From Candidatus Cloacimonadota bacterium (GTDB lineage Bacteria; Muiribacteriota; UBA6191): a DNA stretch of 64,000 nt. Positions 1 through 64,000 of the stretch are shown here, one piece after another. A program made the position numbers and the translations under genes. The notes below the pieces were generated by a model that did no database searches, was not told the DNA's origin, and saw only the letters and a list, made by a program, of their open reading frames with translations. The stretch spans positions 364,468-428,467 of the forward strand of contig JAGSHD010000001.1 in the NCBI GenBank assembly GCA_023954715.1, written 5' to 3'. Within the stretch, counting starts at the first letter, position 1. Every line of letters begins with the position of its first letter.

Positions 1-355
1 GAAACTCACCCACACTGGTAAATCCAGCCTCTAACATGTCCATATAGGCAAAATCAGCTACTTTTTCAAAAGATGCTCCATCTAGCTTTTCAACTAAATC
101 ATACATGGTTTCTCTCCATGTCCAAAAGCTATCATTATTTGAAAAATCCTGGACTTGCTCTGACTTTGCTGCCATAGCTCTTTGAAAACTATGAGAGTGA
201 CAATTCACAAATCCAGGAATCACAACTCCTAAGTTAAGCCCCTCTTTTTTAGCGTTGTCTATAAAGCTTGAAATGACGCCATTTGAATCTACTTCAAAAC
301 TCACATCCTTTAACCATTTTTGACCATCAAACAATAATTCACTAAAATATTTCAT
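1..355 (-). CDS. hutF: Formimidoylglutamate deiminase (HutF), N-terminal part; gene continues beyond window start
   Basis: Minus-strand translation from the ATG at 355-353 gives MKYFSELLFDGQKW...GFVNCHSHSFQRAMAAKSE...DSFWTWRETMYDL. This matches the HutF N-terminus, including the amidohydrolase HxH metal motif and the DSFWTWRE block. Its start overlaps the hutG stop (ATGA). Confidence 0.78.
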   Translation of the reverse strand, partial: MKYFSELLFDGQKWLKDVSFEVDSNGVISSFIDNAKKEGLNLGVVIPGFVNCHSHSFQRAMAAKSEQVQDFSNNDSFWTWRETMYDLVEKLDGASFEKVADFAYMDMLEAGFTSVGEF

Positions 356-1140
356 TTTCTTTTACCCAAGTCTTTCATGACATTTGAAAACTCTTGTAAC
401 AAATCTTTTAACATTTTTTCACAACGATCAAATTTTGGCTCTGGCGTCATATATATGTCTTGTGACATTTCTAGCTGAATGGAGTGTCTACCTTTGGATA
501 AATCAGAAAAAGAACGGGTAATATTACCCCCTTTAAAAGGAAAATTATTAGAATGATTATATCCATGACGCTCAAAAACTTGAATACCTTGTTCAAGCAA
601 TCGATTATCACATGTCAAGCCATCTCGGTTACCGAGCATCACATCACTAAAATCTTGGTCTGATATTTTTTTTACACTTCTACGAATGCTATGAGCATCA
701 AAAAGCAAAACCTGATCAAAAGACATTTGAACTAAATCAAACAGATCATGGATCTGTTGATAATATGGGTCATAGATTTTTTTTATACGATCGGCAATAT
801 CCTCTTGACTTGGATTATAGTTTAGATAAATCTCTTCTTCATTAAAAGTATGTGTAGGGACTAATGAACTCGTCTTTCTAGTATACAAACTCTTTTCTTG
901 GGGAAGTGGTCGATTTAAATCAATCTGATATCTAGAGTAGTTAGCATAAATCACAGGAATCTGCATCTCTTTAGCAAATTTATATAAATCCTGTAATATC
1001 CAATCCGTATCAATCAAACTTAATGATTCTTTGGTCATTTTTGACTTTATCTCTTCATCGATGTGCGTCCCACAATGCGGTATAGAAAGAACCAACGGGT
1101 GCAATATTTTATCTGGAATAAAAAGTTCAAAAGCTTTCAT
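352..1140 (-). CDS. hutG: N-formylglutamate amidohydrolase (FGase family)
   Basis: 262-aa ORF with FGase-family blocks SIPHCGTH and YSRYQIDLNRP. It is translationally coupled to the downstream hutF. Confidence 0.72.
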   Translation of the reverse strand: MKAFELFIPDKILHPLVLSIPHCGTHIDEEIKSKMTKESLSLIDTDWILQDLYKFAKEMQIPVIYANYSRYQIDLNRPLPQEKSLYTRKTSSLVPTHTFNEEEIYLNYNPSQEDIADRIKKIYDPYYQQIHDLFDLVQMSFDQVLLFDAHSIRRSVKKISDQDFSDVMLGNRDGLTCDNRLLEQGIQVFERHGYNHSNNFPFKGGNITRSFSDLSKGRHSIQLEMSQDIYMTPEPKFDRCEKMLKDLLQEFSNVMKDLGKRK

Positions 1141-1224
1141 AATCTACTACTCTCAATTCTAGTTCGAATCGATCTTCATGTGCAGTTAATACCAAAGGTA
1201 ACATATCACATGTAATCTATTTTA

Positions 1225-2796
1225 TTAGTGACATTGTACAAGGTTATCAATATGACTAAAACAGTCTTCATATTTTATAATATCAGGGCACCCGTGTAAA
1301 TCTAGTGCTTTTAACATACTTAAGCACCCCGTGTTCTTGTCACCTGTCAAATATAAATACTCACCTCTATACTGATGAAGACGATGATATTCACCCTGTT
1401 GCTTCAAAATTAATTTATAAACCTTATCTGCTTGCTTAAATTTTTTATTTAGACCTAAGTAAAACATTTCTCTTACTCCGTAATACAAGTTAGTTGGGTC
1501 CTTAGACACTGCTTTTTGAAGAAATGATAGAGACTTCTTGGGATTATTTTGTAAAATCTCTTCGTACGCTTTTACACCTTGAATATAAGCGCTATCGGGA
1601 TCTTGTTTCTCCATATCTGCAATCAATTTTTTGGTAGCTCCTACTCCGTGTAAATCTAATGTTAAGTCAATCATAGCTTCCGCCCATTCTAAGGTTTTTT
1701 TTCTCCTGAAGATTATCGTTACAGCCTGAAGCGCTTCCTTTTTTTGCCCAAGATATAAAAAACTTGAATATGCCAATAGAATACTAGAGTTTGATTTTGA
1801 GTTTGGAGATATAAAGTTATCTAAAAGCGAGTACTTGAGAGCCATTTGAAAATTATTCTTTTTGTGATACATCCATGCTAAAAAATTATAAGGCGATGAA
1901 AACCATACTTCTTTAGAAGGACTAATTTTTATAGCTGCCTCAAAATTTTCAATAGCCAAATCAAAGTTCTTTAAATAGAAATAGGCATATGCCTGTCTAT
2001 AGTACCACTCATTATATCTATACTTTTTAGGAACTTCACTTAAAGCTATCAAAGCTTGGCTGTACTTTTTTGATTGAATCAAATCTTTAATATCAGTAAA
2101 AACATCTTCATAATAGAGTTGATTCAAAATTGGATTTTGATTGATAAACTTCTTTTGCTTATACAAAAAGCTCCTGTATTCGCCAGCTTTACCACCCCAT
2201 TTTATTTTGGAGTATCCCGCTATCATACTATTCAGTGCGTAATAATGAGGGTATCTTTTCAAAGCCTCATGTTTTTTAATATGAAAAGTTTCCTTATCTA
2301 TGTGAAAAATCACACTCAAATATTTGAAACTTAACAAAATTCCAGGTGTCTTAATCTGTTTAGCTAACTTGAAATGGTACAATGCTTCCTTAAGATATGC
2401 CTTAAAGTTTTGTAAATTACTATCCGGAGTCTTTGAAGCATAGTCATACTTACGATGTCTCCAAGCTAAACTATGATAATAATACCCTAGCATTACATTA
2501 GGAAAGTACCCACTTTTTGATGCTTCTTTCCAGTTTAACAAAAGCTCTAAAACTTCTTGGTTATCGATAGTATATAGAAAAGTCACATCTTGTAGCAAAA
2601 CACTATGTTGCGGATCTAAATCAACCTTTTGTATTATGTTATCTAAATCTTTTTCTAGGGCTAAGTACTTGCCTTCTTTCAAAAATAGCAGATGTTTAAA
2701 CCATATTGCATCATGAGACTGCGGAAGTATATCTAAGGTATCCGAATCCGCATGAAAAGCACTAACAAAACATAAAAGCAATAAAATTTTGAACAT
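1225..2796 (-). CDS. Secreted tetratricopeptide-repeat protein with a C-terminal Cys cluster
   Basis: 523-aa ORF with an N-terminal signal-peptide-like segment (MFKILLLLCFVSAFHA) and repeated A/Y/L-rich 34-residue TPR-like units. The C-terminus reads GCLSMLKALDLHGCPD...CFSHIDNLVQCH. Confidence 0.55.
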   Translation of the reverse strand: MFKILLLLCFVSAFHADSDTLDILPQSHDAIWFKHLLFLKEGKYLALEKDLDNIIQKVDLDPQHSVLLQDVTFLYTIDNQEVLELLLNWKEASKSGYFPNVMLGYYYHSLAWRHRKYDYASKTPDSNLQNFKAYLKEALYHFKLAKQIKTPGILLSFKYLSVIFHIDKETFHIKKHEALKRYPHYYALNSMIAGYSKIKWGGKAGEYRSFLYKQKKFINQNPILNQLYYEDVFTDIKDLIQSKKYSQALIALSEVPKKYRYNEWYYRQAYAYFYLKNFDLAIENFEAAIKISPSKEVWFSSPYNFLAWMYHKKNNFQMALKYSLLDNFISPNSKSNSSILLAYSSFLYLGQKKEALQAVTIIFRRKKTLEWAEAMIDLTLDLHGVGATKKLIADMEKQDPDSAYIQGVKAYEEILQNNPKKSLSFLQKAVSKDPTNLYYGVREMFYLGLNKKFKQADKVYKLILKQQGEYHRLHQYRGEYLYLTGDKNTGCLSMLKALDLHGCPDIIKYEDCFSHIDNLVQCH

Positions 2797-2896
2797 ACAG
2801 ATGGGTTCCCTTGTCTACTACGAGCTGAAACAATTTATCTAATTGCTTTCAAACACTCAATGTTAACACAAACTAATTTATGAATCTCCATAGTCT

Positions 2897-3829
2897 GTGC
2901 ACTATTATGATGATACCCTTTTTATAGTTGCTCTAAAGAAGAATTTTATGAATCAAAGCGAAAGACAATTTACCTTAAACTTATTAAAAGTATTTTTTGT
3001 ATGCTTCTTGATTCTCTCAACTTTTTTATTATATAAGTTTTTTAATACTAGCTATAAGGGAATAATAGATAACAGTCCCTCATCAGACGAACTCATAGAT
3101 AAAAAGTCTTTTTTACCTTTAACTAATAATGACTTGTTTCAACTAGACTTACGAAAAGTATCCTTTACCTATTTAATACCTCAGTCAGTTAAATTGACAG
3201 ATTTTGAGAAACTAGTAAAATCTACTTTTGAAGACAAGCCGTACTTTGAGCCAAAGATCCAAAAGATCTCAACCCCTTTCGAACATAAAAATAAAAATTT
3301 AAACCAAATTGAACTTTATTTTTTTCTTTCTGATGAGCCCTATTCACAGTTATACCAGCTCATTAAAACATTCAGAGATTTACTACAAATTCAGGATTCA
3401 AAATTATCTTTTTCTGGAGTCTTATATGATTTAGAGGACTTTAACAAACAGTTTACAATGACTTTTTCAAAAGAAAAAATTATAGGTTTTGAATTTGTAA
3501 ATATATTTAAATACAAAGGCTATTTATATACCAATGGACTTTCATTCTTTGGATTACCAGAATTATTTGTAAAGTCTAGGTTGAAGCTCGTTAGACTAAA
3601 CGAAATTATAAAACAAACAGCACATCAATTGATTGCAAAAGAAAAGATCGATTTGAAAGGTTCTTTGCTTCTTACGATGGATAAATCACTTAATTATCAA
3701 TCTACATTTACCAAGGCTAAAAACTATCAAACAACCATTCAAATCGGTAAACAAACTATCCCTGGCTTCAATGTAAGAACAAACAGAATTCGCTTTTTAA
3801 AAGAACGAAATACCAAACGGAAGCGATGA
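2897..3829 (+). CDS. Hypothetical protein with an N-terminal TM anchor
   Basis: 310-aa ORF, no recognisable domain. The hydrophobic segment FFVCFLILSTFLLY lies near the N-terminus. Its stop overlaps the next ORF's start (ATGA). Confidence 0.45.
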   Translation: MHYYDDTLFIVALKKNFMNQSERQFTLNLLKVFFVCFLILSTFLLYKFFNTSYKGIIDNSPSSDELIDKKSFLPLTNNDLFQLDLRKVSFTYLIPQSVKLTDFEKLVKSTFEDKPYFEPKIQKISTPFEHKNKNLNQIELYFFLSDEPYSQLYQLIKTFRDLLQIQDSKLSFSGVLYDLEDFNKQFTMTFSKEKIIGFEFVNIFKYKGYLYTNGLSFFGLPELFVKSRLKLVRLNEIIKQTAHQLIAKEKIDLKGSLLLTMDKSLNYQSTFTKAKNYQTTIQIGKQTIPGFNVRTNRIRFLKERNTKRKR

Positions 3830-4254
3830 TTATGACGCTCAATGAGTTTTTTGGTAAAAAGATAAATACTCTTCAAAAGTTTAAACTAGACTCGGAGTTA
3901 CAAAAAGCTGTCTTTAAAGTTCAATCGAAACTTACTGAACTAAAAAGAAAGTTTGAACAAAACTCCGCATTGTATCTCTTAGTGGAGTTTTCTACTTTAA
4001 CGTCTCAAACAAACTGGCTTTGGGTCGAAGTCCTAGAATGGGAAGAAAACTCTCTCACTGCGCTGCTTTTAGATCAACCTACTAAAACTTTTCATTTGCG
4101 CCAAGGAAGTAAAGTAAAATTTAAAAAAGGTTCTATCAAAGATTATCAACTCTATAGTGACAACGTGTTTATCTCAGGTAATTTGACTTATCAAAATATA
4201 GAAATAAAAGAAGACAAAGTATTGAATATACTAATTGATAGGCTGTCTCATTAA
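3826..4254 (+). CDS. Hypothetical protein
   Basis: 142-aa ORF, translationally coupled to the upstream ORF. No recognisable motif. Confidence 0.45.
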   Translation: MIMTLNEFFGKKINTLQKFKLDSELQKAVFKVQSKLTELKRKFEQNSALYLLVEFSTLTSQTNWLWVEVLEWEENSLTALLLDQPTKTFHLRQGSKVKFKKGSIKDYQLYSDNVFISGNLTYQNIEIKEDKVLNILIDRLSH

Positions 4255-5280
4255 TCTAAATCCCATATTACTCATTTTAGAATGATCATAAAGACTAACT
4301 CTACTACCTGGATATGCAGCAAAAGTAAAATCTAAGCGTGAGTTGATACTGGCCATATCTTTAAAAGATCCACCCATAGCGATTTTTCCACGATTCGATG
4401 AATCTAGTTTTTGCCCTTTTGAATCTAACCAATGTACGCCTTTAGGTAGGCTAAACACACTAGATGTTCTTTCGCCTACATTGCCGACCATATCATGAAA
4501 ACCCCAAGCGTTTGCTGGTTTCAAACCAATTTCTTGATGCTGCGAAAGATGTTGCCCACCTTGTTTTACTAGAATTTTTTGCCTACTAGTGTTACCTTCT
4601 AACCATCCAAAAACTGCCAAACCAATCATTGGATATTTGTTTAAGTCTACATTCATATACTCTTTATAATTTGTCTGATTTTTAAAGAAAAAAGTATGAC
4701 TTTCTCTGGCTCTGTAGGCATACTCCCACTGAACTTGCGAGGGCAATTTATATAGATAACCGTCATTTAATTGATTTAATTTCTTTAAAAACGCATCAAT
4801 CTCTGATCTACTCAAATTTTCAACTGGTCTTTTGGCTCCTTTAAATCGACTTGGATTATAGGACATTACTTTCTCAAAAAACTCTTGGGTAACTTCGTAT
4901 TTACCAAGTTCAAACCCCTGATTGATAACAGTTTTAACTCTTAACTTTGGCGTATAAAACTCAGACCATATCTTTCGACCGCTCTTAGCACTCCAACTTA
5001 CCATCCTAATTTTTCTAGTATGAGTATTTACAGACTTTTCATAGCGTGGATGAGTACCCATATAAAAGCTCCCTGATTCTACAGCTATAAATGGGTATAA
5101 CTGATCCATATCAACTTCTAGAGAAGAGTTTGATCGCACAGCATCTTTTGGCTGAACTAACCCCTCAAAAAAGGAATCTCCTGCATAGATAATATGACTC
5201 AACATTAAACCAAGAATAATAAATTTCATAATAGTCCCTAAATTAACTTTATTCACAACATTGCGACTCAATGAAATCAA
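4231..5280 (-). CDS. Formylglycine-generating-enzyme (FGE/SUMF1) family protein, secreted
   Basis: 349-aa ORF with a signal peptide. FGE-domain signature blocks NAWGFHDMVGNVGE and the C-terminal GFRLMRQ are present. Confidence 0.68.
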   Translation of the reverse strand: MISLSRNVVNKVNLGTIMKFIILGLMLSHIIYAGDSFFEGLVQPKDAVRSNSSLEVDMDQLYPFIAVESGSFYMGTHPRYEKSVNTHTRKIRMVSWSAKSGRKIWSEFYTPKLRVKTVINQGFELGKYEVTQEFFEKVMSYNPSRFKGAKRPVENLSRSEIDAFLKKLNQLNDGYLYKLPSQVQWEYAYRARESHTFFFKNQTNYKEYMNVDLNKYPMIGLAVFGWLEGNTSRQKILVKQGGQHLSQHQEIGLKPANAWGFHDMVGNVGERTSSVFSLPKGVHWLDSKGQKLDSSNRGKIAMGGSFKDMASINSRLDFTFAAYPGSRVSLYDHSKMSNMGFRLMRQPIN

Positions 5281-5799
5281 TCGATTTGAAATTCCATCAC
5301 AGTGTAATTAGATTAACTTTACTACAATATTATGCAATATGTATACCCTAACTAATCTAACCAATTAAAGTTGGTTTTTTAAACGAAATTGAACTCCTAA
5401 ATAGTGGTTGTATCAATTAAAAGAGACAAAACGGAACACTATTGAGTTGAGTGGAAAAGATCTGTATTGTGCCAACTTCAAATTTGTGATCCATTTGTTT
5501 CAACATTATGAAACAAGTCACAGGATTACTAAAAATCTTAAGACATATGCTTTTAAGAGCAAAATAAAAATATTTTGCATTTAGGAGAAAAATGAAAACT
5601 TTAACATGTAATACAAAGAAAGTTCTATAGATTATAGATCTGTTGTTTCTTCTCCTATCTGAAACACCCCGACTAAAATACTTCTAACAATTGTCATCAT
5701 GTAAATTCGTTTCTGTTTTTGCTTTGACATAAAAAAGGTCATTCATTTTACACAAATTCAGTAGTTTACTGATTATTAATTTAAACGAAAGGACATCTT

Positions 5800-5937
5800 A
5801 TGAACCCTAAAATAAAATATCATACACGAAATATACAAAAGATTGTTTCTGAAAACCTACAATGGATTATCGGAGCACATACCAAAATGTACTGCGAAAG
5901 AATCCATCATTCTGAAATTGATTTATCTAATAGTTAA
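5800..5937 (+). CDS. Possible small ORF (45 aa) in a long gene-free region
   Basis: ATG at 5800 preceded by AAAGGA at a good spacing. Product MNPKIKYHTRNIQKIVSENLQWIIGAHTKMYCERIHHSEIDLSNS. No homology recognisable. Confidence 0.2.
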   Translation: MNPKIKYHTRNIQKIVSENLQWIIGAHTKMYCERIHHSEIDLSNS

Positions 5938-6081
5938 AATCTTTTTATAATAGAAGATTTCACTAGATAAACTATCAGACATAATCCAATATAATACAGT
6001 CTTCTGGACCCAGGAAAAACTCAACATTGTATCTGTTGGAGCTAAAAATGGAACTAGCCTAAATCTAGGTAATTTGTCTCA

Positions 6082-6711
6082 TTAAATAAAAATCACTTGG
6101 TCGTCTTTTAAGTACTCTGGATATTTTTGCATAATACCCAAAAAGAGCTCCGACTCAAGCTGCTCATTTAACCAATCAATCAAATAACTATATTTTGTTG
6201 AAAAAAACCACTTTCTATCCACATGAGCAAATTGTCGAACAAATGGAAAGATAGCTATATCAGCAAAACTCAAAGTGTCACCATAAAGGTATTTACTCTT
6301 CATCAGGAGTTGATTGAGAATAGTTAAAAACTCCTCTCCTTTTGATCGATAATACTCCATGGGATGCTCTGGATGTCTATCACTATATTTATAACGATCT
6401 AAATGATATTTGAAGCTAGAGTCATTCATTTTTATCAAATCTAAAACTTCTTGCTCTTTTGATAAAATATTACTTGGATCACTCTGAGTTAAGGCCCATA
6501 TCATAATATCTAGACTTTCTTCTATGACTGTACCGTCTGGCAAAAATACTACAGGAACGGTCCCCTTTGGAGAAATTGCTAGCATTTCTTGTGGTTTATT
6601 TTTTAAGGTGATTTCTCTAACAACAATACAAGTCTCAGCAAGTTTTAAGGCGAGTCGAGCTCGCATAGCGTAAGGACATCGTCTAAAAGAATATAATATA
6701 GGGTGACTCAT
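6082..6711 (-). CDS. Glutathione S-transferase family protein
   Basis: 209-aa ORF with a GST N-terminal thioredoxin-fold signature (LYSFRRCPYAMRARLAL ... GTVPVV) and a C-terminal alpha-helical domain. Confidence 0.62.
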   Translation of the reverse strand: MSHPILYSFRRCPYAMRARLALKLAETCIVVREITLKNKPQEMLAISPKGTVPVVFLPDGTVIEESLDIMIWALTQSDPSNILSKEQEVLDLIKMNDSSFKYHLDRYKYSDRHPEHPMEYYRSKGEEFLTILNQLLMKSKYLYGDTLSFADIAIFPFVRQFAHVDRKWFFSTKYSYLIDWLNEQLESELFLGIMQKYPEYLKDDQVIFI

Positions 6712-6802
6712 GAATATTTAAACCTTTATATAAAAGTAAGTATAAAAGTTATATCATATAAGAAAAGTTATAAAATTAAAACCGTACAAAAACTAATCTC
6801 TA

Positions 6803-9262
6803 TCACGACTCTATTGATAGAAGCTTTGGCTCTTCATTAGCTTGTTGTTCAATTGTTTCTGTTTTAACACTAAAATAGTCTAACAACTCTACTAGTCCAC
6901 TCACTTCACTTATTAGTTGCTTTGACTGAGCCGCTGTATCTTTTACATTATTTGAGTTTTCATCAGTCACTTTACTTACTTCAGACAGTGCTAAATTTGC
7001 ATCTTGGATAGACTCCGATTGCTTTGTTGATACTTCTGCTATCTCCGATACCAAACCTGCTGAACTTATAATGTCTTCAACAATTTTATCCAATGATAAT
7101 GCCGTTTCATTGGCAATATTAGTACCTCTAATAATCTTATCATTAGATAAACTAATCAATTCAGCAGTCTCAGTTACTGCTTTAGCTGATCTGCCAGCGA
7201 GGTTTCTAACTTCTTCTGCAACCACAGCAAAACCTCTACCATGAGCTCCTGCTCTAGCTGCTTCTACTGCTGCATTTAAAGCTAATAAGTTAGTTTGAAA
7301 AGCTATATCTTCGATTGTCCTTATAATTTTGGTAATCGAACTAGCAGCATCGTTAATATCATTAATCGCCTCGACTAATGTCTGCATTTGCTTACTACCA
7401 TGTGAAGCGGCCTCGCATGCACGAGAAGTCATCTCATTGGCGTTCATAGCATTTTTTTCATTTTCATTAATATGTTGAGCAACCATATCCATAGAAGCAT
7501 TAATTTGCTCTAAACTACTAGATAAACTTTCTACGCCAGTTGATAGGTGATCACAATCTCTTGAAATTATCCCGGCACCGGATTCTACAGATTCTGCGCA
7601 ATCTGAAATATTATTTACTAACTGGTATAAGGTATTTTGCATTCGCTCTAAGGACTTACCAAAGACATCTTTATCTGATAAAACTTTTACTTGATTGTCT
7701 AGATACCCCTTAGAAATACTCTCTGTCATTTTAGCATGATCTTGTAAAAAGTCTGCCATCAAGTTTAAGGAGTCAATCATTTTACCTAGTTCATCGCTTC
7801 GGTTTAACTCGACTCTTGAAGATACATCTCCCTTTAACACAGATTCAAAATACTTTAATACTTGCTCAATGGGAGACTTTAATGATTTTGTAATTGAACT
7901 CGAGCAAAAAATACCTCCTAACAAGGCAATTACAACAAGTAAAATAGCTGCTATCGAAGACTCCTTTTGTACGTTATATCGTTCTTTTTCTGCTCGCGTC
8001 GCAAAAGTCTCACTTAAATCAAGGACATTTCTAAGGGCGTTTGTACCTTCATTTAATTTTACATCTGAATTATAAGTTTCATGTATTAAAGAGCGCATTC
8101 CGTTCACATAGAGTATAAATTTATCACGAATCTCTTGAAGTTTTTGGGCACTTTCATCTCTTACCTCTTGGATATTTTGACTTTTATAAATCGTGTTTTC
8201 TAATTGGTTTAATCTTTCTACGAGCTCTGAAATTACAATGGATAACTTTTCAATTCGAAAATAGCTCTTATCAATCAAAAACCTACTATCTTGTAATTTG
8301 ATTTTTAAAAGCCATGTCTCTGCTCTAAAAAGGTCTTCTACTAGAAGTGTCTGTAAATAGATCACTTCTTTGTCAGGAGTTTCAGCGAACTCTAAGTTTT
8401 CAAGTTCTATCTCATGAATTTCGATCAAAGCGGCAAAAACCTCTTTAATCTCCTCTCCTATAATTAACAGGCTATTTTTTAATAGTTTTATATCTTCTGA
8501 GGAATTTTTAATACCAAGAAAACTTTTTGCATACTCTTCTAACTGGTGCTTTAACCTAACTAAAAACTTTACTTCCATTGCATCAATTTTAGATTTTTCA
8601 ATATTTACAATGGACTTTTTAAAGTTTGTACGAGTTTTTTCATAGAGATTAAATACATTAATTGCCTGATCCTCATCCTCATTACTTGAGATCACATATC
8701 TATATTGCAAAGCCTCAAATTCTGATGCCAAAGAGCTTAAGCTGGCAATTTTAGACGACATATCCGCCTGATTTGATACATTAGATAAAGAAAAAATACC
8801 AACAAGTGCTATCATTAATGCAACACAAATCATATAGGTAAAACCACTACCTAGTTTTTTCGAAATGTTTAAGTTGTTATAAAATTGACTCCGAACCAAA
8901 TAAGAAAGTAAAAGAGTCAAAAATAGAAAAGAAATAGACAAGTAGGTGGCTAAGCCAACTTTTACACTATCTGAAACTAACTCTACTTCTGTGGTTATAC
9001 TACTGCTTTTACGAGCCTTATCATAGGAGTCAAAGTGTTCTTTTGGGATTAATCTAAAACTTGATTCAGCACTAAGTTCAGTTAATCGCTCATATTTAGA
9101 GGTAATCTCTTTAAACGCACCTGATTTAAAAAGTATCTTGGTTTTATTTTCTGATAGAGCTTGTTGTTCTGTAATTGCTAAATCAGATAATATTCCGTCA
9201 CAATATACTTTAGGAGAAAAAAACAAAATGGCTAAAAATAATACTCGATAAATTGATCTCAC
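6803..9262 (-). CDS. Methyl-accepting chemotaxis protein
   Basis: 819 aa. An N-terminal signal/TM segment, a long coiled-coil sensor region and a second TM are followed by HAMP and the conserved MCP signalling block [39 protein letters not shown]. Confidence 0.85.
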
Positions 9263-9453
9263 AGATTATCCTTACAGCAGTACTGGTTAATATTTAATAC
9301 CGTCTATGTGGAGTAATTATTTAATGTGTTCGGCAATTTACAGTTAGAAGATAGGATTATACCCTCTTCAAATGTTAAAACGTATCTTCTTCAAACTTGA
9401 TACATCATTATTTTCACAAAATAAGTTTTAAAGTTTTAGTTTATTTTGATTGT

Positions 9454-10128
9454 TTACCAAACCATGTTTCGTAAATTTAAATCAGGGTCTAAACTTGTTT
9501 CGTCTTTAGGAATATTAAACAAGTCTCCTACCGTAAAACCAATCGTTATATGAAAGTCTTGTTTCATAGGATCAAAAACTTTTCTAGGAATTTTATATTT
9601 GTTTGCTACTTCAACTCGTAACTTTCTTAGTTGATGAGATCGAACCACTAAAAAATATACTTCGGTATAAACTCCAGCAAAATTATGCCCTTTTGCTACA
9701 CCGATTCCTCTGATACTCCAGTCCATAGACTGAATTTTAGAAGCATAATCTTTTTCAACAGCGTTCATTGAAAAACCTTTTATCCCAGCTGCAATAATCG
9801 CATCATGCTCAGGAGGAGTAATTACTGTAATATGAGCTTCACCTCTATCTTTTAATACTAAATTTTTTTCACTTTCAATCTTTGATTTCACTTGATTTAC
9901 TGGGGCAAAGTTTACCTTGTGCATCAAATAAGTACGATATTTGTTATTAAGGTCAATGTGGGATTCAAAGTTTTGACTTTCTCTTATTTTTTTGTAGAAA
10001 GATTTATCTTTAGACTCAAGTATCTCTTGATACAAACTAGAAAATACAGAGTCTTTAGCTAAGCTATCTCCCCCATAAGCACATGTTGTAAGTAAGCCAA
10101 TACAAAGTAGTAGAATAAAATATTTCAT
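9454..10128 (-). CDS. Secreted 2H-phosphoesterase-like protein (putative)
   Basis: 224 aa with a signal peptide. Two H-x-T-x motifs (HITV, HITIG) lie about 90 residues apart, as in LigT/2H phosphoesterases. Confidence 0.4.
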   Translation of the reverse strand: MKYFILLLCIGLLTTCAYGGDSLAKDSVFSSLYQEILESKDKSFYKKIRESQNFESHIDLNNKYRTYLMHKVNFAPVNQVKSKIESEKNLVLKDRGEAHITVITPPEHDAIIAAGIKGFSMNAVEKDYASKIQSMDWSIRGIGVAKGHNFAGVYTEVYFLVVRSHQLRKLRVEVANKYKIPRKVFDPMKQDFHITIGFTVGDLFNIPKDETSLDPDLNLRNMVW

Positions 10129-10262
10129 AAGTGTTCTCCGCTCATCCTAATTTTTGAGTAACTTTCTTTGTTTACTGTAGCAATCTTATAGATGTGACAC
10201 AGTATTTATATTCGATAAATCAGTATAGGAGTCCCATCGTCAAAATTCAATGACTAATAAAT

Positions 10263-11108
10263 TTATGAGTCACTAGAAGTTTTAACCGCCCAAAAAAATG
10301 CTTCTTCTCCTATTTGAGGGTTTAAGTTTGGCATTACGATATATGCGCCTTGCTTAAATGGACATAAAATTTGGCCCATACTGTCGTGAGCAACTTGTTG
10401 CTTGTATTTAATAAAATCAAATCCTTTAAATTTTTGTATAAACTGAAAACCCTCTTTTACTTCAATTGAACCCTTACACTCTAACTGAAGCTTGCATTGA
10501 ATTAGCTGTTGATCTTGCAAGAAGTTTCTAATGCAATTTTTAGCTGTTTCAATGGCCGATTTATCATCATGTTGACCACATTCTACAGTTACTGCACACG
10601 TGTTTACTGATTTTGCATAATCCATAGTAGTACCGCCCTCAACGGTCAAATGAGCAAGTTTTGTTACCATGTATTGAATACATAAACTGCTTGCTAAAAG
10701 CTCCGAAGTATTATTATGACAAGGGATAGCATGACTCGGAGATGGCAAAGAAGTAGAATGTATATCTAAAATATAGTCCGCTTTTTCAATCAATGATGCT
10801 ACTAATCTAGCTCTTTCCTTTTCATAGCTATGGCTTAAGTCTAGCTTTCCTATAGAACGGTTCAAATCTCGATTTACTATTCTGGTTTTGGATAAATAGG
10901 CTTGTTTATTAGCTAGTAAAATAGTCAACGCCCCCTTTTGAACAAGATTGAACAACTCCCCGCTATCCCTCAAAGCCAAAATAGCCTCTACTCCACAAGT
11001 TTCATTTCCGTGAATACATACTAAAATTAAATACTTGGGTCCAGCTTTATCCGAAGAAATCTCGTATCCATCAAACAAGTCTTCTACAGCAAATGTAGCC
11101 TCACTCAT
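10263..11108 (-). CDS. Succinylglutamate desuccinylase / aspartoacylase (AstE/AspA) family zinc hydrolase
   Basis: 281 aa. The VCIHGNETCG motif is typical of the AstE_AspA family. Confidence 0.62.
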   Translation of the reverse strand: MSEATFAVEDLFDGYEISSDKAGPKYLILVCIHGNETCGVEAILALRDSGELFNLVQKGALTILLANKQAYLSKTRIVNRDLNRSIGKLDLSHSYEKERARLVASLIEKADYILDIHSTSLPSPSHAIPCHNNTSELLASSLCIQYMVTKLAHLTVEGGTTMDYAKSVNTCAVTVECGQHDDKSAIETAKNCIRNFLQDQQLIQCKLQLECKGSIEVKEGFQFIQKFKGFDFIKYKQQVAHDSMGQILCPFKQGAYIVMPNLNPQIGEEAFFWAVKTSSDS

Positions 11109-11170
11109 TAATCAATCCTTTTTATCAGTCTTTACATATATACCTAAAGTATGGCTAATTAATGCCGTCC

Positions 11171-11629
11171 TTACAACCATCTTCTCACTTTTTCACAATA
11201 TTCTTTATAGTCTTCATGAAATATTTTACTTAAAATAGCTTCTTCGGGTTTAATCTGATATTTAGACATATACATCTTAAACAAAACAGAAATTATAAAA
11301 CCCATATAATGTCCACTATACCAAGCAAATCCCACAACAATGAAAGCCATTCCAAGATACATAGGGTTTCGAGTAAGTTGATAAATACCGCCACATACCA
11401 AAGTACTAGATTGACTTGGGTTTAAGGGATTTACAGTTGTAGAGTTTTTTCTAAATGAATAAACACCCATCAATGCTACAAGGATACCCAAGCTGATAGA
11501 AATTAAAAATATCTCTTTACCAAAGGGTAGAGGTAAAACTCCACTTGGATCTACAACTCTTAAAGAGTAAGTTAAAACCATTGCCACTAAGACTACTATC
11601 ACCGGCGGTATTTTTAATTCTAGGTTCAT
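11171..11629 (-). CDS. Isoprenylcysteine carboxyl methyltransferase (ICMT) family membrane protein
   Basis: 152 aa and polytopic. The ICMT motif GIYQLTRNPMYLG is present. Confidence 0.62.
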   Translation of the reverse strand: MNLELKIPPVIVVLVAMVLTYSLRVVDPSGVLPLPFGKEIFLISISLGILVALMGVYSFRKNSTTVNPLNPSQSSTLVCGGIYQLTRNPMYLGMAFIVVGFAWYSGHYMGFIISVLFKMYMSKYQIKPEEAILSKIFHEDYKEYCEKVRRWL

Positions 11630-11655
11630 TTTATGGCCTTTATGAAATAAATATT

Positions 11656-11788
11656 GTAACTATTCAGTAATAATTTTTCAATTTGCTTACAAAGGTTGAT
11701 GATAAGATAGACCGCATACGTAAAGCACAAACTACGAAAAACTTTAATGCTCCGTAACTTTTATCGAAGAAAATACCTGAATAATTAC
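11656..11788 (+). mobile_element. MITE-like element, copy A (133-bp internally deleted variant)
   Basis: 5' TIR GTAACTATTCAG and 3' TIR CTGAATAATTAC. A perfect 8-bp direct repeat TAAATATT flanks it at 11648-11655 and 11789-11796. It aligns to the two ends of the 227-bp copies and lacks the central ~95 bp. Confidence 0.8.
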
Positions 11789-11861
11789 TAAATATTTAGT
11801 TATTATTTATCAATAAAAAGATACTATACTATCAAGCTAATATCTGACAAAATTCAAATAA

Positions 11862-12752
11862 TTGATGTATACTAATAATATGAAAATACTTTTATTTATA
11901 ATTTTAGTTTTGAATGTATACTCAAATGTATCAGATCAAAAGATTAACCTCGAAAAAGACCAATGGATTGGCCTTGGTTTTTTCTTGGCTCCCTATGAGT
12001 TAAACAAAATCCCAAAGTATTATAAGCAGTGTTACTCCAATGATAGATTTTTCTTAAAATTACCATACAATAGTTACCATCACAAAATTTTAAGCGCTGT
12101 CAAATGGCATAAAGACGTCTTAGAGTTAAAAACAGAAAGTGGTGAACCCATATACTGTAAACAAAGTTCTAAAGGCATTATCGAAGAGCTCATCTTTTAT
12201 AAAGATCTTCTACATGCCAAAAAGAAATATATAAATACTACTTTTTGGACCAAACAAAACTTTATGTATGTTCATGACCGAAAACGAAGAGTAAAAAAAT
12301 ATAAAACTCCAAGGTTTCAAGCACTAAAAGTTAAAAAAGTAGATTTGGCTCCTGTACATGAAAACCACTCAATTCGTATTCACCTCGAAACCGAAAAAGG
12401 CCTCCCGGGTTTTTTTGATATCTCATATACCGGAGTCAACCGAGTCGGAGAAATAGAAGGACTAAAAGAGTATTTCTTTTTACAGGATCCAAGAGTTGTT
12501 TTTGGTATGAACAATGATATTTTTAAACACGTCATAAATAAAAATGTCGTCATCGGAATGACCATTGAACAAGTACTGTTAACCATTGGTAAACCCAAAA
12601 AGTTTTACCAAAATAATCATAATACTACCCTTTTATACTACAATAAAATTCAAGACAATGAGATCGAATATCATTTTTATAAAAAGAGATTAACAAATAT
12701 CGTTGATATAGCAGACGACGAGTGGAACAGCGATGAGTTTGGTGAATTATGA
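11862..12752 (+). CDS. Hypothetical secreted protein
   Basis: 296 aa with a signal-peptide-like N-terminus. Its stop overlaps the next start (ATGA). Confidence 0.5.
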   Translation: MMYTNNMKILLFIILVLNVYSNVSDQKINLEKDQWIGLGFFLAPYELNKIPKYYKQCYSNDRFFLKLPYNSYHHKILSAVKWHKDVLELKTESGEPIYCKQSSKGIIEELIFYKDLLHAKKKYINTTFWTKQNFMYVHDRKRRVKKYKTPRFQALKVKKVDLAPVHENHSIRIHLETEKGLPGFFDISYTGVNRVGEIEGLKEYFFLQDPRVVFGMNNDIFKHVINKNVVIGMTIEQVLLTIGKPKKFYQNNHNTTLLYYNKIQDNEIEYHFYKKRLTNIVDIADDEWNSDEFGEL

Positions 12753-13318
12753 GTCACTATCATTATTATCAAACAGAAACTCAGTTTCTTGATCAAGAGA
12801 AAAAACAAAGAAAAAAACAATTTCGTAAATATAAAAGTCGATCTCAAAAGGCTAGTAAATATAGCTCTGAAACAATAAATACATATTTTAAAACCAAGAA
12901 GATACCTTCTTTTCATGTAACAAGCTTTCGACTCGTGACTAAGCTTAATAATCATTGGTTAAAAATATGTGGCCCAATTTTGTATCCCTATCTTAGGATT
13001 TATGAGCTTCAAGGAACTCAGCTAACTTTAATCGCACAAAGCGGTATCTGGCTTCAACAAGCAAGGTTTTTAGAGCGTGAACTTATTAAAAAGATAAAGC
13101 TAATTTTACCTGAAATCAATTTAGAAAAAATCGCCATTAAAGTACAATACTTTCAAACTAAAAAAACTAAGTCTACTAAAGAGTCTAAACTACCTCCTAG
13201 GCAAAAATCGGATCATATACAAATCAATAAAAACGAGATCCAAGATGACATTGGTAAAATGAGTCTAAAGCAAAAAATGCAGTACATGATAGATAAAGCA
13301 AACGAGCCTGAAAACTAA
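12749..13318 (+). CDS. Hypothetical basic protein (possibly DUF721/DciA-like)
   Basis: 189 aa with a lysine-rich N-terminus followed by a segment weakly resembling DUF721. Low certainty. Confidence 0.4.
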   Translation: MSHYHYYQTETQFLDQEKKQRKKQFRKYKSRSQKASKYSSETINTYFKTKKIPSFHVTSFRLVTKLNNHWLKICGPILYPYLRIYELQGTQLTLIAQSGIWLQQARFLERELIKKIKLILPEINLEKIAIKVQYFQTKKTKSTKESKLPPRQKSDHIQINKNEIQDDIGKMSLKQKMQYMIDKANEPEN

Positions 13319-13349
13319 AAAACTGTAAGAAATCTCTCACAGTTTTTTT
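13315..13349. terminator. Bidirectional intrinsic terminator between convergent genes
   Basis: Hairpin AACTGTAAGA-aatc-TCTCACAGTT with an A-tract upstream and a T-tract downstream. Confidence 0.55.
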
Positions 13350-13387
13350 AGTCTCTTCACTTCTGAGCCATCGGCTCCAATTTTAAT

Positions 13388-16018
13388 CTAGCTTGTCTTT
13401 TTTGCTGGTGCTTTTTTAGTAGTAGTTTTTTTTGCTGCTGTTTTTTTAGCTGGAGCCTTCTTCTTTGTAGCAGTTTTCTTTTTTGCTGTTTCAGCTTTAG
13501 GTTTTTTCTCGGCTGGTTCTTTCTTTTTTCTAGGTTCGAATTCGAAGCCATATTTACCATTTGCTTTTACAAACAACATAGCATTAAATGGACGATCTCT
13601 TTTAGATATAAAGTTAGTTAATAACTCTGTTTTACCTGCTTGAAAAAAAGATAAGGCCTCTTCTTCAGTAATTGGTCTCTTGCACACTAATAATGGGATT
13701 CGTCCTACAAAAGGTCCGTCCCCAGCAGACTTAGGTCTCTTACCCAAAATTTTTGGATAATCTCCACCTTCAAAATAAAAAGCTTCATTTGTTTTCTTAA
13801 AGACACCTGGCATCGATAGATATTCACTTTCTACATTTTTTTCAAATTCTACTTCTTCTTTTTCTTGAAGTTCTTTTGTCGATTTTGCTCGAATGGACTC
13901 ATACTTACCATCATCCGTCACTCGAAGGACTTCAACAGTAAACTCTTTGTTCATTTCGAGCTTTCCTTGAAAAGTTTTTCCATCTGGGTAGATCAAAGTA
14001 GTATCTTCTGTCTCTTTTTTCTCAAGAAAATCAACAACATAGCTTCTATGAATCAGTTTTCCACAATACTCTTTATGAAGCATAAAGTCACATTCAGAGT
14101 CTTTCTTTGTGTTTTTTTCACAAGCATATCCAAACATGTTTTCAAATAAATCAGAACTACATTTTGGACATTTGCCAACAGATGACTCTGCAGCATATAA
14201 ATCCTCATATTGAAAGTCTTTTAGCTGACCTATAACTTCATTTACATAAGATACGATTATTTTGTCATAGTCTTTTTTTACTAACTCTTTTGATTCAAGT
14301 TTTTGCAGGTCTGTCTCAAGATTTGCAGTCAACTCTACCGATGATAGTCTCTCCACTTTAACTCTTTGGATAACATCTAACAGTCGAATCGCTTTAGAAG
14401 TAGCTCTTAAAGAGTTACCGAGTCGGGTAACATATCCCACACTAATCAACTTTTCAATGATATCTGCTCTAGTAGCAGGAGTTCCAATTCCCTTGCCAGC
14501 CATTACTTCCATTAGGTTTTCATCTTCTACGGTTTTACCGGCAAACTCCATTAAGCTTAACAATCTTGCTTCACCAATTCGGGCTGGTGGCTTGGTCATC
14601 AAGGCTTCATCCTCGTAACCATCTGAAGTAACATTTTCTGATTTTAAGGCATTGAGTGCATTTGTCTGTGACTCATTGACTCCAAATACTTCTCTCCAAC
14701 CAAGAACCTTTAGATATCGTCCTTTAGTTTGAAAAGTATGGTCTTTAACTATTGTCTTTCTATCAATATTCTCCCAAACTGCATCTGGGTAGAATATAGC
14801 TATAGTTCTTTTTACAACTAGCTCATAAACTCTTTTATCATCGCCTTCTAAAGTCTTTTTACCTTGTTCACCAGTTGGAATAATTGCAAAGTGATCTGAA
14901 ATCTTTTTGTTATCAAATACTTTTTTGTTTCCACCACTGATTTTAGAAATAATTGGACTCGCAAATTTTCTAAACTCTGGGGATATGTTAGATAGAGCCT
15001 CTTTTAAGTAGTCCACATAATCTTCTGGTAAATGTTTAGAGTCTGTTCTAGGGTAAGTCAACATTTTATGTTGTTCATATAATCTTTGAGCAGCTTGCAA
15101 AGTTCTTGAAGCACTAATACCATAACGAGTATTTGCTTCTCTTTGAAGAGAGGTCAAATCAAACAATGGAAAAGCCGCTTGTTTTGCATCTTTTCTTGTT
15201 TCTGAAGCAGTAATTTGCCCAGAAAAAGAGGTTAAATCAGATAATATTTTATCTTTTTGCGCTTTGTCGTAGATTCGGTCCTTATGATCTCCAGTAATTG
15301 GTAGTATCAATTGACCAACATAGTTATGGTCACTAGCAGAAAAATCACCTTTAATACGAAAATACTCTTTTGGTACGTGAACCATGATTTCTAGCTCTCG
15401 TTTTACCAACATACTTAAAGTAGGAGTTTGTACTCTACCCACAGTAAAAACAGTTTTATTAAATCTTGCAGATAGTCTCTTAGTTATGGCTCTAGTTCCA
15501 TTAATACCGATTAACCAATCTGACTCAGATCTAGCTTTAGCAGCAGCGGCTAACCCTTCGTATTTTTCACTGTCTTCTAAATTATCAAAACCTTCAATGA
15601 TGGCTTCTTTGGTCATAGATGAAAGCCATAGTCGTTTTGAATCGAGCTTAACCTTTTCTTTTTCTATGATTTCGCGAAAGATTAATTCTCCTTCACGTCC
15701 AGCATCACAACCGTTGATGACCACATCAATATCTTTTCTTTTTAATAAAGTTTTAACAATTTTGTATTGAGATCTTGTTCTATGGACTACTTTGTATTTA
15801 AAAGTAGAAGGAATAATCGGAAGTTCGCTTAACAACCAAGGTTTGTATTTTTTATCGATATCTTCAGGGTTTTGTAATTCTAATAAATGGCCAATCGCCC
15901 AAGTAACAATATGAGTATCATTTTCAAAATACCCTTCGTTTTTGTCTTTAACTTTCAAAGCTTTTGAAATGTCTGTTGCAACACTTGGTTTCTCAGTTAT
16001 AACTAAAATTTTTCCCAT
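13388..16018 (-). CDS. topB: DNA topoisomerase III (type IA) with a Zn-ribbon and a histone-H1-like Lys/Ala-rich C-terminal tail
   Basis: 876 aa. The N-terminus ITEKPSVATDI...VTWAIGHLLEL gives the Toprim and TopB signatures. A CPKCSSDL...CEKN zinc ribbon is present. The last ~45 residues are KKPKAETAKKKTATKKKAPAKKTAAKKTTTKKAPAKKTS. Confidence 0.82.
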   Translation of the reverse strand: MGKILVITEKPSVATDISKALKVKDKNEGYFENDTHIVTWAIGHLLELQNPEDIDKKYKPWLLSELPIIPSTFKYKVVHRTRSQYKIVKTLLKRKDIDVVINGCDAGREGELIFREIIEKEKVKLDSKRLWLSSMTKEAIIEGFDNLEDSEKYEGLAAAAKARSESDWLIGINGTRAITKRLSARFNKTVFTVGRVQTPTLSMLVKRELEIMVHVPKEYFRIKGDFSASDHNYVGQLILPITGDHKDRIYDKAQKDKILSDLTSFSGQITASETRKDAKQAAFPLFDLTSLQREANTRYGISASRTLQAAQRLYEQHKMLTYPRTDSKHLPEDYVDYLKEALSNISPEFRKFASPIISKISGGNKKVFDNKKISDHFAIIPTGEQGKKTLEGDDKRVYELVVKRTIAIFYPDAVWENIDRKTIVKDHTFQTKGRYLKVLGWREVFGVNESQTNALNALKSENVTSDGYEDEALMTKPPARIGEARLLSLMEFAGKTVEDENLMEVMAGKGIGTPATRADIIEKLISVGYVTRLGNSLRATSKAIRLLDVIQRVKVERLSSVELTANLETDLQKLESKELVKKDYDKIIVSYVNEVIGQLKDFQYEDLYAAESSVGKCPKCSSDLFENMFGYACEKNTKKDSECDFMLHKEYCGKLIHRSYVVDFLEKKETEDTTLIYPDGKTFQGKLEMNKEFTVEVLRVTDDGKYESIRAKSTKELQEKEEVEFEKNVESEYLSMPGVFKKTNEAFYFEGGDYPKILGKRPKSAGDGPFVGRIPLLVCKRPITEEEALSFFQAGKTELLTNFISKRDRPFNAMLFVKANGKYGFEFEPRKKKEPAEKKPKAETAKKKTATKKKAPAKKTAAKKTTTKKAPAKKTS

Positions 16019-16385
16019 AATTATCCTACAAAAATATGATTGATATTTTTAACACTTGAAGTATAGTTTGAACACCAGCATTGATAAACCCATCATTACT
16101 GCCATTAAAATTAACATAATTTTGCAGTTTGCATTATTTTTTGAGTGATATCAAAATTTTTTTAAAAATGGTTTAAATTGTAACTATTTGAATAGTCCAA
16201 AAGCTACTTTATTTTATTTTCATTGATTTGCATAGCCTAGAAGCTATTGATATTACTTTAAAATGGATGCTCTTGTTTCAAAAAGTATAGTTAAAATTTT
16301 AAGACAATAAAGCTAAATACAATACTTTTAGACATAGTTATATTATACTATTTAATAAATAGAGTAACTTACCTTCTGGAATATC

Positions 16386-16568
16386 ATGGATCATCGTAGC
16401 GACAAGTCATATAAAAAAAATCAATCTTATAAACAAAAAAGAGACCTAGTTTATCTCTTTTTTATCTTATGGACAGTCTTTTATCCTCTAGACTTTTATA
16501 TAACACTTCCGGCCTTAGGACTATCTTATTTATTTTTTCAGCAAATTGAAAAACGACTTATTTTATGA
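16386..16568 (+). CDS. Possible small membrane protein (60 aa)
   Basis: ORF with one predicted TM segment. Unsupported otherwise. Confidence 0.2.
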   Translation: MDHRSDKSYKKNQSYKQKRDLVYLFFILWTVFYPLDFYITLPALGLSYLFFQQIEKRLIL

Positions 16569-16919
16569 GTCTTCTTTAGTTTCACTTTCTTTAGCCTCTA
16601 AAGCTTGTTGAGCATCTCTTTCTTCAAACAATCTTAAATACTCGTTTGTTTCAGCCAATTCATTTTTTACCTCAAGCATAGAGGCAGGGTTATAAGAGTA
16701 TACTCCAAAACCAATCAAACTAACTATACCGATGGCAGTTAACATAGCCTGCTTATCCTCTATCATGCTAGCTAATACAAAAACCACCATAACAACAATA
16801 TAGCCATTTTTCTTTTTCTCTTCTTCTTCTTTGAGTAAATCGAGTAACTCGACTCTTCTCTCTAAAAGTGTATTGCGATTGAGTTGAATGCTCTTTGGTT
16901 CTATTCTACCTAATTCCAT
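16563..16919 (-). CDS. Hypothetical membrane protein
   Basis: 118 aa with two hydrophobic helices (VVMVVFVLASMI, AIGIVSLIGFGVY). It lies 8 bp downstream of the 842-aa ORF. Confidence 0.45.
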   Translation of the reverse strand: MELGRIEPKSIQLNRNTLLERRVELLDLLKEEEEKKKNGYIVVMVVFVLASMIEDKQAMLTAIGIVSLIGFGVYSYNPASMLEVKNELAETNEYLRLFEERDAQQALEAKESETKEDS

Positions 16920-16926
16920 TTTGTTC

Positions 16927-19455
16927 CTAGTTATTTTGTGATGAAAACGATAATCTACTTTTCACCAATAGTGGTCGTAACTGAATTGAATGTTGCTTTT
17001 CTAGTAACTTATAAAGTTTACATAGTTTATCCTCATCATACAAGCCAAGATCTAATTGTTTTAAGTAAGCTAAGGCTCTCGGGTCCATTACATTTTCAAG
17101 TAGCTTTTTTTCTGCGTACAAAAACATAGCATTCTTAAAATTATTTTGTAATCGAAAGCATTCGATCAAATACTTGAAGCCTTCTTGACTCTCGTCTGTC
17201 TCAAAACATAGATAACCTAAATAATAAAACAAGCGATAGTCGTCCGGAAATTTATCACGAATCAATCTTTTGCAAAGATTTTTCATTTCTTCGTAGTCTT
17301 TTTTACCAGTAGCTAAAAACAAAACATTTTCAATTTGGGCATGATAATAGATCGCTTCTTCGGGTTCTTTCTTTTGTCCCATTTGAGAAAGCACTTTTAC
17401 CGAAATAAAATTACCACTCTCAAAAGCATCAAACAATGACCCAACCTTATCTCTACTATGTAGATAGCTTGTTGTCTTTAAAGAGTAAACAATTGTATTA
17501 CTAGTCCCGTCCACTAAAAATAGTTTATACCGGCTTTGATTCAACTCTAAAAGCTGGTTTAGTGTCTCTGGACTGATCACACCCTCGTTTCTATCAATTT
17601 TTATAGTGCCAGCCATATTGAGTAAACTTATATCTAAAGAGAAGGATTGCTCCTTAGAATCAAAAATAATATAATCTATTTGAGATATAGCTTCAAACCA
17701 TTTTCTAAGGGATTTTCTATCAGAATATAAAAAGATAGCTAACTCATTGTTAGAGCTTTGTTCTTGGTGAAATTTAGCTACTTTAAACTCTCCGCTAAGT
17801 ACCCCAAATACCTTTTTGATCTCCCCACTTAACTGAATTGTTGACTGATTTGGCACAAAAGGGTTTTCACTCAAAAAGTCGGAGAATAATCGCTGAAAAG
17901 ACTCTAGTTTAACTTGGCTCCATTTATATACCTCTAAATTTTTCATTAGAGCAGAGGGAGTTTTTTGCCAACCTAATCGTCGAAACCCCTTCAAAAGAGG
18001 ATCATTTTGTAGACCTTGAAAGCCTTGTGACTCCTTAGTTATTTTTTGTAACTCATCAGAGTCAATCTCTAGAGCTTTTGCTGCTGAGAATAAAAGCTGA
18101 CCTCTTTCTGCATCAATTTTTTCATCTACTTGGGCCATTCGGATTAAACGAGACATTAATTTTGTCTTGTTTAAATTTTCATTTTGAACGATTTTATTAT
18201 GGCGAAGCTCTCTAAAAACTTCTCGAAGCATTCTTCTATAGGCGGCCGTAGGTATTTTAAAAGAACTTATAGCTCTTTTAATGATAGTGCGTTCTTCGTC
18301 AGAAACACTCCTATCTTTATAAATCTCTTTTAAAAACTCCGAAACAATCATATATCGATCAAAGTTAGCTCCTGATCCTGACTTAGATAAACCGAGTAAA
18401 GCCCTCAATACCGAGTGAGGACTTTTTTTAATACGAATGCGAACTTCATCCAACATAATTGGGCCAATGCGATGTATATAAGCTTCTGGAATCCAATAGT
18501 ACAACTCAGAAAGAATCGGTAAATAATAATAGTTGAACTCAAATTTTTCATAGTTTTCTATTAAGTCCAAAGTAAACTTATACAAATCGACAAACGCAGC
18601 TAAACACCCCTTTTGAAAAAAAGAAAACATACTCTGAAAGTAATATTGCATTACTCCATCCATATTTTGATGATAGTGCCCTTTAAAGTCTAAATCCTCA
18701 TTAGTAATAATCTCCAAGGACTTTCTTTGAATGTGTCTTGCTACCTCAATAAATCGTTTATCATAAGGAGTATGATGGGCATATTGTAACAAAATAGGAA
18801 AAGTATCTAAAAATGCCACCAATAAATCATTGTTATTCACTTTTTTGATAATACTTGGATAAATTTCACAAATGTTTTCAACAAAATCTCGGATTTCTTG
18901 GGGTTCTCTTCTTTGAAATACATCCCAATATTCGTTCCAGACGCAATGGGCAAAAGCTACGTAGTCATGTTGAGTTTCACAACTACGAAAACGAGTTTTA
19001 AAGGTTAATTTGGTATCTGATATATTTTCAGACGATGTATTCACACCGCTTGCAATCGAACTCGATAAAAATACTTGTGGAGTGGAAATTAACTCCTTTG
19101 ATTTTTTGGCTCCATCATAAGAGTTACTTTTTGAAAAAATTTTACGAATCACTTTTAAAATAACCGGAGAAGACTCATTATTTAGGTCCTCAAGCACCCA
19201 CAAAAGTCTAGTTTTTAAAGTCTTTTTTTCAGTGCTCCATCGATCAGGGATAGAAAATAATTGTCGATATAATGTATCGTAAAATTGTGCAAATAAAACA
19301 TCTTCTTCAAGAATCAAACTCTTAGTTGATTTTAAATTTTTATCAACCAACTCTCTCCAAGAATAAAACGAATTTACATCAGAATTATTGGAACTAAATG
19401 TATCGAAAAGATTTGTGATGGAAACTAAATCTTGTTTAATTCCTTTTTTTACCAT
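16927..19455 (-). CDS. Large hypothetical protein (842 aa), no recognisable domain
   Basis: Long uninterrupted ORF with local codon usage. No P-loop, HExxH or other motif seen. Confidence 0.55.
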   Translation of the reverse strand: MVKKGIKQDLVSITNLFDTFSSNNSDVNSFYSWRELVDKNLKSTKSLILEEDVLFAQFYDTLYRQLFSIPDRWSTEKKTLKTRLLWVLEDLNNESSPVILKVIRKIFSKSNSYDGAKKSKELISTPQVFLSSSIASGVNTSSENISDTKLTFKTRFRSCETQHDYVAFAHCVWNEYWDVFQRREPQEIRDFVENICEIYPSIIKKVNNNDLLVAFLDTFPILLQYAHHTPYDKRFIEVARHIQRKSLEIITNEDLDFKGHYHQNMDGVMQYYFQSMFSFFQKGCLAAFVDLYKFTLDLIENYEKFEFNYYYLPILSELYYWIPEAYIHRIGPIMLDEVRIRIKKSPHSVLRALLGLSKSGSGANFDRYMIVSEFLKEIYKDRSVSDEERTIIKRAISSFKIPTAAYRRMLREVFRELRHNKIVQNENLNKTKLMSRLIRMAQVDEKIDAERGQLLFSAAKALEIDSDELQKITKESQGFQGLQNDPLLKGFRRLGWQKTPSALMKNLEVYKWSQVKLESFQRLFSDFLSENPFVPNQSTIQLSGEIKKVFGVLSGEFKVAKFHQEQSSNNELAIFLYSDRKSLRKWFEAISQIDYIIFDSKEQSFSLDISLLNMAGTIKIDRNEGVISPETLNQLLELNQSRYKLFLVDGTSNTIVYSLKTTSYLHSRDKVGSLFDAFESGNFISVKVLSQMGQKKEPEEAIYYHAQIENVLFLATGKKDYEEMKNLCKRLIRDKFPDDYRLFYYLGYLCFETDESQEGFKYLIECFRLQNNFKNAMFLYAEKKLLENVMDPRALAYLKQLDLGLYDEDKLCKLYKLLEKQHSIQLRPLLVKSRLSFSSQNN

Positions 19456-19656
19456 ATATAAACCTATCTTATTTTTAATCTATGCAGCAAAATTACAAAA
19501 ACATATTGTGTACTACAGTGGTCTGTTGACATATATTAAGCTATTTGGGTAGTTTTTGTCATGCTTTTATTATCTTGAGGTGACATTTTTCTAGCTAAAA
19601 TAATTATATCACTAGAGCCTTTCAAACTAAATAGATGGGCTAATCCTTAAACTATT

Positions 19657-19883
19657 GTAACTATTCAGATATAATTTTTCATTTTATCCACAAAGCTTGA
19701 TTACACATAGTTTTTTGATCATTGTTATATTTTATATTTACAGCTTTTGAAGTGTAGTGAACTACTCGAAAAAAGCTTTAGATACAAAGAATGATGATGA
19801 GCTAAACCGCATCAATAAAGCTAAAAGTGCGAAAAGCTTGTATGCTCCTCGTATTTTATCGAAGAGATCACCTGAATAATTAC
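19657..19883 (+). mobile_element. MITE-like element, copy B (227 bp)
   Basis: TIRs GTAACTATTCAG / CTGAATAATTAC. A perfect 8-bp TSD AAACTATT lies at 19649-19656 and 19884-19891. Confidence 0.85.
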
Positions 19884-19979
19884 AAACTATTTTTATTCTA
19901 TTTGAATTTACTATATGCTTTTAGTATATTCAGCTATAAGCTTATTAGGCAAACAAACTATCTAAGGACCCTATTTACA

Positions 19980-20708
19980 GTGAATCAAATCGTAATATCT
20001 GAAGATGAAATAACAAACAATACCATAGAGATTTTAAGCACTGATACAAGATACAAACATCTTACTACAGTTTTAAAACCCAAAGTAGGAGCAAAACTTA
20101 AAGCTTGTATCTTAAATCAAGGCCATACCCAACTTATATTGCATGAAGTCTATCCTCAAAAGCTTGTTTTTACTTTTGATCAAATACAAAATACAAAGCA
20201 TAACAATTTAAACTTAATCGTTGGATTAAGTCGCCCTCCAAGTATGAAAAAACTTCTCGAGCATGGTTCATGTATGGGTGTGACTAATTTTACTGTGGCA
20301 AAAACTAAATTAAGTGAAAAGTCTTTTTTACAATCAAAAGTTTTTCATGATCACTCCATTTCTACTTTGTTAAATTTAGGTCTTTCTCAATCAGTTCAGC
20401 ACTACAAGCTTCCTAGCTTTGATTTATCGCCTGATTATAAGCAAGTTTCCCTTTCTAATTTTTCAAAAGCAAATCGTTTCATCTTATGTCCTAGTGCTGA
20501 TCTTTGGCTAAGTAAGGATTTAATAGATTTTAATCAAGATATTACACTTGCTATTGGATGCGAACGTGGCTTTACTAAGCAAGAAGAAGAGCACTTTCAA
20601 GAGTACAACTTTATACCAATTAAGATTTCTAACTCTATCTTACGTGTGGAGATTGCCGTGTATTCTATTCTTTCTCAAATCGAACTTCTAAGGAACCAAT
20701 ATGATTAA
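19980..20708 (+). CDS. rsmE: 16S rRNA (uracil1498-N3)-methyltransferase RsmE
   Basis: The C-terminal SPOUT block AIGCERGFTKQEEE...NFIPIKISNSILRVEIAVYSILSQI matches the RsmE family. The start is placed at GTG 19980, giving 242 aa. The six-frame ORF start at 19827 lies inside the MITE and is rejected. Confidence 0.68.
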   Translation: MNQIVISEDEITNNTIEILSTDTRYKHLTTVLKPKVGAKLKACILNQGHTQLILHEVYPQKLVFTFDQIQNTKHNNLNLIVGLSRPPSMKKLLEHGSCMGVTNFTVAKTKLSEKSFLQSKVFHDHSISTLLNLGLSQSVQHYKLPSFDLSPDYKQVSLSNFSKANRFILCPSADLWLSKDLIDFNQDITLAIGCERGFTKQEEEHFQEYNFIPIKISNSILRVEIAVYSILSQIELLRNQYD

Positions 20709-21603
20709 TGGTAATTATCTAAAGTATTTTTATTGGACAGTCAAAAAAGGCTCAACAAAAAAAGCGGGAGCCGAGTGCCATAAAACTCAGTCTGCTATCT
20801 CACAAGCCATCTCAAAGTTGGAGCACTCTTTAGATACAACTCTACTCACTCGATATAGTAATAGTTTTGAACTCACTAACGAAGGTAAAGAGTTATTTAT
20901 TTTTGCAAAAAACTATATTGAGAGTTACAACGATCTTCAAAACAAGCTGAACGCTCCTAAAGTTCAAAAACCAAAGCTACGAATCGGAATCAGTAAAAAC
21001 TATGAAGATAAAGTAAACCTTTTAATACGAGATTTCATAAAGGAGTACGTATCTTATGAGTTAATCATAGAAGCATTGGATGGAGATATCATTCGAAAAC
21101 GTTTTTCTGAAGGAAAGTACGATCTTATTTTTGGAATCAATTTTGAGGCAGATGACCGAATTCCAACCAGTGCTTTTGAACATAACTCACTCCCCTTATT
21201 TTATGATAAAATCGGATTATGTGCTCATAAAGATCACCACGAGTTACAGCAAAACTCATCATTAGAAGATCTGTTAAGCTACCCTATGATCCTATCCGAT
21301 CATATTAAAAACGCTCTGACTGTTCAACTAGAAAAAGAATCCCTATCCTTTGAAGTGGCCGTTATTGCAAACAACTCCAAAACCATAGCTTGTTTATTAC
21401 AAGATACAGATTACATTGCCATGTTATGCCAGAGTTCAATTCCTAAAGAGTATAAATCATCCATTCAATATTTCAATGAGCCAAGACTTCAAGTGGAGTT
21501 TCCGATTACTATGAACTACCGAACAGAAAGTGCATTTGGAAGCAGTGAGGCACGAACAAAGTTTGTTGATTTTGCTGCGTCTAATACCCAAATTTTTAGA
21601 TAG
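20701..21603 (+). CDS. LysR-family transcriptional regulator
   Basis: 300 aa. The N-terminal wHTH reads YLKYFYWTVKKGSTKKAGAECHKTQSAISQAISKLEHSLDTTLLTRYSNSFELTNEGKELF, followed by a substrate-binding domain. Confidence 0.75.
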   Translation: MINGNYLKYFYWTVKKGSTKKAGAECHKTQSAISQAISKLEHSLDTTLLTRYSNSFELTNEGKELFIFAKNYIESYNDLQNKLNAPKVQKPKLRIGISKNYEDKVNLLIRDFIKEYVSYELIIEALDGDIIRKRFSEGKYDLIFGINFEADDRIPTSAFEHNSLPLFYDKIGLCAHKDHHELQQNSSLEDLLSYPMILSDHIKNALTVQLEKESLSFEVAVIANNSKTIACLLQDTDYIAMLCQSSIPKEYKSSIQYFNEPRLQVEFPITMNYRTESAFGSSEARTKFVDFAASNTQIFR

Positions 21604-21703
21604 CTAGACTTTAGTTTTTTTATTTATAAAGTCAGCAATATCTTTTTGTATCTCTGTAGATATATCCACAGGACACAATTTACTTTGAGCAATCTCTTTT
21701 TGA

Positions 21704-22186
21704 TTAATAGTTTCTATGCTCGGTAAATCGATTGATTTTTCTTCTTGAGAAGTGTTTGGGCAAGGGCTTTCGTCTGACTCTGGTGGGTTTAGTGTATTCT
21801 TCATATTCATATACCGCCTCTGGAGCTTGTTTATATCCGCAAATTGGCTCTTTTCTAGTATAATTGATGATTTTTGGAGCGTTTCTTTGAACCGACTTAT
21901 ATTGTTTGTAAACCCGATGACATTCAAGCTCTGCATTTTTAAACTCAGGTACTTCGTATTCCCACTTAGGAAAACTCACATCTCTTAGTGGCTCCCATTT
22001 TGGCTCAAACCACAAATCGTGCACATCTTCTTTTTTGTGATAATACCGTGTCATAGGCATTGCTACTTGATCATCTCCATAGATTATACCATAGCCTTGA
22101 TTTCTTCCTCGAAAGTAGTTATCTCTAGCGCTATAGGTTCCAACGATCAAAAGAAAACTTAATATATATACAGTTTGTTTCATCAT
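21704..22186 (-). CDS. Hypothetical secreted protein
   Basis: The start is chosen at MMKQTVYILSFLLIVGTYSA (signal peptide), preceded by GGAGG. The upstream extension to 22273 in the ORF track is unlikely. Confidence 0.5.
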   Translation of the reverse strand: MMKQTVYILSFLLIVGTYSARDNYFRGRNQGYGIIYGDDQVAMPMTRYYHKKEDVHDLWFEPKWEPLRDVSFPKWEYEVPEFKNAELECHRVYKQYKSVQRNAPKIINYTRKEPICGYKQAPEAVYEYEEYTKPTRVRRKPLPKHFSRRKINRFTEHRNY

Positions 22187-22586
22187 AACTCCTACCTCCG
22201 TAGCTATAATGTAACTACATAAAGGTCTTTTGTGCCTATCTAGAATTGGTTTTATTGCTATACAAAAAACCAAAAATTTATCAAAACTACGTTTTTAACT
22301 AGATGGTTATGAACCCAAAACAGGAAAACTATTTGCATTTGGGTATAATCTCTAGGAATCGGATAAGTAATTACTAAATTGATAAAAATATCAAAAATAA
22401 TTTTTAGCTTTTTAACAAGAATTTACAAAACTGTGCCCAATCCATGCATATTGTTAAAATCTAGGGTATAATTTAAGATAACCAGCAAGGCCTCTATTAC
22501 AAACAAATGGTAATGTCTGTTCGACAAATACCTTTTAAATATGATCTTTGTTAAAAAGTTTACTCAAATTATAGATTAAGAGGAAC

Positions 22587-22985
22587 ATGAAACTACTAAT
22601 TGTTGATGACGAAACTAAACTACTTTCTTTACTAAAAGAACATCTATCCAACGAGTTCACTATCGAAACCAGTAGTGAAGTACAAACAGCATTTGATATC
22701 TTACAGGATTATGTACCGGACGGAATCATCGTCGACTGGAATATGCCCGATGGTGGTGGTCAACTCTTTATTGAAACACTCAGAGATAAAGAAGAGTACG
22801 ATTATATTCCTATTTTAGTTTTAACTGCTTATGATACATTAATCGTTCATAACCGTGCTATTGAAGCGGGAGCTGATGGTTACTTAGCAAAACCAGCTTC
22901 ACTAGAGCAAATCAAAACGATAGTTCTTGATCTTATCAACAAACAAATGGATGCAAAAAAAGTTCTACAAAATCTTTCTAGTTAA
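22587..22985 (+). CDS. Single-domain response regulator (CheY-like receiver)
   Basis: 132 aa. The acidic pocket is LIVDDE, the phospho-acceptor context VDWNMPDGGG, and a conserved K lies in LAKP. A strong AAGAGGA RBS precedes the start. Confidence 0.8.
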   Translation: MKLLIVDDETKLLSLLKEHLSNEFTIETSSEVQTAFDILQDYVPDGIIVDWNMPDGGGQLFIETLRDKEEYDYIPILVLTAYDTLIVHNRAIEAGADGYLAKPASLEQIKTIVLDLINKQMDAKKVLQNLSS

Positions 22986-22998
22986 ACTCTAAATCTTT

Positions 22999-24015
22999 AT
23001 GAATACAATTTCTCAGGACAGAATCAAGCAAGTTATTCATATTTTACAAAAGCAAGTTCGCCCTACTCCTGTTTTCTCATGGAGTCAGCAGATTAATCAA
23101 AGCATAGACTTTTTAAACTCTTCCCAAGCAAAACAAAAAGTAAAGTTAGACCCCTATTGGCCTAAATGGAGTAGCACTTGGTGGCATGTTTTGAGCTTAA
23201 TCGAAATTAACAAGGTCGATTGCATTCCGCCAAACTCTCTTATAGACCTACATGACAGCATAAAAACTAACATTATTGATTTTTTCCCGCTACTAGAGGC
23301 TGAGTTGACTCCAAAAATCGATCCTTACCGAAACATCATGTGTCATTGTGCACTAGGCACTTATATTCAGATGTGTTTTTATACTAATACTATTGATTTT
23401 ATTCCTCCTTGGATTGAACAATGGTATCTTCAATATCAAATCAATGATGGAGGTTATAATTGCGATGATGAGGCCTATCACAAGTCCCCTCCTAAATCTT
23501 CTCTAGTATCTACTTTACCCATGCTAGAGGCCCTACTCTTGATTGTAAAAAATCCAAACAACATAAAAGACCCTATAGCCTTAGAAAAAGTCTTAGATAA
23601 TGGAGTACATTATTTTTTAGATCGAAATTTACTTGGATCGTCCTCTGATAAAAACACTCCTATTCGTCAAGATTGGTTAGAGTTAAGCTTTCCTAGATTT
23701 TATGAGTTCGATGCTCTTCGTGTACTAAAATTTGCCAATCAATGGGCACAATACAAATCAATCAAACTCCCTGTTAACAAAATATATATGGTTCTAGATC
23801 ATCTATGCACCACTGTGGAGAGTCAAGGCTACTTAAAAGCTGGGGTCCACACTAGTCTCGTAGATAAGCAAAGTTATACTCAACAACAAGACGAGTCCTG
23901 GAAATTTGAACCAGCGAGTCGCTTTTCGCTATTAGATTGTATCGAAGAGCAGCAAGTTTCTTCATATTTTTTAAATTTAGAGTTTCTAAATATTTTAAGC
24001 GACCTACAAGCTTAA
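22999..24015 (+). CDS. Hypothetical protein (338 aa), likely co-transcribed with the CheY-like gene
   Basis: It starts 14 bp after the receiver gene's stop. No recognisable motif. Confidence 0.5.
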   Translation: MNTISQDRIKQVIHILQKQVRPTPVFSWSQQINQSIDFLNSSQAKQKVKLDPYWPKWSSTWWHVLSLIEINKVDCIPPNSLIDLHDSIKTNIIDFFPLLEAELTPKIDPYRNIMCHCALGTYIQMCFYTNTIDFIPPWIEQWYLQYQINDGGYNCDDEAYHKSPPKSSLVSTLPMLEALLLIVKNPNNIKDPIALEKVLDNGVHYFLDRNLLGSSSDKNTPIRQDWLELSFPRFYEFDALRVLKFANQWAQYKSIKLPVNKIYMVLDHLCTTVESQGYLKAGVHTSLVDKQSYTQQQDESWKFEPASRFSLLDCIEEQQVSSYFLNLEFLNILSDLQA

Positions 24016-24354
24016 TATCTCTTTGTTTGTATATATAGCCTACATTTGATACTAGTTTCCTCCTATAAACTATCTATAAAACTTTATAAAAACGTCCTCT
24101 ATTTGACGATAGTTCACTAAAATATTTGTTTCATCGTATTGATTCTGATATATTCCATGCTTGATTTTTACGCTTAAGATATTTAGTACAAAAAAGTCTT
24201 TTGATCCATCAAGATTAAAAGAATTGTAATTCATAATTTTTAATTAATTTTTCTTAAGGACGACCTAGGTTTTGATCAGTCATAAACATAGATTGTTTTT
24301 AAGTAACAACTAAGTAGTCTCTTATTTTGAGACCTTATTAAGGAAGGGAATTCA

Positions 24355-26448
24355 ATGGAACATATTAATATGTACATTCAAGCTGCAGGTGCAGCAGGTA
24401 TATTAGCTTTGATTACAGCTTTTATTCTATCTGGACAAATCAAATCACAAAACGAAGGTAACGACAAAATGGTCGAACTTGCTGGATACATCCGTGAAGG
24501 TGCTAGAGCATTTATCGCTGCTGAATACAAAATCCTAGTTATTTTTGTTTTAGTTTTAACTGCTGTTTTATGGATGGCTATTGGTAAAGCTACTGGTATT
24601 TCTTTTATCGTAGGTGCTGCTTGTTCAATGCTTGCTGGTAAGTTCGGAATGGAAACAGCTACTGCTTCTAATGCAAGAACTGCTTGGGCTGCTAAAGAAT
24701 CTGGTTTAACTCAATCTCTAATGATCGCTTTTAAAGGTGGATCTGTAATGGGTCTTTGTGTTTCTGGATTAGGTTTAATTGGTTTTTCTGCTCTTTTATA
24801 TACATTACATAACTTCATTCCTGCTGAAATCACTGGAGCTGCAAAAATTACTGCTGTACTTTCTGCTATTTCTGGTTTTGGTTTAGGAGCTTCATCTATC
24901 GCATTATTTGCTCGTGTTGGTGGAGGTATCTTTACTAAAGCTGCTGACGTTGGTGCTGATTTAGTTGGAAAAGTTGAAGCTGGAATCCCTGAAGATGATG
25001 CTAGAAACCCTGCAGTTATTGCTGATAACGTTGGTGACAACGTAGGTGATGTTGCTGGAATGGGTGCTGATTTATTTGAATCTTATGTAGGTTCAATCAT
25101 CGCTGCTTGTACTCTTGGATTTGTAGCATTAGGTGCTAAAGGTATCGTTTTACCATTAGTAATCGTAGCTATTGGAGTTGTTTCTTCAATCATCGGAATG
25201 CAATTTGTTTCTGCTAAAGACGAATCAAAAATTCACCAAGCTCTTGAATTTGGTGTAATGGTTGCTTCTGCTTTAACTATCGCTGGTGTTTATTGGGCAT
25301 GTAACAAGTTTGTTGGAGCTGATTTTGCTGCTGCAAATGCTACTTTACCTTACTTTGCTGCTGGTTACACTGGAATGGGAATCTTCAAAGCTGTAGTTGC
25401 TGGTTTAGTAGCTGGTGTTTTGATTGGTAAGATCACTGAATACTATACTGGTACAGATCACAAGCCTGTTCATGAAATCGCAAAGTCTACAATTACTGGA
25501 CCTGCTACTGTTATTATCTCTGGATTAGCTGTAGGTATGGAGTCTGTTGTAGTACCAATCGGTTTAATCTCTGGTGCAATCTTTGTTTCTTTTAAGTATG
25601 CTGGAATGTACGGAATCGCTATGTCTGCTGTTGGAATGCTTGCAACTACTGCTATTACTGTAGCAATCGATGCTTATGGTCCTATCGCTGATAACGCTGG
25701 TGGAATTGCTGAAATGGCTGAACTTCCTCCTGAAGTTCGTGAAATCACTGATAAGTTGGATGCTGTTGGAAATACAACTGCTGCTATCGGAAAAGGTTTT
25801 GCTATTGGTTCTGCTGCTTTAACTTCTTTATCTTTGTTTGCTGCTTTTGCTGCTGCAACTAAAATCGAAGCAATTAACATTATTGATCCTACAGTTGTAA
25901 TCGGATTATTCATTGGTGGAATCTTACCATTCTTCTTTTCTGCACAAACTATGAAAGCTGTTGGACGATCTGCTGAAGATATGATCCAAGAAGTTAGACG
26001 ACAGTTTAGAGAAGACAAAGGAATCATGGCTGGAACATCTAAGCCAGATTATACTCGATGTGTAACTATCTCTACTGAGTCTTCATTAAGAGAAATGATG
26101 TTACCTGGTGTTGTTGCTGTTGTAGTACCTGTTATCGTTGGAAAATTCGTTGGTGTTACTGCTCTTGGTGGGATGCTTGCTGGTACTCTTGTAACAGGTG
26201 TTTGTTTAGCTATCATGATGTCAAACGCTGGTGGTGCTTGGGATAATGCTAAAAAGTTAATCGAAACTGGTGACTTTAAAGATGCTAACGGAGAAATCAT
26301 CACTAAAGGTACAGAAGCTCACAGTGCTGCTGTTACTGGTGATACTGTTGGAGATCCTTTTAAAGATACATCTGGTCCTTCTATCAATATCTTTATCAAA
26401 TTAGTATCAATCGTGTCACTTGTATGTGCACCATTGTTCATCGGATAA
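24355..26448 (+). CDS. hppA: Membrane-bound proton/sodium-translocating pyrophosphatase, K+-dependent type
   Basis: 697 aa with about 16 TM segments. PPase signature blocks [20 protein letters not shown] and [18 protein letters not shown] are present. Ala, not Lys, in GNTTAA marks the K+-dependent subfamily. Codon usage is strongly biased. Confidence 0.9.
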
Positions 26449-26471
26449 TCTATTGATTTAAGATAAAAGAT

Positions 26472-26510
26472 AGCCCACACTGAAAATTTCAGTGTGGGCT
26501 ATTTTTTTTT
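26472..26510 (+). terminator. Rho-independent terminator of hppA
   Basis: Perfect 13-bp hairpin AGCCCACACTGAA-aat-TTCAGTGTGGGCT followed by a T9 run. Confidence 0.85.
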
Positions 26511-26576
26511 CCTTGCCAAACTAATAACTATTGATACATCTTCAAAAACAAACATTCGTTAATTATCGGAGTCCCC

Positions 26577-27506
26577 GTGGACAATCCAAATCTTCAAGAC
26601 ACATTCAGCCCTACTGTGAACGACACAACCGAACTAACTGAAGTTGAAGATCTAAAGATATATCATCCAATATCCATCAGTAAATTTATTATCCTAAACT
26701 TAGTAACATTTGGTCTATATTCTATAGTTTGGGCTTATAGGTGCTGGCAAAACTTACCAGACCCCGAAGATAAAGTCAGACCATTTTGGAGAGCACTTTT
26801 TTCACATTTGTTTTACTTCGCTCTATATAAGCGAATTTATAAGGGGAAGCACCAAGGTCTAGGAGCTATAATTTTTGTTTGTTATTTGGTTTCTACCATG
26901 TCTTACAAACTCCCAGAACCCTATGATATAGTTAGTCTATTTTCATTTTTATTTCTTATTCCTATTTTGTCTGAAGTAAATCGACAAAATCTAAAGCAAA
27001 CAATTACGCAAAACTCTTCTTACTCTTTTAAACATTTTTTTACCATTATCATAGGTGGTGGACTTTTATTTTTATATGTATGTTCACTATTTCTATTTGC
27101 TCCAAGTACTCAGGTAATCAAAGGGTCAAGACTTGACTCGAATCAACTCTCATTTTTACATACCAACAACTTTTTACTCAAAGGAGATAAGGTTCACTAC
27201 TTTTATACTGACGCAATTTTCTCCATCCAAGAAGAAGGAAACTTTTTTACAGATAAAACAGTTGTTTCTTATATTGAAAGCGAAACTCCTGGTGAGTATT
27301 TATCCAATGTTATTCCATATCAAGAGATAACAGACTTAAGCTTTGAGAGCTCTGATAACTTTATTGAAAATAGTATAATTAAAGTCTCACTACAAGATGA
27401 TACGTTTTTTGAAATTGGAATCTCTAATGAGCTTGGTTTAGACAAAACTTACTTTAACAAACTCCAATCGCTATGGACTAATCACACTCATTCACGAAAA
27501 CAATAA
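26577..27506 (+). CDS. Hypothetical polytopic membrane protein
   Basis: 309 aa with a GTG start and several hydrophobic helices. The C-terminal soluble part has no motif. Confidence 0.5.
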   Translation: MDNPNLQDTFSPTVNDTTELTEVEDLKIYHPISISKFIILNLVTFGLYSIVWAYRCWQNLPDPEDKVRPFWRALFSHLFYFALYKRIYKGKHQGLGAIIFVCYLVSTMSYKLPEPYDIVSLFSFLFLIPILSEVNRQNLKQTITQNSSYSFKHFFTIIIGGGLLFLYVCSLFLFAPSTQVIKGSRLDSNQLSFLHTNNFLLKGDKVHYFYTDAIFSIQEEGNFFTDKTVVSYIESETPGEYLSNVIPYQEITDLSFESSDNFIENSIIKVSLQDDTFFEIGISNELGLDKTYFNKLQSLWTNHTHSRKQ

Positions 27507-27953
27507 CGAACATTTAACTTTACCTTCACTAGAACCCTCTCTGACCTCTTGATTAAGCCATGGCCTAACCCGATAGACTTTTTGTGCTTTTATTCCCTAA
27601 AACTGCTTGTATCAACTTGTCCTGTGATTGGTAATTTATTATGCAGAGTATTAATCGTTGATAAGGAAACACTTAGATTTTAATAGAGATGTGATACAGT
27701 CTCAAATTGAAGATATGTTAAATCCTTAGTCCTTATATCTCTATACCATCTTCGAAATCATCTAGCAATTTCATCTATTTTATTGATCTAAACGAATTTT
27801 AAGAACTACCAATTTACTGGATAATAGACATATTCACTACTAGTTGACTTTCTTTGTGAGTACCTAAAAATTAGAAGTTCATTATTTTATATTTATCAAG
27901 ATTGTGATAAAATGTAATTTAGTTACGTAATAAAGATACATAAGGTATACACC

Positions 27954-28901
27954 ATGGATTATATCTCAAGCTTAGGTATTTTGGCTCTTGGACATAGATT
28001 GAAGATTATCTCTGATAACATCTTAGAGGATACCTCACAATTTTACAAAGATTCAAAAATAAAATTTCGATCAAATTGGTTTCCGTTGTTTACTTTACTC
28101 TTAAAAGAGGAGTCCATTTCGGTTGGTAAAGCTGCCATTTTGTTAAACCAAAGCCATGTCTTTATTTCTCAAACTTCTAAACAAATGATTCAATCTGGTT
28201 TACTCAAAAAAGTAAAATCTAAAAAAGACAGTCGTATTTCTAATTTAAAACTAAGTGAAGAAGGATTAGAGGTTGCACGACAACTAACTCCTGTTTGGCA
28301 AGACATTCACTCTGGGCTATTAGATATTTCTGGCTTTTCTGGAATAGACCTTGAGCAAGTTATATCTCAACTCGAAATCACCCTAAAAGATAATGATCTT
28401 CTTTCTCAAATTCAAATATCCAAAGAGAGGCGTATTTCAGAGGAAATTGAGGTTTTTGAGTATAATAGGTCATATCATAGTGATTTTTACAAAATTAGCC
28501 ACTTATGGATGTCAAAATTATTTGGTGTGAGTCCCCAAGAGCAAAAACTTTTAGAAAATCCTAAAAAATATGTTTTAGATCTTGGTGGTAAAATTTTACT
28601 CGCACGATATAAAAACGAGATCGTTGCAAGCTCTAGTATTGTCCGACTAAGTTACAATCGATATCAATTAACCAAGATTGGTGTCTTAGAAGACTTTAGA
28701 GGACTAAAAATCGGTAAAAAGCTTTTAGCCAAAACAATTGAAAAATGTAAACACTTAGGAGCAAAATCCATTTATCTCCAAACAAGCCAAAAGTGTCCTG
28801 TTGCCACTTCTATGTTTAGAAACTTTGGTTTTACAACAATAAAGCAAACCCTAAGTGATGATCAAGACTATGAGATATCCTTAGAGTTAGATATAAAATA
28901 A
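27954..28901 (+). CDS. MarR-type HTH / GNAT N-acetyltransferase fusion protein
   Basis: 315 aa. The N-terminal winged-helix-like region precedes a C-terminal GNAT motif A, RGLKIGKKLLAKTIEKCKHLGAKSIYLQT. Confidence 0.58.
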   Translation: MDYISSLGILALGHRLKIISDNILEDTSQFYKDSKIKFRSNWFPLFTLLLKEESISVGKAAILLNQSHVFISQTSKQMIQSGLLKKVKSKKDSRISNLKLSEEGLEVARQLTPVWQDIHSGLLDISGFSGIDLEQVISQLEITLKDNDLLSQIQISKERRISEEIEVFEYNRSYHSDFYKISHLWMSKLFGVSPQEQKLLENPKKYVLDLGGKILLARYKNEIVASSSIVRLSYNRYQLTKIGVLEDFRGLKIGKKLLAKTIEKCKHLGAKSIYLQTSQKCPVATSMFRNFGFTTIKQTLSDDQDYEISLELDIK

Positions 28902-29094
28902 TATGGATAGCCTTAGTTAGTACGTCTTTTTCATCAATATAGGCTGTGTAAATAATGCGACTTAGATTGGTAGATTTACCATTAGTTTCACAGGCACGAA
29001 GAAGAGAAATCTAAAGGCATTGTTTAGTTATTTTGCTATCACAACCTCAATCACTAACAGACTAAAAAGTTAAGTTTGTAAGTGACAAAAACAC

Positions 29095-29125
29095 AAAAAA
29101 GCTCCACAAACTGCGGAGCTTTTTT
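29095..29125. terminator. Bidirectional intrinsic terminator between convergent genes
   Basis: AAAAAAGCTCC-acaaactgc-GGAGCTTTTTT, flanked by an A-run and a T-run. Confidence 0.7.
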
Positions 29126-29144
29126 ATCGACTTATCTTAAAGAT

Positions 29145-31538
29145 TTATTCTACTGAGCCATCTTCGTTAGATTGCATTAAATCCATACTCATAACATCCA
29201 ATGGATTTACAGCAGTATCTATTGGGTTACTGGAGTTTTGATCTGACTGCTGTACACAACTCATTAAAGGTGAAGGACATGGAGACTCACTAGTACTTGC
29301 TGAACTGCTAACATTTTGACTAGCCTCTTGTGTACTATCTTCACTTGTGTTTTCTGATTTAGGTATAACTAAATAACTTTTATCTTTTTTAACATAAGCT
29401 TTTTTATCTGGATCATAATGGTAACTTCCTTTTCCGTCACGAAATGCTAAATCAGTATTGCTGACTAAGGCACGAATCATCCACTTGTCTTTGTCATCAT
29501 CTCTTTTGGTCATAACTGTTCCGTTAGACAAAATTCGAAAATTACTACCTTTTAAGCTTCGTAACTCTCCATCTTTAAAATTGAAGGTTGGGTCAGATTG
29601 TATAATTTGAACATCTAGTCCACCTACTTTTTTAATGCTTCCTACCATGACTAATCGATTATTAGAAACAACATCGTAAACGCCTCTTTTACCATAAACA
29701 TCGATAATATCGTAACGAGCGTGAGCTTCATCATCAAATACATCTCCAGTTTTTTCACTTTCTGTTTTAAACCACCAGAAATCACGTTTTTCGTAAAAGG
29801 ATACAGACTCTAAATGATCGACCATGTACATACGCTGTAAACTTTGTTTAGCGTACTTTTTTCGTTTCATCATGTCTCTTGCTCTAGCTTCTGCCATTTC
29901 TTCTAATTTATCTTCATTATGTTTACTAGAAATAGTTGGCATTTTTTTCATCATGTTTAATAGTCGTTTGATTAAGCTTGAGTTTTTCCAGTTTTGAACT
30001 GTCTCAGTGTACATAATTGCTTTAACACCAGCGTAAGCTGCATAACCAACTGCTGCTGCAACAAGTACTGCTGGTAAAGAAACACCCATCAAAGCAATGG
30101 CCACAGCTCCACCAACAGATCCAGCAATTTTAGCTTCTTTGTTATCTGCGTAATCATCCATTACATCTAAAAAAGCAAATTTTCGATCTTGCCAATAACC
30201 CTTATTATCATTTTGTCCGCTAGTACGTTGTGTTCGGTATTGAAAAGACTCCTTGCCGATTTGAACTTCGTCTTTACGTTGTCCTACTGCTAATACGATT
30301 GCAGACTCAACCAATGCCTCAGCTAATATTCCAAAAGCTGTACCAGTCACTGTATGCTTTACTAATGCGCCCAAACCAGCACCAGTCAAAGCATCTTTTG
30401 CATGATGCGCAACATGATGTGTGATTTCACTTCTAGAAACCCACTTCAAGGCTTGTGCAAAACCATGTCTTAATTTACTAATCTTTAACAAGTTTTTACC
30501 TGTTTCACCAGCACGCTTTACAGTTGATCCTAGTCTACCAAACTTACCTTTGTATGAACTGTGAGGTGCAGACTCTGCTGCATCTTCTAGTGCACCCATA
30601 GTGATTTCTTCAAGGATAACAGTAGACATTTTTATCCCGGCTTTTTTACCATAGTATGATCCGTGGTAACCAAGTTTTTCAAGAATTGTTTTACTGCCTT
30701 TACTTTTTGGATTATGCAAAGCAATACCAAGCATTTGTAAGAAGGTTGCATCAGCCATCAATATCTTTTTAAAATTAGAATACTTACCATTAAATAAAAT
30801 AGAGTGGTTGGCATCTTTTACATTAGATAGGTTACACGCTTCTTTGCCATTCGCATCGTAGTAAGGACTAAAAGCCATGATATTTTTTTCAAAAGTAGTT
30901 TTATCTACTCCTCTAGCTGGACGACTATATACTCTCGCGTTATACATAGCTGCAATAAAAGAAATCGCACCGATGTTTCCAGCACCAAGACCATCCACAT
31001 TGTCGATCTTCATCATTCGCTGTAATGCGTTTCCGTCATCTTTTCGCTCTTCCCACCAGTTACTACCACCTAAATAGTCTTTATGTAATAAAACCATTCC
31101 AAAAAACATCTGCATAGTATGGTCATAACCTACAGACTTAACTTTTTGCATTAACTCTGTTTTTTGAGCACTTGAAAGGCGATTAAAAATCTTGGCTCCC
31201 ATTCGAAGGTTAAACTCAGCTTGTACGCCACCACTTTGTTTTTGTAAATTAAATGCCGAGCTCACTTCTTTTAAGTAAGCCTCAGCCAAAACTTTAGCTC
31301 CACGATAAGCTAAAAAGTTTAAAGACATATTATAATCATTTTCGATCATGTCTTCTAACTCTTTTTGTGATTGCTTTGCTAATCTACTAGACTCTTTTTG
31401 ACCTTGAATAATAGCTTCTAGACGGTCAGGATCAATGGATCCAACCTCTTCGCCAGCAAAAGACAAAGCCGGAAAAACTACTGAAAAAAGATAAAAGATA
31501 GTGAAAATTAGGACGGTGCTTCGTTTCAGAAAAAACAT
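29145..31538 (-). CDS. Large hypothetical secreted/membrane-associated protein (797 aa)
   Basis: Signal peptide MFFLKRSTVLIFTIFYLFSVVFPALSFA. An internal Gly/Ala-rich hydrophobic segment is present. The C-terminus is Ser/acidic-rich with several Cys. No catalytic motif recognised. Confidence 0.55.
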   Translation of the reverse strand: MFFLKRSTVLIFTIFYLFSVVFPALSFAGEEVGSIDPDRLEAIIQGQKESSRLAKQSQKELEDMIENDYNMSLNFLAYRGAKVLAEAYLKEVSSAFNLQKQSGGVQAEFNLRMGAKIFNRLSSAQKTELMQKVKSVGYDHTMQMFFGMVLLHKDYLGGSNWWEERKDDGNALQRMMKIDNVDGLGAGNIGAISFIAAMYNARVYSRPARGVDKTTFEKNIMAFSPYYDANGKEACNLSNVKDANHSILFNGKYSNFKKILMADATFLQMLGIALHNPKSKGSKTILEKLGYHGSYYGKKAGIKMSTVILEEITMGALEDAAESAPHSSYKGKFGRLGSTVKRAGETGKNLLKISKLRHGFAQALKWVSRSEITHHVAHHAKDALTGAGLGALVKHTVTGTAFGILAEALVESAIVLAVGQRKDEVQIGKESFQYRTQRTSGQNDNKGYWQDRKFAFLDVMDDYADNKEAKIAGSVGGAVAIALMGVSLPAVLVAAAVGYAAYAGVKAIMYTETVQNWKNSSLIKRLLNMMKKMPTISSKHNEDKLEEMAEARARDMMKRKKYAKQSLQRMYMVDHLESVSFYEKRDFWWFKTESEKTGDVFDDEAHARYDIIDVYGKRGVYDVVSNNRLVMVGSIKKVGGLDVQIIQSDPTFNFKDGELRSLKGSNFRILSNGTVMTKRDDDKDKWMIRALVSNTDLAFRDGKGSYHYDPDKKAYVKKDKSYLVIPKSENTSEDSTQEASQNVSSSASTSESPCPSPLMSCVQQSDQNSSNPIDTAVNPLDVMSMDLMQSNEDGSVE

Positions 31539-31733
31539 AAAAAACCTTTATATATAGAGTCTTTAATACAAAAATAGGGTAAACCCTTACAGTTACTACG
31601 ATTTTTTAAGTAAAATGTTTCTATTTTTATAAATTAATAACTTCTTGAGGATAATAAGCTCAGTATATTGGTTTTTACAATTAGCCAAAGTACATTTTAA
31701 TCTTTACACCTTAGCCTTAAACAAAATAAAACT

Positions 31734-32342
31734 TCATTGTTTCCATTTACGCATTCTGTGGATAACTTGCTGCCTTGAAAGCCCAAGTAGTTTACCCGCT
31801 TTTGTTTGATTATTATTACATCGCTCAAGAGCTTGAGCTAAAAGATCATTTAAAAGCTCTTCCACATTTAAGCCATTCTTTGGCAACACAAAAGATTGCT
31901 CCGTAAAATCACTGTTTTTTATAGACGCCTCTAACACATTGGTCTTTTGCAAAAGTAATTGTCTTAGCTTTTTATTTTCGCTACGTAAGTCCCAATCGCT
32001 TTTTGCTAGATCTATTGTTCGGAGTAGCTTTGCTGCTTCAAATGGTTTAGTCAGGTAGTCAAATGCACTTAGTTTGGTAGCTTTGACAATTGATTTTACA
32101 TCATCATAAGCTGTCAAAACAACAATTGGACAAGGCATATTTCCATCCAAACTCTCCAATACTTGTAGACCATTTAACTTTGGCATATTTAAGTCTAAAA
32201 CACATACATCAAAATCGTTTGAAATCTCATCCAAACAAGCTTTACCATCAAATACTACTGTAACTTGATGATCATTACTCTCCAATTGTATCTGAAGAAC
32301 TCTAGACAAAGACTGATCATCATCAGCGATTAAAATACGCAT
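31734..32342 (-). CDS. Response regulator, REC domain plus Fis-type HTH
   Basis: 202 aa. REC features are ILIADDD, CVLDLNMP and TAYDD. The C-terminal segment LLGLSRQQVIHRMRKWK matches HTH_8. Confidence 0.75.
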   Translation of the reverse strand: MRILIADDDQSLSRVLQIQLESNDHQVTVVFDGKACLDEISNDFDVCVLDLNMPKLNGLQVLESLDGNMPCPIVVLTAYDDVKSIVKATKLSAFDYLTKPFEAAKLLRTIDLAKSDWDLRSENKKLRQLLLQKTNVLEASIKNSDFTEQSFVLPKNGLNVEELLNDLLAQALERCNNNQTKAGKLLGLSRQQVIHRMRKWKQ

Positions 32343-32352
32343 AATTATCTCT

Positions 32353-33462
32353 TTATAGGCTTACTTTATGTTTGCCACCATCACTAAATTCAAACTCTTT
32401 TGGAAAACTCATTTCAAAGCAAGTTGGCTCACTTGTATTTTTCAAGATCAACACTCCACCTAACTGACTCATTAATTCAGAAGATATAGCTAATCCTAAT
32501 CCATTTCCATCTTGTTTACTAGTGTAAAAGAAATCAAAAATGACATCTTTATTTTTATTTTCAACTCCAATACCATCATCTAAAACTTCAATACAATATT
32601 GATTATTTAAACTAGATAAATCAACTTTCACAAATCTATTTGCAGCATCTATAGCATTTAAGATCAAGTTTAGTAATACCTGTTGAACCATATTACTAGG
32701 GCCATTGTATATCATATTTTTTTCTGAAAAGAATAGTTCAATTTTTATATTTTTATTTTTACATTGAACTTGAAGTAATTTAATCAAATCAGAACAAAGA
32801 TCAACTAAATTTATCTGAGTAAAGTCTACTTTTTCATCTCGACTTAAACGTAAAAAGGTATCTAAGATCTTTTTAATTCTAGAGATTTCTTTTGATGCGA
32901 TCTCAACTAGCTCTTCTTGGTGATCTAATTTTGTTTCATCTTTTAATATTATATCCAAAATTCCTTTTAAAGATGCCAAGGGGTTTCTTATTTCGTGAGA
33001 AATACCGGCCCCTAAGAGTCCTATAGCATGAATTTTTTCATTTTTCTTTAGGGTATCTTGGGCTGTCATCAGAGTCTCTGTCTGTACTCTTAGGCTATTG
33101 TTACTTTGATTTAACTCTTTGATTAGCTTTTTTTGATAAGATGAATAAGCCCCAGTTATAACTGCAATCACAAAATACAAAACAAGCTCTAAACTCTTGT
33201 CCGTATTTTTTACAAAATAATCTGCTCCCCAGTCAAAGTGTAAATGAGGAAAATACAATACAGCACAACTAAACGCGGCCAACAATGCCCCTTTTAACCC
33301 AAAGCGAAATGCCCCTAACAAAATGGGTAAATAATAGAGTTTTCGATATACAGCATGCAATGGAGTATGATGTGTATGAGTACCATAATGTAGTGAAGTG
33401 GTAAACAAAATCATGGCTGCAATAGCCACTATCCAAACTCTATTTGTATTAAATTTTTGCAT
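32353..33462 (-). CDS. Sensor histidine kinase (membrane)
   Basis: 369 aa. The N-terminal TM helices precede the H-box HEIRNPLASLKG, and the N/G1/G2 boxes (NLILNAIDA, DDGIGV, GNGLGL). Confidence 0.8.
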   Translation of the reverse strand: MQKFNTNRVWIVAIAAMILFTTSLHYGTHTHHTPLHAVYRKLYYLPILLGAFRFGLKGALLAAFSCAVLYFPHLHFDWGADYFVKNTDKSLELVLYFVIAVITGAYSSYQKKLIKELNQSNNSLRVQTETLMTAQDTLKKNEKIHAIGLLGAGISHEIRNPLASLKGILDIILKDETKLDHQEELVEIASKEISRIKKILDTFLRLSRDEKVDFTQINLVDLCSDLIKLLQVQCKNKNIKIELFFSEKNMIYNGPSNMVQQVLLNLILNAIDAANRFVKVDLSSLNNQYCIEVLDDGIGVENKNKDVIFDFFYTSKQDGNGLGLAISSELMSQLGGVLILKNTSEPTCFEMSFPKEFEFSDGGKHKVSL

Positions 33463-33648
33463 CTAAACCTTTAATCAATTAATGTTCAGTCCTTAAAAAG
33501 TGTCTTTAATATTCTAGTAGATTATACGACAACTCCTACTCCTACCACCACTCGATTTTATCGTTTTTCTGAGTTTTTGGCTATTTGATTACACAATATT
33601 AAGTCAATCAATGGATTCATATAATCCCATACTAAAAGTATTTTTCAA

Positions 33649-34002
33649 TTGTTTACTAAGCTTTCAATTGATAAGATTAAAAATATTGAACCCACTAGAG
33701 ATAAAATGATTTCAAATAAAAACCATCTACTAAGTATAATAGTCACACTTGTCTTTGCAATTTTTTATTGCTTCTATTTAAGTTTGTGGTTTTTATACAC
33801 AGACTCATATACCAGTGAAGCAAATATTCATGCACTATATAATCCACTACTCTCTTCACTTAAAATTTTTGAAGCCAATGGACTGGGTTATTTCACTTAT
33901 TGTTTAAGTGTATTTTATGACTTAAGCTTTTACCCGTCTGCTAGTATAATCTTCCCGATATATATATATATATATATTAAATCTAGCTCCATTTTTCATT
34001 GA
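33649..34002 (+). pseudogene. 5' portion of a polytopic membrane-protein gene, interrupted at an (AT)10 tract
   Basis: The frame-1 ORF (117 aa, hydrophobic) runs through the AT tract and stops at 34000-34002. The +1 frame is open from 33950 to 35743. See the findings. Confidence 0.45.
33958..33977. repeat. (AT)10 dinucleotide microsatellite inside a coding region
   Basis: atatatatatatatatatat at 33958-33977, read as IYIYIYI in both relevant frames. Confidence 0.9.
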
Positions 34003-34102
34003 TTATCCTTGGCTAATCAATGTTGCTTTAAGCTTATTTTTAGTTGTCATTCCACTTATTGTATTTTACGATTCTCCAAAAAGAGTATTTGTATTTTTAT
34101 TA

Positions 34103-35743
34103 TTGATATTCTCTTTTCCACTTACACAAATTGCTTTAAAAGGTTTTTCTATCCACGCGTGGGTTATTGTATTACTCACATTGGCTATTTTTACTTACGA
34201 TAAATACAAAAGTAAAAAAAGCACTCTGTATTTAGTACTTTTTATCTTTTTTGGAATTTTAAGCTGTTCTTTAAAACACTTAGGAGTAATCTATTTTACG
34301 GTGTTTTTATATGTACAATTAGTTGATAATTATTTACATAACAAAAATCAACGGCTTTTACTCTTTTCAAGCTTTTTCATTTTGAGTATAAGTGCTTTAT
34401 TTTATCCAATTTCTGAAACTGTGAATTATGTGGAGTTTATATTCAGACTCACACCAAAATATACAATTACTAATTTGCTTCTTTTAATGATAGTTTTACT
34501 TTCTATCTCTCTATTATTTTTTAAGAAAGTCAAATTAAACTCTCCTAGAAGTAAAGATTTCATAGAGTCACCAATTTTTGTAATGAGTTTTTTTACCTTG
34601 ATTGTAACAGTAATAATTATCGCTCTTGAGTTTAGAGTTAACCCTGTAGCCTTTTATATCAGTCTAAGTATATTTACTTATTTTAACAGTTCACTTATCT
34701 ACTGCTCTATTGATCAAGACTTACAATGGATATTATTACTAGTGTGTTCACTACAAACGGCTTTGTTTTTGTATTTGTTTGCACCTTTTACCGAATTCTT
34801 TCTACTACCTGTCTTCATCTTATTTTATTTATTATCTAAAGGACTAAAGTCCAAAATCTTTATAGCTTTTTTAATAATCATTAATTTGTTCGTTAGTAAC
34901 TGTTTCATGGCTAAAAAAGATTTAACCATTAAATTATTTTTCTATAGTTATACTTGGCAACCCCTCACATGGAAAAAAACAAAAATGTCATCTCTCCAAA
35001 ATGCTATAAAGAGACAACTTAGATATAGATTGCCTAACAACGAAATTATGTTTGGATTCATTTCGAATTTATATTTTTCAACTAAAATGGAGTTTAACTG
35101 GAACCCCTACTATAGCTTTATTGAATTACCTGATTCCTATGAAGATTTATTAATTATGAATGATGATAAAATGACAGCTGGATTTAAAAAACTAGTTGAA
35201 TCTGGAGATTTATCAATTTTTATTGATGTACTCAAATCTTGGGACGAATATGTTGATATTGATTCCGTTCTTAAAAAAGCTAGGAATAATATTAAAGAGG
35301 CGTATACACCTAATTATATCTCCCGACATCAAAATCTATCGCAAAAGTTTACTGCTTTTTTAGATAGTAATCCACATTACCAAAACTATTACGACATTAT
35401 TTTACTACCTAGTTTAGACCCTATAGTTAAATTGTATATTCATAAAAAAAATAAGAACTATAAAATGGGAATTGAAGAAAGAAGCATTCAAAGAGCAGCT
35501 ATTATAGCTTTATTTACCAAAACATTTCAAAGTCTTAGCTTAGATGTTGAAAAGGATCAAAACAACTTGATAGAAGCGTTTCATTTATACAAAGCTAATG
35601 ATTATTTACAAGCCTATTTACATTTATTAAAAATTGACCCCAACATATTAAAACGGGAAGTTCATACAAAATTTTTGAAGATTTTATGGGTTCAACTGAA
35701 TAATAACGAAAGAGACAGACTTATAAATATTAGTAGCAAATAG
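34103..35743 (+). CDS. Polytopic membrane protein (about 12 TM plus a C-terminal soluble domain), 3' portion of the split gene
   Basis: 546-aa ORF from a TTG start. The frame is actually open upstream to 33950 and overlaps the AT tract. The gene is very AT-rich, with a Wzy/GT-C-like architecture; that is architectural inference only. Confidence 0.55.
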   Translation: MIFSFPLTQIALKGFSIHAWVIVLLTLAIFTYDKYKSKKSTLYLVLFIFFGILSCSLKHLGVIYFTVFLYVQLVDNYLHNKNQRLLLFSSFFILSISALFYPISETVNYVEFIFRLTPKYTITNLLLLMIVLLSISLLFFKKVKLNSPRSKDFIESPIFVMSFFTLIVTVIIIALEFRVNPVAFYISLSIFTYFNSSLIYCSIDQDLQWILLLVCSLQTALFLYLFAPFTEFFLLPVFILFYLLSKGLKSKIFIAFLIIINLFVSNCFMAKKDLTIKLFFYSYTWQPLTWKKTKMSSLQNAIKRQLRYRLPNNEIMFGFISNLYFSTKMEFNWNPYYSFIELPDSYEDLLIMNDDKMTAGFKKLVESGDLSIFIDVLKSWDEYVDIDSVLKKARNNIKEAYTPNYISRHQNLSQKFTAFLDSNPHYQNYYDIILLPSLDPIVKLYIHKKNKNYKMGIEERSIQRAAIIALFTKTFQSLSLDVEKDQNNLIEAFHLYKANDYLQAYLHLLKIDPNILKREVHTKFLKILWVQLNNNERDRLINISSK

Positions 35744-35954
35744 ACAAGCTAACTGTTTCTTTAGTCGACTATATTATCCTACTCATTTCTTCACAATCAA
35801 TCTTTTTAAAAGTAAAAACTGTTGAAATTTCAACTATATTGTTTGAAAATATACATTCCATAACCTTATATGTTCCGTTTAGCTCCCCTTTGTAGATGTA
35901 ACCGTTATAAGATAATATTTATGTAGTTTAACAAAATTTACAAAAAGGTTCATT

Positions 35955-36476
35955 ATGATAAAGATACTTCTTTTTATTCTCTCTACAAGCATTTCTATGG
36001 CTTCTGGTTCTCACATCCATACAAACATTGTGCAAAATAAAGTTCCTCAAATATATAATCAATATAAACTAAAAAATAAAGTCAAAAAACCAGCAAGTGC
36101 TGTATACCTATGTACTTGTGGCGATCAAGTTTGGAAACAAGATGCTGGAAAAATTAAAGCCTGTCCTTATTGTGGACCTGCCATGCCGAATTGCGGCTTG
36201 CTTGTAAAGGTACTGCCTAAGCGTGGTGAAAAGTATGATTGGAGTGACTATGATCTGCCCAACAAAATTTGTCCAATTAGCAACGAAGAAATAAAAAACT
36301 CTAAACATCAAGTGAAACTAGATGATAAAGCTATATTTGTTTGTTGTAAAAAATGTGTTACTAAGTTTAAGAGAGCTATTACAAAAGGTAAAGCTCATAA
36401 AAAACTGCGTAAACTCCCTCTAAAGCCTGAAAAGTTCGGTTTTATACTAAAAACTCCTAGCGAACATCAACATTAA
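35955..36476 (+). CDS. Secreted Cys-rich putative metal-binding protein (YHS-like domain)
   Basis: 173 aa with a signal peptide. A CTCGDQVW...ACPYCGPAM motif is followed by CPISNEEI...KAIFVCCKKCVTKF, which matches the YHS-domain Cys pattern. Confidence 0.5.
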   Translation: MIKILLFILSTSISMASGSHIHTNIVQNKVPQIYNQYKLKNKVKKPASAVYLCTCGDQVWKQDAGKIKACPYCGPAMPNCGLLVKVLPKRGEKYDWSDYDLPNKICPISNEEIKNSKHQVKLDDKAIFVCCKKCVTKFKRAITKGKAHKKLRKLPLKPEKFGFILKTPSEHQH

Positions 36477-36479
36477 ATT

Positions 36480-37706
36480 ATGAAACTTTTGATACTTCTA
36501 TTTTGTATAGTAAACTCTTTGATCTATGGTGATACAATTACACTTTCTTTTCTCAAAGAACAATTAATAAAAAATCATATTTCATTACAATCTGCTTCTT
36601 TACAGCTTGAGTCCGCTAAACATACGGCAAAGTCAGAAGGGTTTTTGCCCAATCCCATGCTTAAGTTTGGGCTCTTTCCTAAGGCGATTTCTACTAAAAA
36701 TGGGGATCTAAAATCTAAAGTTTCTATTAGTCAAAAACTTCCACCTAAATCACAACGACTCTCTAAAAAACGACTAGCCAATAATGCTGTTGATATCCAA
36801 AAACTTATTGTACAAAAGACTCTTCAAGATCTGCTTCTTGAACTTGAACTACAATTTTTTGAATATAAGTTTCACTTAGATAAAAAGTCTCTTTTAACAG
36901 ATAATCTTAGCTTAATCAATTCGTGGGAAAAGCTATGGGAAACTCATTACTCCCATCACAATTTTCAATATCAGCGCTTGATTCAGTTGCAACTAGATGC
37001 TCGTGAAGTTCAAGATCAAATACGAAGTATCGATGAACAAACTCCTATTTTGTTTGAGCAATTACAACAGTTAGCATGGATAAAGAGCAGTAAACCAAAA
37101 AAATTAACTTTTAAAAAAGAAGTTAGGGATGACCATTTCAACTTAGATTTGTCTAAAAATTTACAGATTCAAATGATTCAAGCACAAGCAGATGTAAAAC
37201 AATCACAAATGAAATTTGAACAATCATTTTATAAACCTAATTTTACACTAGCTAGCGAGTGGAACCAAATCGATGCTAACTCCAATAATCCAAATCAGGG
37301 AGACGATGCTTGGATGATCAGTCTTGGCGTAGATTTAGTTTTGAACAAAAGACAAGTTCAAAACAAAGTTCAATCTAAAAAACTAGCCTTTATGGCCCTT
37401 CAAAAAGCCAAACTTTATAAATCCAGACAAATTCAAATCGAGTGGAAAAAACTTATCTTTCAGTTAAATGACTCCAGAGCTCGCTATAGACTTATAAAAG
37501 ATGATTTGATTCCTAGAACTAGAGAAGCCCTAGACTCAATTCAAACTAATTATTTAACTCAAAGTAAAGGCATAGACTTTTTTTCATTGCTGAGTCATCT
37601 TAGAAAACTACTTAGTTTAAGTCTTCAAATGCAAAATCAATATAAGATCTACTTTCAATCCAAAGCAAAGATTAAACATCTCCAAAACAATGAGGTCGAC
37701 TTATGA
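36480..37706 (+). CDS. Outer-membrane efflux protein (TolC/CusC-like)
   Basis: 408 aa with a signal peptide and a coiled-coil-rich outer-membrane-factor-like sequence. It lies in an operon with the MFP and RND genes. Confidence 0.55.
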   Translation: MKLLILLFCIVNSLIYGDTITLSFLKEQLIKNHISLQSASLQLESAKHTAKSEGFLPNPMLKFGLFPKAISTKNGDLKSKVSISQKLPPKSQRLSKKRLANNAVDIQKLIVQKTLQDLLLELELQFFEYKFHLDKKSLLTDNLSLINSWEKLWETHYSHHNFQYQRLIQLQLDAREVQDQIRSIDEQTPILFEQLQQLAWIKSSKPKKLTFKKEVRDDHFNLDLSKNLQIQMIQAQADVKQSQMKFEQSFYKPNFTLASEWNQIDANSNNPNQGDDAWMISLGVDLVLNKRQVQNKVQSKKLAFMALQKAKLYKSRQIQIEWKKLIFQLNDSRARYRLIKDDLIPRTREALDSIQTNYLTQSKGIDFFSLLSHLRKLLSLSLQMQNQYKIYFQSKAKIKHLQNNEVDL

Positions 37707-39466
37707 AAAATATGTGGCTATTTTTAATTTTGGCAACAAGTCTCTATGCTAGTCAAACTCATAAAACTATAAAGGCAAATCAATCTAGTGATGTAAAACA
37801 TACAAATAAAACCTCTGATAAAGCTGTTTTTACTTGTAGTATGCATCCACAAATCCGAGCACCTCAACAAGGCAAGTGCCCTATTTGTTTTATGGATCTA
37901 ATCTCTTTAGATACAACAAATGTACTCCCTTCAGATACTATAGAGCTTAACAAGCAACAACAAAAAAACGCCAATATTTTAACATATCCTGTCCAATTTA
38001 AGCATGATCAAAAAAATCTAAATCTGTATGGCAAAGTGAAGTTGATTCCATCTAATATTTATCGTATAACAGCATGGGCTGGTGGTAGAGTTGATAAGCT
38101 ATTTGTTAACTCTATAGGACAAAAAGTAAAAAAAGGAGACCCTCTTTATCAGATTTACTCTCCAGCCTTGATCTCATCCCAACAAGAGTTAATCTCGGCT
38201 TTAAACTTGTTAAAAAACTCTAAAAAATCAAGTAGCCGATTTTTATCACTGACTACAAACCTCAAAGCCATCCGTCAAAAACTACTTTATTTAGGATTAA
38301 CCAAAAAAGACTTACAAAAAATTGAAAACAAAAATGCTCCTGCTCCACTAATAACAGTACATGCCCAACGTAGTGGAGTGGTCAAAGATGTGACAATCAA
38401 TGAAGGAGAATATGTTAAAGAAGGCGCACCTATTTTATTAATAGCTAATATGGATACACTTTGGGTAGAAGCATCGGTATATGAGGATGATATACAAACT
38501 TTACATGGTCCAATACAATCTTTAATTATCTTAGACTCTCATCCAAAAGAAGAGATTTTAGCTCAGTTTGTCAGAATTGATCCTTTTGTAAACTCCAATA
38601 CTCGATCTAGTAGAGCCATTTTTTCAATTTCAAATACGACTGGTCAATACCACGAAGGATCATTTGCTAGAGTTCAAGTGGAGTCTCATTCAAAAAAAGG
38701 GCTCTTAATTCCTCATTCATCTGCACTTTTTACGGGACAAAAAGCTGTTGTGTTCGTCAAAAATAAAAACCATTTTAAGTCGGTATTTGTTCGAGTTTTA
38801 GAAAAAACTCAATCTTATTATAGAGTTTTGGGAGATCTTAAAGAAGGAGATCAGGTCGTTGCACAAGGCACATTTAAAATTGATAGTGAGTTTCAAATTC
38901 AAGCAAAAGACTCAATGATGAGCTCTAAAGAGTTATTATCACCTTATGGCAGTAGAATCGACTTTAGAAAGCCCATTGATAAAGCGCAAGACTGGTTAAA
39001 ATTGAAAAAACCAAGTATTGACTTAAAGCAAAAGTTTGATCATATCTTAGACTCTTATATAGAGCTACATCTGAGTTTATCTGAGGACTCATTTGATGAA
39101 TCAAAAGAAATCATTGCTGAACTATCTCAAAGTTTGTTTAATATAGATCAATCCACATTAAATAGCCATGAGATACAAGTATTAAAACTAATAAATTCCT
39201 CACTAAAAAAAACTTTGACCCTAGCTAGCTCCACCAAACTATTTAAGGATCTACGAGGTGCTTTTTCACTGCTATCTCAATGGATGATAGCTTTGACTGA
39301 AAACCATTGGATTAGCCAAAATCCTGATTTAAAAAAAGTGTATTGTCCCATGGCTTTTGATAATCAAGGAGCCTATTGGGTTCAGGATGAAGACGAAGTA
39401 TTAAACCCTTATTTTGGATCCAAAATGCTAAAATGTGGCACAATCAAAGATTGGAACTTACAGTGA
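37703..39466 (+). CDS. Heavy-metal efflux RND adaptor (CusB/CzcB-like membrane fusion protein)
   Basis: 587 aa. The N-terminal heavy-metal-binding domain reads FTCSMHPQIRAPQQGKCPICFMDL. The barrel-sandwich/beta-barrel MFP core is followed by a long C-terminal extension. Confidence 0.7.
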   Translation: MKNMWLFLILATSLYASQTHKTIKANQSSDVKHTNKTSDKAVFTCSMHPQIRAPQQGKCPICFMDLISLDTTNVLPSDTIELNKQQQKNANILTYPVQFKHDQKNLNLYGKVKLIPSNIYRITAWAGGRVDKLFVNSIGQKVKKGDPLYQIYSPALISSQQELISALNLLKNSKKSSSRFLSLTTNLKAIRQKLLYLGLTKKDLQKIENKNAPAPLITVHAQRSGVVKDVTINEGEYVKEGAPILLIANMDTLWVEASVYEDDIQTLHGPIQSLIILDSHPKEEILAQFVRIDPFVNSNTRSSRAIFSISNTTGQYHEGSFARVQVESHSKKGLLIPHSSALFTGQKAVVFVKNKNHFKSVFVRVLEKTQSYYRVLGDLKEGDQVVAQGTFKIDSEFQIQAKDSMMSSKELLSPYGSRIDFRKPIDKAQDWLKLKKPSIDLKQKFDHILDSYIELHLSLSEDSFDESKEIIAELSQSLFNIDQSTLNSHEIQVLKLINSSLKKTLTLASSTKLFKDLRGAFSLLSQWMIALTENHWISQNPDLKKVYCPMAFDNQGAYWVQDEDEVLNPYFGSKMLKCGTIKDWNLQ

Positions 39467-42400
39467 AAAACCTGCAAAGTTATCTGATCTGTCACCCTCT
39501 CATCACCTTGGCTATTTTACTTTCGATTTTACTCACTGGTCTCTTTGTTTCTCCTTTTGAAAGTTCTTTTTTACCTTCAGACCTTCGAATGCCTATTGCT
39601 GTAGATGCTATTCCTGATTTGGGAGAAAACCAGCAAATTGTGTTTACTTCTTGGATGGGTAGAAGTCCCCAAGACATAGAAGATCAAATTTCTTATCCAT
39701 TATCTACCCAATTGATGGGTCTACCTGGGGTTAAAAGCATCCGAACCTTTAGTTTTTTAGGCTTTTCAACGATCTATGTGATTTTCAATGAAGATGTAGA
39801 ATTTTATTGGTCAAGATCAAGAATTATTGAAAAGTTAAACTCATTACCCAATGGCTTGTTACCTTCTGGGGTACAAGCAACTCTAGGCCCTGATGCAACT
39901 CCACTAGGTCAAATATATCTTTACATGCTTCAAGCATTTGATCAAGACGGAAACAGAGTCCCACAAGCATTTAACCTTGAAGAAAAACGTACTATTCAAG
40001 ACTTTCAAGCAAAACCCTTACTTCAATCCATTTCTGGTGTGAGTGAAGTAGCGTCCATTGGTGGTTTTGTAAAAGAGTATCAAGTTCAATTAGACCCACA
40101 AAAATTGGCGTTTTACAAAATATCATTATTAGACGTAGCAAAGTCTATAAAAACATCAAATTTAGATATTGGTGCTAAAACCATGGAGTACAATAAAGTT
40201 GAGTACTTGATTCGAGGACTAGGCTTTGTTAAAGACCAAAAAGACATTGAAAATACAGTAGTAAAAACAGATGCCGGCACCCCCCTACTTATTAAACACC
40301 TTGGGCATGTACAGTTAGTACCTGGTTTTCGTAGAGGTATTTTAGATGATGCCGGAGAAGAAGCCGTTGGGGGTATAGTAGTCGCTCGCTATGGTGAAAA
40401 CCCCATGAAAGTATTAGCAGATATCCGCTCCCATTTAAAAAAAGTTAACGATTCCTTTCCTAGTAAAACTTTAAAAAATGGTAAAAAGGTAAAACTTAAA
40501 ATTGTACCCTACTATGATCGTACAAATGTCATCCAAGAAACCATAGCTACCCTATGGCACGCTTTAACAGATGAAATGATCATAGCTTCTTTAGTTATAT
40601 TAGCTTTTTTGTTTCATACAGGAAGCTCTTTTCTATTGGCAATCATCTTACCTTTTGGCATATTGCTCACATTTATTGGTATGAAAATAATAGGGATTGA
40701 AGCCAATGTAGTAGCTTTATCCGGCATAGCTATTGCCATTGGAGTTATGGGTGACATGGGAATCGTACTCGTAGAAAATACTCAAAAAATGTTAGAAGAA
40801 AACCCCGATGAAAAATCTAGCCTGATAATTTTAAAAGCAGTGTCCCAAGTAAATATGCCAATCTTAATCGCTGCTTCTACTACGATTATTAGTTTTTTAC
40901 CTGTATTTTTTTTAACAGGTGCAGAAGGAAAACTGTTTCGTCCCTTAGCCTATACTAAAACCCTAGCCATATTATCTGCCGTCTTGATTTCGCTATTTTT
41001 ATTGCCACCTTTAAGTCGTTACCTACAGGCACTAAAATTAAAAAAAATAAATAAATTTTTGGCAATACCAATCTTTGTTTTATGTCTTTGTACGATCACA
41101 TATACCTGGTCTCCATTAGGTAATCAATCAGGCTATTTCTTCAATTTATTTTTTGTAAGCTTAGTCATTTTATCTTTGCTAATCTCTTTTTCAATATTAA
41201 AAATATATTATCTGTCTATTTTAAAAAAATGCTTAAACTACTCCAAGACTTTTTTATTCATACCCATAACTATAACTATGTTGGGGATGACTATCTGGCT
41301 TGGTGTACAAAACGTTTTTTTCTTTTTACCTGACTCCATCTTAAGCTCTACTTTATTTATGTCTTATAGCAAAAAGTTTCCTGGTCTTGGAAGCGAGTTT
41401 ATGCCTAAGTTAAAAGAGGGATCATTTTTGTATATGCCTACTTCTATGCCTCACGCTAGCGGAGAAGAAATGACAGAGGTCCTTTCTATTTTAGATCAAA
41501 AAATAGCATCTGTCCCAGAAGTAGAGTGGGCCGTTGGAAAAGCAGGACGTGCAGCTAGTGCCTTAGATCCAGCTCCCATGTCTATGATCGAAACAATTAT
41601 TCAATATCACTCTGAGTTTAAACTAGACAAAGATGGTAATCAGGCTCTTTTTTCTTTTGATTCTAAGTCGAATCAATTTATTAGAGATCAAAACAATTTA
41701 CTTATTAACGACTCAAATGGAAAACCCTATCGTAACTGGAGAAAACACATAAAAACTCCTCAAGATATATGGGATGAAATCATCAAAGTTTCGCAAATCC
41801 CTGGTACTACTTCTGCTCCTTTTTTACAACCAATCGAAGCTCGTCTTGTTATGTTACAAAGTGGTATGAGAGCTCCCATGGGGATAAAAATCATAGGAGA
41901 TGATTTGCAAACAATGGAGCAGTTTGGCTTGTATCTTGAAAAGACACTCAAAGAGGTAACTGGTGTTAAATCAAGTGCTGTATTTTCAGATCGTATCGTC
42001 GGAAAACCATACTTAGAAGTTGATTGGAATAGAGAAGAACTCGCAAGATATGGAATTTCTATTTTAGAAGCTCAAAGACATCTTGAGTGGGGAGTTGGTG
42101 GCGGGAAAATATCTGAAGTAATTGATGGTAGAAATCGTTTTGCATTAAGTCTTCGCTTTTTAAAAGACTATCGAGATAGTCCAGAAGATCTTGAAAAATT
42201 ACTAATCTCTCCTAGTGGAGGTCATACTGCTATACCCTTATCTTTACTGGCAAAAGTACACTATCGAAAAGGCCCCCAAGCGATTAAAGGAGAAGACTCT
42301 AAACTTGTAAGTTATGTTTTGTTCGACAAAGATAATAATTTTTCTGAAGGAGAAGTTATCCAGTCAATACAAGAGCATTTCAGACAAAAACAAAAATCAG

Positions 42401-43071
42401 GAGAGTTTTTATTGCCACCTGGTACTTTTTATAAATTTGCTGGTAGCTACCAAAATCAACTGCGAGCCAACAAACGACTTGCTTTCATCATCCCTCTAGC
42501 TCTCATTATAATTTTTTTTATCATCAGTCTACAGTTTAACTCAATTGTCGTAACTGGGTTCATTTTTTCAGCCGTGTTACAAGCTTGGAGTGGAGGCTTT
42601 ATATTAATCTGGTTGTATAACCAAGACTGGTTTTTTAACTTTGCTTTGTTTGGTTATCACTTTCGAGAAATTTTTCAAGTTAATACCATCTACATTAGTG
42701 TTGCTGTTTGGGTTGGATTTTTAGCCTTATTTGGTATCGCCACTGACGATGGTGTACTAATGAGCTCCTTTATATCCCAAGAGCTAAAAAACAAAGTCCC
42801 AAAATCCAAGGAAGATTTAAAACAGACTATTTTAGCTGCAGCACAAAAGAGAGTTAGAGCATGTCTAATGACCTCTGCCACAACAATTTTAGCTCTATTA
42901 CCTATTCTTACAAACCATGGTCGAGGTTCAGAGATTATGATACCCATGGCTGTACCTATCTTTGGTGGCATGTGTGTAGCCTTATTGTCCTTATTTCTCA
43001 CTCCTGTTTTGTTTTATTTATATCACAGTTTTACAAGTAACTTTGACAAAAACTCACTTAATGATGAGTAA
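39433..43071 (+). CDS. Heavy-metal efflux RND transporter (CusA/CzcA family)
   Basis: 1212 aa with 12 TM segments, two large periplasmic loops and HME-RND conserved blocks. The alternative GTG start at 39463 would overlap the CusB-like stop as GTGA. Confidence 0.85.
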   Translation: MWHNQRLELTVKNLQSYLICHPLITLAILLSILLTGLFVSPFESSFLPSDLRMPIAVDAIPDLGENQQIVFTSWMGRSPQDIEDQISYPLSTQLMGLPGVKSIRTFSFLGFSTIYVIFNEDVEFYWSRSRIIEKLNSLPNGLLPSGVQATLGPDATPLGQIYLYMLQAFDQDGNRVPQAFNLEEKRTIQDFQAKPLLQSISGVSEVASIGGFVKEYQVQLDPQKLAFYKISLLDVAKSIKTSNLDIGAKTMEYNKVEYLIRGLGFVKDQKDIENTVVKTDAGTPLLIKHLGHVQLVPGFRRGILDDAGEEAVGGIVVARYGENPMKVLADIRSHLKKVNDSFPSKTLKNGKKVKLKIVPYYDRTNVIQETIATLWHALTDEMIIASLVILAFLFHTGSSFLLAIILPFGILLTFIGMKIIGIEANVVALSGIAIAIGVMGDMGIVLVENTQKMLEENPDEKSSLIILKAVSQVNMPILIAASTTIISFLPVFFLTGAEGKLFRPLAYTKTLAILSAVLISLFLLPPLSRYLQALKLKKINKFLAIPIFVLCLCTITYTWSPLGNQSGYFFNLFFVSLVILSLLISFSILKIYYLSILKKCLNYSKTFLFIPITITMLGMTIWLGVQNVFFFLPDSILSSTLFMSYSKKFPGLGSEFMPKLKEGSFLYMPTSMPHASGEEMTEVLSILDQKIASVPEVEWAVGKAGRAASALDPAPMSMIETIIQYHSEFKLDKDGNQALFSFDSKSNQFIRDQNNLLINDSNGKPYRNWRKHIKTPQDIWDEIIKVSQIPGTTSAPFLQPIEARLVMLQSGMRAPMGIKIIGDDLQTMEQFGLYLEKTLKEVTGVKSSAVFSDRIVGKPYLEVDWNREELARYGISILEAQRHLEWGVGGGKISEVIDGRNRFALSLRFLKDYRDSPEDLEKLLISPSGGHTAIPLSLLAKVHYRKGPQAIKGEDSKLVSYVLFDKDNNFSEGEVIQSIQEHFRQKQKSGEFLLPPGTFYKFAGSYQNQLRANKRLAFIIPLALIIIFFIISLQFNSIVVTGFIFSAVLQAWSGGFILIWLYNQDWFFNFALFGYHFREIFQVNTIYISVAVWVGFLALFGIATDDGVLMSSFISQELKNKVPKSKEDLKQTILAAAQKRVRACLMTSATTILALLPILTNHGRGSEIMIPMAVPIFGGMCVALLSLFLTPVLFYLYHSFTSNFDKNSLNDE

Positions 43072-43146
43072 ACTCTAATGATAAAGAAAGTTTGCTGTTA
43101 AGTCTTTGTAACAGTATAATGTCTCAAATCAATTACGGAGCTCCTT

Positions 43147-43695
43147 ATGAAAAACATTCTAATTTTATCTTTCTTTTTTACTTCTATAAGTTTTAGTGCT
43201 GGCACAGATCAAAAAACACCTTTGATTAAAAAGATTTTAAAAAAAATATATAAAAAGAAGATGATAGAGCAGCAGCAACAAGACCTTTTTACTCGAATCG
43301 AGTCCAATATTACAAAAGGTAATAACCTGCTGTTTGATGATTTAATGGAATGGGAGAAAAACACTCAGAACATTGAAGCAAAGTACAAATTATTCAAACA
43401 ACTTGAAAAAAAATCATTAAAAATACTTAAAAGTAGATTTTTAAAAGAAATCAATATGTATAGTCTTGTATTAAAAGCAAATATGCATTTATACCGTAAA
43501 AACTTTACTCTTTCTGAGTTAAAAACTCTCTTAAAGTTTTATAATACGGCTGCTGGTGTTAAAACAATTGAAATCGCACCTCAATTACTAGCTACTTCTC
43601 AAGAGATTATGGCAAAACAATTGGTTCCTGCTACTTCTAAAATCGCCAAAGAAGTCCAAAAAAATATGGTAGAAGAATTTATAGCATCTGAGTAA
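43147..43695 (+). CDS. Hypothetical secreted protein
   Basis: 182 aa with a signal peptide, lysine-rich and helical. Confidence 0.45.
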   Translation: MKNILILSFFFTSISFSAGTDQKTPLIKKILKKIYKKKMIEQQQQDLFTRIESNITKGNNLLFDDLMEWEKNTQNIEAKYKLFKQLEKKSLKILKSRFLKEINMYSLVLKANMHLYRKNFTLSELKTLLKFYNTAAGVKTIEIAPQLLATSQEIMAKQLVPATSKIAKEVQKNMVEEFIASE

Positions 43696-43717
43696 TCAAT
43701 CTATTATCTGATAGCAA

Positions 43718-45607
43718 TTATGAGTTTAGCTCTTTCAACTCTTCGAGCTCTTCCCATCTTTCATAAACAGACTCTAGTGTAGAGTTTAACTTCACTTGTT
43801 GCTCTGCTAAGTCATTGTATTGATCATAATCAACTAGATTAGTTACTTGATCATCAAGAGTTTGTTTTTCGGCCTCAAGTGAGTCGATTTGAACTAAAAT
43901 ATCTTTTAACTCATTTTGCTCTTTGTAACCAAACTTTTTAACTGATCTCTTAGGCTTTTGCCCTTTTTGATAGCTAATCTCTTGAGTACTTACTTCAGCA
44001 CTCTCAAGATCTCTTTTTTGTTTTAATAATTTAAAAATCGTAAAGTTACCTGGAGTATAAAATGGGGTTTCTTCTTCGCCTATCTCAATAACCGATGTAC
44101 AAACCCGATCTAAAAAGTACCTATCATGTGATATGACAAATGCACAGCCTTCATAAGCTAAAACTGCTTCTTCTAAAAGACGTAGAGTTAACAAATCTAA
44201 ATCATTGGTTGGCTCATCTAAAATTAGGAAATTACCTTCTGTAGCCATCATTCTGGCAAGTAAAAGCCTTGCTCTTTCACCACCCGATAAGAGCTTAATC
44301 TTTTTATTGTGAGTATCTGGGTAAAAATTAAACCGATCTAAAAAAGAGTTTACATGTATATTTTTTCCTTGAAAGGTTAAAAACTCTCCAAACTCTGACA
44401 TAGAGCCCAACACTGTATCTTCTTCATCTAAAAAGGCTCTGTTTTGATCTAAATAGCAAAAGTGAGTATTTTGACCAACAATTACTCCACCTTCATCTGC
44501 TTTTACTTGATCTAGTAAGATCTTTATAAAAGTAGACTTACCTGCACCATTTTTACCGATGATACCGATTTTTTCACCGTCTAAAACTTTATGGACGGAG
44601 TTTTTGAAAAGCCATTTATCAAATTTTTTACCTAGCTGGTTCCACTCTAATATGGTATTACCTAGTTTTCTAGATAAACCAAATCGAAACTCTCCTAAAG
44701 GATCTGGACGATAAGACAGGCTGTCTGATACTTCTGCAAATTGATCTATTCGATACTTTGCTTTTGTACCTCTAGCTCTAGGCTGTTTATTGATCCAAAC
44801 CAACTCTCTTTTTAAAAAAGAACTTTTATTTTTATTAGTACGGTCTTCTACACTATCCTCTAAGGCACGGCTTTCTAAAAATTTGTCGTAGTTTCCCTCA
44901 TAAACTTTTAATCCTCCGCGATCTAAGTTTACGATTGTATCAATCACGTTGGTTAAAAAGTATCTATCGTGAGTCACCAATAACAATGCCCCTTTATAGT
45001 CGATCAACATTTGCTCTAACCACTCAATAGAATAAGTATCTAAATGATTGGTTGGCTCATCTAAAAATAAACAATCTGCTTGCTGTAAAAATATTTTTGC
45101 TAAAGCAACCTTTTTGATCTCTCCACCACTTAAAGAGTCTACTTTTATATGATGGTCTGCTATACCGATTTGATGTAAGTATTGACGTACTTTGTTGTCT
45201 AAATCCCAAACATTCAAGGACTCCATTTCGTCTTGAATCTTTGCCAGTTGATCAATTAATTTATCTGTAGGATTTTCAGAAACCTCTAAGGTCAGCTTTT
45301 CAAATTTCTCTAATAATCTTAACTCTTTTTGGTTATCCTGCAATACCTCTTCAAAAATCGTATTACCTGGAGTCAACTTTGGGTTTTGAGACAAATAAGC
45401 AAATTTAAATCCCTTATTTTTATGAATATTACCACTATCTGGAGACTCGTCTCCCATGATGATTTTCATAAGGGTCGATTTACCCGACCCATTGGCACCG
45501 ATCAAAGCAATTTTTTGATTTTCAACCAATCCAAAATTGACTTCATCAAGTACTTTTGTAACACCATATTGTTTAGTGACCTTTTCGATTGATAGGATAT
45601 TAACCAT
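43718..45607 (-). CDS. ABC-F family ATPase (Uup/EttA-like)
   Basis: 629 aa. Two ABC cassettes are present (Walker A GANGSGKST and GKNGAGKST; signatures LSGGE). A C-terminal coiled coil follows. Confidence 0.85.
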   Translation of the reverse strand: MVNILSIEKVTKQYGVTKVLDEVNFGLVENQKIALIGANGSGKSTLMKIIMGDESPDSGNIHKNKGFKFAYLSQNPKLTPGNTIFEEVLQDNQKELRLLEKFEKLTLEVSENPTDKLIDQLAKIQDEMESLNVWDLDNKVRQYLHQIGIADHHIKVDSLSGGEIKKVALAKIFLQQADCLFLDEPTNHLDTYSIEWLEQMLIDYKGALLLVTHDRYFLTNVIDTIVNLDRGGLKVYEGNYDKFLESRALEDSVEDRTNKNKSSFLKRELVWINKQPRARGTKAKYRIDQFAEVSDSLSYRPDPLGEFRFGLSRKLGNTILEWNQLGKKFDKWLFKNSVHKVLDGEKIGIIGKNGAGKSTFIKILLDQVKADEGGVIVGQNTHFCYLDQNRAFLDEEDTVLGSMSEFGEFLTFQGKNIHVNSFLDRFNFYPDTHNKKIKLLSGGERARLLLARMMATEGNFLILDEPTNDLDLLTLRLLEEAVLAYEGCAFVISHDRYFLDRVCTSVIEIGEEETPFYTPGNFTIFKLLKQKRDLESAEVSTQEISYQKGQKPKRSVKKFGYKEQNELKDILVQIDSLEAEKQTLDDQVTNLVDYDQYNDLAEQQVKLNSTLESVYERWEELEELKELNS

Positions 45608-46938
45608 TATTCATCTTCCAGACGATCCGTATCATCTTCATCACCATATTGAGCAAACATACTTTCAAAGGAGTCATCTATAAAGTCAAAGCAAATATCT
45701 CCAACAAATAATGGATCTCCATCTTCTGCTCCATGCTCTCTTAGATATTCCACAATACCCATGCTGGTCATAATCGCTTGTAATCTCTGAACACTTTGCT
45801 CTTGTTCAAAATTAGTCATTGCTACAACTCTTTCAATGTCTGTACCAGATATAAACCATCCCATATCCATATCCATTCGGATTTTTAATGGTTTATCTTT
45901 TGGAGCTTGGTACTCCACTTGAAATACTTCTTGCTGTGGTGGAAACTCTTTTAACAACTCTGCAATACGATAGACTAGCTCTTTTGTGCCCTCACCTGTT
46001 AGCGCAGAGATTAAATGAATTTCTTCTTTGAATCCCGCTTCACGAAGTTTTGATTCAAACTCAAGATGAGATTCTTGAGCGTCCGGCATATCTGCTTTAT
46101 TCAAAGCTATGATTTGCATTTTATTAGCCAATTTTTCAGAGTATTTTTGTAGTTCGTCGTTGACCTTCACAAAATTTTCAAAAGCATCTCTACCATCATA
46201 CGGAAACAAATCAATCATGTGCAACAAGAAACCTGTACGCTCAATATGACGTAAAAATTGATGGCCCAAACCCTGTCCAGTATGAGCTCCTTCGATGATC
46301 CCTGGAATATCAGCCATTAAAATAGAGTCTAAATCATTGATTGGCACCATACCTAAGTTAGGGACTAAGGTCGTAAATGGATAATCAGCAATTTTAGGTT
46401 TTGCATTAGATACCTTAGCGATAAAAGTAGATTTACCAACATTTGGAAACCCAATAATACCCACATCAGCACACATTTTTAACTCAAATCGCACTTCAAA
46501 CTCTTGCCCTGGTTGGCCTTTTTCACAATATTGAGGATAAGTATTATTTTTAGTAATTAATGCTCGATTCCCTTTACCACCTATTCCACCTTTAGCTAGT
46601 AAAATCTTCATTCCATCTGTATGTAAATCTGCGATGATTTCACCCTGTAAATTTAAAATACAAGTACCTGTAGGCACTTCTAGAATTAAATCAGGAGCTT
46701 TTCTTCCATCTGCTCTTTTTTTACCAGCTTCGCCATTTTCAGCATATTTATGTTTTGAATATCTAAACCTAGATAGACTGTTTATCGTGGACTTAGTGAC
46801 TACGTATACATCTCCACCTTTTCCACCTGTCCCTCCATCAGGGCCCTTAAATGCTTTATGACGAGACTTTATATAACTAACCATCCCGTTTCCACCAGCA
46901 CCAGCTTTTATTTTGACTGTAGTTTCATCGATAAACAT
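45607..46938 (-). CDS. obg: GTPase Obg/CgtA
   Basis: 443 aa. The Obg fold has Gly-rich repeats. G1 is GFPNVGKST and G3 is DIPG. A C-terminal OCT/TGS-like acidic domain is present. The gene overlaps the ABC-F start by 1 nt. Confidence 0.9.
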   Translation of the reverse strand: MFIDETTVKIKAGAGGNGMVSYIKSRHKAFKGPDGGTGGKGGDVYVVTKSTINSLSRFRYSKHKYAENGEAGKKRADGRKAPDLILEVPTGTCILNLQGEIIADLHTDGMKILLAKGGIGGKGNRALITKNNTYPQYCEKGQPGQEFEVRFELKMCADVGIIGFPNVGKSTFIAKVSNAKPKIADYPFTTLVPNLGMVPINDLDSILMADIPGIIEGAHTGQGLGHQFLRHIERTGFLLHMIDLFPYDGRDAFENFVKVNDELQKYSEKLANKMQIIALNKADMPDAQESHLEFESKLREAGFKEEIHLISALTGEGTKELVYRIAELLKEFPPQQEVFQVEYQAPKDKPLKIRMDMDMGWFISGTDIERVVAMTNFEQEQSVQRLQAIMTSMGIVEYLREHGAEDGDPLFVGDICFDFIDDSFESMFAQYGDEDDTDRLEDE

Positions 46939-47088
46939 ATCTATCCTTTTGGAAAACCTAAAATAAAACCATCCCCAAGTATCTTGTTTGGTTTTCCAAA
47001 GTGGGGATTAAAATATTAATTCAATTGCTCTTCTAAAAGTTACATCACAAATATATGCAAAATGAATAATTAGATGTAGTTCAACAAG

Positions 47089-47496
47089 CTATATGAGATT
47101 TATAAATAATAAAAGTAAACAAGCTAAAATTGCACTTATAATAAGATAAAACAATCTCATAATCCAACTTGCGCTAGACTCTGTATAAGTTGTAGTTTTA
47201 AGATGATTATACACTTCGTTATTGGCTATAAAGTCAATAAACGATAATATTGCTCCTACAATTGCAAGATTTTTAAAGTGCAAATGATAAGCCCCTAACC
47301 AAATAGAGATATTAAAAGCAAAAACTAGATATAGAAAAAAATAAAACTGACCTGAAGTCTCTGGTGATACTATTTCAAGTCCCTCTATTTCTATCCTTCC
47401 GGTGGTTAAATACTGAAAGGTCTCTGAACTTCTTTTTAAAGAACTCAGATATAAGACGGAAATGATCCCGATAAGCACACATAATATGATTTTCAT
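47089..47496 (-). CDS. Hypothetical small membrane protein
   Basis: 135 aa with four hydrophobic helices. Confidence 0.45.
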   Translation of the reverse strand: MKIILCVLIGIISVLYLSSLKRSSETFQYLTTGRIEIEGLEIVSPETSGQFYFFLYLVFAFNISIWLGAYHLHFKNLAIVGAILSFIDFIANNEVYNHLKTTTYTESSASWIMRLFYLIISAILACLLLLFINLI

Positions 47497-47688
47497 AAGC
47501 TTTTTGTTAACTCGTAATTACTTCATGTCGAAAAACATTAGTAGTTTAACAAATAAATCAATTCAACAACACCATGTACTATGATGTATATATTCAACAA
47601 AAATACGAACAGAATTTTTACCAAGCTATCATTATATTGTAAAAATTTCTTTAATCACAATATTTCATCTAGAAAAGGCACACATAAT

Positions 47689-48786
47689 ATGTTTCTGTTT
47701 ACACCAAAAATGTCTCGACTAAGACTCTTAGGATACAAATCTTTTGGTATGTGCATGTTGTTATCAGTTTTGGTTACTACTAGTTTTGCAACCAATCTTG
47801 TTGTGGATAACAAGGACGAATATTTATCTGAACCAATTCATCAAAAACCTATCGTTGAACAAGACGACTTTTTTAGTCGATATGCCCCTGAAAAGTTACT
47901 CCACTCTAATGCCACCCAAAAAGAAGACATTAGAATTAATTCTGCCATGGATGTTTCTCGCTATTCAGATGAAGTTGTAAAATTCAGCGGTATCGAAAAA
48001 CTTACTTCTGGTAAAAGATATCATAAGAAAGAAACTATATTAGATTATTCAAGGCTTATGCCATCTAACAGTGGTCCTACTGGTTTGATCAATGCAATTT
48101 CTGCTAGAGGATTACCAGAAGGTAAGATATCAGCTGCCTATATCAATACCAAAAGTGAAATAAAACAAGCTAATCTATTTAAAAATACAAAGTCATTTAG
48201 TGCAAATGATGCTAATTTTTTAATTAACTATGGTTATACAGATAATTTTGAACTTAACTTAAAAGTTCTTAAGACCTCTAGAAATCTTCAAACTCAAACA
48301 GGAAACTCTTATCACTCATCTTTAGAAGGTTTTCCCGAGTTTACTTTTGGTTTAAAGGCACATCAAAAGTATAAAAGTAACGAGTATGCGATCGGGTTTT
48401 TGAATACGAATATTTCAAGTTCTGCCCGTAAATTGATTGTAGATCAAGATTTTGAAAACTTTAAATCATTTTATGTCTCTGTAACAAGTGACTTTACTTA
48501 CAGAACTGAATCACACTTTGTATTGAAACGTAATAGCACAGACAAGAAATTTAACACCAGCAATACTTGGCTAACATTTATCGGTGGGTTTGATACCAAA
48601 CTTTCAAAGAAAACTCATCTGTTAACTGAAATCAAATATGAAAACTTCAAGTCAAATGTGAAAGATATTAGTATCAATGGCGGTATCCGACATAATATGA
48701 AAAACTCTGCTTTAGATTTATTTATAGTACGTGGAAACCAAACTGGCTACTCTGAAACTGGATTTAAAATATCTGGTGCATTCTAA
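47689..48786 (+). CDS. Outer-membrane beta-barrel protein (putative)
   Basis: The start is chosen at MFLFTPKMSRLRLLGYKSFGMCMLLSVLVTTSFA (signal peptide). The protein has alternating amphipathic strands and a C-terminal ...KISGAF ending in Phe, typical of OMPs. Confidence 0.5.
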   Translation: MFLFTPKMSRLRLLGYKSFGMCMLLSVLVTTSFATNLVVDNKDEYLSEPIHQKPIVEQDDFFSRYAPEKLLHSNATQKEDIRINSAMDVSRYSDEVVKFSGIEKLTSGKRYHKKETILDYSRLMPSNSGPTGLINAISARGLPEGKISAAYINTKSEIKQANLFKNTKSFSANDANFLINYGYTDNFELNLKVLKTSRNLQTQTGNSYHSSLEGFPEFTFGLKAHQKYKSNEYAIGFLNTNISSSARKLIVDQDFENFKSFYVSVTSDFTYRTESHFVLKRNSTDKKFNTSNTWLTFIGGFDTKLSKKTHLLTEIKYENFKSNVKDISINGGIRHNMKNSALDLFIVRGNQTGYSETGFKISGAF

Positions 48787-48795
48787 GTTAGTCTT

Positions 48796-49908
48796 ATGAA
48801 AAAGCCTCTTGAAACTGTCTATAAGCTTTTAGAAATAGTTGAAGATCGAAAAAAGAAAGACTTAAGCTTATCTAATCTACTCATTGGTGACCCAAATATT
48901 GACCCCCCTAAATCCCTCTTAAAAGCTCTTGAAAACAGTGTTTTTGATGGCCCTAATGGTTATAGTCCAGCCAAAGGTGATCCACACTTGATTGATGCTA
49001 TTATATCGTATGACAAAGTTAAAGCCAATCCTTCACAATTAATCATTGGAAATGGGTCTAAAACCCTGGTTTTTATTGCATTAAAACTATTGCTTCAGCC
49101 AAATGATAAAGTTTGTCTTTTCAGTCCCTATTATCCCGCCTATCAATCTCTATTACTTGAGTTCAATGCACAAATAACAAATTTAGATTATACTCGAGAT
49201 TATCTAAATGAGATAAAGAAAATAAAACCAAAGCTCGTCATTTTAACAAGTCCAAACAATCCCGATGGACAAACATTTACCAAAATTCAATTACAAGAGA
49301 TTTCAGACCTTACAAAACAGCTAAACTCTTATTTTATCATCGATGAGGCTTATCGCAATTTTATATATGATGAAGAAGTCTCTCAAGATTTATCAGACTT
49401 TATCTACGAGGATCACGTTATTTGCTTAAGGACATTCTCAAAAGCTCTGGCAATCTGTGGTTGGAGAATCGGTTACTGTATTGCAAATACAAACTTGATA
49501 AAACAGATGGCGCAAACTCAACTCTCTTTATTTAATCCGCTCAATCGAATCATGCAAAGAGCATTAACAAAATACCTAAAAAACCCTGATATAGGCTTTA
49601 ACAGCAAATCAAAACATATTTTCAAAAGTCGACTTAATAAAGTCTGCTCCTCTTTTGCTAAGCGCAACATCAAGGTTTCATCGCCTTTAGGAGCATTTTA
49701 TATATTTTTAAAGTTAAATTTAAGCGATACACAAGACTTTTGCATTGATTTAGCCACAAATACTGGGATTATTTTGTGGCCTGGCTATGATTTTGGTAAA
49801 CCTAGTTTTATACGAATATCTATAGCACAATTAGAAGAGAGTAAAATTGAATCCCTCATAGAGAGACTGACTCTATATCTAAAAGAAAATAAAGTTAATA
49901 TAATCTAA
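48796..49908 (+). CDS. Pyridoxal-phosphate-dependent aminotransferase, class I/II
   Basis: 370 aa. The motifs are NPDG(Q), a D-E-A-Y-like DEAY at IIDEAY, and the PLP-lysine in TFSKALAICGWRIGY. Confidence 0.75.
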   Translation: MKKPLETVYKLLEIVEDRKKKDLSLSNLLIGDPNIDPPKSLLKALENSVFDGPNGYSPAKGDPHLIDAIISYDKVKANPSQLIIGNGSKTLVFIALKLLLQPNDKVCLFSPYYPAYQSLLLEFNAQITNLDYTRDYLNEIKKIKPKLVILTSPNNPDGQTFTKIQLQEISDLTKQLNSYFIIDEAYRNFIYDEEVSQDLSDFIYEDHVICLRTFSKALAICGWRIGYCIANTNLIKQMAQTQLSLFNPLNRIMQRALTKYLKNPDIGFNSKSKHIFKSRLNKVCSSFAKRNIKVSSPLGAFYIFLKLNLSDTQDFCIDLATNTGIILWPGYDFGKPSFIRISIAQLEESKIESLIERLTLYLKENKVNII

Positions 49909-49922
49909 ACCACTATCTCAAT

Positions 49923-50807
49923 TTAAGAGTATTGTACCTTAGACACTATTGCTCTTAAGTCTGCTTCTACTACTTGTTGAAAATTTTGGGCTATCTCATC
50001 TAACATAGCCCGATCTTTTTGAATTTTTCTAAAATCTCCAACGAAATTTTGAAAACCAACCGAGCTAGCTGAAGCTTCTTCACAAAAAATAAATAATGAA
50101 AAAGGTTCATCTGGATCTTCAAAATCATCCAATCGAAAGCCTGTATTAAACAAATTTTTGCCATCTAAAATCTTACTCAATACACCAGGCAAGACATTAA
50201 ACTCATACTCTGCTACTTTTGCTCTAACATTATCATGTACTTTAGAGCCCGTAACATTTGGTAGCGACATAGAAATAGTATCGTTGTCATCCATTTCGCT
50301 AGGTAAATCTATACTCAAGTACTCAGCGATTAAATCCTCTAAAGTATCATCAATCGTATCTCTTAAATATGCTCGTAATGATTGGATTTCTGAGTAAACT
50401 AATTTATCATCTTCAATAAATCTAAACCATTCTCCTGGTAAGTCAAGTTGCGTTAATTGAAACATTTTCTCTAAAACTTGTTTTTCTTCAGCGGCGATTT
50501 CATCTGACGTTGAATGCTGATCAATATGCTTTATCTGATGCTCTTTATGTAACTCTCGACCTTCTCTATCAAACTCAAGAACATTAGCATAATCAAGAAG
50601 CTTTTCGTTGGCATCCATACGATCTGGCTCGTAACACAGTATTTTATTTACGCCCTTACCAATTCGATTTAAAGTATTGATATTTATTTCGTAGCGTTGC
50701 TTATCTGTCAAAGAATTATAATACTCCAACCTTTCAGCTTCATCCATTTTTTTAAAGTCTGGATTTAATTCCCCAACTATTTCAGTAATAGTATTAGCTA
50801 CACACAC
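49923..50807 (-). CDS. Hypothetical acidic protein
   Basis: 294 aa, highly acidic. No motif. Confidence 0.5.
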   Translation of the reverse strand: MCVANTITEIVGELNPDFKKMDEAERLEYYNSLTDKQRYEININTLNRIGKGVNKILCYEPDRMDANEKLLDYANVLEFDREGRELHKEHQIKHIDQHSTSDEIAAEEKQVLEKMFQLTQLDLPGEWFRFIEDDKLVYSEIQSLRAYLRDTIDDTLEDLIAEYLSIDLPSEMDDNDTISMSLPNVTGSKVHDNVRAKVAEYEFNVLPGVLSKILDGKNLFNTGFRLDDFEDPDEPFSLFIFCEEASASSVGFQNFVGDFRKIQKDRAMLDEIAQNFQQVVEADLRAIVSKVQYS

Positions 50808-51219
50808 AATATATCCCTTCTAAACTCGTTTTTAATTGGTATAATGACCGTTAAATGTTTTATTTGATCTATTTCAAGATTAACATTTTTAGAAAATTTT
50901 ACAAGGTAAAAGGGGCAAATTTCTTTATTTTTATCCATATTGCTTTCTCTCAGTAAGAATAGTATTTATAGTAAATTATCTAGTCTTCAATAAAAAGAAG
51001 ATTTGAATCACTACCTTGGACTATCTACCTAGACCTAAACTTTTCCAAACAAGACAAGTGTTTATCCAAATATCCTCCTAGTTCCCCCTTAAAGAGATAA
51101 CAAGGTCTATTTAACATTTGCAAATTAATCTTACTCTAAGCCAAAAAAATGCCCCTATTATATTTAATAATATTTGCTTTTCAGTTAAAATTAAAAAAAC
51201 AAATTTTACGTGAGGTTTT

Positions 51220-52245
51220 ATGAGTTCATTAAATATAGTCTATTACGAGTTTGAGCCTCGAAAACAAAGAAACCCGTCCACTATTATCGAGGGTGATATT
51301 GGCGATATCGAGTTTCATTGCCCTAGTATGCTACTTGAGTTTAAAAGCTTGATTGGTAAACTCGATAACGTTTCATTACTCTTTTTAGACTCTTCTTGTC
51401 CCGACTATTCTACACAACATTTTTTATATGGATTTAAAAAGATTTTCCCCGATGCGAAAGTTGTTATTTTCAACTCTAAAGGTAGTGCCGAGCACTTAGA
51501 GCATATCGTGTACTCTGGAGTAAAATGTTTTGTTCCTGAAGAGTTTTTACCCAATGATCTACACGGAATGTGCTACAAAGTCTTAGGCCTAGATTATGTA
51601 AAAAAAGAAGACCGACACTATTATAAAGGTAAAATTCTCATCATTGATGAAGAAGTCAATTTAGTTAAATTGTTAGAAACATTTTTATCCCAATTTGGCT
51701 ATGAAATCACTTCTGTCACAGACGCTTCTACTATTGCCACCGTCTTACAAAATGACAACTTCAATCTAGTTTTAATGGATGTAGATATAAAAAGTTTTCC
51801 GGCCCTTGATCTACTAAAAACTATTAAATCCCATGATGAAGAGACTTTCGTTTGTGGTATGGATTGGTTTGGTAACAAAGAAAAAGAAAGAGTTTTAGTT
51901 AATGCAGGCGCATATAAGGTTCTCAAAAAGCCTTTTGAACTTCATATTCTAGCTCAATTGCTAGGCAAACTTATCTTTCGATCCAGTAACGAAGAAATTC
52001 AAGTCGATTATAGTAAAACTCTTAAAAAAGGAAACGGCATAAAAAATAATTTAATGCTCCTCTCCATGGTTTGTGTGGTAACCGTTTTAAGTTTTGCGGT
52101 TGCAGAAAGTCTCTTAAAAGAAAGAGAAGTCGAACAAGTAAAAAAACCACAAAACCCACTAAATCACCCTATTGTACTTCAAATGATGCAACAACCTGTT
52201 GATGCAGACATCGAAAAAATCAAACAAAAGTTGGGTTCTAGATAA
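51220..52245 (+). CDS. Receiver (REC) domain protein with a C-terminal transmembrane anchor
   Basis: 341 aa. The N-terminal ~150 aa resembles a degenerate receiver. Residues ~160-275 are a canonical REC (KILIIDEE...LVLMDVDI...KVLKKPF). One TM follows (LMLLSMVCVVTVLSFAVA), then a short tail. Confidence 0.6.
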   Translation: MSSLNIVYYEFEPRKQRNPSTIIEGDIGDIEFHCPSMLLEFKSLIGKLDNVSLLFLDSSCPDYSTQHFLYGFKKIFPDAKVVIFNSKGSAEHLEHIVYSGVKCFVPEEFLPNDLHGMCYKVLGLDYVKKEDRHYYKGKILIIDEEVNLVKLLETFLSQFGYEITSVTDASTIATVLQNDNFNLVLMDVDIKSFPALDLLKTIKSHDEETFVCGMDWFGNKEKERVLVNAGAYKVLKKPFELHILAQLLGKLIFRSSNEEIQVDYSKTLKKGNGIKNNLMLLSMVCVVTVLSFAVAESLLKEREVEQVKKPQNPLNHPIVLQMMQQPVDADIEKIKQKLGSR

Positions 52246-52263
52246 TTGATAAGGACTTTTTTT

Positions 52264-52490
52264 GTAACTATTCAGCTATAATTTTTCAATTTGTTCACAA
52301 AGGTTGATAACATCTAAGTTTTTGATCATTGTTATATTTTGTATTTTAAGCTTTTGAAGTGTAGTGAACTACTCGAAAAAAGCTTTTAATGTAAAAGATG
52401 ATGATGAGCTAAACCGCATCAATAAAGTAAAAAATGTGAGAAACTTGTATGCTCCTCTCCTTTTATCGAAGAGGACACCTGAATAATTAC
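52264..52490 (+). mobile_element. MITE-like element, copy C (227 bp)
   Basis: TIRs GTAACTATTCAG / CTGAATAATTAC. No TSD. The 3' TIR provides the TAA stop (52487-52489, minus strand) of the adjacent 384-aa ORF. Confidence 0.85.
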
Positions 52491-53641
52491 GATTTATTTT
52501 GTATTAAACTTACTTCATGTAAAAACTGTTTTCCGTTAATCCATTTTGATTTATCTTTTTTAGTTAACTTAGTATACGAAATATGCCAAATTCGAACATC
52601 TAAATCATTCATGTTGAGTTCTCGAAACGTTAATAAACCCTCTTCGATATGCACGAAAATTTTACTTTCTAACTTTTCAATTAAGTTAAACAAATTTTCA
52701 TTGTTTACCAATATTCGCTGTTTATCAATTTGTAGGCTATTAGACTCATATAAAAACCATTGGACAAATTCTTTTAAGACATCAATTTCAATCCAAAACC
52801 TTTTTCGCTGCATACAAGACATAGTATACGAAAAGTTATACACTTCTAAATGTTCGGGTCTCATACGAAGCATACCCGATAAACCATTCGGTATTTTCAC
52901 CCATCCATTGTTAATGTTCATGATCTCTCTGATTCGCATTTGCCGAATGGGTATAGTCTCGCTTCCGTATAGAAAATTATATTCTTCCTCTTGATAACCA
53001 CTCATTTTCTGTGATAAGTACTCGTCAAATGTCTGTAAAATACTCTCTGTAGAATCTTTTAAATCTTCTACAAAGTAGTCTCTAATAGTTTGTAAAGCAT
53101 TATAAATAGATTGACTTGATGGCTCCCAGCCCATAATGCATTTAAAATCGTGATGATCTTCCATTTGGGTTTCATTAAAAGAGATATATGCTGGATGCTT
53201 TTGACGTAGTTTACCAGATTGGGTTAACAAGATTATCCCTAATTTTTGTCCTTTAAATTGATGTTTCGCAGCCTGATAAATACTTGCTAACCAGGATCGA
53301 TCATAGCTTTGTCCTAAATCTATAGTATTTAAAACTACAAAGCACCAAGAGTCTATGGAGACTACCAAATCTGCAATAATAGGATTACTTGAATTCGGAG
53401 ACAAAACTTTTTGCATTTGAATATCAATGACATGTAAAAACTTCTTTGGAAAGTCCTCTAAGTCTTGGGCTAAATGAGGTAGTTCAGTATGTTCAAATTG
53501 TAACTGTTTTAAAAAAGAGTTTAAAGCAACAATATTAAGTCCATGATTCATCTTTGGATTGAGTAACCAAGCATATAATGCCAGTAGGTAATCCCCGGGC
53601 AATCCTTTTTGAGTCGTAGAAAATAATTTAAGAATATTCAT
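52487..53641 (-). CDS. Hypothetical protein (384 aa) bracketed by two MITE copies
   Basis: Long ORF with no recognisable motif. Its stop codon lies inside the TIR of MITE copy C. Its start lies 80 bp from MITE copy D. Confidence 0.55.
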   Translation of the reverse strand: MNILKLFSTTQKGLPGDYLLALYAWLLNPKMNHGLNIVALNSFLKQLQFEHTELPHLAQDLEDFPKKFLHVIDIQMQKVLSPNSSNPIIADLVVSIDSWCFVVLNTIDLGQSYDRSWLASIYQAAKHQFKGQKLGIILLTQSGKLRQKHPAYISFNETQMEDHHDFKCIMGWEPSSQSIYNALQTIRDYFVEDLKDSTESILQTFDEYLSQKMSGYQEEEYNFLYGSETIPIRQMRIREIMNINNGWVKIPNGLSGMLRMRPEHLEVYNFSYTMSCMQRKRFWIEIDVLKEFVQWFLYESNSLQIDKQRILVNNENLFNLIEKLESKIFVHIEEGLLTFRELNMNDLDVRIWHISYTKLTKKDKSKWINGKQFLHEVSLIQNKS

Positions 53642-53720
53642 TGGTGCTATTATTTTTTGAATCCATATTTTGTTTCATTTGAACCTTTTAATTTGTCCGC
53701 GCTTCTATTATAGGGTAAAA

Positions 53721-53947
53721 GTAACTATTCAGCTATAATTTTTCAGTTTCTTTACAAAGGGTAGTTATATCTAGGTTTTTGATCATTATTATATTTTGCA
53801 TTTAAAGCTATTTAAGTGTAGTGAACTACTCGAAAAGAGCTTTAAATATAAAAGATGATGATGAGATAAACCGCATTAATAAAGTAAAAAATACGAAAAA
53901 CTTGTATGCTCCTCACTGTTTATCAAAAAGACCACCTCAATAATTAC
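53721..53947 (+). mobile_element. MITE-like element, copy D (227 bp, most diverged)
   Basis: 5' TIR GTAACTATTCAG. The 3' TIR is degenerate (CTCAATAATTAC). No TSD. Confidence 0.8.
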
Positions 53948-53986
53948 AATGAACTTTGTTTAGCATCTAACTTAGCAAACAAACTA

Positions 53987-54712
53987 TTAACTACACTCTT
54001 GTGGTGTTTTTTGTACATTCATAACAACAATCCATGCATATTTTTGTAAAATTGGTATCTTTGACAACAAGAAGTCATCCATAATTTGAAAAGCTTTTAT
54101 AAGCTTGTTAAGTAGTGGAATTTTCACAAACGGAGTTAATATTAAACTGGTAAAACCAAAATACCTAAAAGTACTACTCGGAAACTTAGATTGAACAAAG
54201 TTTAATTGATTCATACTTAAAGGAGTTTCACCCTTTGTCCTAGAGTTTGGAGTTAAAAACCTATATAGATTAATCAATGGATTGTGTTTTAAAGGTTCAA
54301 TAAATATTGAACACTGAACATTACTCTTAGCTAAAGAGTCAAACAACATATTTGACTCTAGATGATGTATGATCCCTGATCCAATCACACAATCAAAAGA
54401 GTTTAAATCTAGGGGCAATGATTGAATATCTCCAACAATCACATTTAATTCTTGTTTTCTTTGGGAGCATAATCTAGCTGCTTCAAACGAAATATCAATC
54501 GCACAAACTTTTATACCTAACTTACTAAAGTAAGAGCACCACAACCCTGTAGAGCACGCTAATTCAAGTAAAAATTGTGGTTTACTCTTTATAATTTGAT
54601 CTCGATAATAGTCAAAAGCATTATCCACAACAGCGTAAGCAGAGTTTCTTGGTTTCAAGGAATACTGTTTATCTTTGAAAAGCTTATTATGGAAGTTTAC
54701 TTCTTCATTCAT
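53987..54712 (-). CDS. Class I SAM-dependent methyltransferase
   Basis: 241 aa. Motif I is LELACSTGLW, followed by D-x-S (AIDIS) and the post-I acidic/IGSGIIHH blocks. The start lies 4 nt after the upstream GST stop. Confidence 0.68.
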   Translation of the reverse strand: MNEEVNFHNKLFKDKQYSLKPRNSAYAVVDNAFDYYRDQIIKSKPQFLLELACSTGLWCSYFSKLGIKVCAIDISFEAARLCSQRKQELNVIVGDIQSLPLDLNSFDCVIGSGIIHHLESNMLFDSLAKSNVQCSIFIEPLKHNPLINLYRFLTPNSRTKGETPLSMNQLNFVQSKFPSSTFRYFGFTSLILTPFVKIPLLNKLIKAFQIMDDFLLSKIPILQKYAWIVVMNVQKTPQECS

Positions 54713-54715
54713 AAT

Positions 54716-55369
54716 TTATACAAATTCAGCTAAAATCTCCTGCTCAGCCGACAATACTCTTTGAACAGAAGGAAGAGATTTTAAATTGTCAACATAAGCA
54801 GCTAATTTTGGCCATTGCATAGAGTCAATGTGAAATCCGCCATAAGACAAAGCTACTAATTGACTCAATAATGCCATATCAGCAGTTGAGTACGTATCTC
54901 CTAGCAAATATTGTTGATCTCCTAATACTGAGCTTAAATAATCAAATATAGGTGGAGCCGAGTTTTCTATAGCATTATTGACTAATCCTTCGTCATACTC
55001 TTGCTTCATTATCTTTCCTCGAACAATTCTTTGAAAGAAAATAACTCCAGTTAACTCTCCAGCGACTTTCGTATCACAGTATTCTTCAATCCATAAACTT
55101 TTAGCCTTTGTTTGAATATCCTTTGAGAAAATCTCTTTTTCTGGGAATTTGTCATTAATATAAGCAATAATTGCACTTGAATCTGCTAAACAAAAATCAC
55201 CATCTTCTAGAGCTGGAATTTTACCTAGAGGATGATATTTCTCTCTATATCCTTCAGGAACTGATAAAGGAGAAACGCTAGGATCATTCTCAAAATCGAT
55301 ACCATGCTCTTCTAAAACTAATATTACTTTTCTAACAAATGGTGAAACTGGAATCCCTATCAATTTCAT
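54716..55369 (-). CDS. Glutathione S-transferase
   Basis: 217 aa. The GST N-terminal thioredoxin fold reads MKLIGIPVSPFVRKVILVLEEHGIDFE ... GKIPALEDGDF, followed by a C-terminal helical domain. Confidence 0.75.
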   Translation of the reverse strand: MKLIGIPVSPFVRKVILVLEEHGIDFENDPSVSPLSVPEGYREKYHPLGKIPALEDGDFCLADSSAIIAYINDKFPEKEIFSKDIQTKAKSLWIEEYCDTKVAGELTGVIFFQRIVRGKIMKQEYDEGLVNNAIENSAPPIFDYLSSVLGDQQYLLGDTYSTADMALLSQLVALSYGGFHIDSMQWPKLAAYVDNLKSLPSVQRVLSAEQEILAEFV

Positions 55370-55553
55370 AAATACTCCCTCAAGTTATTGAACAATGTGA
55401 TTGATGAACCATTCAATCCAATTTTTGCATGATTGTAACACAAAATATAATCCAGTCACGAATATTTGTATTGATTATTTAGTCACTGCAATTGGTATAA
55501 GAATGCTTTTTAATAGACAGTATTAGAAGTTTTCTAGAGTTTTGATATTAAGC

Positions 55554-56024
55554 CTATCTTACTCTTCTTTTTGGTTTCATCTCAAAAAGATCTTTGTTAT
55601 GACAAAATTGTTTATCTCCAAGCTCCGTATAGAGTCCTTGATTTGCATCATATACAACCTTACAAAACTCTCCATTCCATAAATCTAAACTGTATTTAAA
55701 TTCAATTCCTGGAAAAACATCATCTCCTTTAAACACTAAAACAGTGTTATCAATTTTTTGGGGAATTTTATTTTTATAGTTTACTCCCGGAATCTTTTCA
55801 AAAAACTCTGGAATCAAATCATCTATTTTGGACGGATATTTCTTGTGGTTTTCTTTATATTTTTCTATCGCCATTGGCAAGCTTTTCATAATGATTTTAG
55901 TGATGTTCATTTCATTTTTTATAGACCTTTGCTTAATCATGTGGTCTACAAAAATTTTACCTGTCATAACTAAACACCCTAATAGGGCCAAACGAAACAC
56001 AAGTTGTAAAAAGGTTGCTATCAT
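55554..56024 (-). CDS. Hypothetical protein with an N-terminal TM segment
   Basis: 156 aa. No motif. Confidence 0.45.
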   Translation of the reverse strand: MIATFLQLVFRLALLGCLVMTGKIFVDHMIKQRSIKNEMNITKIIMKSLPMAIEKYKENHKKYPSKIDDLIPEFFEKIPGVNYKNKIPQKIDNTVLVFKGDDVFPGIEFKYSLDLWNGEFCKVVYDANQGLYTELGDKQFCHNKDLFEMKPKRRVR

Positions 56025-56222
56025 AATCTCTTAAATCCTCAATTATAAACTTCTAGCTCAATCACTCTTGAAATTGAATCAGCTGTGAAAACTAAACGAT
56101 AGACCCAATCAATTCAATAGAAGTCTTTTAATGTATCTTATAACAACTAAAATAATTCACCAAAAAGACAAAACTTTATCCACTATTGGAAACAAAAATC
56201 CCGCAATTTCGTAGTTTTAGTT

Positions 56223-57170
56223 ATGAAAAATATCTTACTTTTGTTTTTGACTCTATCTATATCCTATTCTCAAGAGACCAATCTTGCTATTGGAGACATC
56301 CCTAGCAATACTAGTATCACATCTTTTTCCTCTTCTAAAAGAAAACTATTAAAAGAGATTTATCCAAGTCATCAAAAGTCTGTTTACTGTGGCTGTGACT
56401 ATAACATCATAGAAACTATGGTGAAAAAAACTATTAAAGTAAAGATGCAGTGTGAAGACCCTAGTAAGAGTGATTGCTTCAAAGAAGTTGAAACTGAGCG
56501 AAAAAAAACACATGTGAAACCTGATTTACCATCTTGTGGGTATGAAATAAAAGGATCTGGACTCAGAGCAAACCGAATCGAATGGGAGCATGTGGTACCA
56601 GCACACCACCTAGCACACCATTGGGATAATATTTGGACGCAAGGTCACGAAAAATGTATTACATCAAGTGGCAACAAATATAAAGGTCGTCGATGTGTAG
56701 AAAAAGTTGTTCAACAATATAAATATATGCAAGCAGATATGCATAATTTGTATCCTGCCATTGGTGAAGTCAATGGTTATCGTAGTGATTACCAAGTGGC
56801 TATTATTCCTGGTGAGGCCTATGAATTTGGTAAGTGTGACGTAGAGATAGAATCTCGAAAATTTGAGCCTTCTCCTCAAACTCGCGGTGAAGTAGCCAGA
56901 ACATATTTCTATATGGATCAAGCCTATGGGGAGTTTTTCGAATTAGATAAAACACTCAAAACAATGTTAGTAAAATGGGCCAAGGCAGATCCTCCTTCAA
57001 CGTGGGAATGTGAACGAAATCAACTCATCTCAAAAATTCAAGGCAATGAAAATCTTGTAGTCACAAAAGCTTGTGAGGCTTTAAAAAGCACTAAAGAAAA
57101 CACCAACAAAAAAGATGATTTGAACGATGAGACTTCTGAACATTTTGAAACTCTAAAAAACTCTAATTAA
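56223..57170 (+). CDS. endA: Secreted DNA/RNA endonuclease I family protein (EndA/Vvn-like)
   Basis: 315 aa with a signal peptide. The Endonuclease-I catalytic block reads RIEWEHVVPAHH, with multiple conserved Cys and N-Y-R residues. Confidence 0.75.
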   Translation: MKNILLLFLTLSISYSQETNLAIGDIPSNTSITSFSSSKRKLLKEIYPSHQKSVYCGCDYNIIETMVKKTIKVKMQCEDPSKSDCFKEVETERKKTHVKPDLPSCGYEIKGSGLRANRIEWEHVVPAHHLAHHWDNIWTQGHEKCITSSGNKYKGRRCVEKVVQQYKYMQADMHNLYPAIGEVNGYRSDYQVAIIPGEAYEFGKCDVEIESRKFEPSPQTRGEVARTYFYMDQAYGEFFELDKTLKTMLVKWAKADPPSTWECERNQLISKIQGNENLVVTKACEALKSTKENTNKKDDLNDETSEHFETLKNSN

Positions 57171-57209
57171 TCTATTTCAAAATAGTAGCCATTAGTATAT
57201 CTTGATTAA

Positions 57210-57248
57210 AGCTAAGTTATTTTCTGATAACTTGGCTTGTTTTCTTTT
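57210..57248 (+). terminator. Putative intrinsic terminator after endA
   Basis: AGCTAAGTTAT-tttctg-ATAACTTGGCT (10/11 bp stem) followed by TGTTTTCTTTT. Confidence 0.5.
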
Positions 57249-57274
57249 ATGACTATAGATTGCCCGGAGTTCTA

Positions 57275-58849
57275 ATGATTAAATATGAGATTCTACTAAA
57301 TCAATACAATATAGATAACGCCACACAGTGGGCCCAACAACTTGGTAGTTTAGATAGCAATAAGGCCAATGCAATTTTGAGGCAATTGATTCCTGAGCAC
57401 TTTTGTTCCGATGGTGCTTCAAAGCTACACACAAAACTCTCTGAAGATTACCCTGAGTTTTTACAGATGATCCAGCATACCAATGCTTTTTTTAGCTCTT
57501 TTCCCAAGTCCGGAATCCCTGCACAAAGTAAATCCATTGCACAGTGTGTTGACCCTTCCATGAATGCCGGTATCGGGATTGCCAAAGATACCCACTCTCA
57601 GATATTGGTTCATCCTAAACTCAGCGAAACAATCAACTTTTTGAAACCTAGTAATGTAGATGATCAAGAGTGGTCTAAGTTAACCCAAGCGCTATACAAG
57701 TATAATAATGGTTTAGGAGCCAATTGGTACAGATCACTATCTAAACAAAGATACTTAAATGATATTAAAAAGCCTGAGTTACAAAATCAAGCGCAAAACT
57801 CTCTAAAGATTTCTCCCATTCCAGTTTTTGGTGGTACAAGTGGATTATCTTCTATTTTTGATATGTTTGGTGGAGCCGGTACACCAGTGATTTTCCCTCG
57901 TACTTACTGGGGTAACATGAACCTAATGGCTGATCAAAAAGGGTTATTAAAAACTCCATCTGATTACATCGATATTAACGGTAATATTCAATTAGATGTA
58001 CTCGATCAAACTCTCACCAAACTAAAACAGGACTCATTTAAAAAAGTTTGTATTTATCTAAACTTTCCTCATAACCCTTCATCTACAGTTTTAACTGAAT
58101 CACAAGCACAGGCACTAGCAAGTCTTTTACAATCTCATGCTAAAGAGGACTTTCAAATCATTAATGTGTGCGATGAACCCTACTTTCCATTCGTTCGAGG
58201 GGATCAGGCTATTCAAAGCCCCTTGTCTTCATACTTGCAACCAAATCAAAATAGAAATATGCTAACTTTAGCGACCATCAATGGCACAAAAAGAGATGGA
58301 ATGTATGGTTTTCGACATGCTGATTTAGTATTACTACTACCAAATGGTCTAACAGTAGATATTATAGACGAAATCGAAAATAACTTATTTGCAGGATATT
58401 TCAGAGGTTGCTTTTCTTTTTCTAATGCAATAAATCAATACCTCCTAGCTAGGTCTTTGAGCAGCGACCCCTTAATCCCACTTAAATCAGCTGATGCAAT
58501 AGCTTTAGACCCAGATTATATTGATAAAGAAAGACAATTAGTATCATATATGTCTGACACAGTAAATCGATCTATTCTCAAGCTAGATAAAATCCCCTAT
58601 TTGACTCGAGTAAAACAAACGCAAGATGCTAGTGGAGGTTTTTTTATCTCATATCAATTAAACCAACAATTCAAAGATCTTAACATTACCCCTATGGATG
58701 TACACAAAACTGCCTTAACCCATGGTCTTGGAGTCATTGCTGCTGGCGAATATATTCGTATTAACGCACTCATCGAAGAAAGTGTTTTACCAGACTTTTG
58801 CTTTAGACTTGTGCAGACCTTAAAAGATCTGTTAGAACAAGCTAATTAA
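57275..58849 (+). CDS. PLP-dependent aminotransferase-fold protein with an N-terminal extension (putative)
   Basis: ATG at 57275 preceded by CCGGAG. The C-terminal ~370 aa carry aminotransferase-like blocks NFPHNPSSTVL and ATINGTKRDGMYGFRHA (S-x-[ST]-K-x-x-G-x-x-G-x-R pattern). The N-terminal ~150 aa are unrelated. Confidence 0.45.
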   Translation: MIKYEILLNQYNIDNATQWAQQLGSLDSNKANAILRQLIPEHFCSDGASKLHTKLSEDYPEFLQMIQHTNAFFSSFPKSGIPAQSKSIAQCVDPSMNAGIGIAKDTHSQILVHPKLSETINFLKPSNVDDQEWSKLTQALYKYNNGLGANWYRSLSKQRYLNDIKKPELQNQAQNSLKISPIPVFGGTSGLSSIFDMFGGAGTPVIFPRTYWGNMNLMADQKGLLKTPSDYIDINGNIQLDVLDQTLTKLKQDSFKKVCIYLNFPHNPSSTVLTESQAQALASLLQSHAKEDFQIINVCDEPYFPFVRGDQAIQSPLSSYLQPNQNRNMLTLATINGTKRDGMYGFRHADLVLLLPNGLTVDIIDEIENNLFAGYFRGCFSFSNAINQYLLARSLSSDPLIPLKSADAIALDPDYIDKERQLVSYMSDTVNRSILKLDKIPYLTRVKQTQDASGGFFISYQLNQQFKDLNITPMDVHKTALTHGLGVIAAGEYIRINALIEESVLPDFCFRLVQTLKDLLEQAN

Positions 58850-58850
58850 T

Positions 58851-59228
58851 ATGTTTCCAACTCTAAATGGCCAAGGTCCTAATGAAAGCATTCTACAAGA
58901 ATACCTAGAGCTAATCTCTGACATTTTTTTAGATCATAATTTGATTCAGTCTAATCATATATATTCTAGATTGCATAATGCATCGATTATTTTTGAAGTA
59001 GATGACTTTTTGCTTCTTGAAATTTGGAGCTGTAACTCTAAATCTAACTTGCATAGTTATGAGCTTCGGCTTCTTGAAAAAAAGTATACCAATAGCAAAA
59101 GAAAGGTAATTTTTGAAGTACGATTACCTATCCGACTCGAACAATTTATAGAGCCTAAAGAGTACGAGCCTATTTGTCATTTGTTTCATAACAGAATCCA
59201 AGAATACTACGATTTATGCCCTCAATAA
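58851..59228 (+). CDS. Hypothetical protein
   Basis: 125 aa, immediately after the previous gene. Confidence 0.45.
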   Translation: MFPTLNGQGPNESILQEYLELISDIFLDHNLIQSNHIYSRLHNASIIFEVDDFLLLEIWSCNSKSNLHSYELRLLEKKYTNSKRKVIFEVRLPIRLEQFIEPKEYEPICHLFHNRIQEYYDLCPQ

Positions 59229-59358
59229 CTCTTATACACTTGCTTAGATCAAACACCCCCTATTTTTTTTGTTAAAAATGAGCTAAACTGACCATATCAA
59301 TTTTGAGTTTCAACGATCTCAAACAACGCAAAGTCAACCCTAAAATAGGTTAAATTTT

Positions 59359-59979
59359 ATGAAATTACTCCTCCTTTTAATGTCTTTAAGTATTGTAAAT
59401 ACAAACTTTTGTACAGACGCCAAAGCTTCTACCAATACAGACTCTACTCAAAAGAAAAACCCATATTTACAAGGACTAATTACAGATCTAGTAGATTTAG
59501 GTAACTACAATATAAAACTACGACAAGAGTTGGATAAAAAATATAGACACGAGCTCTTTAGAACAACTGACAAATTTCAGTCCTATTATCCTAAAAGTAC
59601 TGTAGAAACCCTAAGCAACAAAGTTGATCAAGATGGATGGTATACCCTCACTTCTCCAAAGGATGCAGTTTTGGCTCTTAAATCAGTTAAAAAACGCCCT
59701 CTACTAGTAGTGTTTGACTCTCAGTATTGTGGATATTGTAAAGTATACAAAGATGAAGTTCTATCCAAAAAAGAAATTAATAATAGATTAAAAGATATGG
59801 TTCGAGTTCATGTTGATGTGCAAACAGCAGCAGGACAAGTTTTTGCTAGTCTATTAAACTCACAAGGCGGGACACCCCGCTCTGTTTTCGTTGATCCCAA
59901 TAAAGATATCCTAGAAACCATCGGGGGCTATGTTACTCTTCCTGTTTTTAAAAAATATCTCAATGAACTGGGGTATTAA
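59359..59979 (+). CDS. Secreted thioredoxin-fold protein (CxxC)
   Basis: 206 aa with a signal peptide. The LLVVFDSQYCGYCKVYKDEV block has a thioredoxin-like WCGPC-type placement. Confidence 0.55.
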   Translation: MKLLLLLMSLSIVNTNFCTDAKASTNTDSTQKKNPYLQGLITDLVDLGNYNIKLRQELDKKYRHELFRTTDKFQSYYPKSTVETLSNKVDQDGWYTLTSPKDAVLALKSVKKRPLLVVFDSQYCGYCKVYKDEVLSKKEINNRLKDMVRVHVDVQTAAGQVFASLLNSQGGTPRSVFVDPNKDILETIGGYVTLPVFKKYLNELGY

Positions 59980-59991
59980 TACAAACGGTAT

Positions 59992-61086
59992 CTAAGACTC
60001 ATAGACTCTTTTGACTCTGTTACCAATTGAACAAATAATATCATACGGAATCGTACCTTTTATTTTTGCCCAATTTACAATATCTTGTGTTCCTCTCAAT
60101 ATATCAATATCTTGACCTAAACTGAGGTCACAGTTTGCCCCAAGATCAATCATTGTATAATCCATAGAAACTTTTCCTATAATTTGATAGGCCTGATCTT
60201 TGTAATAGAAAAAAGCTTTCTCTGATAGATTTTGAGGTACACCATCTGCATACCCTATAGGAACAGTACCCACCCAAGTATCTTTAGATAAAATATGAGA
60301 TTGTGAGTACCCAATGGGTGAACCTTTTTTTAAAAAGCGCTTAGCTACCAATTTACTCTTAAGCTTTAGCACTGATTGTAAGTTTAAGCGGTGCTCTCCT
60401 TGAGAATCAAAAACTCCAAACAAATTAATTCCACTTCTAACCATATTAAATGGTTGTTTCAAGGACTCCTGAATATTGTTTATCCCATCACTGTTTGCTA
60501 TGTGACAATAAGAAAAAAATAGTCCAGCTTGAGATAGTTTAGTAATAAGCACTTTCATTTGAGAAATTTGATACAAAGAAAAATCCCGATCATAATTTGC
60601 AGATGAAAAATGAGAAAATATACCTTCAACTTCAATATTTGGAAGCTTTATAATTTTAGTAATTTCTGAATAAGCTTGATCTATTAAAAGCCCTAATCTG
60701 CCCATTCCGGTGTCAATCAAAATATGTACTTTTAAGGTCAGTTGACGAGACTTAGCAAAATTTGAATAGCGAACTGCTTCTTCAAAAGAAGAGATACTAG
60801 GAGAGACACCTATTACTAACTGATCTAACTCTTGTGGTAACATTGACCCTAAAAGAAGGACCTGCTCCACAATAGAAGAAATCTGCTTCGCTTCATTTAA
60901 GTCAGCCACTCCAAAAATACTTGCTCCAACATGCCCTAAAGATCGAGCCACTTTTTGCGCACCTAAACCATAAGCATTAGCTTTTAATATTGGCATCACA
61001 AGACAGCCAGGACAGCTTTTTACAATCTCCAAATAGTTTTCTTGAATCTTTTTTAAGTCTATATGTAAGTTAACTCTTGAAATCAT
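59992..61086 (-). CDS. alr: Alanine racemase
   Basis: 364 aa. The PLP-lysine block reads VMPILKANAYGLGA. The N-terminal TIM barrel is followed by a C-terminal beta domain. Confidence 0.85.
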   Translation of the reverse strand: MISRVNLHIDLKKIQENYLEIVKSCPGCLVMPILKANAYGLGAQKVARSLGHVGASIFGVADLNEAKQISSIVEQVLLLGSMLPQELDQLVIGVSPSISSFEEAVRYSNFAKSRQLTLKVHILIDTGMGRLGLLIDQAYSEITKIIKLPNIEVEGIFSHFSSANYDRDFSLYQISQMKVLITKLSQAGLFFSYCHIANSDGINNIQESLKQPFNMVRSGINLFGVFDSQGEHRLNLQSVLKLKSKLVAKRFLKKGSPIGYSQSHILSKDTWVGTVPIGYADGVPQNLSEKAFFYYKDQAYQIIGKVSMDYTMIDLGANCDLSLGQDIDILRGTQDIVNWAKIKGTIPYDIICSIGNRVKRVYES

Positions 61087-61198
61087 CTTATCCTATAGTA
61101 AACTAAAGTGCTTTGAATACCAACAAATAACACTTACACCTTTTTAACTCAGGTCTATGCTAAGTACTTGATTCAACTTTCACACTTTAAAGTTACTT

Positions 61199-61648
61199 AT
61201 GAAAAAAATTAAATTATATACAGACGGTAGTTGCCTAAAAAACCCTGGGGGTAGAGGTGGATATGCGGCTATTTTACTATATAAAGGCAGTAAAAGAGTC
61301 ATAAAAGGTGGTATGCAGTCCACAACCAATAATCAAATGGAAATGATGGCCGTCCTAAGGGGGTTAGAAGCTATTAAAGAGGCCTGCCACATTGATTTAT
61401 ATTCTGATAGTCAATATGTACTAAAGGGGCTCAAGTCTTGGATTCATGGATGGAAGAAAAACAATTGGAAAACCAAAAGCAAACAAGAGGTAAAAAATGT
61501 GGAACTCTGGCAACAATTAGATCAAGCAGCGAGTTTACACTCTATAGAATATATTTGGGTGAAAGGTCACAGCGGTGACCCATACAATGAAGAAGCCGAT
61601 CAAATAGCATACTCAGAAGCTCACAAGTTCAAAAAGAAAGCAAGATAA
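61199..61648 (+). CDS. rnhA: Ribonuclease HI
   Basis: 149 aa. The blocks are YTDGSC, EMMAVL, YSDSQYV and WVKGHSGDPYNEEADQIA, with the DEDD catalytic residues in place. Confidence 0.9.
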   Translation: MKKIKLYTDGSCLKNPGGRGGYAAILLYKGSKRVIKGGMQSTTNNQMEMMAVLRGLEAIKEACHIDLYSDSQYVLKGLKSWIHGWKKNNWKTKSKQEVKNVELWQQLDQAASLHSIEYIWVKGHSGDPYNEEADQIAYSEAHKFKKKAR

Positions 61649-61653
61649 AACTA

Positions 61654-62535
61654 TTACTCTTTAGATGAGTTTTGCTTTTGAATCTCCAAAAGTACTTTTA
61701 GCTGCTCTTTTAACTGAGATAGTTTTTCAGAGGACATACTTTGTCCTGTATTTTTTTCATTTTTATAAATTGAATCTTGCAAGGATTTTATAGAAGAATT
61801 ACCAAATACCTCTTTAGCCAAATCATTCACATTGGATTGATCATAAGTAGAGTCGTTCAATTTTTGCTGATCAGAATTACCATACAATGAGTTTTGTAGC
61901 TTTTTTATGTTTTCTTGGTTTTGCAACTCAGCTTTGGTTTTTAAATCTGAATTTTGCTGCTGAGGGTCAGTACTTTCATTTTGATTTTGAATGGGTGCTT
62001 GACCACCATCACGCAAAGTTTTAACTTTTTCTAAGGCACCTTTAATAGTATCTATATGTAAAAATGAGTTTAGCTGCTCATATCTTTTTGGGTGCTCTTC
62101 AAACCAAACAGCCATGGAGCTAAGAGTCCAAGACTTTGACACAACTTTAGGTGCAAATTGCATCAATAAAGGTAATGTAAATACCATCAAAGCTATGCAA
62201 ACAAAACTAGAGATAAAAACTCCAATAATAAAACCCCAAAGTCCTTTACCACCAGGGATATATTTTTTTACCTTACTATCAAGCTTACGAGCTAACATAC
62301 CTATTAAAGCAAAAAGAAAAAATCCAACAATAGGATAATACACTAAATGATAAACCTTAATATTTTCGCTATTTTCTAAAAATACAAATAAGTAAGGCTT
62401 TAGGTACATCAAAATTGGAAACATAAAAAAGGAGGCTACGAATGGTAAAACCAACGAAAATGGACCTTTGATAAATCCATATAATCCTCCAACCAAGATG
62501 ATCAGAGGAAAGATAACATCAATTTGCTCTATCAA
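61654..62535 (-). CDS. CvpA-family membrane protein with a long Q/N/S-rich C-terminal tail
   Basis: 293 aa. The N-terminal four-helix membrane region is in the CvpA style (IDVIFPLIILVGGLYGFIKG). The C-terminal ~110 aa are low-complexity with repeated LQxSxYxN units. Confidence 0.5.
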   Translation of the reverse strand: MIEQIDVIFPLIILVGGLYGFIKGPFSLVLPFVASFFMFPILMYLKPYLFVFLENSENIKVYHLVYYPIVGFFLFALIGMLARKLDSKVKKYIPGGKGLWGFIIGVFISSFVCIALMVFTLPLLMQFAPKVVSKSWTLSSMAVWFEEHPKRYEQLNSFLHIDTIKGALEKVKTLRDGGQAPIQNQNESTDPQQQNSDLKTKAELQNQENIKKLQNSLYGNSDQQKLNDSTYDQSNVNDLAKEVFGNSSIKSLQDSIYKNEKNTGQSMSSEKLSQLKEQLKVLLEIQKQNSSKE

Positions 62536-62536
62536 T

Positions 62537-63982
62537 TTACGCTAGCTCCTTAATCCATTCACTGAACTCTTGTAATTTAGCTTTATCTTGATCCTCGATA
62601 GAGATCAACTTACTCCAGTTTTCATCACTTACGCTACCAGGTAAGTTAATACGAATTCCTTTTGCTAAGATATCCTGAAGTGGGATAATCACATAATCAC
62701 TGTTAGAAGCAATTAGTCTTTTTATACTTCGCTTACGGATTTCTTCGAGTGTAAAACGTTCATTAGCTTTTATGCCGAGGTATGTTCCTAGCTCATAGAC
62801 TTGTTCATCACTTAAGTTTTCTAGAAACTCCCAGTATGACTCCGAATCATGAGTTGAAGTACAAGCCAGTGTAGACTTTGGATAATTTTCAATAAAACGA
62901 TAGTTATCCGCTTTATATTCGCCCCAACCAAACAAAAATACTTTATAGCCAGGTAACTTGATTTTTTTCATCCAAGCTTCAACTTCTTCTGGGATATCAC
63001 CTAAATCTTCACCAATCAACTCCATACCAGTCTCTCTTAAAGATTTAAACAAAGGAGCACCAGGTCCAGGAGTCCAATCTTCAACATCTTTAGGCAATGC
63101 TCCATCTGGAACTTCCCAATAAGAATAAAGTCCTCTAACATGATCGATTCTGACTAAATCAAAAAACTCTTTCATCCATGTCATCCGCTCTTTCCACCAA
63201 AGAAACTTATCTTTTTTCATTTCTTTCCAGTCATAAATCGGGTTTCCCCAATCTTGACCGTCTTCTGAGTACATATCTGGTGGAACACCGGCATGGACAC
63301 CTTTTTTAAACAACTCTGGCCTTGACCAATAGTCACAAGAATTTTTTGATACATATAAGGGAAGATCACCCATCAATTTGATGTCTTTTTCACCAGCATA
63401 TATTTTAAGGTCTTTCCATTGTGTGAAAACAATCCATTGGAGATAGGCAAAAAAATCAACTTCATCTTGATTATCTTTGTACCATGACTGTCCACCTATC
63501 AATGTTTGTAGCTCCTCATCCCAATCCCAAAATGCCTTTTTATTTTTGTTCATGAGACAGTGAAAAATTTTATATGGATCTAACCACTTCTGATAATCTT
63601 TTTTAAACTTTGCAAATTGGTTTTTTTGTAGTTTACTCGCATGATCCAAAAATCCTTGCCAACTTTTAGAAAAGCAATCGAATTTAATTCGATAAGCTGC
63701 TTCATAATCAACTTTATCTATTGTAACTGCCTTTTCAATATTTTTATCTATAAAAGGTAAGCGATCTAAAGATATATATAAGGGATTAATAGCAAACGAA
63801 GAGATACTAGAATAAGGACTTGTTTCACCTTCAGATACTGCATTCATTGGTAGAAGCTGAATAATTTTAACACCTAAGCGTCCCATTCTATCTACAAATT
63901 TATACAAAGAATCGATATCACCAATTCCGTATTCACCAGGTAATGAAAATAATGGTACTAAAACGCCAACTTGCTTGCTCAC
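62537..63982 (-). CDS. malQ: 4-alpha-glucanotransferase (amylomaltase)
   Basis: 481 aa. The N-terminus GVLVPLFSLPGEYGIGDI and the GH77 catalytic blocks (LIGEDLG, DHVRGL) are present. Confidence 0.85.
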   Translation of the reverse strand: MSKQVGVLVPLFSLPGEYGIGDIDSLYKFVDRMGRLGVKIIQLLPMNAVSEGETSPYSSISSFAINPLYISLDRLPFIDKNIEKAVTIDKVDYEAAYRIKFDCFSKSWQGFLDHASKLQKNQFAKFKKDYQKWLDPYKIFHCLMNKNKKAFWDWDEELQTLIGGQSWYKDNQDEVDFFAYLQWIVFTQWKDLKIYAGEKDIKLMGDLPLYVSKNSCDYWSRPELFKKGVHAGVPPDMYSEDGQDWGNPIYDWKEMKKDKFLWWKERMTWMKEFFDLVRIDHVRGLYSYWEVPDGALPKDVEDWTPGPGAPLFKSLRETGMELIGEDLGDIPEEVEAWMKKIKLPGYKVFLFGWGEYKADNYRFIENYPKSTLACTSTHDSESYWEFLENLSDEQVYELGTYLGIKANERFTLEEIRKRSIKRLIASNSDYVIIPLQDILAKGIRINLPGSVSDENWSKLISIEDQDKAKLQEFSEWIKELA

Positions 63983-64000
63983 TATAGGTCCTTCGTTAAG

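Follow-up and report, generated by a model that had tools for sequence, protein, structure and literature searches.

This locus raises the question of what four short repeats are, all in one orientation, that lie dispersed through a 64,000-nt stretch of DNA from an uncultured bacterium labelled Cloacimonadota (the whole stretch is referred to here as the window). A first-pass annotation, made from the letters of the sequence, had described them as a new family of MITE-like elements. We find that the four copies very probably represent a MITE, that is, a non-autonomous DNA transposon, with ends of the type seen in single-ORF insertion sequences (ISs) of the IS66 family, ISBst12 group. The element is previously uncatalogued but is an ordinary miniature transposon, because its ends and 8-bp footprints match the known ISBst12 type; its internal sequence is new, and as a kind of element it is not. 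No long-standing question is opened by it.

Copies, ends and target sites

Sequence inspection and an nhmmer profile search of the 64,000 nt both recover exactly four copies on the plus strand, where the first-pass annotation had placed them, and no others in the window (Table 1). The common length of copies B, C and D and the origin of copy A by deletion were also correctly described. Pairwise identities are 86.8% for B and C, 86.8% for C and D, and 82.8% for B and D; the identity of copy A to these three is 82-91% in its 5′ 45 nt and 76% in its 3′ 88 nt. Copy A lacks 94 bp (positions 46-139 of the 227-bp form). The junction of the deletion follows position 11700 and lies between two short direct repeats, AAAGGTTGAT and AAAAGATGAT; an internal palindrome has been lost with the deleted segment. 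No additional copy is present in 2.2 kb added to the left of the window from a Logan contig. Pattern scans of metagenomes, with the core pattern and with the 5′ end, gave no occurrence outside the window, and a pattern scan of viral sequences gave none at all. Four copies lie in 64 kb, and two short-read contigs from the source sample terminate within copies A and C; these contig ends are suggestive of multiple dispersed copies in the genome.

Table 1. Positions of the four copies and their component features in the window
Feature	Position	Strand	Remarks
Copy A	11656..11788	+	133-bp deletion derivative
Copy B	19657..19883	+	full length, 227 bp
Copy C	52264..52490	+	full length, 227 bp
Copy D	53721..53947	+	full length, 227 bp; 3′ TIR degenerate (CTCAATAATTAC)
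5′ TIR	A 11656-11667; B 19657-19668; C 52264..52275; D 53721-53732	+	GTAACTATTCAG
3′ TIR	A 11777-11788; B 19872-19883; C 52479..52490; D 53936-53947 (degenerate)	-	minus-strand reading GTAATTATTCAG
TSD of copy A	left 11648-11655; right 11789-11796		TAAATATT, 8/8
TSD of copy B	left 19649-19656; right 19884-19891		AAACTATT, 8/8
Internal imperfect palindrome	52326..52407 (copy C)	+	arms ~40 nt; element positions ~63-144; in B, C and D
40-codon ORF	B 19757-19879; C 52364..52486; D 53821-53943	+	GTG start; ends in 3′ TIR

The 12-bp terminal inverted repeats (TIRs) reported earlier are present, with GTAACTATTCAG and GTAATTATTCAG agreeing at 11/12 positions in A, B and C and at 10/12 in D; the 5′ motif containing (C/A)TATAAT that had been quoted for all copies does not describe copy A, which starts with GTAACTATTCAGTAATAATTTTTCA. 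A search of the window for the TIR with at most one mismatch gave eight matches, seven of them element ends, where 0.48 are expected, and segments of 133 or 227 bp taken at random end in such a TIR with an empirical probability of 3e-5. The TIRs coincide exactly with the positions at which similarity between copies drops: pairwise identity is 0.75-1.00 over the outermost 20 nt at either end of the element, and 0.20-0.50 in the left and 0.40-0.65 in the right flanks, the latter being T-rich. Copies A and B are flanked, as had been noted, by perfect 8-bp target-site duplications (TSDs), either of which would arise at random with an empirical probability of 3e-5, and the two duplicated sequences differ from each other. 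No TSD is recognisable at C or D, because the flanks match at only 5/8 (C) and 2/8 (D) positions.

Comparison of empty and filled sites, proposed in the first-pass annotation, was made with the only close relative, a metagenome-assembled genome (MAG) with protein PCJ17337.1, whose Obg is 83% identical. In its syntenic locus, the sites that hold copies C and D in the window are empty. At site C, 3 bp separate the stop codons of the bordering response-regulator gene and 382-aa ORF; at site D, the GST-like gene lies 16 bp from the 382-aa ORF, with copy D and a methyltransferase gene both missing, so that this gap also takes in a whole extra gene. The relative is distant (~74% nucleotide identity in genes), and the empty sites therefore cannot be aligned to the base pair. 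At A and B, approached via TopB, the loss of synteny and the shortness of the contigs make the comparison uninformative. No copy of the element is present in ~32 kb of non-redundant sequence from the relative, and tblastn detected no IS66-type transposase in its loci.

Relation to insertion sequences of the ISBst12 group

The search for full-length ISs with GTAACTATTCAG-type ends and 8-bp TSDs, also proposed earlier, identified them in other genomes, as members of the IS66 family, ISBst12 group, in Geobacillus, Bacillus, Chlorohelix, Acaryochloris, Octadecabacter and Prevotella. The IS on G. kaustophilus pHTA426 has ends GTAACTATTCAGCCC and GTATCTATTCAGCCC and the 8-bp TSD AACTCGTC, and those of Chlorohelix (ends GTAACAATTCAGCC, TSD AATTATTT), Acaryochloris (GTTACTGCCCAGGC, CTTCATTC) and Octadecabacter (GTAACTCCCAAG, TTTATTTG) likewise have 8-bp TSDs; the two sides of the TSD match at 7/8 positions for the B. 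thuringiensis IS (ends GTAACTACTCAGCTT). A 1596-bp IS in a Prevotella MAG, with the end GTAACTATTCAGCGAT, encodes an ISBst12-like transposase and is flanked by a perfect 8-bp TSD. The TSD length is 8 bp in all reference ISs for which both ends were found, and the four single-ORF reference transposases that were run match NF033517 (transpos_IS66) with E values of 1e-92 to 1e-101. In the IS66 family, inverted repeats begin with GTAA and insertion generates direct repeats of 8 bp (PMC11946415). For ISDge4, also of the ISBst12 group, the TIRs are GTGACTACTCAGCA and GTAACTGCTCAGCA, the direct repeat is 8 bp long and one transposase, of 449 aa, is encoded (PMC12898284).

The ends of the element, GTAACTATTCAG(C) and GTAATTATTCAG(G), have the GTAA start and are of the GTAACTnnTCAG type of the ISBst12 group, and over its terminal 12-13 nt it has the same sequence as the left end, GTAACTATTCAGC, of the IS66-family element on pHTA426. 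It thus resembles ISBst12, ISDge4 and the ‘IS66-like element ISGka4 family’ copy on pHTA426 in its GTAACTnnTCAG-type TIRs and TSD length. These ISs, however, are 1.5-1.6 kb long and encode one DDE transposase of ~450-485 aa (NF033517), whereas the element is 227 bp and has no transposase; nor is there a transposase in the 64-kb window by tblastn with six IS66-type transposases, in agreement with the first-pass annotation. There is no internal similarity to any ISBst12-type IS examined, and none to the Prevotella IS or to other short elements beyond ~19 terminal nt, a result compatible with derivation from a parent IS outside the set compared. Derivation from an ISBst12-type IS therefore rests on ~12-19 terminal bases together with TSD length.

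Similar ends also bound short elements elsewhere. A scan of genome contigs with GTAACTATTCAGNNATAAT, in which about half of the matches listed represent one conserved Flavobacteriaceae gene junction, gave at least nine complete short elements, which measure 153-259 bp and come from Bacteroidales, KSB1 and another MAG; every one of them has an inverted partner end and is flanked by a perfect 8-bp TSD. In Bacteroidaceae RGIG6190 they measure 153-180 bp, in a Muribaculaceae MAG and Alloprevotella tannerae 163-164 bp, in ‘bacterium MEGAHIT-group-1.1006’ 249 bp, and in a KSB1 MAG 259 bp. Together, the Prevotella IS and nine short elements account for 10 of the 58 non-trivial matches listed, where, by a rough estimate, ~2e-4 are expected per locus. 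Like the element in the window, the short elements have GTAACTATTCAG(C)NATAAT ends, perfect 8-bp TSDs, lengths of 150-260 bp and no transposase coding, but their interiors cannot be aligned with it and local alignment scores fall in the shuffle range; they are separate families of independent origin.

The TIRs, 8-bp TSDs, absence of a transposase, several diverged copies and a deletion derivative all support the earlier reading of the repeats as MITE-like and non-autonomous. Under the mechanism we propose, the element would carry only the terminal sequences recognised by a transposase, its ends 5′-GTAACTATTCAG(C)...(C)CTGAATAATTAC-3′ being of the type used by single-ORF ISBst12-group ISs. A DDE transposase of this group, encoded elsewhere in the genome or since lost, would bind both 12-bp ends and insert the element into a target cut with an 8-bp stagger, and gap repair would then yield the direct repeats around A and B. 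Copies C and D would be older insertions whose duplications have decayed, with the 3′ end of D mutated as well, and copy A would have lost its 94 bp between two short direct repeats flanking the palindrome. Mobilisation in trans by an ISBst12-type transposase in the source genome, and any current activity, are inferred from sequence.

Correia/NEMIS of Neisseria, RUP of S. pneumoniae, MITEPsy1 of P. syringae and MITEAba12 are comparable in being small, TIR-bounded, TSD-flanked, non-autonomous and mostly intergenic, and classical bacterial MITEs share the potential for internal secondary structure. They differ in having other TIRs, TSDs of 2-4 or 9 bp, and other parental IS families (e.g. IS5 and IS630). 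Transposition of MITEPsy1 has been shown by experiment, whereas the element in the window is known from sequence. The element extends the known hosts of ISBst12-type mobile DNA to an uncultured ‘Cloacimonadota’-labelled lineage and, with the short elements of Bacteroidales and KSB1, shows that a little-studied IS66 subgroup repeatedly yields MITEs.

Alternative explanations of the repeats

An 8-bp TSD is not confined to IS66, and a MITE with such footprints could have been moved by an enzyme of another family, such as ISL3, IS1595, IS256 or IS6. The ends of these families (ISfinder consensus) are GGCTCTT in ISL3 and IS1595, GGCACTG in IS6 and GAGTC-like in IS256, and all start differently from those of the element, which not only equal the pHTA426 left end but also conform to the GTAACTnnTCAG pattern seen in several other ISBst12-type ISs; an origin outside the ISBst12 type is accordingly improbable. 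The intergenic location of the copies, their restriction to one strand and their palindrome would also suit dispersed repeats of the REP/BIME or ERIC kind, spread by host recombination or segmental duplication and not by transposition. However, similarity between copies ends exactly at the TIRs, the ends equal IS termini, two perfect TSDs of different sequence are present, and the genes flanking different copies are mutually unrelated, leaving this the least credible of the readings considered.

Two further alternatives give the repeats a function at the level of RNA or protein, and both leave the TSDs and the match to IS termini (for the protein, that of the 5′ end) unexplained. Were they structured small-RNA genes or another RNA-level element, the terminal complementarity and central hairpin would be RNA stems; in keeping with this, the sequence folds better than shuffled controls (z = -3.7 on the plus and -3.5 on the minus strand) and the central hairpin has several G-U pairs on the plus strand. 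Yet both strands fold about equally, as expected for a DNA palindrome, and the whole central hairpin is missing from copy A. A structured RNA family with covariation, named in the first-pass annotation as the outcome that would overturn the MITE reading, was looked for in Rfam and in covariation over the copies, and was absent: Rfam gave nothing at gathering scores and only chance-level matches at E values up to 10, just 1/64 predicted pairs has a compensatory change, the covariation term is unfavourable (+1.9), and in the central stem ~6 pairs are broken by substitutions against ~4 kept by one-sided changes. RNA structure is rejected because covariation is lacking, and an RNA gene is very improbable. 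The protein alternative starts from an ORF overlooked when the element was said to have no coding capacity: a 40-codon, GTG-initiated frame is open in 3/3 full-length copies, and remains so in D despite a TGA-to-TCA change. With the TATAAT hexamer near the 5′ end of the element, it could be read as a small-protein gene family with a promoter and a 40-aa basic peptide (MNYSKKA..DDELNRINK..LYAP..LSKR.PE), the 3′ end then being tandem stops and not a transposase site. But the ORF is apparently not under selection: variable sites are distributed 8/9/8 over codon positions 1/2/3, and its divergence (25/120 variable columns) equals that of the upstream 100 nt (22/100). B, C and D have no Shine-Dalgarno-like sequence before the GTG, no complete sigma-70-like promoter was found at the TATAAT on the plus strand, and copy A lacks the ORF start and reaches a stop earlier. 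A word-indexed search gave no homologues of the peptide, a profile search against 1.84 billion representative proteins yielded only two matches, both of them repetitive false positives (one an FMRFamide-like repeat precursor), and comparison with six IS66-type transposases showed it to be unrelated to them. Coding function is rejected because of the codon-position test; the ORF is probably not a functional gene, and a small-protein family is as improbable as an RNA gene.

Genomic setting and neighbouring genes

The copies were reported to be entirely intergenic, which is correct except for copy C, whose last 4 nt (TTAC) contribute the TAA stop codon of the minus-strand ORF 52487-53641. Copy C lies between two convergent genes, copy B in a divergent intergenic region between an 842-aa ORF (minus) and an RsmE-like methyltransferase gene (plus), and copy D adjoins the methyltransferase gene 53987-54712. 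At A and B, a promoter-like site, TTGAAA-17-TACAAT, spans the element junction and is directed outward, facing the adjacent minus-strand genes. These sites, and at copy C the stop codon together with a terminator-like hairpin for the 384-aa ORF, may have been co-opted by the neighbouring genes. MITEPsy1 can change gene ends and expression (PMC3189936).

The TSDs TAAATATT and AAACTATT each match positions 2-9 of the element’s end (TAACTATT) at 7/8 positions, with offset and orientation the same in both cases. From these two sites, ISBst12-type transposases could favour targets that are like their own termini; to our knowledge, no such preference has been described for the poorly studied ISBst12 subgroup of IS66. 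We consider it unlikely that the element is more than a passive relic, whether through choice of targets resembling its own ends, co-option for gene expression, or both, and both the resemblance of the target sites to the ends and the possible influence on adjacent genes are no more than minor leads. In annotation, the copies should be masked as repeats. They give rise to spurious ORFs, examples being 52449-52994, 53906-54049 and, from 19827, an N-terminal extension of the RsmE-like gene.

A short element in four copies

Searching the 64-kb window with a profile of the three full-length copies gave exactly four copies of the element (A–D), all on the plus strand and where the first-pass annotation had placed them. 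There is no fifth copy in the window by the same profile, and the other matches are only minus-strand self-hits, which arise because the element contains an internal palindrome. Copies B and C, and C and D, are 86.8% identical, and B and D 82.8%; copy A is the most diverged, with 76% identity in its 3′ 88 nt. Similarity stops at the termini, with between-copy identities of 0.75–1.00 in the outermost 20 nt at each end, and of 0.20–0.50 and 0.40–0.65 in the left and (T-rich) right flanks, respectively.

The termini, GTAACTATTCAG and GTAATTATTCAG, form terminal inverted repeats (TIRs) matching at 11 of 12 positions, with one further mismatch in copy D. With one mismatch allowed, the terminal motif occurs eight times in the window (0.48 expected), and seven of these are element ends. 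Perfect 8-bp direct repeats – target-site duplications (TSDs) – flank copies A and B, and recognisable TSDs are absent from copies C (5/8) and D (2/8). When segments of 133 or 227 bp were drawn at random from the window 2 million times, an 8/8 flank match came up at a frequency of 3e-5, as did an 11/12 TIR. By TIRs, TSDs and boundaries the copies had been correctly recognised as a MITE. The 5′ motif (C/A)TATAAT attributed to every copy does not describe copy A, which starts with GTAACTATTCAGTAATAAT.

Positions of the element copies, their duplications and adjoining features in the window
Feature	Position	Strand	Length	Remarks
Copy A	11656-11788	+	133 bp	
Copy B	19657-19883	+	227 bp	
Copy C	52264-52490	+	227 bp	
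Copy D	53721-53947	+	227 bp	
TSD, copy A	11648-11655 and 11789-11796		8 bp	TAAATATT; 8/8
TSD, copy B	19649-19656 and 19884-19891		8 bp	AAACTATT; 8/8
Promoter-like site, copy A	11653-11681	-		-35 TTGAAA/ATGAAA in element, -10 TACAAT across boundary
Promoter-like site, copy B	19654-19682	-		-35 TTGAAA/ATGAAA in element, -10 TACAAT across boundary
PEMT-like gene	11171-11629	-		Faced by site at copy A
ORF	16927-19455	-	842 aa	Faced by site at copy B
ORF	52487-53641	-	384 aa	TAA stop in terminal TTAC of copy C
Terminator-like hairpin and T-run	52457-52438	-		With the ORF end, 52438-52490
SAM-methyltransferase gene	53987-54712	-	241 aa	Adjoins copy D
Spurious ORF or extension	19827-20708			Begins inside copy B
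Spurious ORF or extension	52449-52994			Begins inside copy C
Spurious ORF or extension	53906-54049			Begins inside copy D

In the full-length copies the centre is occupied by an imperfect palindrome (element positions ~63–144) whose arms measure ~40 nt. Copy A is a deletion derivative, as had been proposed, and lacks 94 bp. The missing stretch lies between short direct repeats, AAAGGTTGAT and AAAAGATGAT, on either side of the palindrome, and its loss would fit slipped-strand deletion across the hairpin. Copy A is the most diverged and yet is flanked by a perfect TSD, which suggests that subfamilies diverged before it inserted, and in turn that further copies exist or have existed. Two short-read contigs from sample SRR13262723 (L001 and L114) break off inside the element, after 121 nt of copy A and 25 nt of copy C. 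Because no shared stretch in the window reaches the length of a typical k-mer, these ends, read as repeat-induced assembly breaks, hint weakly at more near-identical copies elsewhere in the genome.

Termini of the IS66/ISBst12 type

Inverted repeats of IS66-family elements begin with GTAA, and the family produces 8-bp duplications (PMC11946415). In ISDge4, from the single-ORF ISBst12 group, the TIRs are GTGACTACTCAGCA and GTAACTGCTCAGCA and the direct repeat is 8 bp long; its movement is reported as copy-and-paste (PMC12898284). We compared the window element with five reference ISs, each a 1.5–1.6 kb single-ORF element: those of Geobacillus kaustophilus pHTA426 (ends GTAACTATTCAGCCC and GTATCTATTCAGCCC, TSD AACTCGTC), B. 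thuringiensis (GTAACTACTCAGCTT at both ends, TSD a 7/8 match), Chlorohelix (ends GTAACAATTCAGCC and GTAACAGTTCAGAC, TSD AATTATTT), Acaryochloris (end GTTACTGCCCAGGC, TSD CTTCATTC) and Octadecabacter (end GTAACTCCCAAG, TSD TTTATTTG). All four transposases scanned match the transpos_IS66 profile NF033517 (E 1e-92 to 1e-101), and the left end of the pHTA426 IS is identical to the first 13 nt of the window element. The reference ISs carry a transposase ORF, whereas the window element is only 227 or 133 bp long, and an IS66-type transposase is encoded neither in the window, in agreement with the first-pass annotation, nor in the loci of the relative described below. Judged by its ends and TSDs, the element is a genuine MITE of the IS66/ISBst12 type, uncatalogued as a sequence family and ordinary as a kind. 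From the identity of the ends, an ISBst12-type DDE transposase would recognise them in trans; insertion takes place at 8-bp staggered cuts, as the TSDs show.

Similar elements are present in other genomes. Among the 110 matches listed in a genome scan with the 19-nt query GTAACTATTCAGNNATAAT, 58 include at least ten elements that are complete, each having an inverted partner end together with a perfect 8-bp TSD. At least one, in a Prevotella MAG, is an IS of 1596 bp that encodes an ISBst12-like transposase; a search for full-length ISs with matching ends and 8-bp TSDs, as suggested at first pass, is thereby answered in other genomes by this IS, that of pHTA426 and other ISBst12-type ISs. At least nine elements among the matches listed lack a transposase and measure 153–259 bp; they have GTAACTATTCAG... 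ends, are flanked by perfect 8-bp TSDs and come from Bacteroidaceae RGIG6190, a Muribaculaceae MAG, Alloprevotella tannerae ATCC 51259, a KSB1 MAG and an unclassified MAG (loci of the IS and the short elements: L090, L019, L050, L080, L002, L097, L093, L091 and L102). No relation was found between the internal sequences of the listed elements and that of the window element, so MITEs with ISBst12-type ends arise repeatedly, with the window holding one further family. The remaining 52 matches were rejected as relatives; they are one conserved Flavobacteriaceae junction at which one gene ends and the next starts (GTAACTATTCAGAAATAATGAAAGTAGCAGTTTTAGAT; L003, L005, L011 and ~50 others, in Polaribacter and further Flavobacteriaceae).

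Alternative readings and empty sites

The element was described initially as having no coding capacity, which overlooked a GTG-initiated 40-codon ORF that is kept in copies B, C and D and ends in the 3′ TIR. That this is a functional small-protein gene is very improbable: variable sites are spread 8/9/8 over codon positions 1/2/3, the ORF has diverged as much as the upstream 100 nt, its start is missing from copy A, and neither a word-indexed search nor a profile search of 1.84 billion representative proteins found homologues. The top matches of the peptide profile are repeat proteins, among them a FMRFamide-like precursor whose (Q/P)YAPRFLGKR repeats resemble LYAPRILSKR of the ORF by chance. 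We consider it just as improbable that the copies are a structured RNA family, the reading named at first pass as a possible refutation. The element does fold better than shuffled sequences on both strands (z = -3.7 and -3.5), but it has no Rfam match, compensatory change is seen in 1 of 64 predicted pairs, and in the central stem substitutions disrupt and preserve pairing about equally often.

Mobilisation by a different IS family with 8-bp TSDs is unlikely, since the end sequence points to the ISBst12 type in particular, and the least credible reading is that of repeats spread by recombination, which does not produce TSDs and IS-type ends.

The MITE interpretation can also be viewed against a relative. 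The window is chromosomal DNA of 33% G+C, with genes for topoisomerase III, Obg, Na+-pyrophosphatase, an MCP, MalQ and an RND pump. The window's Obg is identical to NCBI protein MCO4780999.1, which is encoded on a 600-kb contig of a MAG labelled Candidatus Cloacimonetes/Cloacimonadota. The sole close relative among 5.8 billion proteins is the MAG with PCJ17337.1 (COB02), whose Obg is 83% identical; the following Obg matches are at most 55% identical. At locus L111 of this relative, a response-regulator gene and a 382-aa ORF are convergent with stop codons 3 bp apart, and the equivalent gap in the window is 241 bp with copy C inside. The distance from a GST-like gene to the 382-aa ORF is 16 bp in the relative and 1074 bp in the window, where copy D and the methyltransferase gene lie. 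The empty- and filled-site comparison advocated earlier thus finds the C and D sites unoccupied, and no element copy was found in the relative's L111 and L115, together ~32 kb of non-redundant sequence. Relative to the sister lineage, copies C and D represent gains or losses. Genes of the two genomes are only ~74% identical, and because of this the empty-site boundaries are not base-precise; synteny around topB is broken in the relative, whose contigs are short, and the comparison covers C and D. The 241-aa methyltransferase gene is also missing from the relative's syntenic locus; it was gained or lost in a separate event next to the MITE.

Target sites and neighbouring genes

Both intact TSDs match positions 2–9 of the element end (TAACTATT) at 7 of 8 positions, at the same offset and orientation, and such end-like 8-mers have a background frequency of 1.1e-3 in the window. 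There may be an insertion preference for end-like targets (n = 2).

The left junctions of copies A and B have minus-strand TTGAAA-17-TACAAT sites that face adjacent minus-strand genes. In the AT-rich DNA of the window, sites of this kind turn up at close to chance level, and an influence on the neighbours is speculative. All copies had been described as intergenic, which does not strictly hold for copy C, since it supplies the stop codon of the 384-aa ORF; on the minus strand, copy C also has a terminator-like hairpin and T-run directly downstream of that ORF. The relative's orthologue has different C-terminal residues, and we can only speculate that, as stop codon and putative terminator, copy C affects the ORF. 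Spurious ORFs or N-terminal extensions (MLL.FYRR.HLNNY...) begin inside the element and run into the flanks, and an RsmE-like gene probably starts near 19980 rather than at 19827.

Follow-up and report, generated by a model that had tools for sequence, protein, structure and literature searches.

An AT repeat dividing a gene for a predicted GT-C-fold membrane protein: a candidate slippage switch in an uncultured bacterium

A metagenome-assembled genome (MAG) deposited at NCBI under the label Cloacimonadota contains a perfect (AT)10 microsatellite at the point where one reading frame of a large membrane-protein gene gives way to another. Is this tract a reversible ON/OFF switch, the mark of a gene that has recently been lost, or an error of sequencing or assembly? 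We examined the gene, its relatives and its surroundings within a 64 kb stretch of DNA (the window, to which all coordinates refer). The tract looks like a slippage ON/OFF switch, and phase variation is a plausible explanation of its presence, although in assembled sequence a fresh pseudogene would look the same.

The tract, its reading frames and the gene they divide

The (AT)10 tract occupies positions 33958-33977, where the preliminary description had placed it, and a check of the sequence also bore out that description's account of the frames. On the forward strand, a frame-1 ORF (33649-34002) reads the repeat as IYIYIYI and continues for 7 further codons to a TGA at 34000-34002; in the sequenced (OFF) allele the out-of-frame tail KSSSIFH and this stop occupy 33978-34002. 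The +1 frame, open from 33950, reads the same tract as YIYIYI and runs for 597 codons without a stop to a TAG at 35741-35743, the remaining two frames of this stretch (33950-35743) containing 52 and 62 stops. Its earliest start codon is the TTG at 34103, which gives the 546-aa ORF (34103-35743, forward strand) reported both by a mechanical call and by the Logan gene caller.

The repeat is perfect, lies inside an ORF and exceeds the threshold of 5 units used for dinucleotides in a published survey (PMC2651432). It is the sole dinucleotide run of at least 5 units in the window, where the next-longest AT runs have 4 units, and a first-order Markov model predicts ∼7e-7 tracts of the (AT)10 type per window by chance. 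When tract lengths of 6-14 units were simulated, the ORF was continuous at 8, 11 and 14 units only, all other lengths stopping at 98-119 codons; in the simulation, adding or removing repeat units thus switches the product between full-length and truncated forms. Two expectations of the preliminary description have to be revised here. Loss of one AT unit, which it had proposed would fuse the frames, leaves an (AT)9 allele that still stops (at codon 109), fusion requiring +2 nt, −4 nt or −1 nt, or, in units, +1 or −2; its alternative, a +1 shift in register, is correct by frame arithmetic. The fused protein, put at ∼690 aa, would instead be 679 aa long in an (AT)11 allele and 677 aa long in an (AT)8 allele, with translation beginning at the ATG at 33706, the start backed by homologue alignment.

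Homologues recovered by an exhaustive phmmer search are distant (∼25% identity), and all are single ORFs across the junction; tblastn likewise returns single HSPs spanning it in loci L003, L004 and L007-L009. The upstream ORF matches residues 3-78 at the N-terminus of an intact homologue, P0002 (BLASTP, E=3e-10), and in phmmer alignments the downstream frame picks up at residue 80 of the same protein, its residues 5-13 onward corresponding to residues ∼70-126 onward of the homologues. Since the upstream ORF covers the first ∼78 residues of the homologue and the downstream frame continues from ∼80, the junction lies exactly at the tract. The earlier proposal that the repeat splits a single gene for a large polytopic membrane protein is thereby upheld: homologue alignment across the junction shows 33706-35743 to be one gene, with a predicted product of ∼677-679 aa. 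Compared with all 37 homologues, the (AT)11 product carries a 2-residue IY insertion at the tract (alignments A1 and A2), so that the (AT)8 product would be gap-free and of homologue length. No IY repeat occurs in any aligned homologue, and KC646_07590 (locus L010), an intact paralogue from the same MAG, has no SSR; a family-wide switch was rejected, as the repeat is present in no homologue or paralogue.

The 5′ part of the gene (33706-33957, forward strand, position modulo 3 = 1) encodes residues 1-84. According to the secondary structure of an AF2 model, these comprise TM1 (helix 5-32) and a first extracytoplasmic loop with short helices at 38-58 and 60-73, and they include the family-conserved residues W28, D33, E38, Y45, P47, Y76 and P77 (alignments A1 and A2, with column counts). 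The tract itself is translated as (IY)n, with which TM2 begins. The 3′ part (33978-35743, forward strand, position modulo 3 = 2) encodes the remaining TM helices, with conserved columns at FPLTQIALK around P139/Q142/K146, KH-G (191-194), Y234, SN (398-399) and W423, and a C-terminal soluble domain of ∼270 aa ending in a TPR-like repeat, the TPR signal coming from a profile search of PDB sequences. The only piece of the downstream frame found under an NCBI accession is KC646_01610 (MCO4780992.1, our P0001; 34985-35743, forward strand), a 252-aa ‘hypothetical protein’ that is 100% identical to downstream-frame residues 346-597 (phmmer) and comprises the C-terminal soluble domain only. The TTG at 34103, correctly identified earlier as the first start codon of its frame, sits midway along a conserved TM helix and is therefore an artefactual start; residues 86-136, which lie upstream of it, align with conserved family sequence. 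Whether or not the tract is a switch, the 252-aa annotation and the 546-aa ORF call misrepresent a gene of ∼678 aa.

Upstream of the gene, an intergenic region of 243 bp (33463-33705), presumed from the ORF layout to hold the promoter, contains promoter-like matches no more often than shuffled sequence does, and the window gave no hits in Rfam or tRNA scans. Beyond it lies a divergent histidine kinase and response regulator pair (32353-33462 and 31734-32342, reverse strand; ORF layout and Pfam). A functional tie to this two-component system, or to a Cus-like efflux operon that also flanks the gene, was rejected, as the neighbourhoods of homologues differ.

Fold and family of the predicted protein

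The preliminary description had likened the protein, in architecture, to Wzy or GT-C-type surface-polysaccharide proteins. The second half of this comparison stands at the level of fold: in the AF2 model (pLDDT 79.9, pTM 0.82) the polytopic membrane module has a predicted GT-C fold, and the best 15 Foldseek matches are all GT-C. The first half finds no support in either fold or Pfam, and a Wzy-like O-antigen polymerase or ligase was rejected, there being no Wzy_C or O-antigen ligase domain or fold.

At the level of sequence the protein stands apart from known enzymes, sharing 7-13% identity with every solved GT-C enzyme. Neither Pfam nor NCBIfam matches the query protein; GT-C models match none of the 38 family members in Pfam and none in NCBIfam, and the profile search of PDB sequences recognized the TPR only, leaving the membrane module unmatched. 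Members of the family often occur in tandem paralogue arrays, and many carry TPR tails. In the first loop they follow the consensus V-[DEQN]-P-F-P-[DE]-R-D: of the 38 sequences, 30 have D or E at one column and 23 have D at another. The subgroup that includes the query departs from this, with T32-D33 and E38 invariant, so that acidic residues are present, as judged from sequence columns. On the strength of its modelled structure, the protein is a member of an undescribed, glycosyltransferase-like family with a predicted GT-C fold. The recognition of this family of GT-C-fold proteins, for which there is no Pfam model, is likewise independent of any switch.

Switching, gene loss and error as explanations of the tract

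If the tract acts as a switch, the full-length product would be an inner-membrane protein of ∼677-679 aa, with a polytopic N-terminal module and a periplasmic C-terminal domain ending in a TPR-like repeat. The OFF allele would separate a 98-aa piece, with TM1 and the first, acidic loop, from the remainder, and as the downstream frame has no start before the TTG at 34103, no functional product is expected from it; slipped-strand mispairing that added one unit, or removed two, would restore the full-length protein. Tract length would accordingly vary within the population, the enzyme would, if its modelled fold is a guide, glycosylate a surface molecule, and the switch would be kept by selection. 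As the likeliest model, at about even odds, we favour such a reversible, stochastic ON/OFF switch of a surface-glycan-modifying enzyme, with OFF the majority state in the sampled population. The wider claim, that an uncultured, free-living bacterium of anaerobe type has a contingency locus in which a translated (AT)n tract switches a member of an undescribed GT-C-fold family, is put forward more tentatively, as a possibility rated somewhat below even. We know of no documented precedent for SSR phase variation in uncultured environmental bacteria.

Several observations count against switching: both available assemblies are OFF, no ON product was found, the tract is lineage-specific, and the paralogue lacks an SSR. 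The lineage has been sampled once, in the form of the MAG and a Logan contig (run SRR13262723) that is identical to it over 12,128 of 12,128 bases, (AT)10 included; the two together represent one population consensus, at an OFF length, and their agreement does not amount to independent data, as both probably derive from the same reads. No relative of the fused protein was found in genome contigs or metagenome contigs, JGI metagenomes contained no match to an exact DNA pattern that spans the tract and allows a gap of variable length, and predicted ON products with 5, 8, 11 or 14 units were absent from a collection of 15 billion proteins (exact look-up). A literature search on SRR13262723 found no paper.

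Some of these observations suit a recent dead-end pseudogene, in which slippage turned an in-frame (AT)8 or (AT)11 into (AT)10 and drift or selection fixed the resulting null allele, switching not being maintained. OFF is the sole allele seen in both assemblies, the tract is confined to this lineage, the MAG also encodes the intact paralogue, which may render this gene dispensable, and there is no second SSR of contingency length within the 64 kb. The condition of the gene, however, argues the other way. The frameshift is its sole lesion, with 0 internal stops in the 597 codons of a gene of 33% GC, and the repeat is perfect, with no interruption. Every invariant residue of the family is retained, and departures from conserved columns (5/27, 12/47 and 32/85) are no more numerous than in the intact nearest relatives P0002-P0004, a level of conservation that points to a gene otherwise intact and under constraint. 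A dinucleotide tract of 10 units is, moreover, intrinsically unstable through slipped-strand mispairing, so that reversion is mechanistically expected. We regard gene loss as unlikely, though as the most probable of the rivals. What chiefly separates a pseudogene of this kind from a switch is whether reversion matters biologically.

Alternatively, the majority of the population might carry (AT)11 or (AT)8, and stutter or low coverage might have produced an (AT)10 consensus. The source is a MAG, the lesion lies exactly at the repeat and one unit short of an ON length, and AT dinucleotide runs are prone to stutter in PCR-based libraries. Stutter normally affects a minority of reads, however, and not the consensus, and two assemblers agree on (AT)10, though probably from the same reads. 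The neighbouring genes give full-length domain matches and no other gene in the window is split, which argues against a general indel problem in the assembly. An artefact of this type seems improbable to us.

Far less probable still is recoding, in which the full-length protein would be made from the (AT)10 allele itself, either by a ribosomal slip of −2 (equivalent to +1) on AUA-UAU repeats, where P-site tRNAs would find a perfect match two bases further back, or through slippage of RNA polymerase that adds an AU unit. The change needed, from frame 1 to frame 2, is indeed −2 or +1, a 2-nt shift on (AU)n restores identical codons, and the expected trans-frame peptide would read …FPIYIYIYILNLAPFF…. 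Nothing further speaks in its favour, and against it no homologue uses two frames; as the homologues are single-frame and lack the repeat, the two-frame arrangement is not conserved, and a conserved programmed frameshift was rejected on the same grounds, all homologues being single-frame without a slippery repeat. We are aware of no described case in which bacteria express a gene through −2 frameshifting or through transcriptional slippage on a dinucleotide repeat. Gene fission into two genuine genes, for a 98-aa membrane peptide and the 546-aa protein, agrees with the separate ORFs given by gene callers, but is effectively refuted by the alignments: every homologue is fused, no start codon is available to the downstream frame from 33950 up to 34103, and initiation at the TTG at 34103, inside a conserved TM helix, would leave family residues 86-136 untranslated.

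Should heterogeneity in tract length prove real, SSR phase variation of glycan-modifying enzymes would extend beyond host-adapted pathogens, to an environmental lineage, to an integral-membrane GT-C-fold enzyme and to a translated AT repeat, a rare coding-switch motif. The surface glycan would then vary from one subpopulation to another, as bet-hedging against phages, for instance, and ON alleles of 8, 11 and 14 units would differ by IY insertions atop TM2. If the gene is instead a fresh pseudogene, or (AT)10 a stutter error, the locus is an ordinary one. SSR switching is already known as a mechanism, to which this locus plausibly adds one candidate case.

Comparison with known repeat-controlled genes and GT-C enzymes

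SSRs control LOS/LPS glycosyltransferases in several pathogens, including lgtA, lgtC and lgtD of Neisseria, lic2A and lgtC of Haemophilus influenzae, and cgtA and wlaN of Campylobacter. By analogy, these may resemble the present gene in the class of target, glycan building, and in the intragenic position of the repeat. They are, however, soluble or peripheral GT-A or GT-B enzymes of host-adapted pathogens, switched by homopolymer or tetranucleotide repeats, whereas the gene described here encodes a predicted polytopic GT-C-fold protein of an uncultured environmental bacterium. With established GT-C enzymes (ArnT, PglB/AglB/STT3, PMT, TMTC, ALG3/9/12, PimE and AftA/B/D) the predicted protein shares a soluble extracytoplasmic C-terminal domain and may share the acidic motif that follows TM1 in the first extracytoplasmic loop, and the TPR tails of many family members recall those of TMTC; its identity to the solved enzymes is nevertheless low, and no Pfam or NCBIfam match places it in the PMT/PMT_2, ArnT, STT3 or ALG sequence families.

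Closer parallels in the form of the repeat are found among genes of other functions. In Helicobacter pylori oipA, the number of repeats in a (CT)n tract in the 5′ coding region sets the ON or OFF state (PMC10564699). As in hopZ and sabA, the oipA repeat is a dinucleotide within the ORF near its 5′ end, and the oipA product acts at the cell surface; its motif, though, is CT, in the part of an outer-membrane protein that forms the signal peptide, as against AT in TM2 of a predicted inner-membrane enzyme, and its switching is documented across strains and clinical isolates, as against a single (AT)10 consensus here. The Type III methyltransferase gene M.MmyCI of Mycoplasma mycoides contains an (AG)12 tract (PMC3498834), which, like the present one, is a long dinucleotide repeat within coding sequence and truncates the allele that was sequenced, but the gene's product is a cytoplasmic DNA methyltransferase (of the phasevarion type) and not a membrane glycosyltransferase-like protein. 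The same motif, at a similar length, forms a classic phase-variation switch in the (TA)9-11 tract of H. influenzae hifA/hifB, as the work of van Ham (1993) is described in PMC2651432; in that account the repeat lies in a promoter and alters −35/−10 spacing, whereas the tract reported here is translated and would act by frameshift.

Reading frames on either side of the AT tract

The tract ATATATATATATATATATAT, located at 33958-33977 between CCCG and TAAATC, is a perfect repeat of period 2 and 10.0 copies (Tandem Repeats Finder), and the only dinucleotide run of at least five units in the 64 kb. AT runs of two, three and four units occur 464, 31 and 5 times in the window, and a run of ten units once; because a first-order Markov model (33.2% GC) predicts only 7e-7 (AT)10 tracts per window, the tract reflects repeat expansion, not base composition. 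The upstream ORF (TTG start at 33649, ATG at 33706) reads the tract as IYIYIYI and ends at a TGA codon (34000-34002); the frame displaced by +1 base, open from 33950, translates the tract as YIYIYI and continues to a TAG at 35741-35743 with no stop in 597 codons (vs. 52 and 62 stops in the other two frames of this stretch).

The tract and its two flanking frames are thus as the preliminary description had them, and a +1 shift in register would indeed fuse the frames. The loss of one AT unit, which was also expected to fuse them, does not: (AT)9 terminates at codon 109. Among genes rebuilt with 6-14 AT units, the ORF is continuous at 8, 11 and 14 only, so that the frame is restored when one unit is gained (+2 nt) or two are lost (-4 nt). 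Counted from ATG 33706, the (AT)11 and (AT)8 products comprise 679 and 677 aa, respectively. The window's only homopolymer of at least nine nucleotides is a T9 run (26502-26510) between ORFs 24355-26448 and 26577-27506.

With the downstream frame as query, we searched 1.84 billion representatives exhaustively by phmmer (cut-off E 1e-3) and identified 48 relatives of 600-1200 aa, at ∼25% identity. Nearly all full-length alignments begin by pairing query residue 5-13 with homologue residue 70-126, indicating that the homologues possess ∼80 additional N-terminal residues. These residues are exactly what the upstream ORF encodes: it aligns with residues 3-78 of P0002, an intact close relative (BLASTP, E=3e-10), and the downstream frame resumes at P0002 residue 80 in the phmmer alignment. 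In multiple alignments, the fused protein (rebuilt with an in-frame tract) is colinear with 37 homologues over the junction, sharing W28, the acidic first-loop motif, Y45, P47 and Y76-P77 before it, and P102, P139, Q142, K146, K191-H192, G194, Y234 and W423 after it. When the fused protein is compared with homologue loci L003, L004 and L007-L009 by tblastn, single HSPs in one frame span the junction. All of these comparisons support the earlier view that this is one split gene.

Protein family and predicted fold

The fused protein matches no Pfam or NCBIfam entry, and 38 family members match nothing in Pfam besides TPR repeats, which occupy the long C-terminal tails of many members; against PDB sequences, the family profile likewise retrieves TPR proteins only. 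The membrane part of the family has no Pfam/NCBIfam model, and the 48 representatives, nearly all metagenomic, are labeled ‘hypothetical protein’ where named at all.

An AlphaFold2 model based on the 38-sequence alignment is confident (mean pLDDT 79.9, pTM 0.82), and its structural matches include STT3B, PimE, PglB (15.6), PIG-U/GAB1, GPI mannosyltransferase I and Pmt1/2, as well as DPY19, AftA, AftD, ALG9, ALG6 and AftB (11.9), lending support to the GT-C-like architecture previously guessed for this gene. Directly after TM1, the family displays an acidic motif (consensus P-[DE]-R-D), with T-D at 32-33 and E38 invariant in the gene's subgroup, at what we take to be the site of the catalytic carboxylates in GT-C enzymes (ArnT, PglB, PMT). 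By this analogy, the first extracytoplasmic loop (helices 38-58 and 60-73 in the model) is the presumptive catalytic loop; it is encoded by the upstream ORF, so the out-of-frame (AT)10 allele as sequenced parts it from the rest of the protein. We class the protein as GT-C-fold and glycosyltransferase-like, without assigning it to a described GT-C family, and this previously undescribed family is a useful by-product of the analysis.

Genomic setting and relatives

The gene (33706-35743, +) lies between a divergent histidine kinase/response regulator pair (31734-33462, -) and a Cus-like heavy-metal efflux operon (35955-43071, identified by Pfam), in a region bearing locus tags KC646_01590-01615. 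The kinase has a weakly MASE1/DUF4118-like membrane part, and the 202-aa regulator combines a receiver domain with a Fis-type HTH, without an AAA+ domain. The efflux operon begins with a 173-aa Cys-rich protein (CxxC-type motifs, no Pfam match), followed by an outer-membrane factor (OEP), a CusB-like adaptor (N-terminal heavy-metal-binding domain and DUF3347) and a 1212-aa RND pump, whose ORF as listed begins 34 nt before the adaptor ORF ends. The only product with an NCBI accession found for the downstream frame is a 252-aa C-terminal piece (MCO4780992.1, KC646_01610; 34985-35743); the accession series implies a further product, KC646_01605, between this piece and the kinase. Neither the ATG- nor the TTG-started form of the upstream ORF is present in the protein collection.

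Homologues occupy different neighborhoods, and no functional link was therefore drawn from the gene's neighbors. Unlike the single copy in the window, two or three paralogues form head-to-tail tandem arrays in other MAGs (L007 1583-8364; L008 41-7307; L009 1523-8316; L004 6131-10238), next to FGE-sulfatase-like and radical-SAM genes, or RNase HII, PurE and ThyX; the L007 array adjoins two FGE-sulfatase-like and two radical-SAM genes (one SPASM, one B12-binding). The MAG that contains the window also encodes an intact paralogue (KC646_07590, MCO4782177.1; L010 2981-5503, Logan SRR13262723_21110), whose 805-aa NCBI form starts 35 residues later than the 840-aa Logan call and lacks TM1 in the alignment; the start annotated by NCBI thus probably lies too far downstream.

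At 90% identity, the neighbor proteins examined cluster only with this organism's NCBI MAG and Logan entries; the lineage has been sampled once. A 797-aa ORF (29145-31538, -) with a signal-peptide-like N-terminus and no Pfam match also clusters, at 90% identity, with its own organism's sequence only. The long ORFs 52449-52994 (+) and 52487-53641 (-) overlap each other on opposing strands, so one is presumably spurious.

Origin of the tract and its possible role as a switch

Residues 85-91 are the (Ile-Tyr)n stretch translated from the tract; in the AlphaFold model they form the start of TM helix 2, directly after the first extracytoplasmic loop. IY repeats are absent from every aligned homologue and the intact paralogue KC646_07590 contains no SSR, so the tract is a lineage-specific expansion. 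Aligned with any of the homologues, the (AT)11 product carries two extra residues precisely at the tract; the (AT)8 product is therefore gap-free, and would retain the P-x-x-x-Y spacing seen in the closest relatives. In the nearest homologue, G-I-Y-I-F-P is encoded with ATT TAT ATT, a type of sequence that turns into an AT proto-repeat when ATA codons come into use. The expansion most simply originated from an in-frame tract of ≤8 units; the present ten are two steps above 8 and one below 11.

The frameshift is the gene's sole lesion, its 597 codons being stop-free despite AT-richness. The gene keeps every family residue that is invariant or nearly so, and departures from conserved columns (5/27, 12/47 and 32/85 at three thresholds) are no more than in the intact closest relatives, P0002-P0004; from these features, inactivation is either recent or reversible.

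Perfect ten-unit dinucleotide repeats are intrinsically prone to slipped-strand mispairing, and the self-complementarity of AT should raise instability further. We give even chances to a reversible slippage switch at (AT)10, which would make the gene a candidate contingency locus, a class whose defining trait is heterogeneity in tract length. Phase variation is a reasonable hypothesis, as three facts fit the bioinformatic definition of such loci: the gene is intact save for its frame, in-frame lengths lie one and two steps from (AT)10, and the predicted product belongs to the surface-glycan-enzyme type, which repeats switch more often than any other. The full-length, in-frame product is absent from 15 billion proteins, and neither GTDB representative genomes nor JGI metagenomes yielded a match.

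A recent dead-end pseudogene, a reading helped by the intact paralogue KC646_07590, seems rather unlikely. Stutter or misassembly at the tract is more doubtful still: neighboring domain matches are full-length (Obg 1-155/155, 4-alpha-glucanotransferase 1-457/465, ABC-F, the CusB-like protein, the RND pump), showing no general indel problem in the assembly, and a 12,128-bp contig from a second assembler, Logan (run SRR13262723), is identical to 28496-40623, (AT)10 included, which argues against an assembler quirk, although the underlying reads are probably not independent. We regard recoding on (AU)n as highly improbable. Its mechanism, a -2 slip of the ribosome or slippage of RNA polymerase, is conceivable, as perfect pairing is regained after a 2-nt shift, but the two-frame arrangement is not conserved. 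Fission into two separate genes can be dismissed, since from 33950 onward the first ATG, GTG or TTG codon of the downstream frame is TTG 34103, which falls within the conserved helix bearing the F-P-x-x-Q-I-x-L-K motif and would leave fifty conserved residues untranslated.

As a candidate slippage switch, the locus is one more case of a kind already known, in which an SSR shifts the frame of a gene resembling those of glycan enzymes. Coding dinucleotide repeats like (AT)10 serve as switches in oipA, with (CT)n (PMC10564699), and in M.MmyCI, with (AG)12 (PMC3498834), whereas the (TA)9-11 repeat of the classic hif switch is located in a promoter (PMC2651432).
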